Part shown: piece by piece, positions 1 through 64,000 of the stretch
Position numbering within the stretch: the stretch's first letter is position 1
How the letters are laid out: each line of letters starts with the position of its first letter
Position numbers and translations under genes: made by a program
Origin: an uncultured virus (IMG/VR IMGVR_UViG_3300044974_001201)
Lineage: Duplodnaviria > Heunggongvirae > Uroviricota > Caudoviricetes
IMG/VR virus record: IMGVR_UViG_3300044974_001201
Strand: one strand, 5' to 3'
DNA length: 64,000 nucleotides
Notes under the pieces: generated by a model
Databases searched by the model: none
What the model was told of the DNA's origin: nothing
What the model saw: the letters and a program-made list of their open reading frames with translations, nothing else

Positions 1-130
1 CCGAGGCAAGCGTTCCGATCGACGTAGCGAGGCTCGAACGGGTTGCCAACCCTACCCTCGCTAACACTGGTAAACATGGGCTTTCTCAGTCTCCTTAGAA
101 AGCCTCACCCTTCAGGATGAGGTCGTTTAC
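1..130 (-). mobile_element. End of an IS200/IS605-superfamily (IscB/ISC-type) element with the 5' part of an omegaRNA (HEARO-like) scaffold; continues beyond the window edge
   Basis: Minus strand reads GTAAACGACCTCATCCTGAAGGGTGAGGCTTTCT..AGAAAGCCCATGTTTACCAG..TAGCGAGG..CCTCGCTACGT. GTAAAC/GTTTAC close nested hairpins, matching the remembered IscB omegaRNA layout GTCAAC-CCCnnnCTAAAGnnnGGG-GCTT..AAGCCC..GTTGACCAG..CTACGTT. Confidence 0.75.
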
Positions 131-1155
131 GCGGCGACCTCCGCACCGACGGCCCGCGGGCCATAGGCCGCGAGCAACCCTAGCGCCTCGCAGAACGCCT
201 CTTCTGCGTTCTTCTGCGCGTAGTCGCTGATCCAGTGCCCGCCCTTGCGGAACGCTTCCCACGCGGCCTGCGCAGCCCCGGAGAGCGACGTTCGCCATAC
301 GTGGTGCCCCGCCTCGTGGGCGAGCGTTCGCGCAAGTTCCCGCGGCGTCTCGTCCGCTGCGAGCGACGCGCACACCTCGACGGTGCGCCTCGACGGCTCG
401 TAGCCACCCGCCACCCGCACGCCGTCGGAAACGCACTCCACGGTGAGCACGAGCGGCGGCATCCTCGCGAGGAGCCACGGCACGCGCCGCTGCACCCGGA
501 GCAGCCGCAGCGCCTCCGCGAGCACGTCGAGCGCCCGCGCCGCGGTGCGCTCCGCCATCGGTCGCAAGCCGACGCTCACGCCCTCGACGACGACCCGTTC
601 CGCGCGAGCAACGTACAGGGTGACGGGGCGACTCGACGCGAGCGACGCAAGGTCCGCGAACGCCACTTGCGCCCGCGACCACGCCGCGCGCTCCCACTCG
701 CCACGGCGCCGTGTGAACGTCTGGAACGCATCGCGTTGCCACGCGGCGAGGCTCCGCTCCTCGATCGGCGGGGAGAACACACCGGGCGCGAGCGAGACCT
801 TCGCGACGAACGAGGCGACCGCCTTCGGTGCGATGCCCGCAGCGTCGAGGCCCGCGCGCAGTCCGCGGAGGTAGGCGCCGTAGGTCGCCGCGAGTTCCGC
901 TAGCGTGTCGCGTGCACGGAGCGCCTCGCGGTAGTCGCCCGCGTTGCGTGCGGCGGTGATGGCGGCGAGGTACGCGCGGCGGAACGCTTCGACGAGGGCG
1001 GGCGTGAGCGGGATGCGCTCCGTCGCATCGCCGCCGAACACGCGAGCATCGGGCAACTCGACGGAGTGCCACGAGCCGCGAGCGCGAGGGGTAGCGGCGA
1101 AGGGGAGTTCGCGCTGCGGGGAGGCGTCGTGGCGTTGTCGGCGAGGGCGGGGCAC
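127..1155 (-). CDS. Zincin-type metallopeptidase-domain protein; C-terminus probably clipped by the IS insertion
   Basis: LAHEAGHH (HExxH) plus SDYAQKNAEEAFCEA third-ligand motif; GTG start at 1155 inferred; stop TAA lies inside the IS end. Confidence 0.75.
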   Translation of the reverse strand: MPRPRRQRHDASPQRELPFAATPRARGSWHSVELPDARVFGGDATERIPLTPALVEAFRRAYLAAITAARNAGDYREALRARDTLAELAATYGAYLRGLRAGLDAAGIAPKAVASFVAKVSLAPGVFSPPIEERSLAAWQRDAFQTFTRRRGEWERAAWSRAQVAFADLASLASSRPVTLYVARAERVVVEGVSVGLRPMAERTAARALDVLAEALRLLRVQRRVPWLLARMPPLVLTVECVSDGVRVAGGYEPSRRTVEVCASLAADETPRELARTLAHEAGHHVWRTSLSGAAQAAWEAFRKGGHWISDYAQKNAEEAFCEALGLLAAYGPRAVGAEVAA

Positions 1156-1195
1156 GCGGCGAGCGTACACCACTCCGCGGGGCGAGGGGAATGGC

Positions 1196-1519
1196 CTAGC
1201 GCGTGCGGCGCTTCTTCTCGCGAACGTAGTCGGGCGCCCGGAGCCCCTTGCGCTCGTAAGCGTTGACCACGAGAAGCCGCGCCTTGCCGCGACCGTAGCG
1301 GTCGACCACGACCATCGCCGCGTCGCGCGCGTCGAAGAATGGGTACGTCCCCTTCGGCATACCGTTCGGGAACGCCTCATCGACGTGGATCTTGAACTCC
1401 GGCCCCGTGCCGGTCGCGTTGCCCATCGGCCCCGCGGTGAGTTCGTCGGTGACAATCACCATCCCGTCACGCAGCGCCCGCGCGACGTAATGGAGTGCTT
1501 CGGACTTGAGAATGCCCAT
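1196..1519 (-). CDS. Hypothetical protein
   Basis: 107-aa ORF with protein-like composition, GGAGGA RBS. Confidence 0.7.
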   Translation of the reverse strand: MGILKSEALHYVARALRDGMVIVTDELTAGPMGNATGTGPEFKIHVDEAFPNGMPKGTYPFFDARDAAMVVVDRYGRGKARLLVVNAYERKGLRAPDYVREKKRRTR

Positions 1520-1576
1520 CGTTTCCTCCGCGCGGCGTTGCCCGATTTGTAGTCGGGCGTCAATCGCTCGATGCGA

Positions 1577-1864
1577 TCACTTCGGGTTGTGCAGGTAGCC
1601 CGCGGGGAACAGCCGCGCACACTCACTCCCGACGGGGTAGAACCCCATGTAGCCATCGTCGTTCTCGTCGGCCTTCTCGCCGATCGGGACGAAGCGATTG
1701 CCGCCGTCGGCGACCTCCGCGAACTTCGCGGGCGAGGAGTTCTTGACGGGCTTGCCGCAAATCACGCACGGCGTCGCGTCGTCGCCGCACTTGCCTTCGT
1801 TCTTCGAGTAGTTCGCGCCGCTGAAGGGGGAGGGGACGGGCTTCTCGGTGCTCGTGGTTGCCAT
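1577..1864 (-). CDS. Small CxxC-containing hypothetical protein
   Basis: CVICGK and GSEC motifs; directly downstream of a conserved promoter repeat. Confidence 0.75.
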   Translation of the reverse strand: MATTSTEKPVPSPFSGANYSKNEGKCGDDATPCVICGKPVKNSSPAKFAEVADGGNRFVPIGEKADENDDGYMGFYPVGSECARLFPAGYLHNPK

Positions 1865-1949
1865 GCCCCTTCTACGCCTCGTGGCGACCGAACCTTACGG
1901 GCCGACGAAACTATTTCGGGAGCCCGCCTCGCGTGATAGCCTGCGCGGC

Positions 1950-2327
1950 GTGAAAACTGCCACTAAGGGACTCAGTGCGGACACGATGCGCCGGTTGCTC
2001 ACCGCCGTTCGCAAGCACGGCGCCGCGGTGCTCAAGTTGCCGGTCGCCATCGAACTGCTCGCGAAGGCGACGCCCGCACAACGCAAGCGCGTCAAGGCCG
2101 TGCAGAACGAACCCGCGGGGCTGCTCTACCGCACGACGGACCGTGAGACGGGCGCAGTCGGGTCGGTGTACCTCGCGAGCGAGCAAGGCGTTGACGCCGA
2201 CACGAAGTACGTCGTGGTGTGTGAAACGCACTCGAACACACTCGCCGACGAGACGCTCAAGGTCGCGAAGCGCGACGCAGCGAACACCCGTGACTGGTGC
2301 GACGGGTGCCAGTCGAAGCGACGCTGA
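1950..2327 (+). CDS. Hypothetical protein with C-terminal Cys/His cluster
   Basis: CETH and WCDGC motifs; GTG start inferred. Confidence 0.6.
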   Translation: MKTATKGLSADTMRRLLTAVRKHGAAVLKLPVAIELLAKATPAQRKRVKAVQNEPAGLLYRTTDRETGAVGSVYLASEQGVDADTKYVVVCETHSNTLADETLKVAKRDAANTRDWCDGCQSKRR

Positions 2328-2360
2328 ATACGCGACTGCGCGGGAGCGTATACTCTCGCG

Positions 2361-3026
2361 ATGCCCACGCACGCCACCATCGTCGCTCCGCCCGCGGAGA
2401 AGCTCAACGTTCGCGAGAAGATCCTCCTCGCCGCGATCACCCTCGAAGCCGAAACGTTCGATACGGACACCCTCGTCGTGTGCGCGTGGAAGCGTTACCC
2501 CGAGTCGTTCTCACTCGGAGCACACCCTTACCCCGACTCGAACGCGGTGATCGCGAGGCTCTGCGGCAAGGACGGCCTCGTCGGTCTCCGGTGGTTCGAG
2601 CGCCCCGCGCCGGGAACGTTCCGCGTGACGAAGGCGGGTCGCAACCACGCGATCGACCTCGACGTGCGGGGGCGCGAGGTGCGCAACCGCGAGCGCAAGG
2701 CTTCGCAGAAGCGATCCTCGCGACCGAAGCCGCCCGAGCCTGCCATCGCCCCGAAGGCGTTCGCCGAACGCGATATCCTCGCCGTCTCTCGCCTCGCGAA
2801 GTCGCCCGCGTTCGCCCGCTTCAACCGGGCCGTCGCGCTCACCGCCGACGATGCGCGCGAGTTCTGGTTCCGCACGACGCCCGACTCGGTACGCGAGTTG
2901 ATCGACCGCGCCTGCGACTACGTGATCGGCGCCCGACGGCCCGACGGACGTGTGCCCGAAGTCGGCACGCTCGGGGTGCTCCGCAACCTCAACTCGACGC
3001 TGGCGCTCAGGTTCCCGCCCACGTAG
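2361..3026 (+). CDS. Hypothetical protein with winged-helix-like N-terminal domain
   Basis: LVVCAWKRYPESF..YPDSN..GL..W..FRVTKAGR wing pattern; TATACT 7 nt upstream of the ATG. Confidence 0.7.
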   Translation: MPTHATIVAPPAEKLNVREKILLAAITLEAETFDTDTLVVCAWKRYPESFSLGAHPYPDSNAVIARLCGKDGLVGLRWFERPAPGTFRVTKAGRNHAIDLDVRGREVRNRERKASQKRSSRPKPPEPAIAPKAFAERDILAVSRLAKSPAFARFNRAVALTADDAREFWFRTTPDSVRELIDRACDYVIGARRPDGRVPEVGTLGVLRNLNSTLALRFPPT

Positions 3027-3064
3027 CCCTTGCCATCGCGGACGTTTGCGGGCATTTTCGCGGG

Positions 3065-3853
3065 ATGTACACCGCCGCGATCGGACGCCACGTTTCCGCA
3101 GTTTCCCACCGCCACTACGCCACCGCCGCCCTTGAGGCGTCGCTCCTCGCCCGCATTCACCGCAGCAAGACCGCGCGCGTGATCGACGGGCGCGGGCACG
3201 TCACTCGCGTGGCGGCGCTCTCCCGTGGCCCCGTGGGGCGCCGCAAGGCCCACCGCAACCCCGACTGGGGCACCGCGAGCGAGGTGACCCTCCGCGATGC
3301 GATGCTCTCCCTCGACGCGGGCGCATGGCGTGAGTTCCACAAGCGGTACGACAAGCTGATCGCCAGCGCGGCCGACAAGGTCGTGAGCAAGGGTCGCAAC
3401 GCCTCCGACGCGGTGGCCGAGATCAAGGGGAACGTGTACGCGAGCCTCCTCGCGAACGATCTTCACAAACTGCGTGCGTGGGATGCTGCGAGGGGGCAGA
3501 AGCTCGGCTCGTTCGTGCACATGATTGCGGGCAACGCCGCATGGGACTACGTTCGCGGTGGCAAGCGGCGCCGCACCTCGTCCCTCGACACGCCGATGGG
3601 CGACGACGACGACTCGGGCGTGCGGGAGTTCGCCGACGCTTCGCCCGATGCGTTCATGCGCACGGCGTCGCGCGCGGAACTCGCGTCGGTGATGCGGCAC
3701 CTGAGCGACCCGGAGAAGGAACTCGCTGTGCTGCGCTTCGTCGAGGAACTGCCGTCCAAGGAAATCGCGGCCCGCGTGGGCATCGCGCCGGGGACGGTCG
3801 ACGTGAAGATCAACCGCATCCGTGCGAAGCTCGCCGAAGCGATGGCGGGCTAG
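3065..3853 (+). CDS. ECF-type RNA polymerase sigma factor with a basic N-terminal extension ending in RNP
   Basis: Region 2 (AWREFHKRY..KLRAWD..LGSFVHMIAGNAAWDYVR) and region 4 (LSDPEKELAVLRFVEELPSKEIAARVGIAPGTVDVKINRIRAKL). Confidence 0.9.
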   Translation: MYTAAIGRHVSAVSHRHYATAALEASLLARIHRSKTARVIDGRGHVTRVAALSRGPVGRRKAHRNPDWGTASEVTLRDAMLSLDAGAWREFHKRYDKLIASAADKVVSKGRNASDAVAEIKGNVYASLLANDLHKLRAWDAARGQKLGSFVHMIAGNAAWDYVRGGKRRRTSSLDTPMGDDDDSGVREFADASPDAFMRTASRAELASVMRHLSDPEKELAVLRFVEELPSKEIAARVGIAPGTVDVKINRIRAKLAEAMAG

Positions 3854-4053
3854 CGGCGTTCGAGCATCGACCCGGTGCGGACGAAACACGATCCGACGAT
3901 CGCTCCGTACCACCTGATCGCAGCCTCGTCGAACGACGAAATCCCATCACGCTTCACCGGCACGAGGTTGCGCAGTCGGCGCCGCGTCTCGGCGACGATG
4001 CGCTTCTGCGCACGGGCGCGCTGCTTCTGAACGTGGCGGCGGCGCTTGTTCAC
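3850..4053 (-). CDS. Small basic hypothetical protein
   Basis: GTGA start/stop coupling with the upstream ORF. Confidence 0.4.
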   Translation of the reverse strand: MNKRRRHVQKQRARAQKRIVAETRRRLRNLVPVKRDGISSFDEAAIRWYGAIVGSCFVRTGSMLERR

Positions 4054-4196
4054 AGCGCGCTCCCTGCGGTTGCGATCGCCAGCGCGTCGAGGTCTCGCGC
4101 GAACGATGCGTGGCGCTTCTGGAACCCGCGGAACCATGCGTTGGCCTTCTCGCCGCGACGGCGGGCCTTCTGGAGACGACGACGAGTCTTGTTCAC
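4050..4196 (-). CDS. Small basic hypothetical protein
   Basis: GTGA coupling on both sides, AAGGAG RBS. Confidence 0.45.
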   Translation of the reverse strand: MNKTRRRLQKARRRGEKANAWFRGFQKRHASFARDLDALAIATAGSAL

Positions 4197-4450
4197 GAGT
4201 TTTCTCCTTCGAGTGCGAGGCGGTAGTGCTCGACGAGCGCGCGTGTGTTCCTCGCCGTGTCGAGCGCGGCACCGTGCTTGAGCGTGAGCCCGTAGCACAC
4301 CGCTTGTTTCATCGCCGTGGGTTCGGCGAGGTAGTCCGCGCGGGCGGCAGCGAGTTCCGCGCCGATGCGCTCCGCGGTGGCGACCGCGCGGCGCGCGATC
4401 TCTTGCGAGGCGACGTACGCCTCGCGCATGTATTCTTGTTCTGTTCGCAT
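4193..4450 (-). CDS. Hypothetical helical protein
   Basis: 85-aa ORF, AAGGGG RBS. Confidence 0.6.
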   Translation of the reverse strand: MRTEQEYMREAYVASQEIARRAVATAERIGAELAAARADYLAEPTAMKQAVCYGLTLKHGAALDTARNTRALVEHYRLALEGENS

Positions 4451-4466
4451 CGTTGCCCCTTCGCGC

Positions 4467-4685
4467 TCAAATGAGCCTGTACGCGGCGCGGTGCACGAAC
4501 CCGCGCCCGAAGCCCGCTGCGTCGTACAGCGACGCGCTCACGTTGTACTCGTCGCACGCATCGCGCACTTCTTCGAGTGTGCGAGGCTGCTCCGCGATGG
4601 CGGCGAGCGCGTCGTTCGCCTCCGCGGTCCATCCTGCGGAGAAGGTCACGGAGTAGGTGACGGGTTCGGTGGTCGCGGTGTTCAT
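4467..4685 (-). CDS. Hypothetical protein
   Basis: Directly downstream of the conserved promoter repeat at 4686-4740. Confidence 0.7.
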   Translation of the reverse strand: MNTATTEPVTYSVTFSAGWTAEANDALAAIAEQPRTLEEVRDACDEYNVSASLYDAAGFGRGFVHRAAYRLI

Positions 4686-4746
4686 GGTGGCCCCTTCTAC
4701 GTCGCCAGCCGAGGCGACCTTACGTCGCCCCGATTGAATTGCTCGT

Positions 4747-5043
4747 TCACCGCGCTGCGCGGGCGCGGATCAACTCCGCGCGCAGCGACTCGCGAGTCGG
4801 CGCGAACACTTGCACCATGCGCTCGCCGACTACCATCCACGGGTAGTTGCGAGAGTACGAGGGCCGCGACTCCTCTGTCATCTCCACCCCTTCGATCGCG
4901 AACTGCTGCGAGTCTACCAGCGCGCGGGCGACCTTCGTCTTGGTCATCCCGCATCGCGTCGCGACCTCCGCCGCCGTCACGGCTCGTCCCGTCTCGACGT
5001 ACATTTCCATGATTGCGACTCGGACAACTTCGGCGGTGTTCAT
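4747..5043 (-). CDS. Small HTH-like protein
   Basis: VTAAEVATRCGMTKTKVARAL helix-turn-helix pattern; promoter repeat upstream. Confidence 0.7.
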   Translation of the reverse strand: MNTAEVVRVAIMEMYVETGRAVTAAEVATRCGMTKTKVARALVDSQQFAIEGVEMTEESRPSYSRNYPWMVVGERMVQVFAPTRESLRAELIRARAAR

Positions 5044-5137
5044 AGTGCCTCTTGTACGCTTCGACTCGCGGCGACCTTACGTCGCCCCGGTTGAATTGCG
5101 ACGCCCCCGACGCCGTGGGCAATCGGGGGCGCGGTGG

Positions 5138-5728
5138 CTACTCGTCGCTCTCTTCGGGGAGGTCGCGCAGAAGGTCCGCGAGTTCCTCCGCGGGGTCGTC
5201 GGCTTCGGAAGGGCCGAACTCCTCCCACGCCGCGCGCCACCCGCCACGGTCGACGTCTACGTCGGACTCCGCGTCGCCCGTCGGTTCGGGGAGGCGCTCG
5301 AACTCGTCGGCGACGTTGCCGTCGAGTTCGCTCTCCTCGTCGGGCGAGAAATCCTCCCACGTCTGGATGAACGCGTCCGCGGACTGGCCCTTGTCGCCCT
5401 CCTGCCACTTCTCGGAGCGCCCGTCGTACACCTCCCGCATACGCGAGGCGACCTCCTCGACGAATTCCTTCGCCTCGGTCATCACGTCGTTGTACGCGTT
5501 CACCGCGTCGGAGTGTGCATCCGCCGCGGTGCAGACGGCGAACGCGATTTCGGTACGCTCGTCGTCGGAGAAGTCGAGCGGCGTAAGCATGATGCGAGCC
5601 GCGTATGCGGCAGTGCGCTCCAGCGCGACGTTGTATTCGGCGATGGCGCTCGCGAGCGCGTTCTGCGCCTCGTCGCACTTGTCCGCCAGTTTTTCTCGCG
5701 TCTTGCCCTCTGCCTTCGTGATCTTCAT
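5138..5728 (-). CDS. Acidic helical hypothetical protein
   Basis: Very Asp/Glu-rich; RSEKWQEGDKGQ motif; promoter repeat upstream. Confidence 0.75.
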   Translation of the reverse strand: MKITKAEGKTREKLADKCDEAQNALASAIAEYNVALERTAAYAARIMLTPLDFSDDERTEIAFAVCTAADAHSDAVNAYNDVMTEAKEFVEEVASRMREVYDGRSEKWQEGDKGQSADAFIQTWEDFSPDEESELDGNVADEFERLPEPTGDAESDVDVDRGGWRAAWEEFGPSEADDPAEELADLLRDLPEESDE

Positions 5729-5865
5729 GGTGGCCCTTCTACGCAACGGGGCGCCGAGTTCTTTACGTCACCCGTCGGTTTTCTCGCAGCGCCTTGTTTC
5801 GCAGCGTGCGGGAGAAAACCGACGGCCCGCCGTAAGGTTGCCGTCGCCCGCCACGTAGAAGGGGC
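5729..5865. promoter_or_regulatory. Back-to-back pair of the conserved promoter repeat (type example of about 26 copies)
   Basis: Plus: AAAACCGACGG..CGTAAGGTT-N16-CGTAGAAGGGGC-ATG. Minus: AAAACCGACGG..CGTAAAGAAC-N15-CGTAGAAGGGCCACC-ATG. Confidence 0.8.
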
Positions 5866-6600
5866 ATGACCACCACGAAGAAAACGGTCAAGGGAACCTG
5901 CGGCGCCTGTTTCCGCAAGATGGCGCTCGACGCGAACGGTCGCGTTCTGCGCCACGGGTGGCGCGAAGTCGGCGGGCGGCGTGTCGGTTCGTACGGCAAC
6001 GTCTACCACTCGGGTCCGTGCTTCGGCGTCGCACGCCTCCCGTTCGAGGTGTCGCCCGACTGCACCATCGCGTTCGTCGCGGAGGTGCTCCTGCCGATGG
6101 CACTCGCCACTGGCACGCGCATCGACGCGCTGGCGGCGAACCCGCCGATCAAATACACGGGTTGCGTTACCGTCGGGTATGGCCGCGAGGAGCGCGAGTG
6201 GGGAGCGTTCGAGGTTCGTGTTCAACACGGCGAGGGCGAGACGCGCCCGCTGCGCTGGTACGGTGAGGCGCTTCACGAAGATTCCAACGCGCGCATCCCG
6301 TCGTACGCCGCGCTGCACAAGGTCGCCGTGCGGGAACTCACGGACAAGCGCGACGCGATCGCCAGCGACGCGATGCACTGCCTCCGCGCGATCGAGACGT
6401 GGGCGCCCGCCGCGGTCGCCACGGTCGAGAAGAAGGGTGCGCTCGTGCACGCGCACGGCTCGCACCCCGTGCTCGCGGCGTGTGGGCGGCGCCTCATTTC
6501 GTTGTCGGGCGCGAGAATCCACGTCGCGAAGAATGTCGAAGCGGCGACGTGCCCGAAGTGCCTCGCGAACCTCGCGAAGAAATCGGCGGCGACGGTGTAA
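5866..6600 (+). CDS. Zn-finger-like protein, paralogue A
   Basis: GTCGAC..H..C and H..C..CPKC motifs. Confidence 0.8.
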   Translation: MTTTKKTVKGTCGACFRKMALDANGRVLRHGWREVGGRRVGSYGNVYHSGPCFGVARLPFEVSPDCTIAFVAEVLLPMALATGTRIDALAANPPIKYTGCVTVGYGREEREWGAFEVRVQHGEGETRPLRWYGEALHEDSNARIPSYAALHKVAVRELTDKRDAIASDAMHCLRAIETWAPAAVATVEKKGALVHAHGSHPVLAACGRRLISLSGARIHVAKNVEAATCPKCLANLAKKSAATV

Positions 6601-6630
6601 GGTTGCTGCAACTGGCGGCATACGAGAGGC

Positions 6631-7197
6631 ATGGCAACCACGAAGATTACGGTCAAGGGCACTTGCGGCGCGTGTTTCCTGCCGATGGCGCTCGACGTGG
6701 ACGGTCGCGTAAAGCGCCACGACTGGCGCGAGCCCGGTGTGCGCCGAGCGGCGGTGTACGGCAACGCGGACCATCATGGCCCGTGCTTCGGGAGCAATCG
6801 CCTCCCGTTCGAGTTATCGCCCGACTGCACCGTCGCGTTCGTGGCGGATGTACTCCTGCCAATGGCGCTCGACACGGGTGCGCAACTCGACGCGCTCGAT
6901 GCGCAGGCCGCCCTCCGCGATGCCGCGGCACAGGAACTCACCAAGCGGCGCGATTACATCGCCAGCGACGCGGCGTACTGCCTTCGTGCGATCGAGACGT
7001 GGGCTCTCGCGGAGGTTGTCACCGTCAAGAAGAAGCCGCGGCTCGTGCACGCACGCGGTTCTTACCGCGGCTTCACGGCGTGTGCGCGCCGCATCACGTC
7101 GTTCTATGCGAACCGCGCCGTGACTGAGAATGCCGACGCGGCGACGTGCCCGAAGTGCCTCGCGAGCCTCGCGAAGAAATCGGCGGCGACGGCGTAA
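6631..7197 (+). CDS. Zn-finger-like protein, paralogue B (lacks the central region of A)
   Basis: Shares GTCGACF, GPCFG, LPFE.SPDCT.AFVA.VLLPMAL, CLRAIETWA and AATCPKCLA.LAKKSAAT with 5866-6600. Confidence 0.8.
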   Translation: MATTKITVKGTCGACFLPMALDVDGRVKRHDWREPGVRRAAVYGNADHHGPCFGSNRLPFELSPDCTVAFVADVLLPMALDTGAQLDALDAQAALRDAAAQELTKRRDYIASDAAYCLRAIETWALAEVVTVKKKPRLVHARGSYRGFTACARRITSFYANRAVTENADAATCPKCLASLAKKSAATA

Positions 7198-7231
7198 GGT
7201 TGCCGTCACTCGGAGCGTAAGAGAGGACACC

Positions 7232-7675
7232 ATGAACACGACGCACGCCCCCTCCGTCCGCTACGTCATCGCCACCTCCTTCGACTCGGCGAAGTGCTTC
7301 GCCGTCCCCGCGGCGTGGGTCGGCGCGGCGATCGACCTTCTGCGCTTCGCTGCGGAGTTCCCCCACCGCGCGTCGTGCATTGCGCAACTGCGCGACTGCG
7401 ACGAGGGCTGGTACGTCTCGCGAGACGCGAGCACCGGAGCGGTCGAGAAACCGTCCGATGCCATTCTCGCGATCGCACGTTCCGCGGAGATCCTCGGTCG
7501 CGCGAAGGGCGTTCTGCGCTACGACGTGCTCGACGCCGCTGGGATCGTCGTTGAAACGTTCTTGCACGACGAACCGTTCATGGCGCTCGGACGTGCCGCA
7601 AGCCCCACGTATTACGACAAGGCGCCCCTGAGCGTTCGCCCGGTCGTGTGCGGTGCAGCGCGAACAACCGGGTGA
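7232..7675 (+). CDS. Hypothetical protein
   Basis: Promoter repeat and GAGAGG RBS upstream. Confidence 0.7.
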   Translation: MNTTHAPSVRYVIATSFDSAKCFAVPAAWVGAAIDLLRFAAEFPHRASCIAQLRDCDEGWYVSRDASTGAVEKPSDAILAIARSAEILGRAKGVLRYDVLDAAGIVVETFLHDEPFMALGRAASPTYYDKAPLSVRPVVCGAARTTG

Positions 7676-7932
7676 CCATCACCACCGCGACGCCGCTCAC
7701 CGCGGAGAACGTCGAGCGGGCGTGCAACTCGCACTTCCGGTCGGCGCTCGCGATGCACCACACGATGGGGCGGCTCACGTCGATGCGCGTGCTCCCGATC
7801 GGGAGCCAGCGATCGTTCAGCATCAGTTTCACCCCGTACGAGGCGACCATCACGGACGACGACTCGGGGCGCCGCGAGCACTTCGCCGACGAGTTCGCGC
7901 GCAGGTTCGGCGGCAAGCGGGTCGGCGGCTAG
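7672..7932 (+). CDS. Hypothetical protein
   Basis: GTGA coupling with the upstream ORF. Confidence 0.5.
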   Translation: MTITTATPLTAENVERACNSHFRSALAMHHTMGRLTSMRVLPIGSQRSFSISFTPYEATITDDDSGRREHFADEFARRFGGKRVGG

Positions 7933-8819
7933 TACCGCAGCATGGCCCCCGTGATCGTGCCCTCGTCGGAGAACAGCGGCGCGGTCGCGGGGTCCGCCAG
8001 CGCCTCCGCCAGCGACCGCTGCGCACCATCCACGAGCACTACGCCCGCCACGAAGCGGGGCTGCTGCGAGTAGTCGTAGTACGTCCGCGAGTGCACCGTC
8101 GAGAGCGACTGCACGCGGGCGCCCGACGCATCCCACCCGCCGTAGATCGCGCACTTGTCGGGCGTGTTGCGCCGCATGTTCGTGAGCACGTAGTCCTTCG
8201 AGAAATCGCTCACGATTCCGGTACGCCCCGCGCGTCTCGCTTCGATGGCGGCGCTCGACGTGACGAACGTTCGCGGCGACTGCCGGTCGGCGGAGTACGC
8301 GCGGAACGGCACCCGCGCCGTCGCGCTGGCGTGGATCGCGTCCACCATCTTGCGCGTCGGGAGCGAGACGCCGTAGTGGTCGGCGATGCGCTGCGCCGTA
8401 ACGACGCTCACGGGGGCGTGGAACGGCGCGGAGTCGGGACCGACGCACAAGGGCATGGACGCGCAGAAGAACGTCCCCGTGCGCCCGCCAGCCGTCGCCG
8501 TGACGGGCACAAACTGCGACGGGGCGACGATGCCGGTCGGGACGTTCCCCGCGAGGGCGGTGTCGAGCACGGCGCGCTCGTACTGCGCGGCGGTCATCGA
8601 GGCGACGGCGGCGGCGAAGTCGGTGAGCACCGGGGCGGGAGGTGACGGCATCGTGGGCACTGTAGGCGGGCGAGGGGTGGCGGGGAGGGGCGTCGGAGTG
8701 GCGGGCACGGCGACGGAGGGCGCCGCGCTGCGGGGCCATAGGATCACGGCGAGGCCGGTCACCGCGGCAACGCCAGCGGCAACCTCGACGCCGTTCTGCG
8801 AGAGCCATGATCGGGGCAT
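7929..8819 (-). CDS. N-terminally anchored protein: Pro-rich linker plus conserved bacterial domain of unknown (possibly cell-wall-related) function
   Basis: MPRSWLSQNG-TM; GNVP, TAQRIAD..LPTRKMVDAI, KDYV, AIYGGW..VQSLS.VH..YYDYSQ motifs. Confidence 0.75.
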   Translation of the reverse strand: MPRSWLSQNGVEVAAGVAAVTGLAVILWPRSAAPSVAVPATPTPLPATPRPPTVPTMPSPPAPVLTDFAAAVASMTAAQYERAVLDTALAGNVPTGIVAPSQFVPVTATAGGRTGTFFCASMPLCVGPDSAPFHAPVSVVTAQRIADHYGVSLPTRKMVDAIHASATARVPFRAYSADRQSPRTFVTSSAAIEARRAGRTGIVSDFSKDYVLTNMRRNTPDKCAIYGGWDASGARVQSLSTVHSRTYYDYSQQPRFVAGVVLVDGAQRSLAEALADPATAPLFSDEGTITGAMLRY

Positions 8820-8839
8820 GGGAGCGGCGCGGCGAGAGG

Positions 8840-9256
8840 CTACTTCGCCATCCGACGGCCTTCCATGAACGCGATCCAGCGGTTCATGGCGGCGACGGTC
8901 TTGAACCGGGCATGCACCTCGCCGTTGACGTAGACGGTGGTTCCGTCGATCGTCATCTTGGGAAGGTGGTAGGACGGGTGACGGTACACCTCGTTGCCGT
9001 CCACGATCATGCGGACTACCGAACTCGGCGTGACCTGAATGCCCCCGAGCGAACGCCTCGTAGGCATAAGGAGGAACACTCGCGAAGGCCCCGTCGAGTG
9101 ACTGATGATCCCGGCAACGCGCCACTCCTCCATCGAATCACGTCCCGTGTCGGAGTCTCCGTGGAAGATCCGCACGCGCTTGCGTGTTCCGTCGTAACGC
9201 GAGAGCACATCTTCGACAGAACCGTGACCGTTCTTTAGAGACTTGCGATTTTTCAT
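8840..9256 (-). CDS. Phage-type hypothetical protein with MKNRKSLKNG leader
   Basis: RVRIFHGD..TGRD..STG..GG..YRHPSY pattern; canonical sigma70 promoter upstream. Confidence 0.8.
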   Translation of the reverse strand: MKNRKSLKNGHGSVEDVLSRYDGTRKRVRIFHGDSDTGRDSMEEWRVAGIISHSTGPSRVFLLMPTRRSLGGIQVTPSSVVRMIVDGNEVYRHPSYHLPKMTIDGTTVYVNGEVHARFKTVAAMNRWIAFMEGRRMAK

Positions 9257-9269
9257 GGTCGTGAATTTG

Positions 9270-9299
9270 ATCGTACCAGTCGGATCATCGCAGAGTCAA
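9270..9299 (-). promoter_or_regulatory. Sigma70-type promoter
   Basis: TTGACT-N18-TACGAT with extended -10 TG on the minus strand. Confidence 0.65.
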
Positions 9300-9312
9300 T
9301 AGCGATCACGCC

Positions 9313-10251
9313 TCACCACCCTGCGGACCAGAACTGGCGCGGGTAATACGGCGCCAGCGCGTCGTGGTCGAGCGCGCTGCGCTTGAAGATCGCGTGCTTC
9401 GCGTAGTCGGCGGGCGTGAGCGTTCGCGTGCTGCGATCGTCGAGGAGTTCGCTCCCGAGCCCCACCGCGTCGATCGCTGCTCGCGTCGTACCGGCGAGCG
9501 CCTGCGCTCGCGTAATCGTGCCGCCGTTGTCGGTGTAGACGGTCGCGAACCGACGGTCGCCACCCGGCCCGAAACGTCGCGCGTTCTCGGCGATCCACGC
9601 GGCGAACACGGCCTCCGAGTTGTACAGCGCGTCGAGGAGCACCACGGAGTTGAGGCCGGTAGGCCGGTCACGCACGACCGCCGCCGCGGGCAAGATGCCA
9701 CCCGAGTGCGCCATCACGCCGAGTCGGCGAACGTTCGCGGATGTTCTCGCGCCGAGTCGTGCGGCGACCGCGGGATGCGCGAGCACCTCGTCGAGCATCG
9801 CTGCGAATCGGCCCGGTTGCGCGAGCGCGCCAGCATCCATCCCCGCGGCGTCGTACCGGAGTTCGGGCACGATCAGCAGCGCCTTCGATCCCGAGCCGAC
9901 GAACTGCGCGAGAAGGTGCGACGCCTTGTGGGGGTGCCCCGACGACGAGCATGGCCCGTCGGTGTCGCCGAGCACGCGATCGACGCATTTTAGCACGCCG
10001 CGGAAGTAGACCCACACGTCGAGCGGGTCGGAGGGACCGAGGCCCGAGGGGATCACCACGGCGGAGGGCTTGCGCTGTTCTGGAAACGGGCCGGTCGCAA
10101 GGTCGAGCATCAACACTTGCGTCGCGCTCGACGCTGCGCTGGCGGTTGCCGTGAGCGCGATCACCGCGACGCCACCGACCGCGAGTGCGGCGGGCGCGAT
10201 CCACCAGAACGACGACGGGGCGCTGTTGCGGGATGCACGACGTTTTGCCAC
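9313..10251 (-). CDS. Membrane-anchored alpha/beta-hydrolase-fold protein
   Basis: N-terminal TM; AHSGG nucleophile elbow, LLDALY, C-terminal DH. Confidence 0.8.
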   Translation of the reverse strand: MAKRRASRNSAPSSFWWIAPAALAVGGVAVIALTATASAASSATQVLMLDLATGPFPEQRKPSAVVIPSGLGPSDPLDVWVYFRGVLKCVDRVLGDTDGPCSSSGHPHKASHLLAQFVGSGSKALLIVPELRYDAAGMDAGALAQPGRFAAMLDEVLAHPAVAARLGARTSANVRRLGVMAHSGGILPAAAVVRDRPTGLNSVVLLDALYNSEAVFAAWIAENARRFGPGGDRRFATVYTDNGGTITRAQALAGTTRAAIDAVGLGSELLDDRSTRTLTPADYAKHAIFKRSALDHDALAPYYPRQFWSAGW

Positions 10252-10290
10252 GGCGCCACCGTAACGCGGCGGGCGACGCCGTGGCAACGC

Positions 10291-10989
10291 TCACTTGCGG
10301 ATCGCGACCGTCACGGCGACGTAACCACCGCCGTAGCCACCGGACTGCCGCACGTCGGTCACGACGCCGCTCACGCCGTGCACCGCGACGTTGCCAGCAA
10401 CCCACCCGCCGTCGGAGGCGATGAGCGCGACTTCGCCCTCGTCGGTGCCGGGAATGGCCTTCGGGGCGTGCCAGAACCCCTCCTCGCGCTGGCGTCGCGT
10501 CGGCGAACCGAACGACACCACGACGGTCTCGACCTCCGACACCGCAGCCGCATCGGCGTCGGTCTGCGCCTCGAACAGTTCGAGCTTCACATCGACCTCG
10601 TCGAGCGCCTCCGCGGCCTTCGGGCGCCACGCCCGGAGGAACTCCATCGCAGCGGGGACGCTCACGCCGAGTGCCTCCGCGACCGCGGGCCAGCGGTCGA
10701 TGGGAGCGGACGCGCCTACCGCGCGCTGGAGACCCTCGACGAAACGCCCGGTCTCCCATCCGTCGAGACCCGTGATCGCGCGGATTCCGTCCGCGACGAG
10801 CAAGCGGTACGTGGTGTGCGACCACTTGCCGTTGCGCGTGAAGGACGTGCCGACCACGGCGACCACGCCGTCGATCGAACTGCTCACGAAGCGAATCACG
10901 CGGTCGCGCTTCGCGTCTACGAAGAGCAGCCACGACGCGCGGCTGCGGTGCCCAATGCCGTCGGACCAGTTGAGTTCGTTGGGGTTCAT
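10291..10989 (-). CDS. Hypothetical protein
   Basis: Promoter repeat upstream; protein-like composition. Confidence 0.75.
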   Translation of the reverse strand: MNPNELNWSDGIGHRSRASWLLFVDAKRDRVIRFVSSSIDGVVAVVGTSFTRNGKWSHTTYRLLVADGIRAITGLDGWETGRFVEGLQRAVGASAPIDRWPAVAEALGVSVPAAMEFLRAWRPKAAEALDEVDVKLELFEAQTDADAAAVSEVETVVVSFGSPTRRQREEGFWHAPKAIPGTDEGEVALIASDGGWVAGNVAVHGVSGVVTDVRQSGGYGGGYVAVTVAIRK

Positions 10990-11126
10990 GCTCCCTTCTA
11001 CGTGCGGAGCGACCCGATTCTGACACGGCGACGTGATGTTTTCTGGAAACCGCATGAGAATAGAGTGTTCGAGAAAAACGAGGCGGGGGTTGTAAGAACT
11101 CAGCCACCCGGTTCGTAAGAGTGGGC

Positions 11127-11474
11127 ATGAACCTCACGAACCTCACGCCGCACGCCATCACCCTCCGCTCCGCCGACGGCACCGATACCATCGTACCCCC
11201 GAGCGGCACTGTCGCTCGCGTCTCCAGCACCCCCGGTGCGCTGGAGACCGTGGCGGGCATTCCGGTCCCCGTCGCGGGGATGCAGACCTTCGGCGGCGTC
11301 GAGGGGCTCCCGGCCCCTGCGGAGGGCACGATGTTCATCGTGAGCGCGATGGTGCTCGCGGCGCTTCGCGGTTCGCGCCCCGACGTAGTCGGTCCCGGCA
11401 CCGGCCCGAACGATGGGGCCGTGCGAAACGAGAAGGGCCACGTCGTGGCCGTCACCCGGTTGGTTCGCGGGTAA
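11127..11474 (+). CDS. Conserved phage-type hypothetical protein (NLTPH N-terminus)
   Basis: MNLTNLTPHAI..PSG.VARV..GLP..FIVS.MV..RPDV..VRNEKG. Confidence 0.85.
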   Translation: MNLTNLTPHAITLRSADGTDTIVPPSGTVARVSSTPGALETVAGIPVPVAGMQTFGGVEGLPAPAEGTMFIVSAMVLAALRGSRPDVVGPGTGPNDGAVRNEKGHVVAVTRLVRG

Positions 11475-11711
11475 GGTGCAAGCGATGGAGCCACTTCATC
11501 GGGTATCGAGGATGGAACTCGCCCTCCTGCAACTGCAACAGCGCCCGAGTCCGCCGCTGTTGCAGTCGCTCCCGCCGCGCGACGTAGAGAATCCGTGCGG
11601 CGGCGAACACCGACTGGTTTTCGTCGGGTGGTGCCGGTGCGATGGATGGCACAAGCGTGGCAATACGTGCCGCGCGAGCGAGCGGATCAAGTTTCGATGC
11701 AGGAGGCCGAC

Positions 11712-12029
11712 GTGACGAACGACAACTTCGCGACTGAGATGGATACGATGCTCCGCGCGATGAAGCGCGGCGCGGAGTACGCGACGAAACTCGCGAACGA
11801 TTGCCTTGGCGGTGGCGTCGAGCGGTTCCGCACCGCGCGCCTCTTCGCGAGCGCCGCGCGGGCGTCGTACAGCGCCGCCGTCGATATCCGCGAGGGGTAC
11901 GGCGGACTGGAACCGGGCGACCGCTACCTCGCGATTCAACGCCTCTGCGACACCGTGGGCGGCTGCATCGACGGCCTGCAAGCGTTGCAGACGGAGAAGC
12001 AACACGCCACCGACGCGGGCGTGAACTGA
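11712..12029 (+). CDS. Hypothetical protein
   Basis: AGGAGG RBS, GTG start. Confidence 0.6.
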   Translation: MTNDNFATEMDTMLRAMKRGAEYATKLANDCLGGGVERFRTARLFASAARASYSAAVDIREGYGGLEPGDRYLAIQRLCDTVGGCIDGLQALQTEKQHATDAGVN

Positions 12030-12063
12030 ATCGCCACGGCGACGTTAACGTACAAGGGAACCG

Positions 12064-14634
12064 ATGAGCAAACGTACTGCATTGAGCGCCGCACTCGCCG
12101 TCTCTCGCGTGGAGAAGGACGTCGAGAACGCCTACCGCGCGGAGGTTTCCGCGCAACGCCCCGACGCCTCGTGGTCTTCGCCGCACGCCACCGACGGACT
12201 CGCCGTGTGGAGCGCGAGCACGCCCCCGGTGAGCGTGCGCCTGCTTCTCGAAGCGAAGTACGACCTCGACTTCAAGTCGCGAGGCCCCGTGTGCTCGGTT
12301 CTCGGGCAACTCATCCTGTACCTCAAGAAGTTCGAGGCGAGCGGCGCGGCGATGCCGAACGTGCTCCTCGTCGGCGACAGGAACGAGTGCTTCGTGCTCG
12401 CGACCGACGCCGTGCGTGGGTTCCTCAACATGAGCCTCGACTGGAACGTCGCGCCGTCGGCGGGATCGCCGGAACTCACTCGTGCGCTGGTGAGCGGGTT
12501 CAACTTGTTGCCTTACGTCTACGACGTCAACGGTGACCTCGACTTCGGTGATGTGCTCACGAAGATCGAGACACTCGCGGCGGGCAACACGCATCACGTC
12601 CGCGCGACGCGCACGAACCTGAGCGCGATCTTCGTGTACTGGCGCGACAACGTTTTCAAGAACCCGGAGAAGGGCAAGGGCGCGCTCACGCCGACGGAGC
12701 AAGTCGATGTGTTCCTGCGGTGCCTGTTCCACCCCGACGAAGTTCACCCGCACCCGACGAAGCGCGGCGTGCTCGTGGTGCCCGGTTACGACGACGCCGT
12801 GCTGGTCAACGCGGACCAGTACCGCAGTTTCTTCGCGCACTTCGAGCAAGGGTACAAGCCCTCCGAAGTCGAGGCGTTTTACGCCGACAAGGACCGACTC
12901 GTCGAAGATGATGCGCGCCGCCGTCAAGGAGCGTTCTTCACACCGGCCATCTGGTCCGAGCAAGCGAACAAGGAACTCGAACGTGTGCTCGGCGCGAACT
13001 GGCGGAGCGAGTGCGTCGTGTGGGACTGCGCCGCGGGCACGGGCAACCTCACGCGCGACTACAACGACTGGGGGTGCCTCATTTCGAGCACCGCCGAACG
13101 CCCCGACGTGAACGTAATGCGCGAGCAAGGGTGGGGCGGGCAGCACGTATTCCAGTACGATTTTCTTAACGACAACGCGCAGTCCCCGTTCTTCGCGCTC
13201 GAAGACGGCGACAACCGCGTGCCGACGCGGGTCGAGAAGGTGCTCCGCGCGGCGGCGAAGGCGGGCAAGCGACTGGTGTTCTATATGAACCCGCCGTACG
13301 GGACCGCGGGCGCCGGGTTGAGTGAAGCAGGCAGGGCGGGCATCGCGAAGAACGCTGTCAACGATTCCATGAAGTCGGCTTCGATGGGAGCCTCGTGCCA
13401 CCAGCTTTATGCGCAGTTCATGTTTCGAGCTTCGATCGTGGCGGAGCATTACGGGTTCAGTTGCGTTACCGTCGCGGTTTTCTCGAACCCCAGGTTTATG
13501 TTCAGTGGTTCTTTCCAGCCGTTCAGGGAGTGGTGGTATCAACGACACGAGTACGTTAGCGGATTCATGTTTCAAGCCTCTCACTTCGCGGATGTTAGCG
13601 GAGCGTGGGGCGTTTCGTTTACCGTATGGAACGACGGGTCTACGTCGAGCAAGCGATCAAACGTAACACTCGTGACGAAAGACGTCGTGGCCTTCCGCGT
13701 GAAGTCTATCGGCGTCAAGCGAGTGCACTGCGCGGACAATCAATCGGCATCGGACTGGGCTAGAGAGTCCGCGGCATTGACAAGCAAAATCGACGCGCCC
13801 CAGTTCAGCAGCGGGTTGACTATTAGCGCGGCAGCGACGGGAAAAATGGCGTCAGGATACATCGCATACCTCGTCAATAATTCTAACGCCGTGTATGACA
13901 GCGGCACGCTTTCGGCGTGGGGATCATCGAAGATGACGCCCACCGGGTTCTCCGTTCTGCCCGCGAACTACCGCCGTGTCGTCTCGCTCTTCGCCGCCCG
14001 CAAGCTCGTCACCGGGAACTGGATCAACGACAAGGACGAGTACCTCGCGCCGACTGCGAAAACCGAGGCGTCCGCGGCCTACAACCGCTGGGTCGACGAC
14101 TGCCACGTCTACGCGCTCCTGCACGGCTCTAACAACTGCACCGCCATGCGCGACGTGCCGTACAAGGGCAAGTCGTGGCGCATCAAAAACCACTGGTTCT
14201 GGCGCACCCGCGAGGCGTCGCTCGCCGCGCTCGACACGCGCGAAACGTCGTCGCTCTACCGCGACTGCAAGGCCGAACCGACGGTCAAGATCGGGCGCAA
14301 TCACTTCACTGGCGAGGCGACGGCGCAGCCGTGGGAGGTGACGGGCGACCCGTACTTCGCCCACGTTCTCCCGTCGCTCACGCTCTCCGCCGACGCGCGC
14401 AAGGTGCTCGATCTTCTCGACGCCTTGTGGGTGAAGTCACTCCCGCTGCGCGAGTCGTTCGCGTCGGGCCGACCGGAACTGCACCTCGCCGCGTGGGATT
14501 CCGGTTGCTACCAGAGCAAGCACCTCTGGCGCGAACTGTTGCCCGCGGAGTGGGCGGAGCTCACCGCCGCGCACAAGGCCCTCGCCGCGCGACTGCAAGA
14601 CGGCGTGTACGATCACGGGTTCCTGCGGCGATGA
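12064..14634 (+). CDS. Type IIG-like fused restriction endonuclease / N6-adenine DNA methyltransferase
   Basis: N-terminal TDG..LLLEAK (PD-(D/E)xK-like); GAFFTP motif X, VWDCAAGTGNL motif I, MNPPY motif IV; C-terminal specificity region. Confidence 0.85.
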   Translation: MSKRTALSAALAVSRVEKDVENAYRAEVSAQRPDASWSSPHATDGLAVWSASTPPVSVRLLLEAKYDLDFKSRGPVCSVLGQLILYLKKFEASGAAMPNVLLVGDRNECFVLATDAVRGFLNMSLDWNVAPSAGSPELTRALVSGFNLLPYVYDVNGDLDFGDVLTKIETLAAGNTHHVRATRTNLSAIFVYWRDNVFKNPEKGKGALTPTEQVDVFLRCLFHPDEVHPHPTKRGVLVVPGYDDAVLVNADQYRSFFAHFEQGYKPSEVEAFYADKDRLVEDDARRRQGAFFTPAIWSEQANKELERVLGANWRSECVVWDCAAGTGNLTRDYNDWGCLISSTAERPDVNVMREQGWGGQHVFQYDFLNDNAQSPFFALEDGDNRVPTRVEKVLRAAAKAGKRLVFYMNPPYGTAGAGLSEAGRAGIAKNAVNDSMKSASMGASCHQLYAQFMFRASIVAEHYGFSCVTVAVFSNPRFMFSGSFQPFREWWYQRHEYVSGFMFQASHFADVSGAWGVSFTVWNDGSTSSKRSNVTLVTKDVVAFRVKSIGVKRVHCADNQSASDWARESAALTSKIDAPQFSSGLTISAAATGKMASGYIAYLVNNSNAVYDSGTLSAWGSSKMTPTGFSVLPANYRRVVSLFAARKLVTGNWINDKDEYLAPTAKTEASAAYNRWVDDCHVYALLHGSNNCTAMRDVPYKGKSWRIKNHWFWRTREASLAALDTRETSSLYRDCKAEPTVKIGRNHFTGEATAQPWEVTGDPYFAHVLPSLTLSADARKVLDLLDALWVKSLPLRESFASGRPELHLAAWDSGCYQSKHLWRELLPAEWAELTAAHKALAARLQDGVYDHGFLRR

Positions 14635-15371
14635 CGTTCACAAGACGCGAACCGAAACGTTCCCCGAGCGAGGCGCTTGCGCTCGCCGCCACGCACATCG
14701 GCGTGATGCACGCCGCCGTCCGCAAGACGATCCGCGACCGCGAGAAGTGGGACGATTTCACGCAGTCGGCGTGGCTCGAATTGTACCGCGCCGCAGAACT
14801 ATACGACCCCGACGAGGGCGTCGAGTTCGGGAGTTACGCCTATTCCTGCATGCGCGGACGTGCCATCAAGGAATGGCGTCGCTCGCGCTGCATCGGCGTC
14901 GTTCCCGCCGCCGTGGCGCGCGTGTTCCGCGTGTTAGAGCGCCGCGGGACGAACACTACGTCGGGTGTCGAGGATGTTCTTGCGCAAGCGTTCACGGGCG
15001 ACTCGCACGGACACTGGGATGCGAGGGCGTTCTTCACGTTCTCGCTCGGCGAACGTTCGCTCTCCGAAGTCGTCGGTGACCAGCAATCGGAGCACCCGCA
15101 GACGCTCGAAGACACACTCGCGGACGATGGGCCGACCGCAGAAGAAGCCGCCGAGGCGACGCAGCGATCGGCCCTCGCGCATCGTATGCTCGCAACGTCG
15201 GGGCTCACCGACCGTGAACGCCTGATCGTCGAAGCGCGCTACCTCAACGACCCGGAGGAGACGCTGCAAGAAATCGGCGACCGCATCGGCGTGAGTCGCG
15301 AGCGTGTTCGCCAAATCGAGGCCGTCGCGCTGCGGAAACTCAGCGACGCCGCGAAGAAGATCGCCCGCTAA
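14631..15371 (+). CDS. Sigma70-family group-3 (RpoH/sigma32-like) sigma factor
   Basis: LYRAAELYDPDEGVEFGSYA (region 2); LTDRERLIVEARYL..TLQEIGDRIGVSRERVRQIE..ALRKL (region 4); ATGA overlap with the methylase. Confidence 0.9.
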   Translation: MTFTRREPKRSPSEALALAATHIGVMHAAVRKTIRDREKWDDFTQSAWLELYRAAELYDPDEGVEFGSYAYSCMRGRAIKEWRRSRCIGVVPAAVARVFRVLERRGTNTTSGVEDVLAQAFTGDSHGHWDARAFFTFSLGERSLSEVVGDQQSEHPQTLEDTLADDGPTAEEAAEATQRSALAHRMLATSGLTDRERLIVEARYLNDPEETLQEIGDRIGVSRERVRQIEAVALRKLSDAAKKIAR

Positions 15372-16033
15372 CGTCGCCCGCGCAGCACGCCGTAGATCGC
15401 CATGCCGACCGCCGCGACGCCAGCGCCTACGGCGACCTTGCCCCACGCCGACGGAACGTACGGCGGCGCTCCGACGATGCCCGCGACGGTTCCGGCGATG
15501 GAGCGGTACTCGTCGATCGCCGCCTCCGACCACGGGCTCCACCCCGCGTGCAGAACGTCCGACATCCACTGCACGGAGTCGAGCGGCACGGCGTACTGGT
15601 GCGCGCTCGACCCGACGATGTACGGACCGCCGCTCGCCGATGCGAGCAAGCGCAAGTAGGCGGGGTGGTACAGACGCCCGTCGATCGCGAGGCGGATCGC
15701 GTCGGCAACGCCCGTCTCGCAGTTCGGCTCCGTCGGGTAGGCGCGGTACGGCGCCTCGCGCGCATCGTCGCCGCCCTGTAGGTACTGCACCGCGCCGGTC
15801 CACGCCGCGGTCGCGCGGATGTTCCCCTCGCTACAGCCCCACTCGTTTCGCCCGCCGCCCGTCTCGCGGAGCCACTGCGCGACAAGCGTTGCAGCGACCC
15901 ACCACGCGAGCGACGGTTCGAGTCCGCGACCGAGGAGAACGTTGTACGCGGCGCCGTGGCGTGAGCGAACCCACGCCTCGCGAGAGAGACCAGCGGCGGT
16001 GCGGACGGCCGGGACAACTTGTGACACGATCAC
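15368..16033 (-). CDS. Lysozyme-fold (GH73/FlgJ-like) putative peptidoglycan hydrolase with C-terminal TM anchor
   Basis: AQWLRETGGG..GNIRA..YRAY motifs; C-terminal GKVAVGAGVAAVGMAIYGVLRGRR. Confidence 0.65.
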   Translation of the reverse strand: MIVSQVVPAVRTAAGLSREAWVRSRHGAAYNVLLGRGLEPSLAWWVAATLVAQWLRETGGGRNEWGCSEGNIRATAAWTGAVQYLQGGDDAREAPYRAYPTEPNCETGVADAIRLAIDGRLYHPAYLRLLASASGGPYIVGSSAHQYAVPLDSVQWMSDVLHAGWSPWSEAAIDEYRSIAGTVAGIVGAPPYVPSAWGKVAVGAGVAAVGMAIYGVLRGRR

Positions 16034-16746
16034 CTCGGGATCGCGATGAGCCCGCGCTGTTCCATGCGCTTGAGGATCGCGGCGGCGCCGACTTGACCGC
16101 TCACCGCGTTCGCATCCCACACGCCGTCGCGAACGTACTTGCCCTTCGCGTATCGGTCGGTGAACGACCACAGGTACGGCGTCGGGATGCCACGCGAGCG
16201 CGTGCCGAACCCGTTGTATTTTTCGAGTTGCCAAAGCGTCGCCGGGAGGCTCCAGTCTCCCCACCCGCGGAAACGTGCGAGCGCATCGGTGGCGCTCTCC
16301 TCCCACGTATAGGGTTGTCCCTCGCCCGCTGTAGGAGGCGCCACGGGGCGGTTCGCAGGTACGTGAACCGTTCGCGCCGTGAGCGGGTCGCCGTTGTGAA
16401 GGTGCCCGGTGAATCGTCCCGACGACCCGCCGCCTTCGAGCGAGTGAATCGCGGCGACGACGTACCACGGCACGCCGACGGGGTTCCCGGCGCGCTCGTA
16501 GCGGTCGCGGTGCGAGGCGAGCACGTCAACGACGCGATCGACCGATGCGAGACGTTCGGGGCGGATCTGCGCGGCGTCGTACATCGCGGCGTACTCCGCG
16601 CGGAGGTCGGCGAGGGCGGTGGAACGGTTGAGCGGCATGGCGGACGCCTCGGAGTTGCGGGGCCATAGGAGCACGGCGAGGCCAGTCACCGCGGCGACGC
16701 CAGCGGCAACCTCGACGCCGTTACGGGAGAACCACGATCGAGCCAT
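16030..16746 (-). CDS. Lysozyme-family protein (COG5526-like) with N-terminal TM anchor
   Basis: VPWYVVAAIHSLE, LHNGDPL, TWEESA.DAL, LEKYNGFG, PYLWS, GKYVRDG, Q.GAAAIL motifs. Confidence 0.85.
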   Translation of the reverse strand: MARSWFSRNGVEVAAGVAAVTGLAVLLWPRNSEASAMPLNRSTALADLRAEYAAMYDAAQIRPERLASVDRVVDVLASHRDRYERAGNPVGVPWYVVAAIHSLEGGGSSGRFTGHLHNGDPLTARTVHVPANRPVAPPTAGEGQPYTWEESATDALARFRGWGDWSLPATLWQLEKYNGFGTRSRGIPTPYLWSFTDRYAKGKYVRDGVWDANAVSGQVGAAAILKRMEQRGLIAIPR

Positions 16747-16931
16747 CGGCCGACGGTATCACACCTCGCGGAGAAGCGGGCGCCGGAGAAATCGGCGCGG
16801 CGCCGTGCCGCTGGTAGACGAAAACGCCGCAACCGGGTAGCTTCGGATTCATGAATCAGCGACGAAACGCCGACGTAACATTTCGCGCGAACGGACGCAA
16901 GAACACCGCGTCTCGCGACGTAAGACGCTCC

Positions 16932-17342
16932 GTGAACAACACGAAGCCGCTCACGCGCGAGCAGTTCTACACCGACCCGTTCCTGCACTACAGGCACCAG
17001 AGCGACGACTGGGGCAAGACGCGAACGCTCGAAGCGTGGGGCGATACCTTCGACTCGCGCGGGTTCTTCGCGAGCAAGGGACTGAAGTGGTACGAGGCGC
17101 GACGGCGATGGGGGCTGCGCGCCGAGGAGCCGAAGCCGAACAGGTTCGCCACGTCGCGATCCGCCGAGGAGCGCCGCATGGCGAAGGCCCGTGCGGAGCG
17201 AGATCGCAACATCGAGGCGATCAACGAAGTTGCGGGCGATATCTGCGAATTCGTGAACGAGCACAACGCGCGCGTTCGCGCGAAGTTCCCGAACGACCCG
17301 CGCGACCCCGGCGAGTTCAAGTGGTGGACGGGCGAAGACTAG
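16932..17342 (+). CDS. Hypothetical protein
   Basis: Promoter repeat upstream of the GTG. Confidence 0.7.
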   Translation: MNNTKPLTREQFYTDPFLHYRHQSDDWGKTRTLEAWGDTFDSRGFFASKGLKWYEARRRWGLRAEEPKPNRFATSRSAEERRMAKARAERDRNIEAINEVAGDICEFVNEHNARVRAKFPNDPRDPGEFKWWTGED

Positions 17343-17649
17343 AATCGACGCCCGTTCGGCGCCGTCTATCTAGCCGTGCCCCCTCCGCGCAACCGTCCCG
17401 CAACCACCCCGAAACCCCACCACGGCGTCACCTTCACGCCCGCGCAGTTACGCGCGATCCGTGAGGCGCTCGACGTACTCCTCGCCGAAGCCGAAGGCAC
17501 CGAAGGCGAGGAGGCTCCGCTGCACTCGCGACGCCTCGTCAACACCGCCCGAGCGGCGCGGGAGAAGGTGTGCGCCTGCCTGCGAGACAAATCCGACGCC
17601 GCGTCGCATCGCCCCGCAAGAATCGCCGCTCGGCGGGCGTAGAAGGGCC

Positions 17650-18039
17650 ATGCTCACCGAGAAGATCCACGCCGTAACCGTCCGCTGGCCCGCAGTCGAA
17701 GGCGATATCGCCGACCGCGAGGCGGCTCTCCGCGAGCGCGACGTGCTCCGCCGCGGCATCGAAGAGTCGGCCTTCTCCGCGGGCGCCACGCAGGTTCGCA
17801 TCCTCGGCGCATGGGGCGTCGTGCTCGACCACTACCCGCTCGACACCCGGCGCTTCGACGTGCGCGAGGGCCAGCGCGTCTCGTTCCCGTCGAAGTCGGC
17901 GGGGACGAACGGCGCGCGTCGGTTCGGCACCGTCGTCGCTGAGACGGCGACGCGGGTTCGCGTCTCGTACGTGTTCCGCCACGGCGGCGCGTCGGAGAAG
18001 TGGGTTGCGCGACGAGACGTGCGCCCCGCGCGGAGCTAG
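17650..18039 (+). CDS. Hypothetical protein (C-terminal SH3/KOW-like strands)
   Basis: Promoter repeat upstream. Confidence 0.65.
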   Translation: MLTEKIHAVTVRWPAVEGDIADREAALRERDVLRRGIEESAFSAGATQVRILGAWGVVLDHYPLDTRRFDVREGQRVSFPSKSAGTNGARRFGTVVAETATRVRVSYVFRHGGASEKWVARRDVRPARS

Positions 18040-18093
18040 CGATTTCTCGCACGGGCTCGATAAGAACTCGCGGACTCACGGAGTACAACCAGC

Positions 18094-18528
18094 ATGAACA
18101 CGAACCGCCCCGAACAGGTCGCCTCGATGGTCGAAGTCACGCTCCGGCGCAACGCGCTGCGCGTGAAATCCTCTCGCAACGACGTGGCCGACGTCTGCGC
18201 GTTCGCGCGCTCGATCGGCCGAGACCCCTCGCCTCGCGACCGCGTGTACCGCGCGGCGACCTACAGGCTGTTTCGCCTCGACGTGATGCGCGCCGTCGCG
18301 CTCGCCGAAGCGGAGTGGCTGCGCGTGTTCCTCGCGGGCACGCCAGAGGAGGCGAGTGCCGCGTGGGCCATCGTCAACGAAAACGAGAAGACGATCACCC
18401 GCGTGACGCCTGAAACGGCAGCGAAGGTGCGGCGCGGGTGGAACCCCACGGCGATCGAGTTTCACATCGCCGACCGCGAGCGTTTCGCTGCGACGTGCCA
18501 GCGCGACTACGCCGCCGCGGTGGCGTGA
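18094..18528 (+). CDS. Hypothetical protein
   Basis: Degenerate promoter repeat upstream. Confidence 0.65.
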   Translation: MNTNRPEQVASMVEVTLRRNALRVKSSRNDVADVCAFARSIGRDPSPRDRVYRAATYRLFRLDVMRAVALAEAEWLRVFLAGTPEEASAAWAIVNENEKTITRVTPETAAKVRRGWNPTAIEFHIADRERFAATCQRDYAAAVA

Positions 18529-18580
18529 AAAATCAACGCCGTCGCGTAAGGTTCACGGCGCGAGAGGAGTATGATGGCTC

Positions 18581-18976
18581 ATGAGCATCCGATGGCACGC
18601 ATGGGAGGGGACGCGCAGCATCATGACCGCGATCGGCGGCAAGAAGTTCGCCGCGTGGACGATCGTGCCGATCGGCTACGTGAAGGGCGGAGAGGGCACT
18701 GAGGACGAGGTTGCGAGCTACCTCCACGCCGGGAAGGATCGCGCTCGTGGCGAGCGCACGCCGGAGTTCCCCGCAGACCCGGCCTACATGGCGGGATGGA
18801 ACGGCGACGTGACGTACGCTCGCGGCATCATCGACGCCGTGACTGGCGTACCGCTGGCGCATCCCGGTAACCCGGCGTACGTCGCGGGCTACACCTACCA
18901 GCCCCGACCGACTGGGCCGAAGAGCAAGTGGCGCAACCGCGCTACGCCGCGAACGTACAGCGGCCCTCGCAGTTAG
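18581..18976 (+). CDS. Hypothetical protein
   Basis: Promoter repeat upstream; repeated PAY.AG[WY] motif. Confidence 0.7.
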   Translation: MSIRWHAWEGTRSIMTAIGGKKFAAWTIVPIGYVKGGEGTEDEVASYLHAGKDRARGERTPEFPADPAYMAGWNGDVTYARGIIDAVTGVPLAHPGNPAYVAGYTYQPRPTGPKSKWRNRATPRTYSGPRS

Positions 18977-19238
18977 GCGGTTGACGGGATCGTACCGTTG
19001 CTGCTACGAAGGCGACCGACCGTTCGCGGATTTCTGCTGCTTCCCCGCGTTAGCCCCTCCCCGAAGCCGAGCAGCGTCAGGGGAGGGGCGGTCACAACAG
19101 CGAATCTAGAGCCGCAGCCCGACGCGCGGGCGGTACTGCGCCATGCGCTCCGTCCAGCCGTGGATGCTCTCGGGGCTCGGGCCGATCGCGGCCTTCGCGA
19201 GCTTGACCGTGTGCACACGAACGCCGCGCAGAACGCAA

Positions 19239-19829
19239 TCACAACTGCGCGAGGATGCCTTCGAGCGCGTCGTCGATTGCCTCCGCCGACGTTCGCCCGC
19301 GGCCCACGTCGCTCCACCGCTCGAACTCCCGGCTGCGGTCGTTCTCGACGGTGAGCGTCACGCGGACGCCGCCGCCACGAAGCGGCTTGACCGTCGCCCC
19401 GTAGAACTCGCCGAACGCCTTGATCTTGCGCAGGATCGCCCGCGTGGTGGCGTTGTCGCGCAACGTGAGTTCGGTTGCCTTGCTCGGGTTGCGGTAGCTC
19501 GCGCGACTCGACGGGCGCTTGCTGCACCCGCAGCCGTTCGCGTGGGCGACGCGCGGCAGTTCGGCGACGATCGACGCCATCGCGTCGTTGATCGCTTCCG
19601 CCTCCGTCGCGCCCTCGCCGTGGTCGCGCCACGTTGTCACGCGGTCGCCGATGCGACTGTGCGCAACAGCCGACACGCTCACCGTCGCGATGAAGCGCCT
19701 GCGCCCGAGTTGCCGAACGGCGACGTGCGACTCGTGCAGCGAGCCGACGGCACGCACCGCGGCGAGGATCGCGCGCCGGTAGCGATCGTCGGGCAGCGCC
19801 ATGATGCCATCGCGCGCCGCCGTAGTCAT
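19239..19829 (-). CDS. Two-domain protein with ANG/RNP basic linker
   Basis: Duplicated W.D.G.G.T.AEAI.DA motif either side of HANGCGCSKRPSSRASYRNP. Confidence 0.75.
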   Translation of the reverse strand: MTTAARDGIMALPDDRYRRAILAAVRAVGSLHESHVAVRQLGRRRFIATVSVSAVAHSRIGDRVTTWRDHGEGATEAEAINDAMASIVAELPRVAHANGCGCSKRPSSRASYRNPSKATELTLRDNATTRAILRKIKAFGEFYGATVKPLRGGGVRVTLTVENDRSREFERWSDVGRGRTSAEAIDDALEGILAQL

Positions 19830-20383
19830 CGGACGACGATCCTGCGGTCGGGGTCCGTCGCGTGCTCTCTCGCGTACGCCCTCGCTCCCTCGATGAACGT
19901 GCCGAGGTAACCCCAGAACTGCGGATGGTTCTCGTTGATGCCCGACGGGATACGCCGGTCCTTGCCAGCCGCCATCACGAAGAGGTCATCGGCGGCGACA
20001 CGGCGGGGCCTCCCGTGCTTGGCGGCGTAGGTCGCCGCCTCCGATGCCGCCTCGTATCCCGCGGACCACACACTCTCGTGAGTGCGAGCGTCGAGCGGCT
20101 TCGTGCCGCGCGTTGATGACGGGTAGAGCGGGTTGCGCGCGGACTTGCGACCGGCGCGCTGCGCTCGACCGTTCGGCATGTACGCGTACATGAACGACTC
20201 GCGGCGCGGTCGGGAGGCACTCGCGTTCTCCGCTTCCGCGAGGTCGATCGCCTTCTGCTTCGTGGCGTAGCGACGGCCGACTTGCTCGCCGGTCTGCACG
20301 TTCACGACGGCGTGCGGGCGATCGTAGGAGTAGTCGGACTCGACGACGTAGCGGGGTGGGTTGCGGGTGGCGTGGCGCGGCAT
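19826..20383 (-). CDS. Modular protein with RNP/PNG/RNP motifs
   Basis: MPRHATRNP..YMPNG..RKSARNP. Confidence 0.75.
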   Translation of the reverse strand: MPRHATRNPPRYVVESDYSYDRPHAVVNVQTGEQVGRRYATKQKAIDLAEAENASASRPRRESFMYAYMPNGRAQRAGRKSARNPLYPSSTRGTKPLDARTHESVWSAGYEAASEAATYAAKHGRPRRVAADDLFVMAAGKDRRIPSGINENHPQFWGYLGTFIEGARAYAREHATDPDRRIVVR

Positions 20384-20447
20384 GGGGCGAGAATGCCCGC
20401 AAACGTCGCGCTGCGCAAGGGGTGAGGGAGGCGAGCGAGGCGAGGTA

Positions 20448-21332
20448 TCAACCGCGCTTCGGGACGGCGTGCGGGCCGTTCGCTTCGGGGCCGAAGGCGG
20501 CGATGTGCGCGGCGACCTTACGCTTGTCGATGTCGTTCGCGCCGTCGAACGAATTGTAGAACTCGATCTCCGCCACCTCGCAGCGAACGTCGAAGTCGAC
20601 CACCACGTAGGCGCCGTCGGCGGGCGCGTCGAGGGTGACGGGCCACGGCACGCTGCGCACGTTCTCGCGGAACACGAACTCGATGCGGTTGGGGTGGCAC
20701 ATCGCGCCCTCCGCGTCGCGGCGCGTCTTCGCGTCCACCGGATCGGCGATGACGTGACCCGCGGGGCGCCACGCGATCGTGCCGTCGTCGCCACGGAGGA
20801 ACCGCGTCGGCCCCACGAAGAGGGAGCACGACGAGTTGTTGCCGGGAGGCTGGATGCGCGCTTCGCCGCCGTGCAGGAGCGCGTCGGTGAGCACGCCTTG
20901 CAGTTCGGCGACGGTCGCCGTGTCGGGCAGAACGTCGCCACCGTGCCGCGGGAACGCGAACGCCTCGCGCTTGTCGTCGATCGGAACGTGCTTCACGTCG
21001 CTCGCGGCGACGACACGGGCGATCGACGGGAACACCAGTGTGACGCCCGTGAGCAACACGGGGCACGCGCGCGACCATGCGCCGCCAGCGTACGTGTTCG
21101 TCACGTCGGTGCTGTTGTCGGGCACGTACTCGGTGCTGTAGCCCGCGCGAACCCACGGGAACCGTACCGTGTCGTCGATCCCGTGCTCGAACGCGAGCAG
21201 TTCGCGGGTGACGGGCACCAGCGAACGCGTCTCCGCGTCGAAGCGGAACCCGAACGCCAGTGCGTGGTGCTTGTGGGGCATGGACGAAACTCGATCGCTC
21301 ACGTTGAACTCCTCGCGCGAAAACGCGACCAC
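20448..21332 (-). CDS. Diverged paralogue of the candidate capsid protein at 29532-30443
   Basis: Collinear shared blocks DRVSS, AF..GIDDT..P...AGYST..VP.NS.DVT.TY.GGA, PPGNN..CS.F.G, PNR..F.F, DG...IDKRK. Confidence 0.8.
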   Translation of the reverse strand: MVAFSREEFNVSDRVSSMPHKHHALAFGFRFDAETRSLVPVTRELLAFEHGIDDTVRFPWVRAGYSTEYVPDNSTDVTNTYAGGAWSRACPVLLTGVTLVFPSIARVVAASDVKHVPIDDKREAFAFPRHGGDVLPDTATVAELQGVLTDALLHGGEARIQPPGNNSSCSLFVGPTRFLRGDDGTIAWRPAGHVIADPVDAKTRRDAEGAMCHPNRIEFVFRENVRSVPWPVTLDAPADGAYVVVDFDVRCEVAEIEFYNSFDGANDIDKRKVAAHIAAFGPEANGPHAVPKRG

Positions 21333-21426
21333 GCCGGGGCGGCGTTGATGGTTCGACGATTGCGCGCGAGGTTTATTCAGTCGGTCGTCGAGAAATCGAC
21401 GCGGAGGCGGGAGCGGGCGGAGCGGA

Positions 21427-21609
21427 CTAGCGGGCGGAGCGGCGCTTCGCGGGCTTGCGACCGGCCTTCGCGGCCTTGATCTTGCGCTCCAGCGCCTTGA
21501 TCTGGAGGCGGTGGGTCTTGCCGCCGACGATCACGGGGATCGTCTTGACGGGAACCTTCTTGGTGGACTTGCGGGCGGGCTTCTTCGCGGACTTCTTCGC
21601 ACGGGCCAT
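21427..21609 (-). CDS. Small Lys/Arg-rich histone-like protein
   Basis: MARAKKSAKKPARKSTKK..; AAGGAG RBS; strongly biased codons. Confidence 0.75.
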   Translation of the reverse strand: MARAKKSAKKPARKSTKKVPVKTIPVIVGGKTHRLQIKALERKIKAAKAGRKPAKRRSAR

Positions 21610-21735
21610 GACGTAACTCCTTGTGATCGCGATTTGCGATGCTGAGAACCCGACTCTACACGCACCCGTGAAACATATTCAACACCGACGTGAAGATTTT
21701 TTCGGCGAGTGTCGTACCATGTCCACGAGAACCAA

Positions 21736-22509
21736 ATGCGCCACTCGATCGCCTCGATCATTTTCGCCGTCGCGTGCTCACTCCCGAGCGTCGCCCACGC
21801 CGTCAATCCTACGATCGCGGAGCGTATCGGCGCTGCGATGGCCGAGTCGCGGTACGCCGACGCCGTGACGTTGATCGACGAACTGGAACGCGCGAGCGGG
21901 CCGTCGCTGCGGTCGCGGTGGGCACGCGCGCAGGCGCTTCTTCTCGGCGAGCGCAACGCCGACGCGAACACGGCGGCGGGCGTGTGCCTCGACACGGCGG
22001 CGCACTCGACGGAGGCGTTCGCCGCGACGGCGCGTACCGACTGCGAGCGCATCCGTGACCGTGCGCGAGCGGCCCTGAGTGCCGCGGTGCCCGTCGCGCC
22101 GGTTCCGCCGCCCGTGGCAGCGCCGCCGACGGTCGCAGCGGTGGCACCCGTGCGCCGCGTGGTGGCGGTCACGCCGCCCCGCAGTCTCGCCCCGACGACG
22201 CCCGCGGTGGCACTGCTCTCCGTCGGTGCCGCGTCACTCGCCGCGAGCGTGGTGTTCGGTGTGCTCGCGAACGACGCGACCTCCGACTGCACGGTGCAGA
22301 ACGACGTGGCGACGTGCGCCACGCAAGAGGGCCTCGCGCGGGCGCGCACCTCGACGGACTACGCCACGGGCGCGAACGTCGCGCTCGGCGTCGGGCTCGG
22401 CGCCGTCGGTGCGGGCGCCGCGTGGTGGATCGCGACTGCGCTCCGCTCGCCTACGCCCGTGGTGGTGAGCGTGTCGGCCGACGGCGTGGTCGTCGCGGGC
22501 CGCTTCTGA
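21736..22509 (+). CDS. Exported TPR-like protein of myxobacterial PEGA-family architecture
   Basis: Signal peptide (..SVAHA), helical repeats, Pro linker, two hydrophobic segments, C-terminal VVVAGRF. Confidence 0.7.
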   Translation: MRHSIASIIFAVACSLPSVAHAVNPTIAERIGAAMAESRYADAVTLIDELERASGPSLRSRWARAQALLLGERNADANTAAGVCLDTAAHSTEAFAATARTDCERIRDRARAALSAAVPVAPVPPPVAAPPTVAAVAPVRRVVAVTPPRSLAPTTPAVALLSVGAASLAASVVFGVLANDATSDCTVQNDVATCATQEGLARARTSTDYATGANVALGVGLGAVGAGAAWWIATALRSPTPVVVSVSADGVVVAGRF

Positions 22510-22561
22510 AAATCGACGCGGCTCCGTAAAGAACTGCGGAGCGTCGGGCGTAGAAGTGGGC

Positions 22562-22864
22562 ATGAACACCAAGCCGCTCCCGCCCGTAGGCACCGACGTG
22601 ATGGTTCGCGACTCCGACGGAACGATCGTGCGCTGCGTCGTTACGGAGTCAAGCATCGGCCCCGCGAGCATCGCGCAACGCGGTTACGGCGATCGCAGCC
22701 GCCGCATCTCGGTACGCGGCGCCGTCGACCCGACGTTCCGCGTCGGCGGGATCATTCACCGCGACGAGAACGTCTACGGCGCGAGCGTCTGGTACTTCGA
22801 GTGCGACGCGAGCGCCGAACCCGCGGCGGAGCCCGCGTGCGACGCGGGGAAGGAGGCATCGTGA
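22562..22864 (+). CDS. Hypothetical protein
   Basis: Promoter repeat upstream. Confidence 0.65.
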   Translation: MNTKPLPPVGTDVMVRDSDGTIVRCVVTESSIGPASIAQRGYGDRSRRISVRGAVDPTFRVGGIIHRDENVYGASVWYFECDASAEPAAEPACDAGKEAS

Positions 22865-23250
22865 GCACCGCCGCCGCAATCATCGCCGCTGTTGCGGCGC
22901 GCGGGTCGAACCCGCACGACCTTCGGGACGCCGCCCACGAGGCGTGCCACGGCATCGAACTCGCGCTGCCCGAGTGGGACCGCGAGAGCGTGCACTACGC
23001 CTTGATGGACGTGCGTCCCGGCGACCGCGTGGCGATGGAGTGCCGCGCTCGCGCCGTCGAGCAAATCGTCTGTGCGCGACTCGGCGTGGCGACGGCGCCG
23101 ATCGAGACGTGGGCGTTCTTGACCTCGATGGAGGCGCTCAAGAACCGCATGGACGTTCCCATCGACGTGATCGTCGAAGGCACGCGCAAGCGCCTCGACT
23201 GCCCGCAGACACTCGCGCTCGCGGAGCGCATTCTCGCACTGGAGTTCTAG
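22861..23250 (+). CDS. Small HExxH-containing protein
   Basis: AAHEACHG followed by a downstream E; AAGGAGG RBS. Confidence 0.65.
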   Translation: MSTAAAIIAAVAARGSNPHDLRDAAHEACHGIELALPEWDRESVHYALMDVRPGDRVAMECRARAVEQIVCARLGVATAPIETWAFLTSMEALKNRMDVPIDVIVEGTRKRLDCPQTLALAERILALEF

Positions 23251-23259
23251 GAGAACGAC

Positions 23260-23538
23260 GTGAACCTCGACCTAACCGACACCCCAACGATGCCGCCCGT
23301 GCGGGCGTACGTGCGCTTCTGCGCCGCCATCATGCCCGCCCGGTGGGGCGCGTCGAGGCAGCGGTGGCGCCGTGCTCGCGGCGGGCGATGGTCGCGCAAC
23401 CTCTCGGGCCGCTGGCGCGAGGTGCGCGCGTGCCCCGGACTTCTGCAACACGAACTCGCGGGCGGCAACGTTCCCGACGACGTGTGCTGGGACGACGATC
23501 AGGGCAACGGCGCGTGCTTCTGCGAGGCGTGGTCGTGA
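23260..23538 (+). CDS. Hypothetical protein
   Basis: AGGAG RBS; coupled to neighbouring ORFs. Confidence 0.45.
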   Translation: MNLDLTDTPTMPPVRAYVRFCAAIMPARWGASRQRWRRARGGRWSRNLSGRWREVRACPGLLQHELAGGNVPDDVCWDDDQGNGACFCEAWS

Positions 23539-23798
23539 GCCGCGGTGGCAGAATGCGCCCGCCGAACTTCGACCGCGAGGCGGCGCTTCGGGACGCACGC
23601 GCTCGGTGGGGCGACGGGGGAATGGCGCTCGACCTCGGACCGTCGGAGCCCGCGCGGCGCTACGCCGTGGGCGTCCGGTACACGCTGCACGGTCGCCCGC
23701 TGGTGACCATCGCGTACGGGCGCGGTGCGACGTGGGAGGCGGCGTTCCGCGACTGCGCCACGTCGGGGATCGAGCCGGAGCATCGCCGATTGTCGTGA
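23535..23798 (+). CDS. Hypothetical protein
   Basis: GTGA coupling; G.GATWEAAF motif. Confidence 0.5.
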   Translation: MSRGGRMRPPNFDREAALRDARARWGDGGMALDLGPSEPARRYAVGVRYTLHGRPLVTIAYGRGATWEAAFRDCATSGIEPEHRRLS

Positions 23799-23874
23799 AT
23801 ATCTAATACGTTACAGACGTAGACTACGTTTGCGAGTTGAAAACTCGACGCGCAATCACGTAAAGGTACGGCCT

Positions 23875-24642
23875 ATGACGGAACCGACTGTCGCGAAACT
23901 CATCCGCAAGACACTGCCGATTCTTCAAGAGTCGCCGATGCTCGCTCCGAGCGAGAAGGTTCTATCCTCCAACCGCGTCGCCGGAGCGACTGTCAACGTT
24001 CCGATCGCAGGTACGTGTCAGCCGAGTAAGCTCTGTATCCGCGACTGCTACGCCGGTAACAACAGCCAATCGTGGCCGTCTTCGCTCCGAAAACAGTCTC
24101 GCACACAACGCACGATGGATGCCGACCCGGTGGCGTTCGCAGAGCGGATCATCAGAGAGTACGACAAGGGCAAGCTCCCGTATCTGAGGTGGAACGGCGT
24201 AGGCGACCTCACCCCGTCAGCGGTGGTCGCGATCAACCGCATCATCGCGACGCGGCCCGACATCACGCTCTGGATCGTCACGCGCATCCCTGCGCTCGCC
24301 GCACAAATCGATCACGGGGAAAACGCGCACGTACACTTCTCGCTCGACAAAACGTCGCTGGATCGGAAGGACGCATTCCTCGCGAACTCCCCGAAGAGCC
24401 GGAACTACTTCTTTAGCTACCAGTGCGAGAAGAACGAAGTCCCGCCGCCCGGTGCGACGCTCGGCGTCTCGGTGATCTTCTACAAGCGATACACTCCGAC
24501 GACCGGCAGCGACATCTCCGATCCCGCCGTCTGCCCGCTCAACACCCTCACAGACTGCACCGGGGCGTGCGACGCCTGCCGCCGATGCTTCAACGGGGAC
24601 GCCGAGGCGATGCGACGGGGATACGAGGCTGGTATCCCGTAG
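23875..24642 (+). CDS. GP88-like (radical-SAM-related, Cys-rich) phage protein
   Basis: TC.....C...CYA, YLRWNGVGDL, LWIVTR, CP......C...C..CRRCF. Confidence 0.7.
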   Translation: MTEPTVAKLIRKTLPILQESPMLAPSEKVLSSNRVAGATVNVPIAGTCQPSKLCIRDCYAGNNSQSWPSSLRKQSRTQRTMDADPVAFAERIIREYDKGKLPYLRWNGVGDLTPSAVVAINRIIATRPDITLWIVTRIPALAAQIDHGENAHVHFSLDKTSLDRKDAFLANSPKSRNYFFSYQCEKNEVPPPGATLGVSVIFYKRYTPTTGSDISDPAVCPLNTLTDCTGACDACRRCFNGDAEAMRRGYEAGIP

Positions 24643-24771
24643 TATTTCCCGCGGGCGTCACTTAACAGTGTCGCACGCTGTCTATTCTGCGTCTCCAGCC
24701 GAGCCGACTTCTCGCATCGGGTGAATGTTCTCGGCGGACACAACGTCGGGTGTGTGTTAGGTTTTCACCAC

Positions 24772-25144
24772 GGGGTCGAAAGGTTTCGACTGGGCAGCGA
24801 CGACGATTGAGGTGCAGCCGTTGAGTTCGCGCACAACGTAAACACGCGCGGAAGCCTCAAATGCGAACGATAACTTCGTTCCCGCCTTCGCCGCCGCTGC
24901 CTGAGAGCGACCCGCGAAAGCCTCTCCGATCGTCACCCCGCTCATGGTGACCCGGAGTGCAAATAAAGTGAGCTAGGCCGCGACGCCGCCGACGGGCGCC
25001 GCAGATGAAAACCTAACAGTCGAGCCGATCGTGTTGAGCCTGCCAGTGGGCGCGACGCGGTAGCTGATAAACCACTGGAAACGCTGCAAATGCTCTGACT
25101 CTTAGTTGTGCAGGACCGGGGTTCGATTCCCCGCGACTCCACCA
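24772..25144 (+). ncRNA. ssrA: tmRNA (one-piece), tag peptide (A)ANDNFVPAFAAAA
   Basis: 5' GGGGTCGAAAGGTTTCGAC pairs with 3' CGACTCCACCA including the G3.U alanyl determinant; T-arm GGGGTTCGATTCCCC; tag ORF 24863-24904. Confidence 0.97.
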
Positions 25145-25191
25145 GTTCGCTTCGGCGAACGACAAGCCAAGTTCCGCAGTTCTTGGGGCAT

Positions 25192-25227
25192 CGGGCGTCG
25201 AACGTTTCGGCGCCCGTTGTTTATTTG
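25192..25227 (+). terminator. Probable intrinsic terminator downstream of tmRNA
   Basis: GGGCGTCGAA-cgt-TTCGGCGCCC hairpin followed by GTTGTTTATTT. Confidence 0.55.
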
Positions 25228-25291
25228 GCCTCCGCAAGAAATCGGCGACGCCGCGCAAGATCACCAACGCGGGCGACGTAGAAGAGGCACC

Positions 25292-25513
25292 ATGCACAAC
25301 GAACTCAAGCATCGCCGCAACGACGAACTCGCCGCCATCGCGGCCCGCGCCCTTCTCGACGTGCTCGACGGCGCCCACGCCGACGACGTAGAAGGGTTCA
25401 CAGGCTTCGACGCGGCGACCAGCGCGCGCATCGTCGCGATCCGCGAAGAACTCTCCCGTCGCCTCGAAGCGCGCGTGATCGTGCTCCCGAACCTCGACGG
25501 GAGCGCGGCGTGA
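25292..25513 (+). CDS. Hypothetical protein
   Basis: Promoter repeat upstream. Confidence 0.65.
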   Translation: MHNELKHRRNDELAAIAARALLDVLDGAHADDVEGFTGFDAATSARIVAIREELSRRLEARVIVLPNLDGSAA

Positions 25514-25749
25514 ACAAGATCCACGTCGTCTGCCCGTTCTGCCAGCGCGTCGTCCGCGCTCAGAACATGATGGGCAAGCCACTCCGCGCGAAGGGCGACC
25601 CCTACGGTCGCTACCGCGCAACGAACCACGGGCCGAAGGGCGCCTACTGCACGGGCAGCGGCAAGGCCGCGACGAGCACGTCGAACGTCGCGCTCACCGA
25701 CGCGCACAAGGCGCAAATCGAAGCGATCCAGAAGGCAGGCAAATGGTGA
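25510..25749 (+). CDS. Small Zn-ribbon protein
   Basis: CPFC..H..CTGSG. Confidence 0.7.
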   Translation: MNKIHVVCPFCQRVVRAQNMMGKPLRAKGDPYGRYRATNHGPKGAYCTGSGKAATSTSNVALTDAHKAQIEAIQKAGKW

Positions 25750-26231
25750 CCACCGCACTCCAGCAACAGGTTCTCGACGCCGCCCTCGCGCTCGCGCTCG
25801 CCGACGATGCGGACGCCCCGGTGACCGACGACGTAGCCCTCGCGCGACTGATCGCGTTCGGCGACGTGCTGCGGGCGTTCGCGGGCGAGTCGCCGTTCCC
25901 CACGCCGTCTACGATACGCGTGTGGGTCAAGGACTGCGACGCGAACGTTCTCGCACGGGCCGTCGCGATGCACACGGCGGCGCTCGCGGGCCTCCCCGCG
26001 CGGCACGTCGGCGAGGGCATCAAGCGCGGGTTGCTGGTGCGCGACCAAGCATGGAGCATTCACTGCGCGATGCGCTGGCGCCACGTCCTGACGACGCTCG
26101 ATCGGACGCTCGACCGCGCGCTGGATGGCCTCGACGATGCCATGATCCGGTACGACGCCGCGCTGCGGAAGAACGGCGTCGGCCCGAGGATGATCGCGAC
26201 GCTTCTCGGCGACCGCGCGAGGTTGTCGTGA
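25743..26231 (+). CDS. Hypothetical protein
   Basis: Coupled ORF within the operon. Confidence 0.6.
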   Translation: MVTTALQQQVLDAALALALADDADAPVTDDVALARLIAFGDVLRAFAGESPFPTPSTIRVWVKDCDANVLARAVAMHTAALAGLPARHVGEGIKRGLLVRDQAWSIHCAMRWRHVLTTLDRTLDRALDGLDDAMIRYDAALRKNGVGPRMIATLLGDRARLS

Positions 26232-26458
26232 CGAACGATGACTCCGCACGCAGCCTCCGCACCGTAGTCGACCGCGGGCTCGCGCGGTACTGCGGCATGG
26301 TGTGGAACGCTGGCGTGGCGCGCAAGGCGCACGAGCGCATCCGATGCCACGTCGCGATTGCGAAGGGAAACGTCGCTTGGCGACCGCTCACCAACGGCAA
26401 ATGTCGCATGAATCGACTCTGCGGTAAGTGCGGCGATGGCGCGGTCGTTTCGCCGTAA
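26228..26458 (+). CDS. Small Cys-rich protein
   Basis: GTGA coupling; C..LCGKC. Confidence 0.45.
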   Translation: MTNDDSARSLRTVVDRGLARYCGMVWNAGVARKAHERIRCHVAIAKGNVAWRPLTNGKCRMNRLCGKCGDGAVVSP

Positions 26459-26492
26459 AGAATCGGTCGCCCCGCGCCGTACAAGAGGCACT

Positions 26493-26792
26493 ATGAACGC
26501 CGACACCGCACACGACCTTCGCACCGTAGGCGCTCGCGTGAGCCGCGACGGCGCAACGTGGAACATCGTCTCGACCGATCGCCACGCGCGAGTGCTCGCC
26601 ACCATCCGCGGCAATCGCGGCGCGTACGTCGCGACCGTGCAGTTGCCCGACGGCGGCACCGCCGAGACGCCGACCTACAAGCGCCACGACGACGCGGTAG
26701 ACGCCGCCATCGCTCCGTGGATCGGCGCCGAACGCGGCGAGCGGTGGGCGTTCCCGGCGCCCAACGCGAACGATTGGATGCACGCGCCGTGA
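26493..26792 (+). CDS. Hypothetical protein
   Basis: Promoter repeat upstream. Confidence 0.65.
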   Translation: MNADTAHDLRTVGARVSRDGATWNIVSTDRHARVLATIRGNRGAYVATVQLPDGGTAETPTYKRHDDAVDAAIAPWIGAERGERWAFPAPNANDWMHAP

Positions 26793-27007
26793 GCAAGCGA
26801 ACGATCGGCGACCCGCAGAACATCGGGCGGCTCACGCCCGCGGAGCACGCGATGAACATGAGCGCGGCGTGGCTCGGCGAGCACAACGAGGCGGAGGCCG
26901 TCGGCAACGCGAAGCGTGCAGCGGAGGCGTACCGCAAGTCGTCGTGGTGGCTCGCGCGCTACAACGACCTCGTAGGCAACGGCGAAGGCAAGAGGATGGG
27001 GCGATGA
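26789..27007 (+). CDS. Hypothetical protein
   Basis: GTGA/ATGA coupling. Confidence 0.6.
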   Translation: MSKRTIGDPQNIGRLTPAEHAMNMSAAWLGEHNEAEAVGNAKRAAEAYRKSSWWLARYNDLVGNGEGKRMGR

Positions 27008-27621
27008 GCAAGCGAACGATCGCGGAACTGCAATGGAACAAGGCGGGGCTCGCCCCGTGCGATCACGCGTGGGCCATGCGCCGCGCGTACTTCGACGAAC
27101 GCGACCGCTTGCTCGCGAAGGGCAAGCGCAAGGCGTCGGACGCCGCGGACGCGCACGGCATCGAGTGGCTCCGCGAGTGGGAGCGTCTCGTGCGAGCGCG
27201 CCACGGGGTGCGCGACCTCACGATGCGGAGCGGGCTCGCGTGCGACACCGTGTGGGTCGGCACTGCGGCGAACGGCGACAAGGCGATCTATCGCTACTAC
27301 ATCGACGGGAGCGCCGAGGAGGGCTTCGCGATCCACACGCTCGCGGAGAATTTTCTGAGCCGCATCGCGCTCGAAAACGCTCGCACGGGACTGCAAGGAT
27401 ACGAACTCTCGGGTGAGTCGACGGTGACGTTCACCGTCGCCCGCAAGCGCGAGGTGAAGCGCGACGGGCGGTACGTGCTCGAAGACACCGGCTACCGCGA
27501 GACGCAGTGGGACTTCGGTTCCGCGTGGAACGTCAAGGTCACCGTCAAGCGGCCCGAAATCGTCGGCGACGCACTCGTCCGCGAGCAAGAGGCGTGGCGC
27601 GCGAAACTGGAGGCGACGTGA
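27004..27621 (+). CDS. Hypothetical protein
   Basis: ATGA coupling; protein-like composition. Confidence 0.7.
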   Translation: MSKRTIAELQWNKAGLAPCDHAWAMRRAYFDERDRLLAKGKRKASDAADAHGIEWLREWERLVRARHGVRDLTMRSGLACDTVWVGTAANGDKAIYRYYIDGSAEEGFAIHTLAENFLSRIALENARTGLQGYELSGESTVTFTVARKREVKRDGRYVLEDTGYRETQWDFGSAWNVKVTVKRPEIVGDALVREQEAWRAKLEAT

Positions 27622-27911
27622 AAACGTGGCACGTCGAGGCCGTCGTCGTCGCCGTGGTGCTCGCCGCGGTCGTGCTCTCCGACCGTCTCGCGGAGCGGAA
27701 GGCATCGCGCGCCTTGCCCACCGTGTCTTACCACAAGTGGATCGTGCGGTACTTCGTGATGCGCGAGGCCGCGTGGTTCGCGTATTTCGTCACGGGACGT
27801 TGCTGGTCCGCGCTGGTCGGGTGCGCGTTGTTTCTGGCCTACCCCGCGTGGCGGCGGTGGTGGCGCGCGAGGCACCCGCTCGCGGCGGAGGAAATCGGCG
27901 GGGCGGCGTAA
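27618..27911 (+). CDS. Small membrane protein
   Basis: Hydrophobic segments; GGAGG RBS. Confidence 0.6.
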   Translation: MKTWHVEAVVVAVVLAAVVLSDRLAERKASRALPTVSYHKWIVRYFVMREAAWFAYFVTGRCWSALVGCALFLAYPAWRRWWRARHPLAAEEIGGAA

Positions 27912-27944
27912 GGTTCACTACGCGGGAGGCGTAGAATGCCCACC

Positions 27945-28463
27945 ATGTTCAAGCACCTCACCATCATCGCTCTCGTCGCCGGGTGCAACGCGCCCGACGC
28001 CTTCGTGCTCTCAGCCGTCACCTCGCCCGACGCCGCCCCGAACGACGCACGCGGCGACGCGGACGTCCGCGACGGCGCGGACGATGCCGCGCCCGCCGAT
28101 GCCGCGCAGCCCGACGTGGTGCTCGCGGACGACGCCAGCAACGATGCCGACGTGACCGAGACGGCGGTGGCCGACGCCGACGTGCAGGTTGCCGACGCGA
28201 CGGACGACGCCAGCGACGCCTCCGCGGGCGACGTGGCGCTCGACGCGGGCGACGCTGCGGTGGATGCCAGCGACGCGGTGGACGCGCCCGCAGACGTGGA
28301 CGTGTTCGCCGTCTGCGAGCGCATCTCTACGATCGCGGAGTGCACCGCCGTGCGGTACGCCGACGGGACCGGGTGTGGGTGGTGCGTGGGGATCGACCGC
28401 TGCGTTTTCGGAAGGCGAATCGGTCCGCGCAGCGATTCGTGCGGGAAGGCGTGGGTGTGGTGA
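27945..28463 (+). CDS. Lipoprotein with Asp-Ala-rich linker and Cys-rich (PSI-like) C-terminus
   Basis: Lipobox LVAGC; DA/DAG repeats; GCGWC motif. Confidence 0.7.
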   Translation: MFKHLTIIALVAGCNAPDAFVLSAVTSPDAAPNDARGDADVRDGADDAAPADAAQPDVVLADDASNDADVTETAVADADVQVADATDDASDASAGDVALDAGDAAVDASDAVDAPADVDVFAVCERISTIAECTAVRYADGTGCGWCVGIDRCVFGRRIGPRSDSCGKAWVW

Positions 28464-28468
28464 CCGGA

Positions 28469-28912
28469 TCAGGCGATCGGCAGATCGGTCACGACGATCT
28501 GGTAGCCACCGTACGAAATGATGATCTGGGTCGTGGCCGACGCGCCCGAGAGCGTGCACGTTGCCGTGATAATGCCGGTCGCGGCGGAGACGATGTTGAT
28601 CGAGCCGCCCGCGGGGGTCGTCGATCCGTTGTTGGGGCCTGCCAGCACGCCGACGCTCACGCCGAACGCGTTGTTCGCGAGCGTTGTACCGGACGGCACG
28701 ACAGCGAAGTTCACGGTGCCGCGGGTCGCCGCGCCGCTCGCGTTGACCAACTTGAGGTTGAGCGTCACGATGTGCGAACCGCCGTCGGTGACGAAGTTGG
28801 TCGTCGCATCGACGGTGCGGATCACGGGACGCACGGCCGACGCCGCGTTCGCGGTGTTCGACAGCGTGAAGATGCGATCGGGCAGGGCTTCGGGAAACTT
28901 GATGTCTCTCAC
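28469..28912 (-). CDS. Beta-rich putative virion protein
   Basis: Thr/Ala/Val-rich with alternating beta-strand pattern; downstream of the candidate capsid genes. Confidence 0.7.
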   Translation of the reverse strand: MRDIKFPEALPDRIFTLSNTANAASAVRPVIRTVDATTNFVTDGGSHIVTLNLKLVNASGAATRGTVNFAVVPSGTTLANNAFGVSVGVLAGPNNGSTTPAGGSINIVSAATGIITATCTLSGASATTQIIISYGGYQIVVTDLPIA

Positions 28913-28932
28913 TTGATTGCCTTTTTCTGGCG

Positions 28933-29448
28933 CTAGCCGATGACGGAACCGACCGAAATTGCGGGTGCGCCCTGCTGCAATCCCGGTTGAAATCGAGCGA
29001 AGATCGTCGCCTTGAGTTGCGTGGCACTCGCGGCGGCGACACGGACGCGGGCTTGCAGTAGGAACTGGTCCGCTTGCAGCCCGCCGAACTGGAACAGCAT
29101 ACCCTCACGCGAGAAGTCCGACGCCGACTTGACGTTCGTCGTGCCCGCGGCGGGCTCTTGATCGAACACCGCGCCCGAACCTTCGCATCCGACGCCGTGG
29201 TAGAGGCGCCAGTCGATTTGGAACGGGAACGTGAATGGCACGCCCATCAGATCGAACTTGTCGCCGACGTAGATCGTGGTGGCGCCTTGCGGGACGTTGT
29301 ACCACAATACCATGTTGGCGAACGCAGTGTCGGCGGCGGGCGGGGCGGCGGGGACAAGCGCGGGGATGTTGCGCACCACGTAGGGAGCAACCGGGGACAT
29401 CTTGTTGTTGCCCGAAAGGTCTACGATCAGTGCGCCACGCGTGTCCAC
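28933..29448 (-). CDS. Beta-rich putative virion protein (possible small capsid or penton protein)
   Basis: 171 aa, AAGGAG RBS, directly downstream of the candidate MCP. Confidence 0.65.
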   Translation of the reverse strand: MDTRGALIVDLSGNNKMSPVAPYVVRNIPALVPAAPPAADTAFANMVLWYNVPQGATTIYVGDKFDLMGVPFTFPFQIDWRLYHGVGCEGSGAVFDQEPAAGTTNVKSASDFSREGMLFQFGGLQADQFLLQARVRVAAASATQLKATIFARFQPGLQQGAPAISVGSVIG

Positions 29449-29531
29449 TTCGTTGCTCCTTCATTGCGACGCGGCGGCGGTACAGGGCGATCGTGATCGC
29501 TCCCGCCCGCCGCCATGTCAGCAGTGCGCGA

Positions 29532-30443
29532 TCAGATGCCGCAGAACGAGTTGGCGCCGCGGAAGTACGCGATCTTGCGCTTGTCGATCTCCTCGACGCC
29601 GTCGTACTCCGACTCGTCGGCCGAGAACTTCACGCGCGCGTACTCGACGCTCACGATCAGGTCGAGCACGATGAGGTCGTTGTCGGTGAGGGCCGAGAGC
29701 GCGGGGAGCTTCTGCACGTTCAGGGACGCGGTGCCGGGGACCGACGTCGAAGCGACGCTCGGGCCGAACGTGAACTGAAGGCGGTTCGGGTTGAAGTCGC
29801 CCATGTTCCGCAGGTTCGGCTCGACGAAGATCTCGTTGGCGAACGTGTACCGCGCCTCGGGCCGGTTCTGGCCGGGGGTCGAGAGGTTCGGCGAGTTCGA
29901 CTGGCCCATGCCCGAGTTGAAGAACTGGGGCAGACCGAGGAACGCCGAGCACATCGTGTTGTTGCCGGGGGGCAGCACGTTCGCGAACGACTGGTGCACC
30001 ATCGCGCCCCAAAAGTCGTCGAACTGCGCCGACAGGTCGGTCACGGTGCCGCCGAAGCGGGGAACCTGGGGGGTGCCCGAGTCGAGCGACGTGCCGCTCG
30101 CGAGGGGCATCACGCGGAGCGTCTGCTCGGGCATGAGGCCCACCGAGAGGATGATGCAGGGGTCGGTGATCGAGAACGCGCCGCCCTTGTAGGTCGACGT
30201 CACGTCGATCGAGTTGTTCGGCACGGTCGCCGTCGAGTAGCCCGCCTGCGCGAACGGGAGGGCCGTGGTGTCGTCGATGCCGCTGGTGAAGGCGGTGAGG
30301 AGGCTGGTGAGGGGGATGCAGGTGTTCGTCGGCAGGTCGTACTGCCACACGAACGCCATCTTCTGGTGATGAACGCGGAGCGACGAGACGCGATCGTTCA
30401 GGTTGACGCTCGACGTGCCGTTCTTGGAAATCCACTGAGCCAT
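29532..30443 (-). CDS. Candidate major capsid protein (jelly-roll type inferred)
   Basis: 303 aa, beta-rich, highly biased codons, AGAAGGA RBS; sits after a membrane protein; has a paralogue. The ORF is secure, the capsid function is inference. Confidence 0.55.
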   Translation of the reverse strand: MAQWISKNGTSSVNLNDRVSSLRVHHQKMAFVWQYDLPTNTCIPLTSLLTAFTSGIDDTTALPFAQAGYSTATVPNNSIDVTSTYKGGAFSITDPCIILSVGLMPEQTLRVMPLASGTSLDSGTPQVPRFGGTVTDLSAQFDDFWGAMVHQSFANVLPPGNNTMCSAFLGLPQFFNSGMGQSNSPNLSTPGQNRPEARYTFANEIFVEPNLRNMGDFNPNRLQFTFGPSVASTSVPGTASLNVQKLPALSALTDNDLIVLDLIVSVEYARVKFSADESEYDGVEEIDKRKIAYFRGANSFCGI

Positions 30444-30535
30444 TGTCTGATCCTTCTTCTGCGAACGTTTGTGGGCCATCGGCCCGTTGAAGACTTGTGC
30501 GTGCCCGACTCACTCACGCGGTCGGGCGTGGTTGC

Positions 30536-31048
30536 TCAGGCGGCGGCGGTGCCCCACCCGCGGTACGCGTTGTCGCCCACGGGAGCGCCCGCGGGGATCG
30601 TCGAGTACGGGTAGCCCGCGCCGAGGCCCATGTAGGCGTTGCTGCCGACGGGGAGCCCGCCCGCGCCGTAGACGCCGGAGGCGGAGCCGTAGCTCGCGGC
30701 CATCGCGGTGCGCTGCGCGTCGAGGGCCGCGGCGACCTGATCGCCGCCGAGCTTGTACGCGCTGTAGCGGAGCACCGCGAGCGTGCCCGTGCCCGCGGCG
30801 ATGCCGAGGCCCACGGACGAGCGCACCATGCCGGGGGTGCCGAGCAGCATCAGCGCGGCGCCGATGCCGAAGCCGCTCAGGCCGATGATGAGATCCTGCG
30901 TCCCCTCGCCCTCCGTGCCCGCGAAGCGAGCGACGAGGTACGAGGCGGCGCCAGCGCCCACGGCGGCGACGGCGGTCACGCCGAGCATGCGCAGGGCCGT
31001 CTTGAGGTAGCCGCCCTCGGGCGGGTTGCGGAGCGAACGATGAGCCAT
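30536..31048 (-). CDS. Multi-TM Gly/Ala-rich membrane protein with SLRNP leader
   Basis: About three hydrophobic helices; GGGAGG RBS; alternative start at 31114. Confidence 0.8.
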   Translation of the reverse strand: MAHRSLRNPPEGGYLKTALRMLGVTAVAAVGAGAASYLVARFAGTEGEGTQDLIIGLSGFGIGAALMLLGTPGMVRSSVGLGIAAGTGTLAVLRYSAYKLGGDQVAAALDAQRTAMAASYGSASGVYGAGGLPVGSNAYMGLGAGYPYSTIPAGAPVGDNAYRGWGTAAA

Positions 31049-31243
31049 GTTGTCTGACCTCCCACCGGGGTTGAGCAGCGTCACGGTTCGGGTGTTGCGG
31101 TTGTCGTGCGCCATCGGTGTGAAGCGTAGATACCGACTCGCCGCAATCGCGTCTACGATTGCGAACGCCATGCCCGCAGTCTATTCACAACAAAACTCAA
31201 ACGTTGTTGCGAATTGAGTTTCGTTGGGTTAGCGTCGGTTCAA

Positions 31244-31612
31244 ATGCCGCGAAAACCGCAGAATTCCGCAACGTCGTTCTCGCTTCTGGACGCCCCGCTG
31301 CGCGCGAAGGTCGACGTGGCGATTTCGGCGTGGAACGTCGCGCACCCGCAATCGGACCCGATGACGCTCGCCTCGTTCATGCGCGCAGCGCTGCGCGCGT
31401 ACCTCGCGGGAATGGTGCGCGTAGACGACGTGATCCTCGACGAAACGCTCATCGCGGAGGTGTCCGCGCACGTCAAGAAGATCAACACGTCGCACCCGGA
31501 CGACCCGTACGACGTGACTCGTTTTGTGCGTGTTTCACTGCGTAAAGCGATGCGGTCCGCGGGAGGGAACGCGATCACGTCGCCGAACAAGCGATCCGTG
31601 ACCGGAGGCTGA
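31244..31612 (+). CDS. Tandem ribbon-helix-helix-like regulator
   Basis: Two repeats LD..L...V......N..HP..DP.....F.R..LR; divergent from the structural operon. Confidence 0.65.
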   Translation: MPRKPQNSATSFSLLDAPLRAKVDVAISAWNVAHPQSDPMTLASFMRAALRAYLAGMVRVDDVILDETLIAEVSAHVKKINTSHPDDPYDVTRFVRVSLRKAMRSAGGNAITSPNKRSVTGG

Positions 31613-31656
31613 GAAGCGCCGCGACAACCACACTTCGCGGCGTCCGTCAAGCGCGT

Positions 31657-32376
31657 TCAGTCGATCATCCAGCCGTCCTTGACGCGCATCGAGCCGCCCC
31701 GCAGAAACACGCGGCACCCGCTCTCCGAAACGTCCACGAACGGGAGGTTCTCGTGACGTTCGCTCTCGGGGTGGTCTTCGGCCATCTCGTGGCGGTAGTT
31801 CACGAGCCCCTTACCGTTGTTGCGGTTCGCTTCGTACGCGGCGGCGAGGCACCGACCGACGCAGATCACACGTTCGGGGAAAACGATCTCGGCTTCAGCG
31901 CACTCGTGCGGTTCGAGTCCGCCGTGGTGCGAGGCGTAATCGTCGTTCTGCGCGCGGTGCTTGCGCTTCGCCGCGTCGAGGTCGCACGCGCGGTGCTTGA
32001 ACGCAGCGCACGGCCCCTTCTTCGTGCGGTGGAACCCCTTGCCGTCGACTTGAAACACGCCGCCGACGAACCAGTATTGCTCGTTCCGGCGATCGTAGAA
32101 CACGCGCGGCATGAACTGCCGGTCGGCGTCGGTGACGTGGTTCGGCTGCGCGGCGAAGTCCCAGAACTCCTTCTTGCCGTCGAAGCGTTCGACTTCGAGC
32201 CACACGAGCGGGCCGAACGCGCGAACGTCGGCCTCGTTCGGGAGTTCGGGGTAGGGCACCGTCGTGACGTGGGCGTACTCGGGCGCGAGCCCGTACCGCT
32301 TGATGATCGCGGAGGGCGTTGCGTCGTGGTTGGAGTTGCGGACGGATCGTCGGGCGGGGCGGCGGCGGTTGTGCAT
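31657..32376 (-). CDS. Protein with two copies of a beta domain after a basic SVRNS leader
   Basis: P.V....W/F..GG...V repeated twice. Confidence 0.8.
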   Translation of the reverse strand: MHNRRRPARRSVRNSNHDATPSAIIKRYGLAPEYAHVTTVPYPELPNEADVRAFGPLVWLEVERFDGKKEFWDFAAQPNHVTDADRQFMPRVFYDRRNEQYWFVGGVFQVDGKGFHRTKKGPCAAFKHRACDLDAAKRKHRAQNDDYASHHGGLEPHECAEAEIVFPERVICVGRCLAAAYEANRNNGKGLVNYRHEMAEDHPESERHENLPFVDVSESGCRVFLRGGSMRVKDGWMID

Positions 32377-32425
32377 ACACCGCAGAATGCGCGAAACGTC
32401 GGAACGTTTCAAGCGCGGCGTGGGA

Positions 32426-33652
32426 TCAGATCCAGCGGTTCTTCTTCGCGTACCACGCGAGGCCACCGATGGCGACGACGCCGACGACGGCGATGCCGAC
32501 CTTCGTCGCGGTGCCCATCGGCTGCGGCGGTGCGGTGGGCTGTTGCGGGGGCGCCACGGGGTACGTCGGCGCGGGTCCGGGGGCCAGCGCGTTGTTGTTG
32601 CCGGGGAGCCCTTCAGTGCGCGTCGGCGGGAGACCGGGCGCGGGACCGGGACCGGGACCGGGCGGGATGACGGGCGCGATGACGTGCGGCGGGATCTCCT
32701 CGCTCGTCTGCGAGAGCACCGTCACGCTGGTGACGCCCGCGGGGGTTACGTGCCCTTGAAGGCGAACGATCGTGCGCCGGTCCGCCGTGAACGGCAGCGT
32801 GAGGTTGAACACGACCCTCGACCCGTCGTATCGCGTGAGCGTGACCGTCCCCGGCAGCGTGTCACTGGCGCCGGGAGCGAGGCGCACTTCGATCAGCGCG
32901 CTCGTGGAGTTCGTGCCGTCCGCGGACTGCGAGACGATGCGCACGTTGCCAGAACCGGCCCACGGAGTGAACCCCGCGGGGGGGCCACCGAGTTCGCTCG
33001 CGGGAGGCGGGAGGAACGTCACCAAGCACTCCGCGATGAGCAGTTCGGGCGGTGCCGTCTCCGTGCGAGTGATGGGCGCCACCGGCACGGGGTTCGTCGT
33101 GACGGGCGGCGGCACGTTCGCGTTCGTGGGGAGGTTCGCCGTCTGTCCCGACGGGAGCGTCACGGGCGCCAGCGCCACGTCGCGGCCCGTCGCGATGTCG
33201 CGCATGCGCAGGTACGACGACGACCCCGGCGCGAGCGTCGCGGTGGCGATGTCGGGGTACACCACCGAACCGGGGAGGCCCACGTCGCCGATGCCGCCGA
33301 ACAGCGCGCGGCAGATCGCGTACGACATCAGCGGCGCGAGCACGGGTTCGTTGTTGGCGAAGTTCACGCCGCGCGAACGTGCGTCATTCACGATCGCGAT
33401 GCGCGTGTTGTCGCCGAAACGTCCATCGACGTGAGCGCCCACCGCCTGCTGGATCAGACGGATGAGCCACGGCGCCTGCGTGTTGACGATGTAGATGCGG
33501 CCCGCGGGAGCGCGCCAGAAGAACACCGCGGAGCCCTGCGCGCCGGAGACGAACGACGACGTTTTCCGCCCGTTGACGGAGACGACCTCGTACGGACCGA
33601 TCACGAAGTCGCTTACGACGCGATTGAATTCTGCCTGTTCGGAGGGAGTCAT
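32426..33652 (-). CDS. Putative virion protein with C-terminal TM anchor
   Basis: LIQQAVGAHVDGRFGDNT (peptidoglycan-binding-like); Pro-rich linker; TKVGIAVVGVVAIGGLAWYAKK. Confidence 0.8.
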   Translation of the reverse strand: MTPSEQAEFNRVVSDFVIGPYEVVSVNGRKTSSFVSGAQGSAVFFWRAPAGRIYIVNTQAPWLIRLIQQAVGAHVDGRFGDNTRIAIVNDARSRGVNFANNEPVLAPLMSYAICRALFGGIGDVGLPGSVVYPDIATATLAPGSSSYLRMRDIATGRDVALAPVTLPSGQTANLPTNANVPPPVTTNPVPVAPITRTETAPPELLIAECLVTFLPPPASELGGPPAGFTPWAGSGNVRIVSQSADGTNSTSALIEVRLAPGASDTLPGTVTLTRYDGSRVVFNLTLPFTADRRTIVRLQGHVTPAGVTSVTVLSQTSEEIPPHVIAPVIPPGPGPGPAPGLPPTRTEGLPGNNNALAPGPAPTYPVAPPQQPTAPPQPMGTATKVGIAVVGVVAIGGLAWYAKKNRWI

Positions 33653-33655
33653 GGT

Positions 33656-36600
33656 TCAGCCCTTCTTCTTGAGCGCGAGGTAGGCGATGCCCGCGACGGC
33701 CACGGCGCCGACGCCGATCGCGGCCACGGTGCCGGTGCTCATGCCCTGCGCGGGGGGCTGAGTCGCCGTATTGAGAGCGTTCGCCACCGACTGCTGAGAG
33801 GGGTTCGGCCCGAGCGCCGCGATGCGCGCCTGAGCGTCGGCCTGAATGCGCGCGATTTCGATCTGCGCGTTCGCCGCGATCTGCGCGTTCGCCGACGAAG
33901 CGTTCTGGCGGAGCGCCTCGATGTGCTGCGCCGACTCACGATCGAGGTACGAGTTCAGCACGCCGATGCCCGTGGTCGCGATCGAACTCACGCCGCCGAG
34001 GATTTGCGCGGCCGAGGGGCCGCTCGAACCGGGCTGCTGCGCGGCGGGAGCACGGAGGCGCTCGCATTCCACGCCACCCATTTCGACGCAGTTCTGATAC
34101 GCCGAGTTCGGGTCGGCGGGGTCGAACGTCATGTCGGTGCCGGGGGGGTTGCCGCCCGCGGGGCGCACCGGGGCGCCACCGGGCTTCGACGGGCTGAGAG
34201 CCTGCGCGATGCGGCAGAACGAGTCGAACTGGCGCGGGTACTGCTGGCGGCGGGCCGCGCAGTCGTCGATCAGCGCGAGCACGTCGGCCGCGGTGTTGCC
34301 CGAACCGGGGCGCGACGGCACGATCCCGTCGAGGCCCGACTGGTGGAACGCGGCGACGATCGCGCGGGGGTCACGCGAGGCGATCGCGCGGAGCGCCGCG
34401 ATGCACTGCGCCGTGGAGGGAGCGCCCACCGCCGCCGTGCCGGGGGCCACGCTGGAGGGCGAGGCGTTGACGTTCTGAACCACGCGCTCGCCGATCGTCT
34501 GCGACGTCGGCGTCGCCACGTCGTACGTGGGACGGCGGGCGTTCGGCCCCTGAAGCACCATCGACTTGCCACCGGGCGCCCCGCTGGGAGCGAACGCGAA
34601 CTGATTGGGGTTCCCGTTGAACACCGCGGTGCCCGTCGAACCGGGCGAGGTGACCGGGCGCACGATCGCGTTTTCGAGCCGCGCGTCGGGCTTGTGCCAT
34701 CGAGCGTTCGCCATGTTGATGACGTTCGCGCCGCTCTCACTCACGTCCACGTCGAAGTTCGCGAAGTAACCGTCGGGGCGACGCACGATGATGTAGCGGT
34801 AACCGCTCATCACGGGCACACGCCACGTCGTCTGCTGCGGGTCGACCCACTGCCCGGAAATCTGAGGGTACGTGTACGAACCATCGGAGCCTTCGATCGT
34901 GAACACGCGACCGTAGTGGGGCATCCCGAAGATCGCGATCGAACTCGGCACGGGGGCCGAAACGCCGAGTTGCGAGGTCCACACCGCGCCCGCGGGGGGC
35001 ACGTACGCGCGGCCCTCGACGAGAATGCCACCGGGAGCGCCACCGGGGGCGACGTGAGGGATAGCGTACGACGTCGTGGCGCTCGCATAGTTGATGGCCG
35101 CCGCTCCGCTCGCGCTCACGTTCACCGTGAAGTCTCGCCCATAGTTCCCGTCGGGCGAGATGATCGACACGCGGTGCTGGCCGACGGGAGCGCGAACCTG
35201 CCACGTCTGCGGGCCGATCCACTGCCCGCCGACTTCGCGGCCGTCCACGAACACACGCCCGTACGCGGGCATCCCGAAGATCGTGACGGGACGCTCGAAA
35301 TCGGGCGTAAGAGCACCGAACACGGGCGCCTGCGTAGCGCCGACCTTGAGCGAGGGCGCCCCGCTGGGAGCGTGCACGCCGACGGCGTCCGCGAACATGG
35401 CGTTCATGGCCTTGTCGACGGCGAACCAGCGAGCGTTCGCGAGGTTGACGACGGCTGCACCGTTCTCGCTCACGTTCAACTCGAACGTGGTGTACACGCC
35501 GTCGGGACGGAGGATGAAGCCCGCGACGGGGCCAGCGGGCACGTTGACCTGCCACGTCGTCTGCTGCGAGTCGAGCCAGCTTCCCGCGAGTTCACGCAGT
35601 TGAATGCCGCCATCGGAGCCGTATCCCGCCACGAACACGCGCCCGTAGTGAGGCATCCCGAAGATCGTGACGGGGTAGCCGAACGTGAACTGAATGCGGT
35701 TCGGGTCGAAGTCGCCACGGTTCGCCGTCGCGTACGGCGCTTCGTGCGCGCCGACCTTGAGCGAGGGCGCCCCCGCCGCAGCGACACCTCGGGCGTCGAG
35801 CACCATCGCGCAGAAGCGCGACACCTCGGCCGACTCGGGGCGGAACGCGCTCCCGAACCACTGCACGAAGTCCGCCGCCGCAGCGCGCGAACCGCGAGCG
35901 ATTTCGGGCGCGAGCGACTGCGCCATCGGGCACCCGTAGCTGCCCACGATCTCCGCCTGCGCGGACGACGGGAGCGTGAGGAACAGCGCCATGCACTGCA
36001 CCGGGTTGACCGCCGAGGGGGCGCCACCGGGGGCCACGATCATCGTCGGCTCGGCCACGACGAGCGGCATTCCCTTCGCGGACTCGAAGGCGGCGACGCC
36101 CTGCTTCGGGGGCTCGATCAGCGCAGGCGTGGCGCCCGCGAGGAGGCGGCGGAACTCGTCGGAGCAGAGTTCGTCGCCGCTGATGATCTCGGCGACGGAG
36201 TACCCGCGGGCGATGAGGTCACGGAACGACTGCGCGCACGCCGACGACACCGTGGGGAACGTGCCGTCGTCGCGACGCTGGCACGCGATGAGTTCGTTCA
36301 TGCCCGTGGCGTCGCAGTAGTCGGGCCGCGGCTGCTGCGCGGGGAGCGGCACGATGGGCGCGAGCACGAACGGCGCGGGCTGCTCGGCGGGCACCTTCGG
36401 CGTCTGCGAGGGGATCGCGATGTCCGTGCGAGGCCCCTTGCCGCGACCCGTGAGCATCGGCACGGAGAGCGTCTGCGCGGGGCGAACGATCGTCGCCGAC
36501 TGCGCGATGGGCGACGTCGAGAGCGTGATCTTCGTCGGCCCCGACGCGGTGTCGTTGCCGCCGCCGTTGCGAGGGATGCCGCCGCGCTTCATCGCGTCGA

Positions 36601-37192
36601 GAACCTCGTTGGGGGCGAGGCGGATCGAGACCGCGGGCGTCGCCGAGCCGTCGGTGCTCGCGGGGGGAGCCGACGGCTGCGCGATCTTCTGCGGCCCCAT
36701 CGCCACGTCCTGCCCGCCGCCCTGCGCGGTGCGGTTGTTCGGGCGACCCATGCCGCCCTCCACGTCGAGGCCGGGGGTGAGGCGGGGCGGCGGCTTCACG
36801 GGAACCATGCCGGTCTGCGGCTTCACGGGCACCGACGACGGCGAGTCGTTGCGCGGCGTCGCGACCTTCGACTCGGGGGCGGGCGTCACCGCGGGCACCA
36901 CGTCGCCGCGGGGCTGCTCCTGCGAGGGCGTCACGGGCACCGACGGGGCGAGCTTGATGCCCTTGCCCACGTCACCGGGCGACGGCGTGCGCCCGTTCGT
37001 GCGGGTCTTGCCGTCGATCGACCCGCTCTCGACGAGGCGACGACGCGGGCCACCGCCGCACGTACGGCACCCCGTCGAGGGGGCGATGCGGTGCCCGCCG
37101 ATGGCGCTCCCGCTGGTCTGCTTGAGCGGGCACGTCCCGTCGGGGCACTCGCCGTCGCTCACGTCGTTCTTATTCGTCATCGTCTTCGCCAT
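33656..37192 (-). CDS. Large modular putative virion protein: three PEGA-like repeats and a C-terminal TM anchor
   Basis: Three IFGMPxYGRVF..G.W..TW.V repeats; GAP linkers; GMSTGTVAAIGVGAVAVAGIAYLALKKKG. Confidence 0.85.
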   Translation of the reverse strand: MAKTMTNKNDVSDGECPDGTCPLKQTSGSAIGGHRIAPSTGCRTCGGGPRRRLVESGSIDGKTRTNGRTPSPGDVGKGIKLAPSVPVTPSQEQPRGDVVPAVTPAPESKVATPRNDSPSSVPVKPQTGMVPVKPPPRLTPGLDVEGGMGRPNNRTAQGGGQDVAMGPQKIAQPSAPPASTDGSATPAVSIRLAPNEVLDAMKRGGIPRNGGGNDTASGPTKITLSTSPIAQSATIVRPAQTLSVPMLTGRGKGPRTDIAIPSQTPKVPAEQPAPFVLAPIVPLPAQQPRPDYCDATGMNELIACQRRDDGTFPTVSSACAQSFRDLIARGYSVAEIISGDELCSDEFRRLLAGATPALIEPPKQGVAAFESAKGMPLVVAEPTMIVAPGGAPSAVNPVQCMALFLTLPSSAQAEIVGSYGCPMAQSLAPEIARGSRAAAADFVQWFGSAFRPESAEVSRFCAMVLDARGVAAAGAPSLKVGAHEAPYATANRGDFDPNRIQFTFGYPVTIFGMPHYGRVFVAGYGSDGGIQLRELAGSWLDSQQTTWQVNVPAGPVAGFILRPDGVYTTFELNVSENGAAVVNLANARWFAVDKAMNAMFADAVGVHAPSGAPSLKVGATQAPVFGALTPDFERPVTIFGMPAYGRVFVDGREVGGQWIGPQTWQVRAPVGQHRVSIISPDGNYGRDFTVNVSASGAAAINYASATTSYAIPHVAPGGAPGGILVEGRAYVPPAGAVWTSQLGVSAPVPSSIAIFGMPHYGRVFTIEGSDGSYTYPQISGQWVDPQQTTWRVPVMSGYRYIIVRRPDGYFANFDVDVSESGANVINMANARWHKPDARLENAIVRPVTSPGSTGTAVFNGNPNQFAFAPSGAPGGKSMVLQGPNARRPTYDVATPTSQTIGERVVQNVNASPSSVAPGTAAVGAPSTAQCIAALRAIASRDPRAIVAAFHQSGLDGIVPSRPGSGNTAADVLALIDDCAARRQQYPRQFDSFCRIAQALSPSKPGGAPVRPAGGNPPGTDMTFDPADPNSAYQNCVEMGGVECERLRAPAAQQPGSSGPSAAQILGGVSSIATTGIGVLNSYLDRESAQHIEALRQNASSANAQIAANAQIEIARIQADAQARIAALGPNPSQQSVANALNTATQPPAQGMSTGTVAAIGVGAVAVAGIAYLALKKKG

Positions 37193-37267
37193 TTGGTCGA
37201 TCCCTCGGTGAATGAAACGGTTTGCCACCGCGTATCAGTGAGTTTCGCACGAAACGTCGGCGGGTGT

Positions 37268-39655
37268 CTAGGGTTTACGTTTCGCAAGGCCGAGCTTTCG
37301 CCGGAATGCGTATGCGAGCCCGACGGCTGCGCCGATGCCCGCCACGGCGAGGCCCGCCTTCGCCGCACCGCTCATGCCTTGCGGCGGCGGGTTCGCGAGT
37401 TGCGCCGCCGTGGGCATCGTCGCGTACTCGATCGTGAGCATCTCCTTCGGGATCATCACCACGCTTGCGAAACGATCGGGCGCCGCGGGCGAACCATCTC
37501 TCGGAACCGGCGACGCGACACGGATGCGGTGCGGCCCCGGACGGATCGGGACGATCCAGAACTCTTGCGCGTTATCGTTTTCCCACGCGCCCATCGCGGG
37601 CACGTCGTCGGCGTCGATGAACACGGCGCCGTACGGAGGCATCGCGTGGATGCGCAGCGTCGAGTCGCCCGTCTCGACGATTTGCCGCGTCGTAGAGACG
37701 CCCGACGTAGGCGTGAGCATTTCGGCGAGTTGGTAGCCGCCGAACAGGGTTGGCACGGGGCGCCTCGTAGACGATTGCGTGGGAGCGAGAATGATCGGTG
37801 ACGTAGTGCCCGTCGTAGACGATTGCGTGGGAGCGAGAATGATCGGTGACGTAGTATCGCCCGTCGTCGAGAGCGCGGGCGGCGGCGCGAACCCGCCTAC
37901 GCCCGCGAGCGGAGGCGCACCGACGGCGATCATGCGGGCCACGTCGGGCACTTCGGCGGGCCGCGACGCGATTTCGATGGCGAGCGTCTCCGTCGCCGGT
38001 TCCACACGCCCGAAGCAGTCGAGTTTGTAGAGCGGGTCCGACTCAAGTTGCGAGTCGACGAGGTTCGCCAGTCCGATGAGGGCGCCAGCGACGGCACCCG
38101 CGATAGGGTTCGCCGCCGTGAGCAACGTCGTCCCTACGCTACCAGCAATCGCGAGACCGCTCGTGCGTTCGCGGAGTTTCGCGAGCGTCGCTTGACCGTC
38201 CATCACGCCGACGAGCGCGAGGCCAGAAACGTCACGACCGCACGCGATGGCGGTCCACATATTCTTGCCGACGGCATCGAGTTGCAGTTCGTAGACGAGT
38301 TGCATCGGGTCGATCGACGCGATGTACTCGATAAGCGGCCACACCAGCACCGCGTACCACTCCATCGGCGGGAGGTACGAGAGCCACTGCTGCCACCACC
38401 GCGACGTGTGACTCCCCGACGGGGACGTGAAGGCACGCGCGTCGAGCGTGGCGTTACTGAACGGCGGTGACACCGCACCGCATTTCCAGTTGTATCCCGT
38501 CGGCCCCGTGGTCGAGAGTTGCGGGCCGTTCGTCATGCCGTTCACGAGCGAACGTGGCGCGCAATCGTAACGATCTGCCCACCCTGCCGACACCGGGTCG
38601 AGCGGGTAGTTGACGCCGCCGCCAAGAAGCGCCGCGTTCGTCATCCACACCGGGTGAACGTCGCCCGTGGGACCAACGCACGGCGTCGCGTTCGCCTCGC
38701 TATCGATCTCCACGCACGCGCTCGAAAGATTTTTCGACCCTTCCGTGCGCCCCGCGTCGGCGATCACGCCTCGCGTTCCGAACCTCACGCGAAGCGCGTT
38801 CTGGTTGAAGTCGCCGCCGTAGTTCGCCTGAAAACGTCGAATCGCCTCGTCGCGCCACGCGCCCGCGCCGTCCCCTTGCCACGAACCCACGACGCATCGC
38901 GGACCGATCACGCCCGCCGCACGGCCAGCCGACGGGCCACACCACTCCGCATCGCGCGCGTAGTTGCTCACGTCGAGTCGCGTGGGGCGGCGCAGAAACA
39001 GACCGCGGGGCATCCCGCCGTACGCATCCATCGGCGGGTTGATTTCGTTCCGCGGCGTGTTGCGGATCGACTGCCCGATCACCGGGTGCGTGATCTCGTA
39101 GCCGTTCCACTGGCCGATCTGCGTCTCGAAACGTTCGCGGTACTTCGCCCACGCCCACGGGCGGAGGTTCATCGCGCGGAAGAACGCGGCGAGGTTGCGC
39201 CACACGTCGATCACGGCGTTGCGTTGCGCGGCGGCGCTACCGAGGCCGTTGATAACCGTCGGCGACAACGCCAGCGCGCGTTGCAGGTATCCCTGCGCCA
39301 GTTCCACGTCGGCGAAGTGGATGAACGTCGCGGCGCTAGAAGGGGGACGAGGCGCCGTGAGGAACGCACGCATCCTCGCGGGCACTCGCGCATCGCTCGG
39401 GTCGGCGTCGAGCACGTCGGCATCGGCCACCGCCCACTTGTCGGCGGAGTATGGGTTGCTCGCGGCGTTCTCGGCGTAGATGCGCGACCACGCCTCGCGC
39501 AGAAGGCGCTTCTCCGTGCGCGTGCTCGTATCGTCGGCGGGGAGGTCCGTCGTCGCCGCCGCGTGGTTCACCGGGAGGTCGGTTGCGAGGTAGCGCCGCA
39601 CCCACGACATCGGGTCCGAAGCGTCGTAGGCAAAAACGTATCGTCGAAGCGTCAC
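37268..39655 (-). CDS. Large putative virion membrane protein
   Basis: Internal hydrophobic hairpin, PEGA-like module (IHAMPPYGAVF), C-terminal TM with basic tail. Confidence 0.8.
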   Translation of the reverse strand: MTLRRYVFAYDASDPMSWVRRYLATDLPVNHAAATTDLPADDTSTRTEKRLLREAWSRIYAENAASNPYSADKWAVADADVLDADPSDARVPARMRAFLTAPRPPSSAATFIHFADVELAQGYLQRALALSPTVINGLGSAAAQRNAVIDVWRNLAAFFRAMNLRPWAWAKYRERFETQIGQWNGYEITHPVIGQSIRNTPRNEINPPMDAYGGMPRGLFLRRPTRLDVSNYARDAEWCGPSAGRAAGVIGPRCVVGSWQGDGAGAWRDEAIRRFQANYGGDFNQNALRVRFGTRGVIADAGRTEGSKNLSSACVEIDSEANATPCVGPTGDVHPVWMTNAALLGGGVNYPLDPVSAGWADRYDCAPRSLVNGMTNGPQLSTTGPTGYNWKCGAVSPPFSNATLDARAFTSPSGSHTSRWWQQWLSYLPPMEWYAVLVWPLIEYIASIDPMQLVYELQLDAVGKNMWTAIACGRDVSGLALVGVMDGQATLAKLRERTSGLAIAGSVGTTLLTAANPIAGAVAGALIGLANLVDSQLESDPLYKLDCFGRVEPATETLAIEIASRPAEVPDVARMIAVGAPPLAGVGGFAPPPALSTTGDTTSPIILAPTQSSTTGTTSPIILAPTQSSTRRPVPTLFGGYQLAEMLTPTSGVSTTRQIVETGDSTLRIHAMPPYGAVFIDADDVPAMGAWENDNAQEFWIVPIRPGPHRIRVASPVPRDGSPAAPDRFASVVMIPKEMLTIEYATMPTAAQLANPPPQGMSGAAKAGLAVAGIGAAVGLAYAFRRKLGLAKRKP
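37765..37856. repeat. 48-bp-period tandem duplication (TTSPIILAPTQSST twice)
   Basis: TCGTAGACGATTGCGTGGGAGCGAGAATGATCGGTGACGTAGT at 37765 and 37813. Confidence 0.9.
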
Positions 39656-39658
39656 GAT

Positions 39659-40579
39659 TTACTTCTTTCGCTTCTTGGAATACCACCATGCGAGGCCACC
39701 GATGGCGCCGACACCGATCACGCCAGCGACGATTGCGCCCGCGTTGCTCTTCGTCGGCTCGCTCGACGATGCCTGCGGCGTCGAGGCGGCGAGTGCCGCT
39801 TGCTCGGCGCGGGCTGCGTTCGCGAGTCGCGCGGCGGCGACCGCGAGCAACGCTTGCGACTCCGCGGTGTTGACCGACTGCGCGGCGCGTTGGTCGAGCG
39901 CCGTTGAACCGATGCCGTAGACGGTCTGCGCGAGTTGCTCTTGCGATTGCCCGCGCAGGTAGTTGGTGACGGTGTTGACCCCCGCCGTCACCACGCCCAC
40001 CGCCGATGCTCCCGCTTGCGACGCCGTGACCGGACGCGGCACCACCGGATCGCCCGACGGCTTCGTCACGTAGAGGGTGCGCCACCCGCGGCAGATCGAC
40101 ATGATCGCCTCCGCGTAGACAGCGCGCAGCGCAGGCGACGCGAGGCCGAGCGCGAGCCCTTGCACGAGCCGCTGCTTCCACGCTTCGACGGCGAACGTGG
40201 TCCGCGCGGAGGTACGACCGTCGGGGCGGAGCATCGGCCCAGGCCATGCGCTCGGCACCGCTTCGGGCGAGAGGATCGCGTCGGCGTAGAGCACGACCGC
40301 CCGCGTGATGTACGCATCACTCATCGCGGCGGTGTTCGTATCGAGCACGTCGGCGATGATGTTGTTCGGCGGGATCGTGAACGGCTCGCCGAAGAACGCG
40401 GGCGCTCGTCGGATCGTGTTGGCGAGAGTGTCGGGCTGCGCATCACGCATCCGCGCGAGGCACGCGTCGAGTTCGGCCTGCGAGTAGCCGACCGGAGTGC
40501 CGACCGCGGAGGCGGCGGAGGCCTTCGCGTGACGGACACGGGGAGGAGCGACGGCGGGCGTGATGCGCAGCGTGGGCAT
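39659..40579 (-). CDS. Putative virion protein with C-terminal TM anchor
   Basis: MPTLR start; AGAIVAGVIGVGAIGGLAWWYSKKRKK. Confidence 0.8.
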   Translation of the reverse strand: MPTLRITPAVAPPRVRHAKASAASAVGTPVGYSQAELDACLARMRDAQPDTLANTIRRAPAFFGEPFTIPPNNIIADVLDTNTAAMSDAYITRAVVLYADAILSPEAVPSAWPGPMLRPDGRTSARTTFAVEAWKQRLVQGLALGLASPALRAVYAEAIMSICRGWRTLYVTKPSGDPVVPRPVTASQAGASAVGVVTAGVNTVTNYLRGQSQEQLAQTVYGIGSTALDQRAAQSVNTAESQALLAVAAARLANAARAEQAALAASTPQASSSEPTKSNAGAIVAGVIGVGAIGGLAWWYSKKRKK

Positions 40580-40585
40580 GGTCGT

Positions 40586-41038
40586 TCAGCGCGCGATCGC
40601 GAGGGCGAGTTGCCGCGCGGTTTCCTTCGCGTGCGCGCGGTCCTTCGCGTCGTACGCCGACTTCGCGAGCGAGCGCAGTTCGGCGAGCGCCTTCTTCGCG
40701 GTCGCGGCGGGCACGGCGCGACCACCGACGATGTGCGTCCCGGCGCTGTTGATACCGGGCAAGCCCGGTCCCCGCCACGACGCGATGCGCACACCGAGGC
40801 GATCCGTGCCGCGAACCATCGCGGAACCGTTCTTGACGCTTGCGCGCTTCTTCGGGGCGCGCTTCTTCGCCTTGACGGGGCGGGCCTTGCGGCACGTCAC
40901 CAGATCGAACCCGGCGAGGCTGCGACGGCGCACCGACCGGGGGCTGGTGCCCTTGATCGTACGCATCTCGGACCCGCCGCGGCTGCACGCACTCGCCCGC
41001 TTGCTGCGGGGCTTCTTCGTCGTCTTCTTCGCTGCCAT
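40586..41038 (-). CDS. Highly basic putative DNA-condensing protein with SVKNG motif
   Basis: Lys/Arg-rich; AGGAG RBS. Confidence 0.8.
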   Translation of the reverse strand: MAAKKTTKKPRSKRASACSRGGSEMRTIKGTSPRSVRRRSLAGFDLVTCRKARPVKAKKRAPKKRASVKNGSAMVRGTDRLGVRIASWRGPGLPGINSAGTHIVGGRAVPAATAKKALAELRSLAKSAYDAKDRAHAKETARQLALAIAR

Positions 41039-41067
41039 TGTCTTGCTCCTGTTCCTGTTGCCGACGT

Positions 41068-41715
41068 TCAGCTACGGCGCTTGCCGCGCTTGCTGCCCAT
41101 GTTGACGTACCACACGGCGCCGCCGATCGCGACGATTGCGGCACCGCCGAGTACGACCTTCGTGCCCGTGCTCATGCCCTGCGACGGAGGCGAATCGTTG
41201 CCTCCGCGCGGCGGAATGACGACCGTGCCGTCCGTGCCGCTCGTGCCCGCTGCGGGGCCGTAAGGGTTCTCCTCCCGGTCCGCGACGGGCGCGTCCTTCG
41301 TGAGAGTGCGCGCGGCGTCACCGTTCTCCCACCAGCCGATCGCACCGTTGATCGCGGGGTTGTACGGCGCGGAGGAAACCTCCCACGTCGTGTAGGTTCC
41401 GCTGTTGAGGTTCGCCGCGACGGCGGCGACGAGTTCCGCTGCGAAGGCTTGCATCGGCGGCGTGGTGAGTGTGTAGGGACCACCCGTCGGCCACCCGTAG
41501 AGCCACGCGACGGTGATCGTCCGCTCGTCGAGCACTCCGGTTACCGACGCGTCCGAAACGACGCGCGTGATGCGCGGGCCGGGACCGATCCAGTTGCCGC
41601 GCGTCGCTTCGGCGCCCGCGAGTCGCGACGCGACGAACGCGTCCGTGATTGCGGACGCGGTAGCGTGACGAGGTATCGCAGTGCGCCCGCGGGCCGTGAT
41701 GAGAAGAAGTGACAT
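41068..41715 (-). CDS. C-terminally anchored protein, paralogue 1
   Basis: RLAG.EATRGNW.GPGPR and PYNP..NG...WW shared with 41745-42485. Confidence 0.8.
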   Translation of the reverse strand: MSLLLITARGRTAIPRHATASAITDAFVASRLAGAEATRGNWIGPGPRITRVVSDASVTGVLDERTITVAWLYGWPTGGPYTLTTPPMQAFAAELVAAVAANLNSGTYTTWEVSSAPYNPAINGAIGWWENGDAARTLTKDAPVADREENPYGPAAGTSGTDGTVVIPPRGGNDSPPSQGMSTGTKVVLGGAAIVAIGGAVWYVNMGSKRGKRRS

Positions 41716-41744
41716 CGCTGTTCCTGTTGTCCGTTCCGAAGTTG

Positions 41745-42485
41745 TTACTTGCGACCGCTGCGCGAGGCTTCGTACGCCCGCACGCCGACGTAACCGATGC
41801 CGAGCACGGCGACGATTCCGAGCCCCCACGTCGCAGCGGTCTTCGCTTGCTCGCTAGCGCCGTCGATCGCGTCCGGCAACGTCGTCGGGTGCGTCTGACC
41901 CGAGGTAGGGCCAGTGTGGTTCTCCTGCGCGTCGAGGCGCCCCGTACCGACGGGGAACTCGTCCTTCGTCTGCGTGACCGATGCGCAGTCGGTGCCGACC
42001 GAAGCGCACTGCCACCACGCGAGCGGGCCGTTCGCCGTGGGGTTGTAAGGGAGCACGGCGACGGGTTGCCACCCGATCGAAACGTTGTCGACCGCGTTCT
42101 TGACGCTCGTTCGCAGTTGCTCGACCGTTGCCTCGGTGGGCGTCGTTCCGGGGGGCCACTGGTAGACCCACGCGGCGAACGTCCCGAAACGCTCGCCGAC
42201 GGTGGCCGTACGGGTCACGCGAGGGCCGGGGCCGACCCAGTTGCCGCGCGTCGCTTCGGGGCCTGCGAGGCGCGCAGACTGGAACGCTTCGGTGATCGCG
42301 CGGTACGTCGGGGCGGTGGCGTAGAACACGCTTCGCTCCTCGGCGAGCACGAGCACGGCGGGGCCGGTCGTCGTGGGCGTCGCGGTGATCGCGGACACGG
42401 CGCTCTCCGTGCCCGCAGGCACGGGGTCGCCCGCTCCGCGCCAGAGCACCGGGCGACCGTACGTGAGAAGCAGCGCGCGGTTCAT
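41745..42485 (-). CDS. C-terminally anchored protein, paralogue 2
   Basis: Same motifs as paralogue 1; C-terminal TM with basic tail. Confidence 0.8.
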   Translation of the reverse strand: MNRALLLTYGRPVLWRGAGDPVPAGTESAVSAITATPTTTGPAVLVLAEERSVFYATAPTYRAITEAFQSARLAGPEATRGNWVGPGPRVTRTATVGERFGTFAAWVYQWPPGTTPTEATVEQLRTSVKNAVDNVSIGWQPVAVLPYNPTANGPLAWWQCASVGTDCASVTQTKDEFPVGTGRLDAQENHTGPTSGQTHPTTLPDAIDGASEQAKTAATWGLGIVAVLGIGYVGVRAYEASRSGRK

Positions 42486-44782
42486 CGGCGCCCCAGAAGC
42501 GAGAGGAACGTGAACGTGCGCGACGCGCCAGCCTCGAAGAGCGCCTGCGCGTAGGCACCTCGCGCCGCGTCGGGCGAGAGCACGGGCGGCGTGCTACCGA
42601 TCGGGTTGACGCTGCCGCCCGTCACGCCGCCGCCCACGTAGGTGAGCGCGGTGCCCGTGTAGGCGTACACGGAGTCGGAGTCAGCGATCACCGTGACGGG
42701 CGCCTGCTGCACGTTCGTACGGACGGCCGACGCTGGACTCGGTTCCTGCCACACCACGAGTTGTGCGCGGCCGGGGGTGAGGCCATCGATCACGAGAGTC
42801 TCTCCGAGACTCGCCACGCGACCGGGGCCGAGTTCGCCCTGCGTACCCGTGAGCGACTGAACCATCGCAGCGACGTTCGGGAGCGTCGAGCGCACCACGA
42901 CGCGACCACGACCGGGAGTGTGCGTGACGGGCTCCGCGGGCGTGACGGGCGGCGAGACCGGCGTGCCATCGCCCGTGAGTTGCGCCCGCGTGATGGTCAC
43001 GGTCTGCCCCGCGACGATCGTCACCGGGAGGGTGTACTGGCGGGCGGAGGGCTGCGGCGTGCCTGCGGGACCGCCGCGGAACGGCTGCACGATCACTTCG
43101 AGCGTGTACGCCCCCGCGGGCACCGTGGCGCGGTAGGCGAAGCCCGACGACGCGAGGTCGATCGCCGTCCGACCAGCGCCAGCGCGCAGCGCCGCGGAGG
43201 TCGTCGTCTCGCCCGACGCGGGGATCGTCATCGGGATCGCGGCGGGCTGGTAAACGATCGTGCCAGTGCTCACGGCGGGAGTTCCTTCGGGGGTGGCGAC
43301 GGGTCTCACGGGCGTGACGGGCGTCGAGACCGGCGTGCCCTCGCCCGTGAGTTGCGCCCGCGTGACGGTCACGGTCTGCCCCGCGACGATCGTCACCGGG
43401 AGGGTGTACTGGCGGGCGGAGGGCTGCGGCGTGCCCATCGGAACGGGCGCCCCGTTGAACGGCTGCACGATCACTTCGAGCGTGTACGCCCCCGCGGGCA
43501 CCGTGGCGCGGTAGGCGTCGCCCGACGACGCGAGGTCGATCGCCGTCCGACCAGCGACCGCGCGAACGGCGGCGGAGGTTGTCGTCTCGAACGATGCGCC
43601 GGGGGCGGCGGGCTGGTAAACGATCGTGCCAGTGGTCACGGCGGGGGTTCCTTCGGGGGTGGCGACGGGTCGTTCTTCGGTCATCGTACCGAACGTGAGC
43701 GGCACCTCGCCGGTCGCGGGCACCACGACGGTTTCGACGCGGGCGTTGCCGCCGCCCGTCGGGGGGACGACGCGGATCGTGTGCGATCCCGCGGTGATCG
43801 GGAGACTGAACACGGTTTGCGCCTCGTCGAGCCACCGGCCGGTCGCCGTGTCGAGGCGCGTCGCACCATCGTAGATCGAGCCCCACGGCGGCATCCCGGT
43901 GATGCGAAGGCGCGGCGGCGTAGCGGCGGGCGGGCGATCGACGAGCACCTCGACGCGATCGGGCGCGGCGGGGTGCAGACGCCCTGTGAGCACCGCCACG
44001 TCGCGCAGCACCGCGAAACGTTCGGCGAGCGTCGAGAGGTAGCCCGCGAGCGGCTGCGAGCCGTTCGGGAGCAGCGCCGTCGTCGCGAAGCGTTCGAGGG
44101 CGGGGATCACCGCGCCCATCTGCGGGAGCACCGCCACGAGAAGGCGCGCGTCGGCCACGTCGTCTGCCGCCCACCCGGCGCGTGCGATGGCGCCTTCGAG
44201 GCGCTCACGGACCGAGGGCACGGGCATATCGGGCGTGATGCCCGCGACGTTCAGGATGCGGACGAGGTTCGCCACGCGGCCCGCGGGGATCGACGAGACG
44301 GGCGGCGGGATATCGGCATCGACGGGCGGAACGTCGGGCCACGCATCGTCGCTCACGCGATCGACGATGAACCCGTAGGCGCCGTCGGCGTAGCGAACGT
44401 AGTCGCTCTCGGGCGTCGTCGCGCGCAGGTTGCGAATCTGCTCGGGGTCCGACGTGAGCACGAACCGGAGGCGCGTGCCGCTGTTGTACCACGCAGGTGA
44501 CTCGGTATCGCCGGTCACGCGGTAGCCGAGGTAGCGCCAGTAGTCGGGCCACCGGGCGGCGGCGGCGTCACGCTGCGCAACCAGCGCGGCGGAGGGCGCG
44601 GCATCGACCTCGGTTTCCGCGGGGGGCGCATCCTTCGACGGGTCGGAGGTTGCGAGCCTCCGCAGATTGCCGAACGTGCTGGCATCTACGGATCGCGAAT
44701 CGGCCAAGCCCGCGGCACGCGTGCGGTTGCCCGCGGGGCGGACGACGGTAGGGGTGGTGTTGGAACGGCGGATCGTCGGCAT
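42482..44782 (-). CDS. Modular putative virion protein with PEGA/Ig-like beta-sandwich repeats
   Basis: ITGMPPWGSIY module; two near-identical GTIVYQPAA..YRATVPAGAYTLEVIVQP domains. Confidence 0.85.
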   Translation of the reverse strand: MPTIRRSNTTPTVVRPAGNRTRAAGLADSRSVDASTFGNLRRLATSDPSKDAPPAETEVDAAPSAALVAQRDAAAARWPDYWRYLGYRVTGDTESPAWYNSGTRLRFVLTSDPEQIRNLRATTPESDYVRYADGAYGFIVDRVSDDAWPDVPPVDADIPPPVSSIPAGRVANLVRILNVAGITPDMPVPSVRERLEGAIARAGWAADDVADARLLVAVLPQMGAVIPALERFATTALLPNGSQPLAGYLSTLAERFAVLRDVAVLTGRLHPAAPDRVEVLVDRPPAATPPRLRITGMPPWGSIYDGATRLDTATGRWLDEAQTVFSLPITAGSHTIRVVPPTGGGNARVETVVVPATGEVPLTFGTMTEERPVATPEGTPAVTTGTIVYQPAAPGASFETTTSAAVRAVAGRTAIDLASSGDAYRATVPAGAYTLEVIVQPFNGAPVPMGTPQPSARQYTLPVTIVAGQTVTVTRAQLTGEGTPVSTPVTPVRPVATPEGTPAVSTGTIVYQPAAIPMTIPASGETTTSAALRAGAGRTAIDLASSGFAYRATVPAGAYTLEVIVQPFRGGPAGTPQPSARQYTLPVTIVAGQTVTITRAQLTGDGTPVSPPVTPAEPVTHTPGRGRVVVRSTLPNVAAMVQSLTGTQGELGPGRVASLGETLVIDGLTPGRAQLVVWQEPSPASAVRTNVQQAPVTVIADSDSVYAYTGTALTYVGGGVTGGSVNPIGSTPPVLSPDAARGAYAQALFEAGASRTFTFLSLLGRR
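42940..43670. repeat. Recent intragenic tandem duplication of about 370 bp
   Basis: Near-identical DNA blocks at about 42940-43310 and 43310-43670. Confidence 0.85.
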
Positions 44783-44789
44783 AGGCGCG

Positions 44790-44819
44790 ACGTTACCGCA
44801 CACCTCGCCGCAAACGCAA
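44790..44819 (-). promoter_or_regulatory. Sigma70-type leaderless promoter
   Basis: TTGCGT-N18-TAACGT-N7-ATG. Confidence 0.55.
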
Positions 44820-44858
44820 GCGTGTTGTTACGCTTGCCGCGCCGCCCTTATTCAGTGC

Positions 44859-45101
44859 CTAGAGAACGACGTTGCCGACGTGCTCGCGGAGCGTTCGGAG
44901 CACCGTGTCGCGCGGCACGTCGCCAACCGCCACGGGGTGGCCCGAGCGGTACGCCGCCACAAGCACATCGCGGGCGATGCGCTCGCTTCGGAGGTACACA
45001 TTTTCGTCGGAGCGCGACTCCGCGGAAACGGAGCGTGCGTGGTGACAAGCGAGGCTAAAGTTCGCGGTGCGAAGGACGCCTGAGAGGTACGTGGTCGCCA
45101 T
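44859..45101 (-). CDS. Hypothetical protein
   Basis: Promoter repeat upstream. Confidence 0.55.
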   Translation of the reverse strand: MATTYLSGVLRTANFSLACHHARSVSAESRSDENVYLRSERIARDVLVAAYRSGHPVAVGDVPRDTVLRTLREHVGNVVL

Positions 45102-45230
45102 GCCGCTTGTACGCTGGCGGCGTGAGGATTCTTCGCGTCGGCGACGAAAATCGGCGACGTGCGTAAGGTTCCTGTGAGTCGATGCGTACAAGGAACACAA
45201 CGGGCCGTCGCCCACCACGGGGAGAGCACC

Positions 45231-45533
45231 ATGCAGAAGAAGAAGTTGCGTCTAGCAGTCGCCCGTGAGATCCGTCGCGTGACGGGGATCGGGCTCCCTG
45301 TATCGGTGGCGCTCGCGAAGGCGAGTGTCCGGGTTGCGACACCGACGATGACGGTCGCCGAGATCGCAGCGGTCGCACCTCGCGCCTTCATCGTGCAGAG
45401 TCACGCGGCGGAGAAGTACGAGCTTCCCGCGGGAGTGATCCTCGGCAGTCGTAGCCGCGGGTGCGAGTGCGGGTGCACCGTCGCGCAGTACTTCGTCTGC
45501 GGGCCGAAGGGTGAGATCGTTGCGGAGTCCTAG
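45231..45533 (+). CDS. Hypothetical protein
   Basis: Promoter repeat and GGAG RBS; AREIRRVTGIGL helix motif; CECGC. Confidence 0.65.
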   Translation: MQKKKLRLAVAREIRRVTGIGLPVSVALAKASVRVATPTMTVAEIAAVAPRAFIVQSHAAEKYELPAGVILGSRSRGCECGCTVAQYFVCGPKGEIVAES

Positions 45534-45556
45534 TTCGGCGAAGGAAGGCATTAGCC

Positions 45557-46057
45557 ATGTTCACGGAACGTCGTCTTGTAGAAATCGGTCGCGCGCTGCG
45601 AAACCGCGGCGTGACCGCGGCGGTAAGTCACGAGGCGCGGCTGCTCGCTCGCGCCGCGTTCCGCGACGCCTCCGCGAAGGTGGCAGTGCGTATTCACGAC
45701 GCTGGGATTGCGACGTTCGCGGCGGTCGAGTCGCTCGCGACGGACGACGCAATCGAAGCCGCAGACGTGATCGGTGTATGCCTCACGGCGGAACGTTTCG
45801 ATGCGCTCGCGAGCGTCGTCGCCTGCATCGTGATTGACGCTTCGCTCACGGACGATGAACTGAGCTTCGCGTCGGATATCGCGAGCGAGGTTCGCGCGAC
45901 ACGCGATGCTTGCGAGCGCATGGCAGCGATGCGACTCGGCGAGTTTCGCGCGCTCGTCGCCGGTCACGAAGCCCCGGACACGGTGGCCCTCGCAGACTGG
46001 CACACCGCCCCGTGCGAGTGGTGGATCGACGTGTTCCGAGTCTCTTCGCGAACGTGA
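45557..46057 (+). CDS. Helical hypothetical protein with C-terminal WW
   Basis: AAGGAAGG RBS. Confidence 0.65.
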   Translation: MFTERRLVEIGRALRNRGVTAAVSHEARLLARAAFRDASAKVAVRIHDAGIATFAAVESLATDDAIEAADVIGVCLTAERFDALASVVACIVIDASLTDDELSFASDIASEVRATRDACERMAAMRLGEFRALVAGHEAPDTVALADWHTAPCEWWIDVFRVSSRT

Positions 46058-46174
46058 AGAACGCGACGCGACTCACCCTCGCCGCGCAAGCCGCGACCAC
46101 TGCCGCAGCGAACGCGGAGACCGACGCCGACGTTCGCCGTCAAATGCTCGCGTCGATCGACGCGAAGTAACCGC

Positions 46175-47260
46175 TCACGCCTCGCCGAAAACCCGCGACT
46201 TGTACGCGGGGCCGATGCGCTTGATCGCCTCGTACGGCGTCTCGCCCGGTGCTGCGCCGGGGATCGTCGTCTCGATCGGGATGCAGCGCGGCGAACCGAA
46301 GTTCGTCGGGAACGTACCGCCGTCGCAAACCTGCGCGGCGACGTGGTTGAGCGAGGCGCCCGGTTGCTCCCACCACACGTTGCTGGCCTTGAACCCGAGT
46401 ATTCTCGCGAGCGTCACGAACACCGTCGCGAGCCCCTCGCAGTCGTCGCCGCCGCGCTTCTGGCCCGTGAGGCGCGAAACGTTTCGCCCAAGGCCGTTCG
46501 TGATGCACGAGAGCACCGGCTGGAAAATCTCTTCGCCGTCGGGGTCGGGGAGGTAATCCACGAGGTCGTGGACCGATTCCATCAAGCGCGTGAGCAGTTC
46601 CGTCGCCGTCGGTTGACGCCCGAGTTCCGCGGCGAGTTCGCGGTAGATGCGGTGCGCCGTCTCGCGGAAAAACGGGAGCGTCACCGCGTAGTCGCAGTAG
46701 CCGTTCAGGATCACCAGTCGGTCGACGGGCTGCACCGTCGGGTCGATGCGAACGCACTCTCGGCACCACGAGGGGAAAGGCGTGCTCACGGGTTGCCCCG
46801 ACGGCGCGAGCGGCCCGCTCGACGGTGCGCCGACGCCGCGCAGCGCGAGCATCATGCGGGCGTTCGCGGACAACGGCTCCAAAGAGAAGCCCGCGGGGCG
46901 CGTCGCCTCCGCACGGCACGCGGAGGCACTCAGCGCGAGGCGGCTACGCTCGACGATCGTGCGACCGTTCGGCGCTACGCGGGCGCGAGCGGTGAACGTT
47001 CGCGGGGGTGCCGTCGCGCCGAAGAACCCGATGGGTTGCAAGCACACCTCGATGGTGTACTCGCCCGCGGGCACGACGGCGGTGTACTCCGCGGGGTTCG
47101 TTCCGGCGTCGGTGAGCGCGAACTCGCCATCGGGGCCACGGGCGACGGCGCGCGAGACGAACTCGCCGCCGTCCATGAGGCGAACGTGGCCCGCGCGGAA
47201 ACCGAGGGTGCCCGTGGTGGGCGTGGGCGGGCGCGGCGTCGCGCCGAAGATCGTCGGCAT
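46175..47260 (-). CDS. Transglutaminase-fold cysteine protease with N-terminal beta-sandwich module
   Basis: VDYLPDP..E.F..GDDCEGLA..LARILG..NHVAAQV..IPIETT (Cys-His-acid triad layout). Confidence 0.85.
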   Translation of the reverse strand: MPTIFGATPRPPTPTTGTLGFRAGHVRLMDGGEFVSRAVARGPDGEFALTDAGTNPAEYTAVVPAGEYTIEVCLQPIGFFGATAPPRTFTARARVAPNGRTIVERSRLALSASACRAEATRPAGFSLEPLSANARMMLALRGVGAPSSGPLAPSGQPVSTPFPSWCRECVRIDPTVQPVDRLVILNGYCDYAVTLPFFRETAHRIYRELAAELGRQPTATELLTRLMESVHDLVDYLPDPDGEEIFQPVLSCITNGLGRNVSRLTGQKRGGDDCEGLATVFVTLARILGFKASNVWWEQPGASLNHVAAQVCDGGTFPTNFGSPRCIPIETTIPGAAPGETPYEAIKRIGPAYKSRVFGEA

Positions 47261-47290
47261 GGTCCTACCTCTCGGCGCGGCGAGCGCGGG

Positions 47291-47836
47291 TTACTTGCTC
47301 TTGCGGCTGCGACGCTTCGGCGCCGATTGAACGTAGCGGCTCAGATCACGACTCGCGTGAACGTACCAGACCCATCCACGCTTCGGCGCCTTGAACCCGT
47401 AGGCCGACGTGCGAAGCGGGGTGCGCGAGAGCCACGCTTGCCCGCCGTCGGGGAGAGCGACTTGCACCTCGTAGCCCGCACGCGGGAGGGGGATGCGCAG
47501 TGCCTTCACGAGACGGCCCGCGTCGGCGTCGCTCACGCGATACCCCGAACCGATATACCAGAGTCTCAGTCCGCTCGCGCTGTTGCGCACAGCGGAACGC
47601 TTGCGATCCACGGCCACTTCGCGCACGCGGCCGACGTTTCCGTCGTCGTCGCGATTGGTGAACTTCGCGATGGCCGTCGCGCTCGGATCGGCGGTGAGGT
47701 ACACCTCCGACGTGATGACGTAGTTCGCGCCGCGAACTGAGTCGCGGGCGTTGGCGCGAGCGGCCCGGAGGTCGCCCTTGACCGCGTGCGTCGAGTGCGA
47801 GCCCGACGTTTGGATGTAGACGCTGTACTTGCTCAC
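47291..47836 (-). CDS. Two-domain protein with AVRNS linker and basic tail
   Basis: GTG start inferred; RKRSAVRNS. Confidence 0.7.
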   Translation of the reverse strand: MSKYSVYIQTSGSHSTHAVKGDLRAARANARDSVRGANYVITSEVYLTADPSATAIAKFTNRDDDGNVGRVREVAVDRKRSAVRNSASGLRLWYIGSGYRVSDADAGRLVKALRIPLPRAGYEVQVALPDGGQAWLSRTPLRTSAYGFKAPKRGWVWYVHASRDLSRYVQSAPKRRSRKSK

Positions 47837-47840
47837 TTGC

Positions 47841-48866
47841 TCACTTCGCCTTCTTGCTGCGGCGCTTCGGGCAGTGCGTGGCGAGGCGCGACGCGGCCTT
47901 CGACGATCCCTTGCGGGTGGCGCGGGCGCGGCGGGCGCAGGCGAGCTTCGTCCGCTTGAGCCGCGAGCGACCGTTCGGCGACGACGAGCGAGCCTTGCCA
48001 GCCCGCAGCGCCGCGGCCTTCTCCTCTGCGTCGCTCCGCAGTGAGTACGTTCCGTAGCAGAACCCCGTGGAGCCGCCGAAGACGCCGTAGTCGTCTCCGG
48101 TCGCGTCGTCTTCCATGTGCTCGACGGAGAACGTCTTGTCACGCTTGATCGCCGAGAAGCCCGACATCTTCGGGATGCGACCGTTCGGCGACGCCGTATG
48201 CTGCGCGACCGTTTCGACCATCGCTTCCGGCTTTGCCTTGCGTTGACGATACAGAGGGCGCCCCGCGAGCACCAGTGCGTGCGCTTTGCGCGCGGCAACC
48301 AGCGCGGACGCCGCCGTGCGGAACATCGTCCCGTTCGTCCCCGTAGCCTCGACGCCAGCCCGCGTGAGCCCGAAGTTCCGCTTGCCGTCGTAAACGTCGA
48401 GCGAGTAACCGCGAAAACTGCGCTTGCCCGCGCGCGGCGTGATGAAGAAGTGGTACGAATCAGGCCCGATCGTCACGTCGACTTCGTAGTTGACTCGTCC
48501 GGGGGCGGAGTGACTCTTCTCATGCTCCCACGCCGAGAGCGCGGGGAGCGACTCCGACGAACCGTTCTTCGCGGCGCGACGCTTGCGGCGCACGACGCGG
48601 CCCTTCATGATCTTGCGCTTGCTCGCGCGCTCCAGTTGCTCCAGCGTGTAGTTGACACCGTGCATGGTGACGCTCGCGTCGTCGTCGCCCTCGGGATACA
48701 CCTCGACGTAGCCGATCGACGTCATGATGACTTCGGGGCCGTCGTAGGTCTCGTCGTACTGCTGCGCGACGAGCTTGCGTCCGGTGCTGCGGATGTTCGC
48801 GAGATCGCGTGCGGTGAACTTCGGGGTTGTCATGAGATCGCGTGCGGTGAACTTCGGGGTTGTCAT
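47841..48866 (-). CDS. Multi-domain protein with AAKNG/SPNG linkers and basic tail
   Basis: Small domains separated by basic tracts ending in KNG or PNG. Confidence 0.75.
   Translation of the reverse strand: MTTPKFTARDLMTTPKFTARDLANIRSTGRKLVAQQYDETYDGPEVIMTSIGYVEVYPEGDDDASVTMHGVNYTLEQLERASKRKIMKGRVVRRKRRAAKNGSSESLPALSAWEHEKSHSAPGRVNYEVDVTIGPDSYHFFITPRAGKRSFRGYSLDVYDGKRNFGLTRAGVEATGTNGTMFRTAASALVAARKAHALVLAGRPLYRQRKAKPEAMVETVAQHTASPNGRIPKMSGFSAIKRDKTFSVEHMEDDATGDDYGVFGGSTGFCYGTYSLRSDAEEKAAALRAGKARSSSPNGRSRLKRTKLACARRARATRKGSSKAASRLATHCPKRRSKKAK
48801..48866. repeat. Perfect 33-bp tandem duplication at the gene start (MTTPKFTARDL twice)
   Basis: GAGATCGCGTGCGGTGAACTTCGGGGTTGTCAT twice. Confidence 0.95.
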
Positions 48867-49510
48867 CACTTGCTCCACTTGCGGTGCTTCGGCACCGAAC
48901 GTCCTGACGCCGCGAGGCTCGCGGCCCTCTTACGAATTCGACTCCGATCGCCCGCGTATCGGTAATGTCCGGTCACCTCGGCCCATACGGTGCCGGGGTA
49001 GTTCTCGTCATCGACAGCGCCGAACGTCAGAAACGAACCACCGGGCAGTTCGGCGTAGCCACGCCGCACTTCTGCATCGGTCACTTCGACCCACGTTTCT
49101 TGGTTGCCGCGGTAGTACCGCGTCTGAACGTTGCGCCCGAGAATCGGCCCGTGATGACTGACGACGTTTCGATCGCGACCGTTCTTCACGGCCTTGCGCG
49201 CGGGCTTGCGACGCGAGATGGCGTAGCCCGAGCCGGTGAAGTCCGCGAGGGACTCGATCATATCGGCCTCGTCCGCGTCGCTATCGCTCACGAACGAGAG
49301 CGCCGCGTGCGCGTACTGGTCGAAGGCCAGCGCCGAGTCGTCGGAGACGCGACGGTGAGTCTTCGGGTCCGTGACGCCGGAGCGCGGCGGACGAGTCTTC
49401 GCGCGTCCGATCACCTTCCCCCCATGCGAGACGGTGCAATGAACGTCGTCGAAGTCGTCGAGTCGGCACCTGATCGTGAGGAACCCTGAGTAACGAGTCG
49501 CCGTTGCCAT
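48866..49510 (-). CDS. Two-domain protein with RRKPARKAVKNG linker
   Basis: Leaderless sigma70-like promoter TTGCGC-N18-TAGCGT-N7-ATG upstream. Confidence 0.75.
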   Translation of the reverse strand: MATATRYSGFLTIRCRLDDFDDVHCTVSHGGKVIGRAKTRPPRSGVTDPKTHRRVSDDSALAFDQYAHAALSFVSDSDADEADMIESLADFTGSGYAISRRKPARKAVKNGRDRNVVSHHGPILGRNVQTRYYRGNQETWVEVTDAEVRRGYAELPGGSFLTFGAVDDENYPGTVWAEVTGHYRYAGDRSRIRKRAASLAASGRSVPKHRKWSK

Positions 49511-49579
49511 GCTCCGCACGCTACCGCGCAATCGCGACTCGGCGCAAGTGCAATGTTACGCCGAAACGTCGCGGCGTAT

Positions 49580-50737
49580 TCACGGCGTCGCGTCGATACC
49601 CACGTTTCGCTTGCGGGACGCCCTGCCGGGGCGTGGCAGCCCGACCGGGATGCGCAGTTCCGTCGGCGACGAGTCGCGCGCCACGGTGAAGTCACCGAGC
49701 AGGAAACGTCCGTCGCCGTCGAGCACGATGCCGTACCACGCGCCGTCGCCGATCGCTTCCGCGGTGAAGCCCGTCACGGACACGCGCTTGATCTGCTGGC
49801 GATCTGCGCATTGACGGCGCGGCACGATGCACGGGAGCGACGCGATATCGCCGCTGATGTTCACGCGGTGGTAGAGTCCGGTGAAACCGATCGACTTGAT
49901 CGTGCCGATCTTCTGGCTCGTGTAGGCCGCGAGACCGAGACTGCGAGCGAGGTAGAGGTACTGATCGCGCAGCACCGGACTCACGGTCGTCACTTCGATC
50001 ACGCCGCGATTGTGGAACCCGTCCGTGTCGATGATGCCCGCGAGGGTCGCAGCGCGCGTATCGGCGCTGTTGTAGAGGTAGCAGTCGGGGATCGACTTCG
50101 CGCCGTCACGCGCGCAATCGTTGCGGAAGAAACGTCGGATCGGGTTGACCACGACGCTATCGCCTGCGATGCCCCACCCTTCGTTCGTCTTGAACGTGAG
50201 CCGTCGCGTGTTGTCTTCGGGGAACTCCATCACCGTGAGCTCGGCTCCGTACATCGGAGCGATACGGCGGCAGTAGTCGAGGATCTCAGGCTCGCAGTTC
50301 GTGATGTGCGCCTCATCGAACGTGCCGTCACCGATCCAGAGGCCGACGAGGTAAGGGTCAATGGGAACGGAGTGGCGCGGGAAATCGACCGCGGCCCGCG
50401 TGAGTTTCCACCTCCCGTCAAGTCGGGAACTGGCACGATGCTTCTCGACGTACCTGTCGAGCGGAGCGTCGATCGTCTTGCCGAGGAACTTGCCGGTGCC
50501 CGCGAGCGCCACGTTGCTTCGCTAGGAGCACGCCCACGCGGCGCCCTTGACCGGCGTGATGCGACGCATCGGGCCGACGCCATCGCCGATCGCGAGAACG
50601 TTGCGCGGGCGCGAGTCGGCGCCCATGAGAACGTCGCCCACGCGCACCGACTCGATCGCCACGGAGCGACCGCTGTGCAGCATCACGGGCGTACCGGCTG
50701 CGAGTCCGCCGCTTATCACGTCATCGTTAGTCGTCAT
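49580..50737 (-). pseudogene. Free-standing degenerate intein with LAGLIDADG homing endonuclease, in-frame TAG at 50522-50524
   Basis: GLAAGTPVML..VGDVLMGADSRPRNV (block A, Cys replaced by Gly); LVGLWIGDG and LAGIIDTDG; YGIVLDGDGRFLLGDFTVARD (blocks F/G, HN replaced by RD). Confidence 0.85.
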
Positions 50738-50822
50738 AAGCGCAATGTTACACGAGCTTTCGCCGCGCGTCTACGGCGACTGCCCTTGACGGGGTAAGCG
50801 AACGTCGCGACTATACGCGGCG

Positions 50823-52442
50823 ATGTCCTACGATCCCGAAGACGACGATTCCGGCGAGGTCGACGACTCGCTCCCCGATGCCGTCGGCGAGCAACCCGTC
50901 GTCGCGCCAGCGCCCGGAGCGAAGAACGCCAAGCCGCCGAAACCGCCCGTACGTTTCTGGTGCGTCGACTGCCAGCGGATGTTCGACCCCGCCGAAGGTC
51001 TGCACGATTCCCACGAAACGCGCGAGACACACCCGAAGGGGACGCGTGGCGCCGCAGCGATCGGATCGGAAGGGGCGAAGGCACGCAAGGAGACGCGCTA
51101 CCCGTCGGGCATCGTCGGGTGGGATCGCGTGCTCGGCGGTGGCCTTGTGCGCGGCAACATCACGTTGTTCACGGGCGAGGAGGGCGTCGGCAAGAGTACC
51201 CTCATGCTGGTGGTGCTGTACGCGCTGGCGAAGCGCGGCTACACAATTCTGTACATCACGGGCGAGGAAACGAAGGAGGCCGTCGAGGGGCGCTTCTTCG
51301 GCATGGGGTACGAACCACACAAGAACCTCATCCTCTACGCGACGAAATCGTGGGAACTCGCCGTCGCGGAGATCAATCGCTTCAAGCCCCATATCATTCT
51401 GATCGACTCGCTCCAGCGCGTAAGCCTTACGTCGCAGCCGTATCCCGAAGGTTCCGACGATGCGGTCGCCACGCTTATGCGCCTCATTGACGGCGTGGCG
51501 AAGCGGTCGAAGTGGACGCCCTCCGTGATCGCCATCGGCCACCTCAACGCGAAGGGCGAAGCGGCGGGCCGTCGCGCCGTGCGCCACGACGTTGACATCA
51601 ACGTTCACTTCGTTTCCGACGACCTCGGCAATCGTGTGCTGCGCTCGCGCAAGTCGCGGCAAGGGCCGTCGGGGGAACTGGCCTACTTCCGGTTTCAAGG
51701 CAAGCGCATCGTCGAGGTGCCCGACGCATCGGCCGCGCTCCTCGCGGAGTCGATCGGGCAAATCGGCGTCGTCGCGTACCCCGCCACGCGCCTCGCGAGG
51801 CCGATCGTTCTGCCTATCGAGGCCGCGGTGTCGGCGCCGAAGGAGAAGGACGAACCGCGCGTCAAACGTGTCACGGGCCTGCCCGATAGCGTTTTCGACG
51901 ACGCCGTAGACCTTCTGTTCGATGCGTCGGGCGTGCGTTTCAGCGATCGTTCGGTGCGCGTGAAGGCGCCACGCATCGGCGACGAGGAACTCGCAGAAGA
52001 GGCGTGTACGCTCGCGGTGTGCCTCGCGCTGTTCACTTCCGCGGAGCGACTGCACCTCCCGCCCGTCGCGTGTTTCGGCACCGTGAGTCCGTCGGGGCGC
52101 GTGCAGAGCGACGCAATGATCGAGGCGCGACTTCACGCGCTCAAGAAGGCGAAGGTCGAACTCGTGATCGGTCCGCCCATCGGCGGCGTCCCCGTGCCGG
52201 AGGGGATCACTTACCACTCCGTTACGTCGCTGCGTGACCTCGTGGAAGTGGCTAGAACTCGCGGTGTTTTCCAACCCGACGACCCCGAACTCGTCGCTGC
52301 GAGGGAGGCGGGGCGCAAGAAGAAGGGGCGTAGCGCGACGGAGGATGTGCCCTCCGACGTTACGAACTCACGCGCCGTAAGCGCTTCTGATAAACCGCAT
52401 ACGGAATCGTTGACACCGCCGTGGGAAGTGGACACGTTGTAA
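50823..52442 (+). CDS. radA: Divergent RadA/Sms-family ATPase
   Basis: CVDC; DRVLGGGL; Walker A GEEGVGKST; YITGEE; IDSLQ; IGH; KSRQG in place of KNRFG; Lon-like C-terminal domain. Confidence 0.9.
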   Translation: MSYDPEDDDSGEVDDSLPDAVGEQPVVAPAPGAKNAKPPKPPVRFWCVDCQRMFDPAEGLHDSHETRETHPKGTRGAAAIGSEGAKARKETRYPSGIVGWDRVLGGGLVRGNITLFTGEEGVGKSTLMLVVLYALAKRGYTILYITGEETKEAVEGRFFGMGYEPHKNLILYATKSWELAVAEINRFKPHIILIDSLQRVSLTSQPYPEGSDDAVATLMRLIDGVAKRSKWTPSVIAIGHLNAKGEAAGRRAVRHDVDINVHFVSDDLGNRVLRSRKSRQGPSGELAYFRFQGKRIVEVPDASAALLAESIGQIGVVAYPATRLARPIVLPIEAAVSAPKEKDEPRVKRVTGLPDSVFDDAVDLLFDASGVRFSDRSVRVKAPRIGDEELAEEACTLAVCLALFTSAERLHLPPVACFGTVSPSGRVQSDAMIEARLHALKKAKVELVIGPPIGGVPVPEGITYHSVTSLRDLVEVARTRGVFQPDDPELVAAREAGRKKKGRSATEDVPSDVTNSRAVSASDKPHTESLTPPWEVDTL

Positions 52443-52445
52443 CGT

Positions 52446-54836
52446 ATGGAACCCGTCAACCGTTCACTTCCAAACGACGAAATCGCCATCCCCGACGAGA
52501 ACAGGGAGAAGGCGCCCACGTACAACCAGTGGTCCGCGGAGGAACTCGAAGAGCACGGGCCGTGCGAGCACTGGCAACTCGCGGAGCTCAAGGCCGACCA
52601 CAACGCGCGGCGCTACTCGCTCGAACACCTCAAGATCCGACTCTGCGTGCGGTGGGAGGGGCATAGCTACCCCATGCAGACCAAGCTGTACGACATCAAC
52701 ACGACGCGCAAGGCGTTCATGAACGCATGGGGGCCGTCGTACCACGACGACGACAACTGCTACGAACTGCAACTCGTCGGCCTCAACCCGCGCACGAAGG
52801 GCTTTCAGAAGGTCGTCGCGCGTCGCCCGCTCACGATCGGCATCGACGAGTGCCCGGTGCGCGTGTGGAAGATCGACTCGTCGCAGTACGGCGGGAAACT
52901 CCCCGAGTCGCTCGAAGATCACATCAAAAACCGCGAAGAAATCGACGGCCAGTACGTCGACCCCGACTCGATCGAGGAGGATGACGGCGTGTGGGAGGCA
53001 GACGAAACGCGCGACTCGCGCGGCTACGATCGAAACGATGCTCGCGGCGGGCGCGGTCGCGATCGTGACCCGATGAACGATCGTGGCCCCCACGATCCGT
53101 TCGCGGGCGCGGCGGGCGGCGGCTACGACGCTGGCGGCGGCTACGGTCCCGCCGCGCAGGGGTTCCCCGGCGCTGGCCCGCGCAGCCCCTACGGCGCCGC
53201 CCCGAACGTCGTCGCGCCGCCCCCGCCGAAGATGGCGAACGGGCATCTCTGGACTGGTTCGCCTCCCGGTTTCAACCCGCCCGAACCCGGCGAGTGGAAG
53301 CACTGCCCCTCCGGTCGCGCGGAGTGGGTGGGCAACCACTACGAGCCCGCGCCGATGGCGGCGCCGACGACGGTGACCGGCGCTGCGCCCGCGGAGGAAC
53401 TGCCGCCCGTCGTGAACGGGCTCCTGCGCATGGCGAACGGCTCGTACGTTCCGATCCCGCACGGCGCCACGCGAGTGAGCGCGGGCAACTGGGTGCCGAA
53501 CCCGGACCCGAACGCGGCCATCACGAACCCCGCGCGGCAACTGGCCGAGCCGCCGCCGCCGTACCCCGACAAGATCGAGGGCACGAACCAGTTTCTCCTC
53601 AACGGCGGCTACAAGGACTGCCCGTACGGCATCTACTACTCCGAACCGCTGCGCCAGTGGATTCCGAAGCCCGAGCCGCCGCCCGTCGCGAAGCCCGTCG
53701 TCGAAGAGAAGCCGCAGAAGATGACGCTGGCCGAAACGCTCGCGCTCATCACGGGCGCTGGCACCGCGCTCGCGTCGATCTTCGGTGCCGTGCAGGGGCC
53801 TCGCCTCGAAAACGAGCGCGCCGCCGAGGAGCGCCGCCGCGAGGAGGCGAAGGCCGCGGTCGAGCGCGCGAAGGCCGAAGCCGACGCGGCGAAGGAGAAC
53901 GCTCGCGTGCTCGCCGACGCGCAGAAGGAGGCCGCGCGCCTTCAAGCGGACGCGCAGATCAAGGCCGCGGAACTCGCCGCGCAGCGTGACCGCGAAGCCC
54001 GCGAGGCCGACGAACGTCGCCGCACGGAGCAAGCGACCCTCGCCCGCGAAGACCGCATCCGCGAGGAGACGCGCCGCGAAGAGGAGCGCAAGCGTGAGCA
54101 CGCGCTGCTACTTCAACGCACCGAGAGCGAGACAGCCGAACGTCGCCGTCGCGAGGATCGTGAGCGCGAGGAGCGCGTCGCTGCGGAGACGCGCATGGAG
54201 AAGATCATCACCATCGCGACCGCGAAGCCCGCGGCACTCCCGGTCGCGGACCCCGCGCTCGAAGCCCTCAAGCTCGAACTCGCTACCGCGCGCCGCGAGG
54301 CCAGCAAGGGCGGCGACTTCGCGAGCGAGTTCAAGCGCATGAAGTCGCTCGCCGAAGCGATGGGCGCGAAGTTCGGCGAGGGCGCTGGCCCCGCGAGCGA
54401 CCCCGACGTGTTCGGCCCGCTGATGGTGACCGCTGCGGAGAAAACGTTCGAGCTCGTCGAGCGTTTCATCAAGTCGCGCGAGTCGGGAGCGCCAGCCGCA
54501 CCGCAGCACGTCAACATCACGCAGTCGCCGCGCCCGCCCGGTCCGCCGCGAGCGGGCTTCATCTGGGGGTGGAATGGCGCGCAGTTCATCGAGGTGCCTC
54601 TCGCCCCGATGCAACCGCAACTCCCGCCGACGCCCGCCCCGGTGCAACTGCCGCAACCGCAGTACGCGGCGCCCGCAGCGCCGGAGCCCGTCGTCACGGA
54701 GTCGGCGCCGTACGTTCCGCCCGCGACGCAGCCCGAGCCCGTCGCCGAACCGCAGTGGTCGAGCGTGCCCGCCGAAGCGCCGCCCGAGCCCGCTGCGGAG
54801 CCCCCCGCCGAGGTCACTCCGCCCGCGGAGTTCTGA
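52446..54836 (+). CDS. Large protein: globular N-domain, Pro-rich repeats, hydrophobic helix, long charged coiled coil
   Basis: LAETLALITGAGTALASIFGAV; E/R-rich heptads; TTGACA upstream. Confidence 0.85.
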   Translation: MEPVNRSLPNDEIAIPDENREKAPTYNQWSAEELEEHGPCEHWQLAELKADHNARRYSLEHLKIRLCVRWEGHSYPMQTKLYDINTTRKAFMNAWGPSYHDDDNCYELQLVGLNPRTKGFQKVVARRPLTIGIDECPVRVWKIDSSQYGGKLPESLEDHIKNREEIDGQYVDPDSIEEDDGVWEADETRDSRGYDRNDARGGRGRDRDPMNDRGPHDPFAGAAGGGYDAGGGYGPAAQGFPGAGPRSPYGAAPNVVAPPPPKMANGHLWTGSPPGFNPPEPGEWKHCPSGRAEWVGNHYEPAPMAAPTTVTGAAPAEELPPVVNGLLRMANGSYVPIPHGATRVSAGNWVPNPDPNAAITNPARQLAEPPPPYPDKIEGTNQFLLNGGYKDCPYGIYYSEPLRQWIPKPEPPPVAKPVVEEKPQKMTLAETLALITGAGTALASIFGAVQGPRLENERAAEERRREEAKAAVERAKAEADAAKENARVLADAQKEAARLQADAQIKAAELAAQRDREAREADERRRTEQATLAREDRIREETRREEERKREHALLLQRTESETAERRRREDREREERVAAETRMEKIITIATAKPAALPVADPALEALKLELATARREASKGGDFASEFKRMKSLAEAMGAKFGEGAGPASDPDVFGPLMVTAAEKTFELVERFIKSRESGAPAAPQHVNITQSPRPPGPPRAGFIWGWNGAQFIEVPLAPMQPQLPPTPAPVQLPQPQYAAPAAPEPVVTESAPYVPPATQPEPVAEPQWSSVPAEAPPEPAAEPPAEVTPPAEF

Positions 54837-54837
54837 C

Positions 54838-55095
54838 TTACTCCCCCTCGTCGAGCGTGATGCGCTCGGCAGTCCAACCTTCCGACCCGTGACAGTCGGC
54901 GACGGCCTCGACCGCATCGTCGGGGCTATCGGCGACGATCAGCGAATCCTCGCCCGCGTTCCGGGTGTCCACGTCGAACAGAAGGCCGAGTCGCGCGGCT
55001 TCGATGCAGTCGGCGAGCGAGTCGGCGTAGCCGCGACCCTTCGCGGTGCGAGCGGCGTGAAGTTCGGCGATCTGCGAGCGTGTCATCGGTGTCAT
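54838..55095 (-). CDS. Hypothetical protein
   Basis: Promoter repeat upstream. Confidence 0.65.
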   Translation of the reverse strand: MTPMTRSQIAELHAARTAKGRGYADSLADCIEAARLGLLFDVDTRNAGEDSLIVADSPDDAVEAVADCHGSEGWTAERITLDEGE

Positions 55096-55265
55096 GCCCC
55101 TTCTACGAGTCGGCGACGCCGCTTCTTTACGCGCCGCTCGCATTTGGTCGCAACCGCTTGTTTTGCAGCGGTCGGAGGAAAGCGACGGGGCGGTGAAAGA
55201 ACACGGCGTCGGCCGACGTAAGAGTGAGCATCGAGGCAATCACGCCTCGCACAGCGGGGGCTACC

Positions 55266-55607
55266 ATGACGACCACGAGAGCGCAGCGGCGTGAGATTGC
55301 GAACGAGGTAGCGGCGGCGAAGGCCGCGACGAAGTTCGCGCGAGCGACGTACAGGGTCGCGGTCCGCGCCCTGTACGCGGCGGAACGCGCCGCGGGGTAC
55401 AACCGCAGCCTCACGATAGCCAGTCTGAAGGAGTGCGGGTGCTGTTACGAGTACGCCCGCGCGAGCCAACCCACCGCGCAGCAGAAGGCGTGCTTCGAGC
55501 GCGAGGAGACGGCGGTGCGCGAGGCGTCGGTGGCGCTGTTCGAGGCCAAGCGGCACGAAGCGAGCGCGCTCGCAGCACACCAATCCGTGTCGAGGAGGCA
55601 GTCGTGA
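55266..55607 (+). CDS. Hypothetical protein
   Basis: Promoter repeat upstream; ECGCC. Confidence 0.65.
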   Translation: MTTTRAQRREIANEVAAAKAATKFARATYRVAVRALYAAERAAGYNRSLTIASLKECGCCYEYARASQPTAQQKACFEREETAVREASVALFEAKRHEASALAAHQSVSRRQS

Positions 55608-55748
55608 CGGTCAGGGCGTGTGGCGCGACCCCGCCCGCGGCTTCGCCGGAACATACGCCCCCCATCGGCGTACTCCGCGAGTGCCTCGCCGCCTAGCGAA
55701 CACCGCGCTTGCAACGATCGGGCGCAGCGTGCGACACTCGCGCCCACG

Positions 55749-56738
55749 ATGCCGACCATTCGCCTGCCCACAACCACCGCCATCCCGCAGCCCCGTCTCG
55801 TCCGCGCCGCGGGCAACGTCCCCGCTCCGGGCGTCGTGCCCACGTCGGGAACTTCGCCCGAAGCGATCCCCGCGGGGCGTGTCGCGTTCGAGACGCACAT
55901 CCTGATCGCGCACACCGCGCCCACGCTCGACACCGCGGCGTTCCCTTCGCGGTTCGTTACGTCGCTCTACGAACAGTCGGTCGCTCGGGCGTCTACCGTC
56001 GCTGGCGACGTGACGATCGCAACTGCGGCGCCGACGCAAGCCGAGTCGGCGGCGGTGCGAGCCACGATCCCGACCGTGCTCTCGCTCAGTTCTGACGCCG
56101 TTACGCGCTGGTCGAGCGCGCGGTGGGTCAACATCCGCGGGGCGTTCAACACGGCTCGCCCGTGGACGCTCTCGGGACTCAACCTCGCCATCGCCGACGC
56201 GCTCACGAACTGCCTCGCGTGGAACGAGACCGAAGCCCGACGCCGATTGAGCCCGCTCACGATTCCCGAAGACGGTGACCTCACGCAGATGGTGACGGCG
56301 CTGAACACGTCGAACGCCTGCGGAGGCCGACGCGCATACGGCAACGTGATCGCCGCAGCGTGCACGCGATGGACTCCGCTCGAAGCGTCCGCCGCGCCGC
56401 AGCCGCAGCGCGACGGCCCTCGCTCCGTGGCGCTCCCGCAGTGCCGCACGGTGACCGAAGATGGCTTCTGGTTGCGCCCGACGCCGACGTTCGCTCGCAC
56501 TGGCCCGAAGTTCCCCGCGAACACGCCGGTCGAGCTTCTGGAACGCACCGAGGCCGTGCAGGGCGTGTATCGCCTGTTCCGCGTCGCCGTCGCAAACCCG
56601 AACCGAAGCGATCCCTCGCCGTACCTCACCGGATACGCCGCGCTGCGTGCCGCCGACCTCGCTCGCTCCTCCTGCGCCCAGTCGGTCCCGAACGGCGTGC
56701 TCACGAACACCTACAGCCGCCAGTCGGGCGGCGCCTGA
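55749..56738 (+). CDS. Protein with C-terminal SH3b-like domain, paralogue 1
   Basis: FWLRPTPTF..G..P.NTPVELL..LFRV..GYAAL. Confidence 0.75.
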   Translation: MPTIRLPTTTAIPQPRLVRAAGNVPAPGVVPTSGTSPEAIPAGRVAFETHILIAHTAPTLDTAAFPSRFVTSLYEQSVARASTVAGDVTIATAAPTQAESAAVRATIPTVLSLSSDAVTRWSSARWVNIRGAFNTARPWTLSGLNLAIADALTNCLAWNETEARRRLSPLTIPEDGDLTQMVTALNTSNACGGRRAYGNVIAAACTRWTPLEASAAPQPQRDGPRSVALPQCRTVTEDGFWLRPTPTFARTGPKFPANTPVELLERTEAVQGVYRLFRVAVANPNRSDPSPYLTGYAALRAADLARSSCAQSVPNGVLTNTYSRQSGGA

Positions 56739-56845
56739 AAACCGCACGTTCGCGACGTTCGGCGTGAATACGAACGTCGCATCGAACGTAACGGTTGCAA
56801 AACGTCGCGGCGTTGTGCGAGACTCCCACCTCGGAGAAACCACCC

Positions 56846-58117
56846 ATGCCGTCAATTCGCACAACCGTCGCCGTTCCGCCCGCCCGCACCCTCGTCGTGC
56901 GCTCGGCTGGCGCTGTTCCCGCCCGCGGCACGGTGCCTTCAACGGGAGTCCCCTCGGCGATCGTGCCCGTCGGTCGAGTCGCATTCGAGTCGCACATTCT
57001 CGTTGCCGGTTTCGTGCCGACGATCGACCGTGGCGGCTTCCCGGCGAGGTTCGCGAGCGAACTCAACACCGTTTCGATGCAGAAGGCGAGTTCGAGCGCG
57101 GCCGACGTGGGCATCGCCGCCGTCGCAAGCACTGATAGTTCGGAGATCCGCAGCATCACGACAGCCCGCGCGACGGACTCGTTCGGCGTCCTCGGTGCGC
57201 CGTTCCGAGACAACGTTCCCGCTACGTGGGTCACGGTGTCCGGTTTCGCGAACGTCTCGCAGGAGATCCAACTCCAAGCCCTCAACAGGGCGATCGCGTG
57301 GTCGCTCGCGAACAGCGTCTCGAACCCGCCCGAAGGCACAAGCGGCCTCGCCTCGCGCATCATCACGGCGTTCAACGTCAACGGAGCGTGCGAGGGCACT
57401 CGCCGCTACGCCGAGACGATCGTCGCCGCCTGCACGCGATGGACTCGCGTCGCCGCAGCGCAGCCCGCCGCCGTTCAGCCCCCCGCGCCGACTCCCGGCG
57501 CGGCGACGCAGCCCCCCGCACCGCAGGGGACGCTCACCCCGATCGCGCAGTCGGCGAGCGAGCCCGCGCTGTGCTCGTTCGTGACGGCCTCGCGCTTCTG
57601 GCTCCGCCCGAGCCCGACGTTCGAGCGCGTCGGCCCCGAGATCCCCGCGGGCACGCGCGTCGACCTGATGGACGCGACATCGCAGACGCAAGGCACGCTT
57701 CGCCTGTACGACGTTCGTGTCGCCGCCACGCAGACGGTCGCCGCCGCTCGTGCGTACGTCGGTCGTCGCGGGTGGGCCGCGATGAGCGCCGCCGACGTGG
57801 CCTCATGCGCCAGCGTGATCGCCGCCCGCGACGCCGCAAGGCGCACGGGTGGCACCGTACCGAAGCCCGTGGGGACTCCCGGCGCGAGCACGGGCGGTGG
57901 CAACACCGCGATCGTGCCCGTGGCGCCCGCGACCCCGGCGATGCGCCCCGAGTCGACCACGCGCCCCGGTCAAGTGGTGACCGCGACGCCGGTCGTTCCG
58001 CCCCCGGCCCCCGCTGCGTCGTCGTCGAAGACCCCGTACATCGTCGGCGGCGCCCTCGTGCTCACCGCGGGCGTGATGTACTGGCAACGCGACGCCATCC
58101 GCAAGATGTTCAAGTGA
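56846..58117 (+). CDS. Protein with SH3b-like domain and C-terminal TM anchor, paralogue 2
   Basis: Shares GRVAFE.HIL, FP.RF, AC.G.R.Y...I.AACTRWT and FWLRP with paralogue 1. Confidence 0.8.
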   Translation: MPSIRTTVAVPPARTLVVRSAGAVPARGTVPSTGVPSAIVPVGRVAFESHILVAGFVPTIDRGGFPARFASELNTVSMQKASSSAADVGIAAVASTDSSEIRSITTARATDSFGVLGAPFRDNVPATWVTVSGFANVSQEIQLQALNRAIAWSLANSVSNPPEGTSGLASRIITAFNVNGACEGTRRYAETIVAACTRWTRVAAAQPAAVQPPAPTPGAATQPPAPQGTLTPIAQSASEPALCSFVTASRFWLRPSPTFERVGPEIPAGTRVDLMDATSQTQGTLRLYDVRVAATQTVAAARAYVGRRGWAAMSAADVASCASVIAARDAARRTGGTVPKPVGTPGASTGGGNTAIVPVAPATPAMRPESTTRPGQVVTATPVVPPPAPAASSSKTPYIVGGALVLTAGVMYWQRDAIRKMFK

Positions 58118-58127
58118 ACAGGAGACG

Positions 58128-58637
58128 ATGATGAGCGAAGTCGACCCCTCCTGCGGATGCCCGATCACCCGAGCGAAGAAGGCCCGCGAGGAGGCGGCTC
58201 GGGTCGCCGCTGCGGGCGATCCCACCGACGTTCCCGTGACGCCGGTCGAGACGCCCGCAACGCCGGTCGCGCCGGTTCCCGCGTCTCCCGTGATGGTGCC
58301 CATCGCGCCTCGTCCGACGAACGCGATCCAGCAGTGCCGCACGGTCACGACGGACGGGTTCTGGTTGCGCCCGACGCCGACGTTCGCGCACGTCGGGTAT
58401 CACTACCCGCCGCGCACCGAAATCATCGTGCTCGAACGCCAGCCGTTCCAGTCCGGCATCTTCACCCTCTTCCGCGTGCGCGTGGTGACACCCGCCGCGG
58501 GTGAGCCCGCCGAAGGTTTCGCTGCGCTGCGCCTCGCCGACCTCGCCACGTCGTCGTGCCAGTGGGCGGGCGCCGACAACCACATCGCGGGGCCGAACGC
58601 GGTGCTGCTCAAGACGTACGGCGGAAAGGCGCCCTGA
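58128..58637 (+). CDS. Small SH3b-like protein, paralogue 3
   Basis: QCRTVT.DGFWLRPTPTFA..GFAALR.ADLA.SSC. Confidence 0.75.
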   Translation: MMSEVDPSCGCPITRAKKAREEAARVAAAGDPTDVPVTPVETPATPVAPVPASPVMVPIAPRPTNAIQQCRTVTTDGFWLRPTPTFAHVGYHYPPRTEIIVLERQPFQSGIFTLFRVRVVTPAAGEPAEGFAALRLADLATSSCQWAGADNHIAGPNAVLLKTYGGKAP

Positions 58638-58640
58638 TAC

Positions 58641-58997
58641 ATGCCCGCGAACCAGCAACGCGAGATCACGTTCGCGCTTCAGGGGACCATCCCCGCGTAC
58701 GTGCTCGGCACCGTGGACGGTACGGTCGCGGGTGACTTCGTGCTCAACGGCGCGACCTCGATCTACCTCACGGTGGACGCGAGCGCGCTCGCGTCGCCGA
58801 CGACGATCACGTTCTACGTGAAGACGACCATCTACGGCACCGCGACGCCGCTCGGAACGTTCGTCGTCGCCGCGGGTGCGGTCGAGACCATCGTGACGAT
58901 GCCCTCGTTCGGCCCGCTCGTCGCCTACGCCGTGCAGGTTACGGTGACGACGGGCGGCGCGGGCGGCGACGCGATCATCAGCGCCCGCGCGCAGTAG
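58641..58997 (+). CDS. Small all-beta putative virion protein
   Basis: Thr/Val/Gly-rich alternating strands. Confidence 0.7.
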   Translation: MPANQQREITFALQGTIPAYVLGTVDGTVAGDFVLNGATSIYLTVDASALASPTTITFYVKTTIYGTATPLGTFVVAAGAVETIVTMPSFGPLVAYAVQVTVTTGGAGGDAIISARAQ

Positions 58998-59541
58998 CGA
59001 ACCCGTCAACCCACCGCTGCAACTCCTCCGGGTCGACGGCATCGAGCCTCGCACGAAGAGCGCCCTCGGCGTAGTCCATCTGCGCGTTCGCGGCGGCTTG
59101 CGCTTCGATCATCACCACACGGGCGTTGCCCCACCACGACGTTTCGTCGAGCGGCTCGCTCTCGGCGGCAAGCTCCGACCACACGTTCTCCGGCACGAGA
59201 CGAATTGCGTCGGCGTGCGGTCCGAGCGCCTCGGCGACCCGCAAGCACGCGGCGCCGAGTTCGCCGTATTCCTCCTCGCCAGCAGCCGCCCACGAGCGGT
59301 CGAGAACGATCGCGGCGCGGAGCACGACGGGTGCGAGTACGAGGATTTCTTCGCGCAGTTTCTCGTCGTACGTCGGTCCGTCGGCGTCGCCGCGAATCCA
59401 CATGGCGCCGTAGCGCATCGCCTCGACGCAGTGAGGCGCGGAGAGGAACGCCGCCACGTCGAGCGCCGCGCGGCGGTGCCCCAGCGCGACACGTTCGACG
59501 AGAGCTTCGAGGCACGGCGCGAGACGGGGTGCGGGGGTCAC
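58978..59541 (-). CDS. Helical hypothetical protein
   Basis: GTGA coupling; W.ELA..SWWG. Confidence 0.6.
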   Translation of the reverse strand: MTPAPRLAPCLEALVERVALGHRRAALDVAAFLSAPHCVEAMRYGAMWIRGDADGPTYDEKLREEILVLAPVVLRAAIVLDRSWAAAGEEEYGELGAACLRVAEALGPHADAIRLVPENVWSELAAESEPLDETSWWGNARVVMIEAQAAANAQMDYAEGALRARLDAVDPEELQRWVDGFATARGR

Positions 59542-60209
59542 TGCTCGCCCTCGACGAACGCATACATCGCGTCCGCCGCGATCTGCCCTACGGTCGTGGC
59601 GGGCTCCTGCCACGCTACCGCGCAGAGTCGCTCGTCGGCAGCGATGGCCCGCGCGGCGGCGGGTCGCGTGAACACGTCGGCGTGCGCCATGATCTTCTTG
59701 TCGAGCGCATCAAGCAGAGCGTCGAGGGCGGCGTTGTTGCTGCGAGAAAACATCGCGTGCAGCGCGTCGTTCGCCGACTGGAGATCGTCGCGGTCGTTGA
59801 GGGTTTCGACCGCATACTCCTCGGTGAGCGGTCGGTCGTAGACCATGCCGCAAAACGTGACCGCTTCGGCGAGGAGCACGTCGATCACCTCGACGGGCAA
59901 CGACGCGATCCACTCGCACCAGCGATCCCACGGGCTGCTACGAAGTTCCGCGGCGTCGAGCATCTGCGCGAGGGTGAGTTCACGCGGCTTCGCAGGCGAC
60001 CACACGCGCGCCGCAGTGCCGTAAGCTGCGACGGTGCGCAGGACGCTCCCGCAGAGCACCGCGGGGTCACGCACGGCGGTGCAGAATTCGGGCACCTCGT
60101 GGTCCGCGAAGATGCCGGTCGGCGGCTCGATGGTGAGCGCGGTGGTGGGGATGAACGTGGCAACCGCGGCGGCGCTCGGGGAGACGGGGGCGGTTTCGAT
60201 GGTGGTCAT
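59538..60209 (-). CDS. Acidic helical hypothetical protein
   Basis: Promoter repeat upstream. Confidence 0.7.
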   Translation of the reverse strand: MTTIETAPVSPSAAAVATFIPTTALTIEPPTGIFADHEVPEFCTAVRDPAVLCGSVLRTVAAYGTAARVWSPAKPRELTLAQMLDAAELRSSPWDRWCEWIASLPVEVIDVLLAEAVTFCGMVYDRPLTEEYAVETLNDRDDLQSANDALHAMFSRSNNAALDALLDALDKKIMAHADVFTRPAAARAIAADERLCAVAWQEPATTVGQIAADAMYAFVEGEQ

Positions 60210-60254
60210 GGTGTCCCTCTTACGTCGCGGGTCGGCCGTTTCTAACGCGAAAAC

Positions 60255-60716
60255 TTACGAACACGCACCCGGCGCGAGCGCGTCGGCGTAGGCTTGACAC
60301 CACCACGCGCCGCCGCACTCGGGCAGGAGTTCCCATTCCGCGAGTTCGCGCCACACGTCGTCGCCCGCGAGCAACGCGGCATCTTCGTATCCTTCCATCT
60401 TCGCCTCCGTCTCAGCGATGGCGGCGATCAGCCTGTTCTCGTCGCGACTGAACACTCCCCACAACGCAACGTTGCACACGCCGATCGCGCGAACGACGGC
60501 GGGCACGATCTGCGTCGCGCTGTAGTCGAGCCACTCGTCGGTCGCCGACGTGCCGCGCACCATCGCTGCGGCGTGTCGGAGCACCGCGATCACGGGCTCG
60601 GTCGCGCAGAACTGCGCGAGGTTTACGAAGTCGTCGCATCGCCCACTCTCTCGGGCGATGCTGGTGAGTTCGACGATGGCGACGGCGTGCGAAACGCACG
60701 GTGCGGAGGTGTTCAT
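60255..60716 (-). CDS. Helical hypothetical protein
   Basis: VWRELA..AWW. Confidence 0.6.
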   Translation of the reverse strand: MNTSAPCVSHAVAIVELTSIARESGRCDDFVNLAQFCATEPVIAVLRHAAAMVRGTSATDEWLDYSATQIVPAVVRAIGVCNVALWGVFSRDENRLIAAIAETEAKMEGYEDAALLAGDDVWRELAEWELLPECGGAWWCQAYADALAPGACS

Positions 60717-60753
60717 AGTTTCTCGACGTTCCGGGTATTGGTTTTCTGACACG

Positions 60754-60981
60754 TCACGCCGCGCAGCGATTGCCCTTGCGGGGGAACGACGGGCGCGGCG
60801 TCGCGGCGCACTCGCACCAGTCCGCTTGCAACCGGCGCCCGAGCGACGTGGCGGGCGTCGTGTGGTCGCAGCGGAGGTGCCCGCGCGTCCACTCGCCAGC
60901 GCCACGGAAACACTGCGGGAACACGGGGTGCGTGACGGAGGGGATTGAGACGAGGCCAGCGACGCAGTGGGTGGTGTTCAT
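60754..60981 (-). CDS. Small Cys-rich protein
   Basis: Promoter repeat upstream. Confidence 0.55.
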   Translation of the reverse strand: MNTTHCVAGLVSIPSVTHPVFPQCFRGAGEWTRGHLRCDHTTPATSLGRRLQADWCECAATPRPSFPRKGNRCAA

Positions 60982-61226
60982 GGTGACCCTTCTACGTCGC
61001 CAGTTGCGGCGACCTTACGCTGCTCCGCCGATTTCGCGGCGCCGTCGCCAGAATGCGCGCTTGACGCGGTTCGCGCCACACACGTATTCTCTTGCACGCG
61101 CCCGATCACGGTCGCGAACACAACGGAGTCGAAAATGGCCGAGAAGGTTGCACGGGTCGGAGTCGAGCGCGCGGACGGTTGCCTATGAACCTCCCCGCCG
61201 CGAGCGACGGGGCTTCTCGTGTCGGC

Positions 61227-62513
61227 TTACGCCGACGCCGAACTACTTGCAGGGGTTCCGCCTGAACTACGGGGTGGCGGTTGCCCGCCTCCTCGATACT
61301 TTCTCAAAGGGCGAACGAACACGATCGTGCTTGGCATCGGTTGGTTGGGCAACAGTTGCCCGTTGAGACCGATGCCTCGAATGTTCGCGCACCCCACCAC
61401 GTCACGCGGCGCCACCAACCCGCACTGCGGGTTCCGACACCGATAGACCCTTCGGCACTTCTGCCGATTCACGCAAGCGGGACACGCTTGCGAACTGTAC
61501 GCCTCGCAGACGCGCTCGACGCCAGCGAGTTTGTAGCCCAACTGCGCGATGATCTTGCCGGTGCAAACCTGCGAGACTTGCTGCGCAGTGCGACGATTCA
61601 TCTTCGCCGCAGCATCGTTGAACGGCTCGCCGACGAAGGCGTGCGCTCCGGGGAACGCACGCGCAACGGCGGCGGTCGCCTTGTGCGTGATGTCCTTGAT
61701 CTTGCGCCTGCACTTCGCGAGCATCTTGTGCTTGCGCCGCGCGAGTTTCTTCTGTCGACGACTCCCTTGCTTGCAGCGCGACGAGCGCGAATCGATGCTC
61801 GCCAGTTGCTTGTTCCGGTACTGGACGATGGCCTTCGCCTCGCGACCCGATACGACGATCGCGGTCTTGCCGTCGGTCGCCGCGATGAGCGAGTTCACGC
61901 CGAGGTCGCAACCGATCACGGTGCCAGACTCGATCACTGACTCGACGGGCAACGCGCAGACGATGCGAACGACGCAGAAGCCGAGCGTCACCTCCATCAA
62001 CCGCCCCGACAACGCGAACGGCAGACGAATGCGGAGCGTTTGGTTGACCCCTCTCCCACTACCACCGCCGTTGTTGAGGCGCAGAAATCCATCGCGTATC
62101 AGCGCGCCTTGGTTCGAGTACGTGACGTCTCGGTAGCGCGGCGTTTTGCGCGGGTACTCGGCGGTCACTTCTTCGCCGCGCGCCCGCTGCGCCTTGCGCT
62201 TCGCGGTAGTCCACGCGATGTTCTCGCAGAACTGCGCCACGGTTCGCTGGACGGACTGCGCGGACATCGCGGGGAACTTGCCCTTCGCCCACGCCAACCA
62301 GCGCGAGAGCGACGGCCACTTCCACCGCAACCGTCGGATGCGGGCGTGAAGGCGTACCATCGCGTTCCACAACGCGGCGTTCGCGAGGCGAGACGCCGTG
62401 AACGTGGCCCACTGAACCGACGATCGCGGTCGCCACGCAACCTCGACAACGCGATGCGTCGTCTCCGGGGCGTTGGTGACTGCTTTCTCCTGCACGGGCA
62501 CCACCGTACTCAC
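61227..62513 (-). CDS. tnpB: RNA-guided endonuclease TnpB
   Basis: RuvC-I GCDLGVN, RuvC-II FVGE, Zn finger CPAC..CRNPQC, RuvC-III RDVVGCANI; start inferred. Confidence 0.92.
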   Translation of the reverse strand: MSTVVPVQEKAVTNAPETTHRVVEVAWRPRSSVQWATFTASRLANAALWNAMVRLHARIRRLRWKWPSLSRWLAWAKGKFPAMSAQSVQRTVAQFCENIAWTTAKRKAQRARGEEVTAEYPRKTPRYRDVTYSNQGALIRDGFLRLNNGGGSGRGVNQTLRIRLPFALSGRLMEVTLGFCVVRIVCALPVESVIESGTVIGCDLGVNSLIAATDGKTAIVVSGREAKAIVQYRNKQLASIDSRSSRCKQGSRRQKKLARRKHKMLAKCRRKIKDITHKATAAVARAFPGAHAFVGEPFNDAAAKMNRRTAQQVSQVCTGKIIAQLGYKLAGVERVCEAYSSQACPACVNRQKCRRVYRCRNPQCGLVAPRDVVGCANIRGIGLNGQLLPNQPMPSTIVFVRPLRKYRGGGQPPPRSSGGTPASSSASA

Positions 62514-62527
62514 GGACTCCGTACGTG

Positions 62528-62713
62528 TCAAGGGCGGCTCTTGCCCTCGACGGCGTTGAGGATGCGCTTCGCTTCGATCACGGAGGCGCGGCGAACCAGC
62601 GACGAAATATCGTCGCCGCACGCCGTCGCAGCGCGCTCGATCAGTGCCTTCTCCTCCGTGGTGAGGCGGAGGTCCATGCGGGCGTCGCGAGGCGTGTCGT
62701 TGTACTTGCTCAT
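62528..62713 (-). CDS. DUF1778/TacA-like ribbon-helix-helix protein
   Basis: RDARMDLRLTTEEKALIERAA..ISSLVRRA..EAKRIL. Confidence 0.8.
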   Translation of the reverse strand: MSKYNDTPRDARMDLRLTTEEKALIERAATACGDDISSLVRRASVIEAKRILNAVEGKSRP

Positions 62714-62777
62714 TGCTGTCGTACGCTCCGTCCGTGTGGGAGTTTTACTCTCATCTCTCGCTCAATCGTAGATCGCC

Positions 62778-63110
62778 TCACGGCGCCTCGTACGCGAACT
62801 CCGGGTCGAGCATGCGCGCCATCGCTACGACCGCCGCGATGTTCGCCGCAGCGCGGTCAACACCGACCGTTCGCACGATGCTCACCGGCCCTCCGCCATT
62901 CCCGCCACGAACGTAGTAACCCACGTCGCAGTTCGCATCGCGAACGCGGTCGAACGGTAGTCCCTCGTAGCCCTCCGTAGCGCACGCATCGTCGACGATG
63001 CCGCGATGCTTGAGCACCTCGCCAGCGACGCGCAGAAGCGTCGTGGTGTACGGGCGTTCGTCGCGGTTGTACCGCGTCGGGAGGCGCAATTCTTCGGGCG
63101 TGAGTTTCAC
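62778..63110 (-). CDS. Hypothetical protein
   Basis: GTGA coupling. Confidence 0.55.
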   Translation of the reverse strand: MKLTPEELRLPTRYNRDERPYTTTLLRVAGEVLKHRGIVDDACATEGYEGLPFDRVRDANCDVGYYVRGGNGGGPVSIVRTVGVDRAAANIAAVVAMARMLDPEFAYEAP

Positions 63111-63289
63111 TGCGTTTCCTTGCTGTTCAACCGCGCGAGAGCCTCGCGCATGTACTCCCGATCGGCCTCGGTGATCGGCTGCGGCTTCGTCGGCGCCAGC
63201 CGCACCGCATCGTTCCACCGCCCGCACTTCGGGCAGACGGTGTTGAGCGACGCGAGCGGGGCGCGGCACCCGTCGCAGTGGAAGTTCAT
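63107..63289 (-). CDS. Small Zn-ribbon protein
   Basis: CDGC..CPKC. Confidence 0.65.
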   Translation of the reverse strand: MNFHCDGCRAPLASLNTVCPKCGRWNDAVRLAPTKPQPITEADREYMREALARLNSKETQ

Positions 63290-63681
63290 CGTTTCTCCGC
63301 CTTCCGTGCCTTCGATGCGAGTGCTGCGAATCCCGTGCTCGCCTCCTTCGCCATTCGAGCGCCGTCGGGATCGCGATGTTTTATCGCACGCCAAATGCTA
63401 TCGTCCGTTTCCGAGAGGTGGGACAACGCACACCCGATTTCGCGGGCGTCGTCAGCCGAGAATCGAAGCGCACCATTTTTGTACGCGTTCGCGAGGAGAC
63501 GGTACTTCGGTGCGTCCTTATCGCCCATTTCCTCCTCGATGCTCGCGATTTCTGCGATGACATCAAGTGTAGACGCTACGGACCCGCGCACCGGCAGCGT
63601 CACCGTTTTGCGGACGCGAGCGGTAACGCCGCGCGTCGTGTTGCTCATCAACTCGCCGACTTCGTGGATGTTCTTGCTCAT
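63286..63681 (-). CDS. Hypothetical protein
   Basis: Promoter repeat upstream. Confidence 0.65.
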   Translation of the reverse strand: MSKNIHEVGELMSNTTRGVTARVRKTVTLPVRGSVASTLDVIAEIASIEEEMGDKDAPKYRLLANAYKNGALRFSADDAREIGCALSHLSETDDSIWRAIKHRDPDGARMAKEASTGFAALASKARKAEKR

Positions 63682-63848
63682 GGTGCTCGCTTCTACGCCC
63701 GCCGCTCGCCGCTTCTTTACATCGCCCCGTCGGTTTTCGCAAAACCGCTTCTGCGAAGGCCAGCGCAAGAAAACTTCGTGGCGGCGTAAGGTCTGCCGCG
63801 CTGGAACCGTAAGAGTGACAGGTTCCGCAACATCAAGGGGACACTGCA

Positions 63849-64000
63849 ATGGCAAATAAACCGCATCTTCTCATCGGGCCGCTCGCCGACAAGGTGTACA
63901 CCGTGGTCGACCGCAATAAGGTAGAGATCGTCACGTATCAGCGCGGAGAAGTTACTCAGGTTCGAGAGGCCAGCACCGAAGAGGCAAGAGCTTCTTACAG
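63849..64000 (+). CDS. Hypothetical protein (runs off the window)
   Basis: AAGGGG RBS, promoter repeat upstream, open to the edge. Confidence 0.55.
   Translation, partial: MANKPHLLIGPLADKVYTVVDRNKVEIVTYQRGEVTQVREASTEEARASY

Follow-up and report, generated by a model that had tools for sequence, protein, structure and literature searches.

A Recurrent Basic Motif Ending in Asparagine Marks Leaders, Tails and Module Borders in Proteins of an Uncultured Caudoviricetes Virus: A Possible Processing Junction

Introduction

In adenoviruses, the viral cysteine protease adenain trims basic, DNA-associated core precursors at a short consensus, releasing small basic peptides. Phages with prohead proteases (SPN3US gp245, phiKZ, T4 gp21) also carry a short motif in many proteins of one virus; this motif ends N-terminal propeptides of varied length and can recur within one protein. 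We know of no description of module shuffling at the cutting site in these phages. For SPN3US, mass spectrometry placed 14 sites in 9 proteins (ASE-20, AVE-75, ALE-111 and others), the propeptides being 20-254 residues long (PMC10052503). Another type of organization is represented by the polyvalent proteins known from phages and conjugative elements. These are assembled from freely recombined domains and are predicted to be packaged and delivered together with DNA, some being processed by peptidase domains of their own; they are large, contain 2-15 recognizable effector domains and lack a universal junction motif (PMC5512222; Iyer et al., 2017).

Here, we analyzed a stretch of 64,000 nucleotides from an uncultured virus (the window; IMGVR_UViG_3300044974_001201), which together with record G001 gives 117 kb of the virus. 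Its proteins share the consensus [K/R]-R-[K/R]-[S/A]-x-[K/R]-N followed by G, P or S. The initial annotation had likened the motif to adenovirus core maturation, and the resemblance would lie in basic precursors trimmed at a short consensus, as suggested here by sequence; the consensus, protease fold, host domain and virus lineage all differ, DNA association is in this case only supposed, and Pfam gave no adenain-like (C5) match among the window and extension proteins. Compared with the prohead codes, P1 would be Asn instead of Glu, the leaders are strongly basic and in most cases only 7-24 residues long, and C-terminal tails are marked too.

Results and Discussion

Motif Enrichment

All 13 groups of strings quoted in the initial annotation were found in the genes to which they had been assigned. 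The tripeptide [RK]-N-[GPS] occurs 21 times in the window genes against 13.1 expected (approximately 1.6-fold), a weak signal, since 8 of 300 shuffles matched the observed count. The extended pattern, which was drawn up post hoc from the same data in which it was then counted, gave 11 matches against 1.13 expected as R...[RK]N[GPS] and 11 against 0.25, i.e., more than 40-fold, in the strict form R.[SA].[RK]N[GPS], with none of the 300 shuffles reaching 11 in either case. The observation thus holds, and more strongly than had been claimed. Within the first 16 residues, [RKQ]N[GPS] was present in 9 of 87 proteins (0.89 expected; 0/300 shuffles). These statistics are based on 87 heuristically called window genes (18.8-19 kaa), whose starts are also heuristic, and on 300 within-protein shuffles. 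The called reading frames contain 11 strict matches and all remaining frames of both strands 4, while the 117-kb virus as a whole contains 24. A profile trained on the very proteome scored, with a threshold of about one false match per proteome, identified 36 sites in 30 of 167 proteins.

Arg-rich high-GC coding, positive-inside leaders or, in mRNAs that may be leaderless, purine-rich 5' ends could create such a pattern as an artefact of composition or gene calling. The bare tripeptide, being barely enriched, would agree with this, and several carriers lack a Shine-Dalgarno sequence but show a promoter-like TANNNT element 6-9 nt upstream of the ATG, so that selection at the mRNA level may act on their N-terminal codons. 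An artefact is nevertheless highly improbable and effectively refuted by the shuffle enrichment, the rarity of the extended motif in non-coding frames, the genome-wide profile, the presence of internal and C-terminal sites and the conservation of the junction in other viruses. The motif is a non-random signal at the protein level.

Placement and Gene Context

The sites of the window discussed below are as follows (a slash follows the Asn).

3242-3262, + strand: RKAHRN/P, residues 60-66 of the sigma-70-family gene 3065-3853
9227-9247, - strand: RKSLKN/G, residues 4-10 of gene 8840-9256, N-terminal leader type
10222-10242, - strand: RRASRN/S, residues 4-10 of gene 9313-10251, followed by a hydrophobic, membrane-like segment
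19485-19505, - strand: RASYRN/P, internal, residues 109-115 of gene 19239-19829, separating two protein halves
20129-20149, - strand: RKSARN/P, internal, residues 79-85 of gene 19826-20383
20357-20377, - strand: RHATRN/P, N-terminal, residues 3-9 of gene 19826-20383
31022-31042, - strand: HRSLRN/P, N-terminal, residues 3-9 of the membrane-like protein 30536-31048; passes the profile without Arg at -5
32332-32352, - strand: RRSVRN/S, N-terminal, residues 9-15 of gene 31657-32376
40826-40846, - strand: RASVKN/G, residues 65-71 of gene 40586-41038
47579-47599, - strand: RSAVRN/S, internal, residues 80-86 of gene 47291-47836
49178-49198, - strand: RKAVKN/G, junction in gene 48866-49531

The profile sites comprise 14 N-terminal ones after short basic leaders, 7 C-terminal ones before basic tails and 15 internal ones, N-terminal and C-terminal meaning that the Asn lies in the first or last 25 residues (each zone holds 12% of all residues). 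The proposed position at the end of basic leaders and between modules was therefore borne out, the sites before basic tails being an addition. Lys and Arg make up 25-73% of leaders and tails. In the sigma-70-family protein (Pfam Sigma70_r4_2, E 9.3e-10; region 2 match from residue 135), the only motif-bearing protein with any Pfam family, the motif closes an N-terminal extension of 65 residues (net charge +11) ahead of the sigma domains, and in gene 40586-41038 it closes a leader of 70 residues, 36% of them Lys or Arg, with a net charge of +23. The long form of gene 8840-9256 is supported by phrog_17487, which covers residues 24-138. Homologues of gene 48866-49531 start at the Met matching nt 49510, the coordinate used in the initial annotation, and its N-terminal module is fused to other modules in relatives. 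The orthologue of 30536-31048 in L004 keeps ...SARRN/PPEGGY behind a longer leader. Among the five full-length orthologues of 31657-32376, three have the strict motif and all five the Asn column; in two, the residue after Asn is Arg, an observation that speaks against cleavage.

The carriers are mostly unrelated, with only two paralogous pairs in an all-against-all BLASTP, and their genes adjoin each other more often than expected (12 adjacent pairs vs. 5.2; P = 0.002). As had been noticed, the motif is absent behind the repeated early-type promoter (0 of 16 such genes vs. 30 of 151 others), a contrast qualified by 9313-10251 and 8840-9256, which come immediately downstream of the promoter-bearing gene 10291-10989 and share its strand.

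A Lys/Arg-rich tract always surrounds or adjoins the motif, as would suit a short linear motif that is never cut and acts as a docking or nucleic-acid-binding tag (for particle incorporation, as a DNA tether or for a common partner), the modules staying linked. The C-terminal sites, of the form ...KN-G-R-R..., have basic residues to either side in a roughly symmetric arrangement. Four carriers look membrane-like; a basic N-terminus is expected there anyway, which argues against cleavage, and it could face DNA or the cytoplasm. The module architectures described next are a difficulty for such a tag.

Module Mosaics at the Junction

47841-48866, - strand: polyprotein-like gene with three junctions, the homologues of which are module mosaics
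48561-48581, - strand: RRAAKN/G, junction in this gene
about 48180-48200, - strand: TASPN/G, junction in this gene
47970-47990, - strand: RSSSPN/G, junction in this gene

Gene 47841-48866 ends in a near-invariant basic, protamine-like module of 42-43 residues. Its 16 metagenomic homologues contain the same small modules reordered; across the 18 proteins compared, 8 recurring modules of 40-140 residues, without a match to any Pfam family, form at least 10 architectures and meet at ...[S/A][S/A]x-N/G. The module PKFTARD... occurs in three contexts: with only a Met ahead of it, behind a basic leader (...SASN/P) and behind another module (...ALRN/G). This makes sites of the leader type equivalent to internal ones. 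Of 281 internal BLAST alignment ends, 56.6% fall within 10 residues of N-G compared with 23.1% of random positions. Ends exactly at N/G show no excess (0.4% vs. 1.3% by chance), which counts against a processing junction; the overshoot of about 6 residues can be attributed to the sharing of the junction heptad itself. These mosaics support in part the earlier polyprotein idea: related viruses do reorder small modules exactly at the junction, while release from a polyprotein is what we infer. Variable domain combinations among relatives recall polyvalent proteins. The difference is that here a single conserved heptad connects small modules without Pfam matches; Pfam recognized no domain of the effector, enzymatic or DNA-mimic kind (such as ART, MuF, peptidases or nucleases) in the motif-bearing proteins.

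An uncleaved tag leaves unexplained why the motif marks the exact points of module exchange and why one module may follow Met, a leader or another module, and an invariant Asn with a small residue after it fits a scissile site better than a charge-driven DNA contact. With no protease family recognized in Pfam and PHROG searches speaking in its favor, we regard such a tag as a tentative alternative that deserves attention, though a doubtful one.

Module exchange at the junction would also be seen if the junction were primarily a recombination linker in the DNA, with conserved border nucleotides driving exchange and the peptide as a by-product. The Gly codon after Asn (n = 21) is GGT in 11 cases, GGG in 6, GGC in 3 and GGA in 1, compared with genome-wide usage of 59% GGC and 14% GGT, and the four strict K-N-G sites of the window all read AAG AAC GGT. 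Part of this bias stems from the avoidance of CGGCCG throughout the genome (25 vs. about 198 expected), which AAC GGC CGN would create. The other motif codons differ freely among sites, both synonymously and non-synonymously, so that the motif works at the protein level; P- and S-type sites have only CGC AAC in common, and N- and C-terminal sites do not lie at module borders. A DNA-level linker thus appears quite unlikely.

Processing at Asparagine and Candidate Enzymes

The motif may well be a processing junction cut after Asn, a reading to which we give about an even chance. Small P4, an amide at P1 and small P1' resemble the substrate logic of 3C-like proteases. Pro occupies P1' in 10 of 36 sites, and few endopeptidases tolerate it there, which weighs against cleavage.

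The Asn might also react by itself, with no need for a protease. Succinimide forms readily at Asn-Gly and Asn-Ser, and an Asn-Pro bond can be broken through Asn cyclization, as in asparagine peptide lyases (defined in PMC3207474). General chemistry is compatible with self-cleavage or isomerization at these sites, as the Asn is invariant and the G, S or P that follows favors its reactivity. Known asparagine lyases require a specific fold surrounding the Asn. In this virus, BLASTP shows the upstream modules to be unrelated to one another, and the junctions are placed in basic linkers that are probably unstructured. Conservation of Arg at -5, of a small residue at -3 and of a basic one at -1 suggests that a second molecule recognizes the site, and G/S and P would imply differing chemistries. 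We consider self-processing unlikely.

Cleavage by a protease directs attention to an enzyme proposed as such in the initial annotation.

46175-47260, - strand: candidate processing enzyme; a beta domain forms its N-terminal part, and its C-terminal part (residues about 165-360) is a transglutaminase-like Cys-His domain

This gene adjoins the polyprotein-like gene trio. In 38 aligned sequences, H306 is invariant and C274, D273 and N305 are nearly so, in line with the conserved Cys-His pair expected of transglutaminase-like proteases. The protein itself scores 18.6 bits against Pfam Transglut_core, below the 23-bit cut-off, while 30 of the 38 relatives match it (best E 1.8e-12). The AF2 model has pLDDT above 90 over residues 170-355, and in Foldseek mouse PNGase, the putative Cytophaga cysteine protease 3isr and transglutaminases lead with probabilities of 0.85-0.98 and E-values of only 0.007-0.04 (all structural E-values exceed 0.001); PeiP (pseudomurein endoisopeptidase) is also listed. 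The C-terminal domain has the Cys-His core in common with these enzymes. The fold is compatible with targets among proteins, cell wall and side-chain amides, and because it also includes cell-wall isopeptidases and amidases, the tie to the motif is an inference; the protein is a candidate junction-processing enzyme. The second protease that had been proposed, 127-1173, gave no Pfam, PHROG or PDB sequence match and was not substantiated. No recognized peptidase family (prohead, legumain-like or other) was found in 84 window proteins (Pfam E<=0.01, PHROGs E<=0.001), nor any peptidase family in the 78 extension proteins (Pfam only, E<=0.001) of this incomplete and highly divergent genome, which also weighs against cleavage.

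A Weaker Subclass and the Capsid-Protein Candidate

Three of the strings assigned to the motif, MAQWISKNG, SWLSQNG and SWFSRNG, have no Arg at -5; they make up a weaker subclass of the type W-hydrophobic-S-x-N-G.

30417-30440, - strand: AQWISKNG, N-terminus of the capsid-protein candidate 29532-30443, a weak member
8790-8813, - strand: RSWLSQNG, N-terminus of the membrane-like protein 7929-8819
16717-16740, - strand: RSWFSRNG, N-terminus of 16030-16746, a paralogue of 7929-8819

The capsid-protein candidate is not supported as a conserved carrier of the motif, which counts against the cleavage reading. Of its 18 orthologue N-termini, just one shows [RK]-N-G and 6 have the Asn; the element conserved there is S-x-x-G, not K-N. 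The protein is a beta-sandwich with weak jelly-roll matches (Z 4.6 or less), and its assignment as the capsid protein is that of a candidate only. The recurrence of the motif at leader ends parallels the prohead codes; its poor conservation in the putative major capsid protein does not. In the same incomplete genome, Pfam and PHROGs (window) and Pfam (extension) recognized no prohead-protease family, portal, terminase or HK97-type capsid.

A Model of Junction Processing

Taken at the protein level, the consensus would part functional modules from basic leaders, from basic tails and from one another. Most likely, an endopeptidase, for which the transglutaminase-fold protein 46175-47260 is the candidate, would read small P4, basic P2 and Asn P1 and cut after the Asn. 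Such cleavage would trim N-terminal leaders of 7-24 residues and C-terminal tails of 3-43 residues, and would free the modules of polyprotein-like genes, including the protamine-like peptide of 42-43 residues; the released basic peptides may act with DNA or in the particle. As each module would work once released, modules could be reshuffled between genes at the junction, as is seen in related viruses.

Genome context and gene content

The G+C content of the window is 65-71%, and a megablast search with 10 kb of it found no nucleotide relatives among 50,697 cultured phage records. Eighty-seven window genes were called by a codon-bias heuristic, and Pfam and PHROGs identified few of the 84 proteins scanned, among them the following.

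Window proteins identified with Pfam or PHROGs
Two sigma-70-family factors
DnaB/KaiC-like ATPase
Hint and LAGLIDADG pair
TnpB
TacA-like antitoxin
46175-47260 (-), weak transglutaminase-core match

The virus record G001 (87,611 bases) was identical to the window across the 594 overlap bases compared and carries a 100% identical copy of the capsid candidate (29532-30443, -); both were therefore joined and analysed as one virus of 117,017 bases with 167 predicted proteins. The record adds 53 kb beyond the start of the window. Positions 34595-87611 of G001 encode a PP2C phosphatase, an ADP-ribosylglycohydrolase, a NUDIX protein, a class-V aminotransferase and a UvrD-like helicase, as well as two RRXRR-HNH endonucleases with 84% mutual identity and two large proteins with a common N-terminus that may be fibres. 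Scans of IMG/VR with the capsid candidate and its alignment returned only the record of this same virus, while scans of GTDB genomes with the capsid alignment and with TnpB gave no matches. Similarly, no match to the products of 47841-48866 and 33656-37192 was found by tblastn in the cultured-phage collection.

Several further features of the window were recorded. A complete one-piece tmRNA gene lies at 24772-25144 (+), matching Rfam RF00023 with 113.9 bits over the full-length model, and its tag peptide according to ARAGORN is ANDNFVPAFAAAA. Between genes 18581-18976 and 19239-19829, a full-length match to the CyVA-1 RNA (Rfam RF02965; 52.9 bits, gathering score 41.4) occupies 19017-19094 (+). 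ARAGORN also predicts a 90-nt tRNA-Gly(CCC) at 17853-17942 (+), inside the called gene 17650-18039, and Rfam gives none at the gathering threshold; either the tRNA or the call of the reading frame is doubtful. At 49580-50737 (-), a LAGLIDADG homing-endonuclease body (49580-50512) shares its frame with the start of a Hint domain (50522-50737), from which a single in-frame stop separates it. A canonical His-Asn intein end is missing and there is hardly any N-extein. The arrangement resembles an intein-like endonuclease that is free-standing or decaying.

The Asn junction motif

Our analysis showed the junction motif to be a genuine and specific signal at the protein level, located where exchangeable modules and basic peptides have their borders. 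The initial annotation had proposed that a basic tract followed by [RK]-N-[G/P/S] is a maturation or packaging signal, and every motif string it quoted was found in window proteins. An excess over the expectation from composition is strongly supported for an extended form and weakly for the bare tripeptide, which occurs 21 times in the window against 13.1 expected, a count reached in 8 of 300 within-protein shuffles. Beyond the tripeptide, the matches have in common Arg at -5, Ser or Ala at -3 and Lys or Arg at -1. The resulting strict pattern, R.[SA].[RK]N[GPS], was observed 11 times in the window against 0.25 expected, a count reached in none of 300 shuffles. In addition, [RKQ]N[GPS] falls in the first 16 residues of 9 of the 87 proteins (0.89 expected).

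The strict pattern has 24 matches in the whole virus, and a profile, with its threshold calibrated by shuffles to about one false hit per proteome, found 36 sites in 30 of the 167 proteins. The pattern was refined post hoc on the same data, and training and scoring of the profile used one and the same proteome; even so, an excess of this size cannot be put down to chance, and an artefact is given only a small share of the probability. Within the window the strict pattern occurs 11 times in called frames as opposed to 4 in all other frames, and the codons vary between sites, so that the signal lies in the protein. A linker for recombination at the DNA level is likewise assigned little weight.

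Position of the Asn and the residue after it over 36 profile sites
N-terminal, after a basic leader (first 25 residues): 14 sites; P 7, S 3, G 3, D 1
Internal: 15 sites; G 11, P 3, S 1
C-terminal, before a basic tail (25 residues or fewer from the C-terminus): 7 sites; G 7

Leaders and tails bounded by the motif contain 25-73% Lys plus Arg. Motif genes are clustered on the genome, forming 12 adjacent pairs against 5.2 expected (P = 0.002). Inheritance of the motif through paralogy was refuted, as the carriers mostly have no relationship to one another, with no more than two paralogous pairs among them.

Codon choice for the Gly that follows the junction Asn was also considered. At the 21 Asn-Gly sites (for example 48561-48581, 49178-49198, 40826-40846 and 9227-9247) it is GGT in 11, GGG in 6, GGC in 3 and GGA in 1, whereas genome-wide GGC accounts for 59% and GGT for 14%; GGC CGN is found at no junction. 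Avoidance of CGGCCG explains this bias only in part.

Avoidance of six-base palindromes is in fact extreme throughout the 117,017 bases. Of the 64 six-base palindromes 31 are absent, and the total is 1826 against 3739 expected. GCCGGC (about 145 expected), CTCGAG (61), CACGTG (60) and CCCGGG (51) are all at zero, CGGCCG occurs 25 times against 198 expected, and the four-base TTAA (3 against 55) and AATT (30 against 101) are rare. These counts suggest that restriction systems exert heavy pressure on this genome.

A second recurrent N-terminus, MPT[I/L][R/F] or MPSIR, followed in several proteins by P-x-R-x-V-R-x-A-G, was noted in the large proteins listed below, the N-termini of which are without the Asn motif.

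Window proteins with the MPT[I/L][R/F] or MPSIR N-terminus
39659-40579 (-)
42482-44782 (-)
46175-47260 (-)
55749-56738 (+), paralogue of the next
56846-58117 (+), paralogue of the preceding

Conservation in orthologues

Orthologues of two motif carriers were informative. On L004, a 52.9-kb metagenomic contig of a relative, the orthologue of 30536-31048 has a longer leader and keeps ...SARRN/PPEGGY (the slash marks the proposed cut). Among the five full-length orthologues of 31657-32376 the strict motif is present in three and the Asn column in all, with Arg after the Asn in two. An ESM Atlas look-up of 32426-33652 gave scores of 0.85 or less and nothing informative.

The capsid candidate had been listed among the motif proteins, but it was not counted here. 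Across 18 orthologue N-termini S-x-x-G is conserved, Asn occurs in 6, and [RK]-N-G is found in the window's own protein only. No other window gene has so strong a codon bias. The AF2 model of the product (pLDDT 76.6) is a beta-sandwich with weak jelly-roll-type matches; Foldseek gave nothing at E<=0.001, and the best hit of a wide structural search reached Z 4.6, the hits being mostly jelly-roll capsid or cement proteins. A paralogue lies at 20448-21302 (-), with 33% identity by BLASTP and 38% by a six-frame search of G001. The L004 protein is 55% identical to that of the window, and three copies are present on that contig (6272-7306, 7303-8031 and 10001-10885). In some relatives the C-terminus is extended by about 60 residues.

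Module mosaics

A search with the product of 47841-48866 returned 17 proteins, of which one is the window's own product and the other 16 come from several metagenome sources. These homologues cover 14-33% of the query at 55-86% identity and, read side by side, are mosaics. When they were cut at Asn-Gly or Asn-Pro after small or basic residues and the pieces clustered, 8 recurring modules were obtained; the rule missed some junctions (e.g. ...FALRN/G and ...LAETN/G), so some pieces are fusions of two modules.

Modules named in the text
A: near-invariant basic peptide of 42-43 residues
B: PKFTARD module
C: N-terminal module of 48866-49531

The architectures of the homologues include B-E-A, B-D-E, B-D-A, C-G-A, C-A-H, C-x-A-H and x-B-A-x, while in the window 47841-48866 reads B-x-x-E-A and 48866-49531 reads C-x. 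The PKFTARD module is found straight after Met, after a basic leader (...RRSASN/P) and after another module (...FALRN/G), and N-terminal leader sites and internal sites are thus the same kind of position.

A control based on homology only used 281 internal ends from 309 BLAST alignments. Ends lay 10 residues or fewer from an Asn-Gly in 56.6% of cases (23.1% of random positions) and 5 residues or fewer in 23.5% (12.3% random), with no enrichment exactly on the junction (0.4% against 1.3%). The commonest ends are about 6 residues upstream of it, since different junctions align with one another through their shared heptad.

At the start of 47841-48866 (48801-48866, -), the 11 residues MTTPKFTARDL are repeated exactly in tandem. 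As recorded in the database (P0029, 330 aa), the product begins at the second Met, and the true start may therefore be 48833.

Candidate processing enzymes

Prohead protease, legumain-like and adenain-like families were not detected in the 84 window proteins (Pfam and PHROGs) or in 78 extension proteins (Pfam). Of the two genes named as proteases in the initial annotation, 127-1173 belongs to no family detectable with Pfam, PHROGs or a PDB sequence search, and such PDB searches yielded nothing useful for 46175-47260 either. The latter adjoins the polyprotein-like trio at 47291-49531 (-), and its C-terminal half has 111 relatives according to a full HMMER scan. When 38 of these were aligned, His306 proved invariant and Asp273-Cys274 and Asn305 nearly so, and 30 match Pfam Transglut_core. 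The AF2 model is confident over residues 170-355, with Foldseek matches, all at E above 0.001, to PNGase, a putative cysteine protease, transglutaminases and a pseudomurein endoisopeptidase. From alignment and model, 46175-47260 is a plausible candidate for the processing enzyme. However, the same fold also occurs in cell-wall hydrolases and amidases. Co-folding of the transglutaminase-like domain with a 51-residue junction segment of 47841-48866 scored 0.07 against a mark of 0.32, a value that speaks neither for nor against an interaction.

Putative promoter classes

A set of genes is preceded by a repeated promoter-like element composed of GAAA(A/T)CGGCG.., CGTAAGGTT, a spacer and CGTAGAAGG(G), 12-16 nt ahead of the start codon (for example at 1876 (-), 4701 (-), 5743 (-), 5854 (+), 11002 (-), 17638 (+), 55107 (-) and 60996 (-)). 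By regular-expression classification, none of the 16 genes behind this element carries the motif as opposed to 30 of 151 others, in agreement with the earlier remark that the motif was not noticed in genes behind the early-type promoter. However, the motif genes 9313-10251 and 8840-9256 lie on the same strand behind a gene that has this element.

In three motif genes (3065-3853, 19826-20383 and 31657-32376) the ATG follows 7-8 nt after the end of another element, GACGTTT..GCATT(C/T)T, suggesting a second promoter class. At the same distance, ..GTGTAGCGT.. is common to several carriers in the G001 extension, and both elements hint at leaderless transcripts.

Proposed mechanism and known systems

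Since one short sequence stands at leader ends, tail starts and points of module exchange, a processing site is its most economical explanation. On sequence grounds, a proteolytic processing code with Asn at P1 is the most likely reading, and we give an even chance to the motif being the cut site of an endopeptidase. A tag for docking or nucleic-acid binding that stays uncleaved appears rather unlikely, and self-cleavage at Asn, as in asparagine peptide lyases, takes a small share. With Asn as P1, the site would have Arg at P6, a basic P5, a small P4, a basic P2 and G, P or S at P1'. A small P4, an amide P1 and a small P1' follow the logic of 3C-like protease sites. Cutting would free small, very basic peptides and module-sized proteins, and the sigma factor 3065-3853 would become a shorter form, as the motif ends its 65-residue N-terminal extension.

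Other known signals were rejected. Most sites have no S/T at +2 for an N-glycosylation sequon, a prepilin-type signal is compatible with no carriers other than the paralogues 7929-8819 and 16030-16746, -3 is as often Ala as Ser for a phosphorylation site, and 2A-like ribosome skipping has a different motif and a eukaryotic mechanism.

Adenovirus also has a cleavage code, with which an analogy to the present motif has been drawn. The cutting codes of giant and T4-like phages are the closest documented kind. In SPN3US, 14 gp245 sites were mapped in 9 proteins with N-terminal propeptides of 20-254 residues, several sites falling within one propeptide (PMC10052503). Polyvalent proteins, like those of the virus described here, have freely recombined domains and are predicted to be delivered with DNA, but they differ in their recognisable effector domains and in having no universal joint (PMC5512222). 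No Asn-specific phage maturation code was found in the literature looked through, a limited search, and one may be in print.

A broader joint reading can be outlined, which we consider improbable as a whole. A clade of large, uncultured high-GC bacterial viruses, without recognisable HK97, portal or terminase genes, would build part of its proteome as combinatorial polyproteins of small modules and protamine-like peptides with one universal Asn junction. A virus-encoded transglutaminase-fold cysteine protease with P1-Asn specificity would cut them, the basic peptides would condense or accompany the genome, and the sigma factor would be a pro-protein under the same code. If true, this would represent a new protease specificity and a new form of viral protein evolution in which modules are exchanged at processing sites.

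Should the junction prove to be a cut site, its code, with Asn at P1 and basic leaders and tails, would be a new variant beside those of T4-like phages, giant phages and adenovirus, in a lineage with neither recognisable relatives nor recognisable head-maturation machinery of a known type. Furthermore, the motif predicts where the mature forms of 30 functionally uncharacterised proteins would start and end, and it predicts a possible pro-sigma factor as well as a set of small basic peptides. Finally, the mosaic homologues indicate that exchange of modules at a putative processing site may be a route by which viruses invent cargo or structural proteins.

Follow-up and report, generated by a model that had tools for sequence, protein, structure and literature searches.

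What does a phage gain by building an extra domain into a sigma factor? Accounts of phage sigma factors usually treat them as simple switches, and SPO1 gp28 and phiEco32 gp36 retarget host polymerase to repeated phage promoters. Within the stretch of uncultured-virus DNA analyzed here (64,000 nt; hereafter, the window), an open reading frame at 3065–3853 encodes a 262-aa product in which a complete ECF-type sigma follows 66 Arg/His-rich residues ending GRRKAHRNP. The original prediction had read this extension as a passport into the virion: synthesised late, the sigma would enter the capsid by means of its basic leader, be cut at RN|P by the head-maturation protease and pass into the cell together with the DNA, so that host polymerase fires the repeated phage promoters at once. 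Its gene is laid out as follows.

3065..3853, plus strand: sigma factor open reading frame, 262 aa and stop codon
3065..3214, plus strand: N-terminal domain (N-domain), residues 1-50, with predicted strands at 2-6 and 9-15, a helix at 18-31, and strands at 36-40 and 46-50
3215..3280, plus strand: disordered basic linker, residues 51-72, pLDDT 48-72
3236-3262, plus strand: conserved GRRKAHRNP motif, residues 58-66, inside the linker
3281..3583, plus strand: sigma2, residues 73-173, from TIGR02937, AF2 helices and Foldseek
3650..3847, plus strand: sigma4, residues 196-261, from Sigma70_r4_2 and AF2 helices

The predicted architecture, about 66 Arg/His-rich residues ahead of a full ECF sigma, was confirmed both by composition (11 R, 2 K and 6 H against 1 D and 1 E in residues 1-66, with a pI of 12.0) and by family matches. 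TIGR02937 covers residues 87-260 (E 1.7e-16; 60.3 bits against a cutoff of 42.9) and Pfam Sigma70_r4_2 covers residues 205-256 (38.5 bits against 25.7), while Pfam Sigma70_r2, taken alone, stays below threshold (18.8 against 24) and aligns residues 135-168 with profile positions 37-70. An AF2 model of the full-length protein, with a pTM of only 0.50, places helices at 73-173 and 196-261 with a 22-residue linker between them; its top Foldseek matches are ECF sigmas (sigmaE, SigH, SigL, SigW and BldN), and sigma-anti-sigma complexes (1or7, 5wur, 8z6g) are found among the matches of the sigma-core fold. With sigma2 and sigma4, a short linker, and neither region 1.1 nor region 3, the product is an ECF (group 4) sigma. 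Deposited phage sigmas share at most 27.5% identity with it, over part of the protein only, and phiEco32-like phages give weak tblastn matches. Alignments to its cellular homologs, which are ~200 aa long, mostly start at query residues 63-87, and the closest of these homologs come from Polyangiales / Labilithrix, which makes these bacteria the lead for the host. Across the window, about 14 of the 86 ORFs called match any Pfam or PHROG family, and the IMG/VR search returned no relative besides the near-identical record G001. The phage has been called myxobacteria-type.

ATG 3065 is the earliest start codon past the upstream gene's stop at 3026. High-GC DNA often yields long Arg-rich open frames 5′ of true starts, and the sigma reading frame is already open from 2297; on these grounds the extension could be a mis-annotation, the real start lying 3′ of the RNP, for example at Met 3302. 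We give that reading practically no chance. Against it stand coding-type third-position GC (the signal starts at ~3100, with values of at least 0.92 from about 3116 on), an M[YF] start shared by 12 homologs, a dN/dS of 0.175 with normal synonymous divergence, and a confidently predicted fold for the N-domain. M[YF]TAA opens the protein in each of the 8 close homologs (256-272 aa, 53-92% identity), whose conservation is highest in residues 1-100; a further 4 more distant homologs also keep the extension. The dN/dS derives from the metagenome locus L004, which is of the same lineage and has an 82% identical sigma: the two extensions differ by 15.7 synonymous and 8.3 non-synonymous changes, and the pS of 0.28 equals that of sigma2. 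A start at Met 3302, downstream of the RNP, is thus excluded by the homologs, the dN/dS and the third-position GC. The extension is a translated part of the protein, maintained by purifying selection, and conservation of its N-domain exceeds that of sigma4. In the linker motif, G58 and N65 are invariant among 13 sequences and conservation of R59, R60, A62 and R64 is 90% or more, whereas the residue after Asn65 varies among distant homologs (P, G or D).

Residues 1-50 are predicted to form a beta-beta-alpha-beta-beta domain (pLDDT 89-94 in the full-length model and 93-94 when modeled alone). A sequence search limited to residues 1-66 returned seven matches, all of them sigma homologs, and in the rest of the window phmmer found nothing paralogous to the leader (next best E-value 0.093). 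Structure searches found no relative in the PDB by Foldseek (best E 1.3), none at Z of 5 or above among 48,161 chains by VIA-align (best Z 4.0) and none in BFVD (best E 0.17), and a DNA-binding fold was recognised in none of these three; a search of the ESM Atlas by features gave no usable match. When the N-domain (residues 1-56) was paired with the core (residues 67-262) in complex prediction, three runs scored 0.68, 0.65 and 0.65 and the best control 0.00, a score that expresses model confidence and was obtained from purpose-built alignments, that of the N-domain having only 12 rows. Of 157 solved complexes, 116 reach the mark used for docking, as do 2 of 215 mismatched pairs; contact agreement between the runs was at least 95%, with a partner pLDDT of at least 79. 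The N-domain is accordingly predicted to dock on sigma2 and on sigma2 only, its residues 19-31 meeting core residues 83-92 and 118-133, which fall in the first two long sigma2 helices (85-107 and 113-138). Because these helices lie upstream of the Sigma70_r2 match at 135-168, the predicted interface would correspond to regions 2.1 and 2.2. The contacted surface is probably the one that binds the RNA polymerase core, given the established role of region 2.2 and an alignment to E. coli RpoD; a sequence search of solved structures with the sigma returned sigmaE alone (E 0.0095), with region 2.2 not covered.

Several known systems invite comparison. Class I anti-sigmas (RseA, RsiW, ChrR) also cover core-binding surfaces of ECF sigmas, but they are separate helical proteins, whereas in the phage the candidate inhibitor belongs to the sigma polypeptide itself and its predicted topology is beta-beta-alpha-beta-beta. 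An assignment of the N-domain to the class I anti-sigma domain was rejected, as it is not modeled as a helical bundle and is predicted to contact sigma2 only rather than to lie between sigma2 and sigma4. We know of no phage sigma of the SPO1 gp28 or phiEco32 gp36 type with an N-terminal domain of this kind. In Bacillus, pro-sigmaE and pro-sigmaK are inactive through an N-terminal pro-sequence whose regulated cleavage times a developmental programme; these are group-3 factors with membrane-associating pro-sequences of ~20-27 aa and dedicated proteases, unlike the ECF-type phage sigma with its folded 50-aa domain. Closer in class is Streptomyces coelicolor sigma-BldN (ECF121), likewise an ECF sigma with an N-terminal extension, which is cleaved off this pro-sigma to give the mature factor (PMC7826278). 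The phage sigma nevertheless falls far outside the BldN family (TIGR02952, 38.3 bits against a cutoff of 206.45), and where BldN has a separate anti-sigma, the phage sigma instead has a small folded extension predicted to lie on sigma2. The same source presents Mycobacterium tuberculosis SigC (ECF36s4) and the long isoforms SigR′/SigH (ECF12s1), SigR′ being a further extended ECF sigma, as factors that either lack a discernible anti-sigma or are under an additional layer of control; the extensions are proposed to serve inhibition of DNA contact, as for SigC, or stability (PMC7826278). The phage extension differs from these in that it docks, in the model, on regions 2.1/2.2 and not on DNA-reading surfaces.

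How the sigma gene is expressed bears on when the protein would act. Its surroundings hold the following features.

2325..2350, plus strand: ECF-like promoter of class T, TGAATA-N16-CGTA, 10 nt before the ATG of the next ORF
2361..3026, plus strand: upstream ORF, 221 aa, third-position GC 0.88, possibly co-transcribed with the sigma gene
3030..3064, plus strand: class S element, TTGCCA (3030-3035), 17 nt, CATTTT (3053-3058), 6 nt, then ATG
3850..4053, minus strand: convergent small basic ORF, 67 aa, overlapping the sigma stop codon by 4 nt
1865..1900, minus strand: nearest copy of the class R promoter, driving the divergent gene 1577-1864 and not the sigma gene
4690..4725, minus strand: next class R copy, downstream of the sigma gene and pointing away
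14631..15371, plus strand: second phage sigma, 246 aa, group-3-like, its ATG overlapping the stop of an 856-aa upstream ORF

Judged by its letters, the class S element directly before the sigma gene is a putative sigmaA-type leaderless promoter. The window contains just two exact copies of the 20-nt ACGTTTGCGGGCATTYTCGC within it, 3042-3061(+) and 20387-20406(-), where 0.03 are expected, and G001 likewise has two; TTGCCA and TTGCGGGCATTCTCGCGGGATG are conserved in L004. A sigma70 promoter scan of 1400-4400 called none, CATTTT fitting just 3 of 6 positions, which is under the scan rule. One gene further upstream, the class T promoter at 2325..2350 is kept at the same place in L004 with a diverged spacer, and a homolog of the ORF it precedes occupies the same position there. 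No terminator was found between this promoter and the sigma gene, and read-through from it would reach the sigma gene. With an element of its own that is conserved (TTGCCA-N17-CATTTT-N6-ATG) and TGAATA-N16-CGTA upstream, the late synthesis originally proposed is not borne out. Other parts of that prediction fared better: no anti-sigma, which for ECF sigmas is commonly but not always encoded next door, is detectable near the sigma gene, both flanking ORFs (2361-3026 and 3850-4053) being without a Pfam or PHROG match at E<=1e-3, and the sigma gene indeed has no copy of the repeated promoter, the nearest ones, at 1900(-) and 4725(-), facing away.

The repeated promoter itself, predicted at about 26 copies, is real. 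Scanning the window with a core matrix finds 25-27 copies of this class R (AAG-N17-CGTAnRAG), whereas 10 shuffles give 0-1 when the threshold is strict; these roughly 26 repeats precede small genes of early-gene type, and an upstream A-rich element, GAAAnC, is conserved in 35/35 class R promoters. A hairpin around the GTAAGGT box was considered and rejected (mean best stem 4.49 against 4.20 in re-paired controls, maximum 4.8). Class T (TGAATA-N15/16-CGT[AC]) has 13 copies against 0.23 expected (maximum 3 in 200 shuffles) and is also found before large genes of the presumed structural block. A further candidate, GGAAC-N15-17-CGT, was dismissed as a promoter class: its 30 copies (12.3 expected) lie mostly within ORFs and not before start codons. 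In all three promoter classes, R, T and S, the distance to the start codon is 6-12 nt, implying messages that have no leader.

That the ECF-like repeats are tied to a phage sigma is plausible, yet which sigma reads which class is ambiguous, because the phage has both a second sigma and a second ECF-like promoter family. The second sigma (14631-15371) matches FliA_WhiG over nearly its full length (E 3e-14); a class R copy stands at the head of its operon, at 11090(+), and a class-T-like CTGAATC-N16-CGTA directly precedes the 856-aa gene, whose translation is coupled to that of the second sigma. Among relatives only L004, of the same lineage, has the repeats, with 5 copies; the sigmas of the other 32 metagenome loci share at most 41% identity, are without the extension and come with no promoter repeats, so that this comparison says little about whether extension and repeats go together. 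It is quite conceivable, at somewhat less than even odds, that the ECF sigma reads class T and not class R, the latter being left to the second sigma. Class T is strongly over-represented and has the more canonical ECF layout, and the FliA_WhiG match of the second sigma fits FliA/WhiG-like class R boxes (TAAAG...CGTAgAAG), which presumably resemble flagellar-type promoters. Autoregulation, from promoters of the AAC-N16/17-CGT type, is a hallmark of ECF sigmas, and in both the window and L004 a class T promoter that the ECF sigma might read stands upstream of the sigma's own operon, one gene before the ECF sigma. Against this division of labor, the class R copy at 11090(+) and the class-T-like box before the 856-aa gene fit a cascade in either order, and the two classes share a common register (AA[G/T]-N17-CGTA), so that a single ECF sigma could read both.

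The second copy of ACGTTTGCGGGCATTYTCGC leads to another locus in which the RNP motif recurs.

19826-20383, minus strand: second class S gene and the only other one (element at 20387-20406), 185 aa, with RNP at residues 7-9 and an RKSARNP junction at 79-85
19239..19829, minus strand: downstream gene of the same operon, 196 aa, two similar halves with a linker ending ...SRASYRNP

Of the leader that the sigma was said to share with other phage proteins, the short basic RN[PG] motif stands, recurring genome-wide both in basic leaders at N-termini and where domains join, whereas residues 1-50 are specific to the sigma, as the searches described above indicate. RN[PG] after a basic stretch within the first 45 residues occurs in 11 cases, against 2.4 +/- 1.6 in 500 shuffles (maximum 8). 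Since the same kind of basic leader is carried by a UvrD-type helicase and by membrane proteins, it does not single out the contents of the head. The N-module of gene 19826-20383 ends RKSARN[PG] and is followed in relatives by at least 5 different C-terminal cargoes, one of which is a sigma (P0014). With its constant N-terminal segment, well-defined end point and variable cargo, this arrangement is reminiscent of T4 internal proteins, in which one conserved capsid targeting sequence precedes highly variable cargoes (PMC3012670). The sigma N-domain differs from such a targeting sequence in that it is not shared with other cargoes, and homology between the sigma extension and the 19826-20383 N-module was rejected (hhalign probability 0.9%).

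Collectively, we favor, with a probability of roughly 0.45 for the account as a whole, a three-part phage ECF-type sigma with a cis-acting N-domain: a 50-residue N-domain of no recognised fold family, a basic disordered linker (G-R-R-x-A-x-R-N-[P/G/D]), and a sigma2-sigma4 core. The most likely role of the N-domain is that of an anti-sigma in cis, or of a pro-domain. Seated on the sigma2 helices (2.1, 2.2) that grip the RNA polymerase clamp helices, it would hold the sigma inactive, or modulate it, until it is dislodged or severed at the linker. Transcription of the gene would begin at its own leaderless promoter, used by the main holoenzyme of the host, and read-through from the ECF-like promoter one gene upstream could contribute as well; once active, the sigma would redirect host polymerase to one or both phage ECF-like promoter families. 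Inhibition, release, timing and the promoters read by the ECF sigma are all steps that we infer. Conservation of the N-domain above the level of sigma4 is unusual for a discarded pro-piece and may point to a positive function. As a permanent accessory, the domain might help the sigma by touching DNA upstream of the promoter with its basic surface and linker, by contacting the polymerase, or by displacing the host's main sigma; the high pI of the extension, a linker motif conserved despite disorder, and the GAAAnC element upstream of class R promoters, which a DNA-binding appendage could read, would all suit such a role. We consider it rather unlikely, as the domain is not free in the model but in contact with the sigma2 helices, and no DNA-binding fold was recognised in it.

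Virion delivery can draw on the enrichment of RN[PG] behind basic stretches at N-termini, on the resemblance of the 19826-20383 module, with a sigma among its cargoes, to T4 internal proteins, on the class R promoters before small early-type genes, and on the position of the sigma gene downstream of class T, a class that also precedes the presumed structural-block genes. It is very unlikely all the same. The N-domain is folded, sigma-specific and without homology to the cargo-carrying module, and its predicted docking on sigma2 would explain the extension without virion delivery; leaders of the same kind sit on the helicase and the membrane proteins; and the sigma gene lies among small non-structural genes and has its own sigmaA-like promoter. 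No gene for a head protease, a capsid protein or a portal was found in the window, even in PHROGs at E up to 1, and the parts of the literature that we searched mention no virion-packaged sigma factor. Nothing in the sequence shows the extension to be a virion-delivery signal. A more far-reaching version, which we regard as doubtful, takes [RK]-[SA]-x-R-N-[P/G] as a phage-wide processing code: cleavage by one protease, or self-cleavage at Asn, on at least 15 proteins would strip off basic N-terminal leaders, split fused modules and free the sigma from its cis anti-sigma, timed by the protease or even by capsid maturation and injection, to fire 35 + 13 ECF-like promoters, with 19826-20383 as a polymorphic leader-plus-cargo arsenal in which a sigma would be one possible cargo. 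Asn-Pro self-cleavage of the RsgI or reovirus mu1 type was set aside, as such proteins have a conserved Asn-Pro in a folded catalytic context, whereas here the next residue is P, G or D and the motif lies in predicted disorder; the RsgI cleavage site lies in a beta-turn (PMC10328401).

For the phage lineage, the inventory of three promoter classes offers a ready map for transcription studies. The RN[PG] junction motif is a testable lead and, given that cargo swaps fall exactly at the motif, may show protein processing or sorting in a very divergent uncultured phage lineage. A sigma that carries its own inhibitor domain would, if our favored account is true, be a self-contained timing device; it would bring a new small fold to the known ways of restraining a sigma and a compact component for building orthogonal gene circuits.

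The ECF-type sigma factor gene (3065–3853, +) opens with an ATG at 3065, 38 nt past the preceding gene's stop codon (3026), and encodes 262 residues, of which 87–260 match the ECF superfamily model above cutoff, with sigma4 above the Pfam cutoff. An AF2 model (mean pLDDT 88.4) comprises sigma2 helices (73–173), a 22-residue acidic linker and sigma4 (196–261), and Foldseek matches it best to ECF sigmas from holoenzyme or anti-sigma complexes. The original prediction of a basic, Arg/His-rich extension ahead of the sigma core was confirmed: residues 1–66, closing with GRRKAHRNP, include 11 R, 2 K and 6 H (pI 12.0), and because most of the ~200-aa homologs found among 1.84 billion cluster representatives align from query residues 63–87, the canonical core begins just behind RNP. 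This extension is translated and under selection. Third-position GC of the gene is 0.92 from about 3116; eight of eight close homologs (53–92% identity) start with M[YF]TAA, residues 1–100 being the most conserved part among them; and four more distant homologs (P0009–P0012, 32–43% identity) keep the extension. Against the single related DNA compared, a metagenome locus with an 82% identical sigma (L004), the extension differs by 15.7 synonymous and 8.3 non-synonymous changes (dN/dS 0.175), with a synonymous divergence of 0.28, equal to that of sigma2. Third-position GC, the homologs' shared start and extension, and the dN/dS together exclude the alternative start at Met 3302 that the original prediction had raised.

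What had been read as a leader is instead predicted to contain a folded domain. Residues 1–50 (the N-domain) are predicted to form a strand-strand-helix-strand-strand arrangement at pLDDT 89–94, whether modelled within the full protein or by themselves, and residues 51–72 are predicted to be disordered. In this linker, G58 and N65 do not vary across 13 sequences, and R59, R60, A62 and R64 show at least 90% conservation; such conservation despite predicted disorder points to a linear motif, G-R-R-x-A-x-R-N, with P, G or D as the next residue. No structural relative of the N-domain was found by Foldseek against the PDB (best E 1.3), by VIA-align over 48,161 chains (best Z 4.0) or in BFVD (best E 0.17), the ESM Atlas returned nothing, and no paralog was found within the window. 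A search scoring residues 1–66 only recovered seven sigma homologs and nothing else (proteins of 144–459 aa). As modelled, the N-domain is probably a new fold.

Complex prediction of residues 1–56 against 67–262, run with controls and with a custom shallow alignment as input, gave model-confidence scores of 0.68, 0.65 and 0.65 in three runs and 0.00 in the best control; in calibration, 116 of 157 solved complexes scored this high, compared with 2 of 215 mismatched pairs. Contacts are at least 95% consistent between runs (partner pLDDT at least 79) and place the N-domain helix and strands on core residues 83–92 and 118–133. Both stretches fall within the first two long sigma2 helices, upstream of the Pfam region-2 match (residues 135–168, profile positions 37–70), and thus correspond to regions 2.1 and 2.2, with a presumed residue-by-residue mapping to E. 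coli RpoD. Sigma factors hold the beta-prime clamp helices mainly through region 2.2, and separate anti-sigma proteins cover the surface of regions 2.1 and 2.2. Because the N-domain is predicted to dock on this same surface, it may be read as a cis anti-sigma or pro-domain, and a cis anti-sigma domain would explain the missing anti-sigma gene.

Few ECF sigmas are known to have N-terminal extensions, but examples exist (PMC7826278): BldN is a cleaved pro-sigma, the SigC extension was proposed to prevent contact with DNA, and SigR′ is an unstable long isoform. The phage protein resembles all three in being an ECF sigma with an N-terminal extension; its assignment to the BldN family was rejected by family-model score. 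Asn-Pro self-cleavage is reported for the anti-sigma RsgI and for reovirus capsid proteins, where the site occupies a folded turn (PMC10328401), whereas the phage motif lies in a predicted disordered linker and its Pro is not conserved.

With a G+C of 68% and a Pfam or PHROG match (E ≤ 1e-3) in only ~14 of 86 ORFs called by third-position GC, the window appears to be a segment of a large and highly divergent tailed-phage genome. Matched ORFs include an intein-split large terminase, a DnaB-like helicase, two sigma factors and a TacA-like antitoxin. The nearest IMG/VR record (G001; 87.6 kb, estimated 71% complete) encodes an identical sigma, overlaps the window in reverse orientation and extends it leftward by 53,017 nt; the resulting 117,017-nt composite was used for motif counts only. 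Among cellular proteins, the sigma is closest to homologs from Polyangiales and Labilithrix (Myxococcota) genomes, which weakly suggests a Myxococcota host. Further features of the genome are as follows.

49580–50737 (−): large-terminase-like gene split by an intein that carries Hint and LAGLIDADG homing-endonuclease domains
33656–37228 and 42482–44803 (−): large presumed structural proteins with internal tandem repeats of ~350–380 nt (repeat families D5, D7, D13, D15 and D17)
62528–62713 (−): TacA-like (ribbon-helix-helix) antitoxin homolog, in a lower-GC region near the window's right end
G001, left of the window (stretches L039–L041): ADP-ribosylglycohydrolase, class-V aminotransferase, RRXRR-HNH endonuclease, and a UvrD-type helicase whose 21-aa basic leader ends in HRNG
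G001: 1.76-kb duplication (85% identity), one copy overlapping window 1–137

The claim that the basic/RNP leader is shared genome-wide survived for the short motif, while the sigma's own domain was recovered on sigma homologs alone in the search of residues 1–66. Among 157 called composite proteins, RN[PG] counts reached 25 (shuffles: 11.7 ± 3.5, at most 23 in 500), and 11 within the first 45 residues (shuffles: 2.4 ± 1.6, at most 8). Typical N-termini are MPRHATRNP, MKPRRDTRSCARNP, MATTKKSPKKRPAKFASVRNG, MATTRKSPKRAAARKPAAKRRAVRNP and MRRSARRSPRIVRSRKSHRNG, the last belonging to a UvrD-type helicase; some leader starts come from crude gene calls alone, and the leaders' pooled third-position GC is 0.75, below that of gene bodies. 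A 60-aa Lys/Ala/Pro-rich protein (21427–21609, −) resembles histone H1, and its SPKK-like character recurs in several leaders elsewhere (MATTKKSPKK..., MATTRKSPKR...). In four window proteins RN[PG] is internal, at a domain junction.

3065–3853 (+): the sigma, residue 64
19826–20383 (−): product with an N-terminal module, residue 83
19239–19829 (−): product, residue 113
30536–31171: membrane protein, residue 48

The first 85 residues of the 19826–20383 product form a module ending RKSARN; in relatives from closely related phages (P0163–P0168 and P0014), at least five unrelated C-terminal parts follow this module immediately behind RN[G/P/C]. One such cargo is a sigma of the window sigma's own family (P0014; 47% identity over 76 residues, E 4e-18), and another appears, by motif reading, to be GNAT-like. 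This pairing of a fixed N-terminal piece with varied cargo resembles the T4 internal proteins, whose diverse cargoes follow a conserved capsid targeting sequence (PMC3012670), and by analogy is the best point for the original proposal that the sigma is carried in the virion and delivered. However, homology between the module and the sigma's N-domain was rejected (hhalign probability 0.9%), and a helicase and membrane proteins also carry the RN[PG] leader, which is therefore not specific to head contents. A virion-packaged sigma was not found in the literature searched, and one may still be in print. We consider virion delivery highly improbable.

The roughly 26 ECF-like repeated promoters originally described were recovered as class R, with 25–27 window copies versus 0–1 in shuffles at the strict threshold; none faces the sigma gene, which had been described as lacking the repeat. 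The 35 composite copies have as consensus an upstream GAAAnC, AAG (33–34 of 35), 17 nt, CGTA (33–35 of 35) and nRAG, with the start codon mostly 8–12 nt after CGTA, an ECF-like layout and distance that imply leaderless or near-leaderless messages. Two tandem paralogs (5866–6600 and 6631–7197, +; ~75% DNA identity) each have an N-terminal Cys-rich GTCGACF motif and their own class R promoter. Directly before the sigma gene lies a class S element, TTGCCA-N17-CATTTT-N6-ATG, conserved in L004, which from its sequence resembles a promoter read by the host's main sigma. The 20-nt core of this element is present at exactly two sites (0.03 expected), the other being before 19826–20383, which argues for co-regulation of the sigma with that operon, both of whose products carry other internal RNP junctions. 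A third class, T (TGAATA-N15/16-CGT[AC]), lies in the register of class R and has 13 copies against 0.23 expected (maximum 3 in 200 shuffles).

2325, 21379 (−), 23796, 44854 (−), 49582 (−) and 56765: class T copies in the window, with further copies in the composite's left part

The gene that immediately precedes the sigma has a class T copy 10 nt ahead of its ATG, in both the window and L004, and other copies precede large genes of the presumed structural block. Across the whole window, start codons in all three classes fall 6–12 nt after −10-like boxes (e.g. TAGCGT-N6-ATG, CATTTT-N6-ATG and CGTA-N8-12-ATG), suggesting widespread leaderless messages. The second sigma (14631–15371, +; 246 aa, group-3-like) matches RpoH, FliA/WhiG and SigB/F/G models and is translationally coupled, its ATG overlapping the stop of an 856-aa ORF (12064–14634) with an NPPY motif, which we take to be typical of N6-adenine DNA methyltransferases. 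A class R copy heads this operon, and a class-T-like box lies nearer to the second sigma.

Collectively, we favor, with a probability of roughly 45%, an ECF sigma of phage origin whose fused N-domain, of new fold, is regulatory and probably inhibitory, and whose conserved linker motif also appears in the genome-wide leader and junction signal. The fused N-domain would inhibit the sigma in cis until released. In the simplest candidate cascade, the host sigma would act through class S on the sigma at 3065–3853, which would in turn act through class R and/or T on the second sigma.
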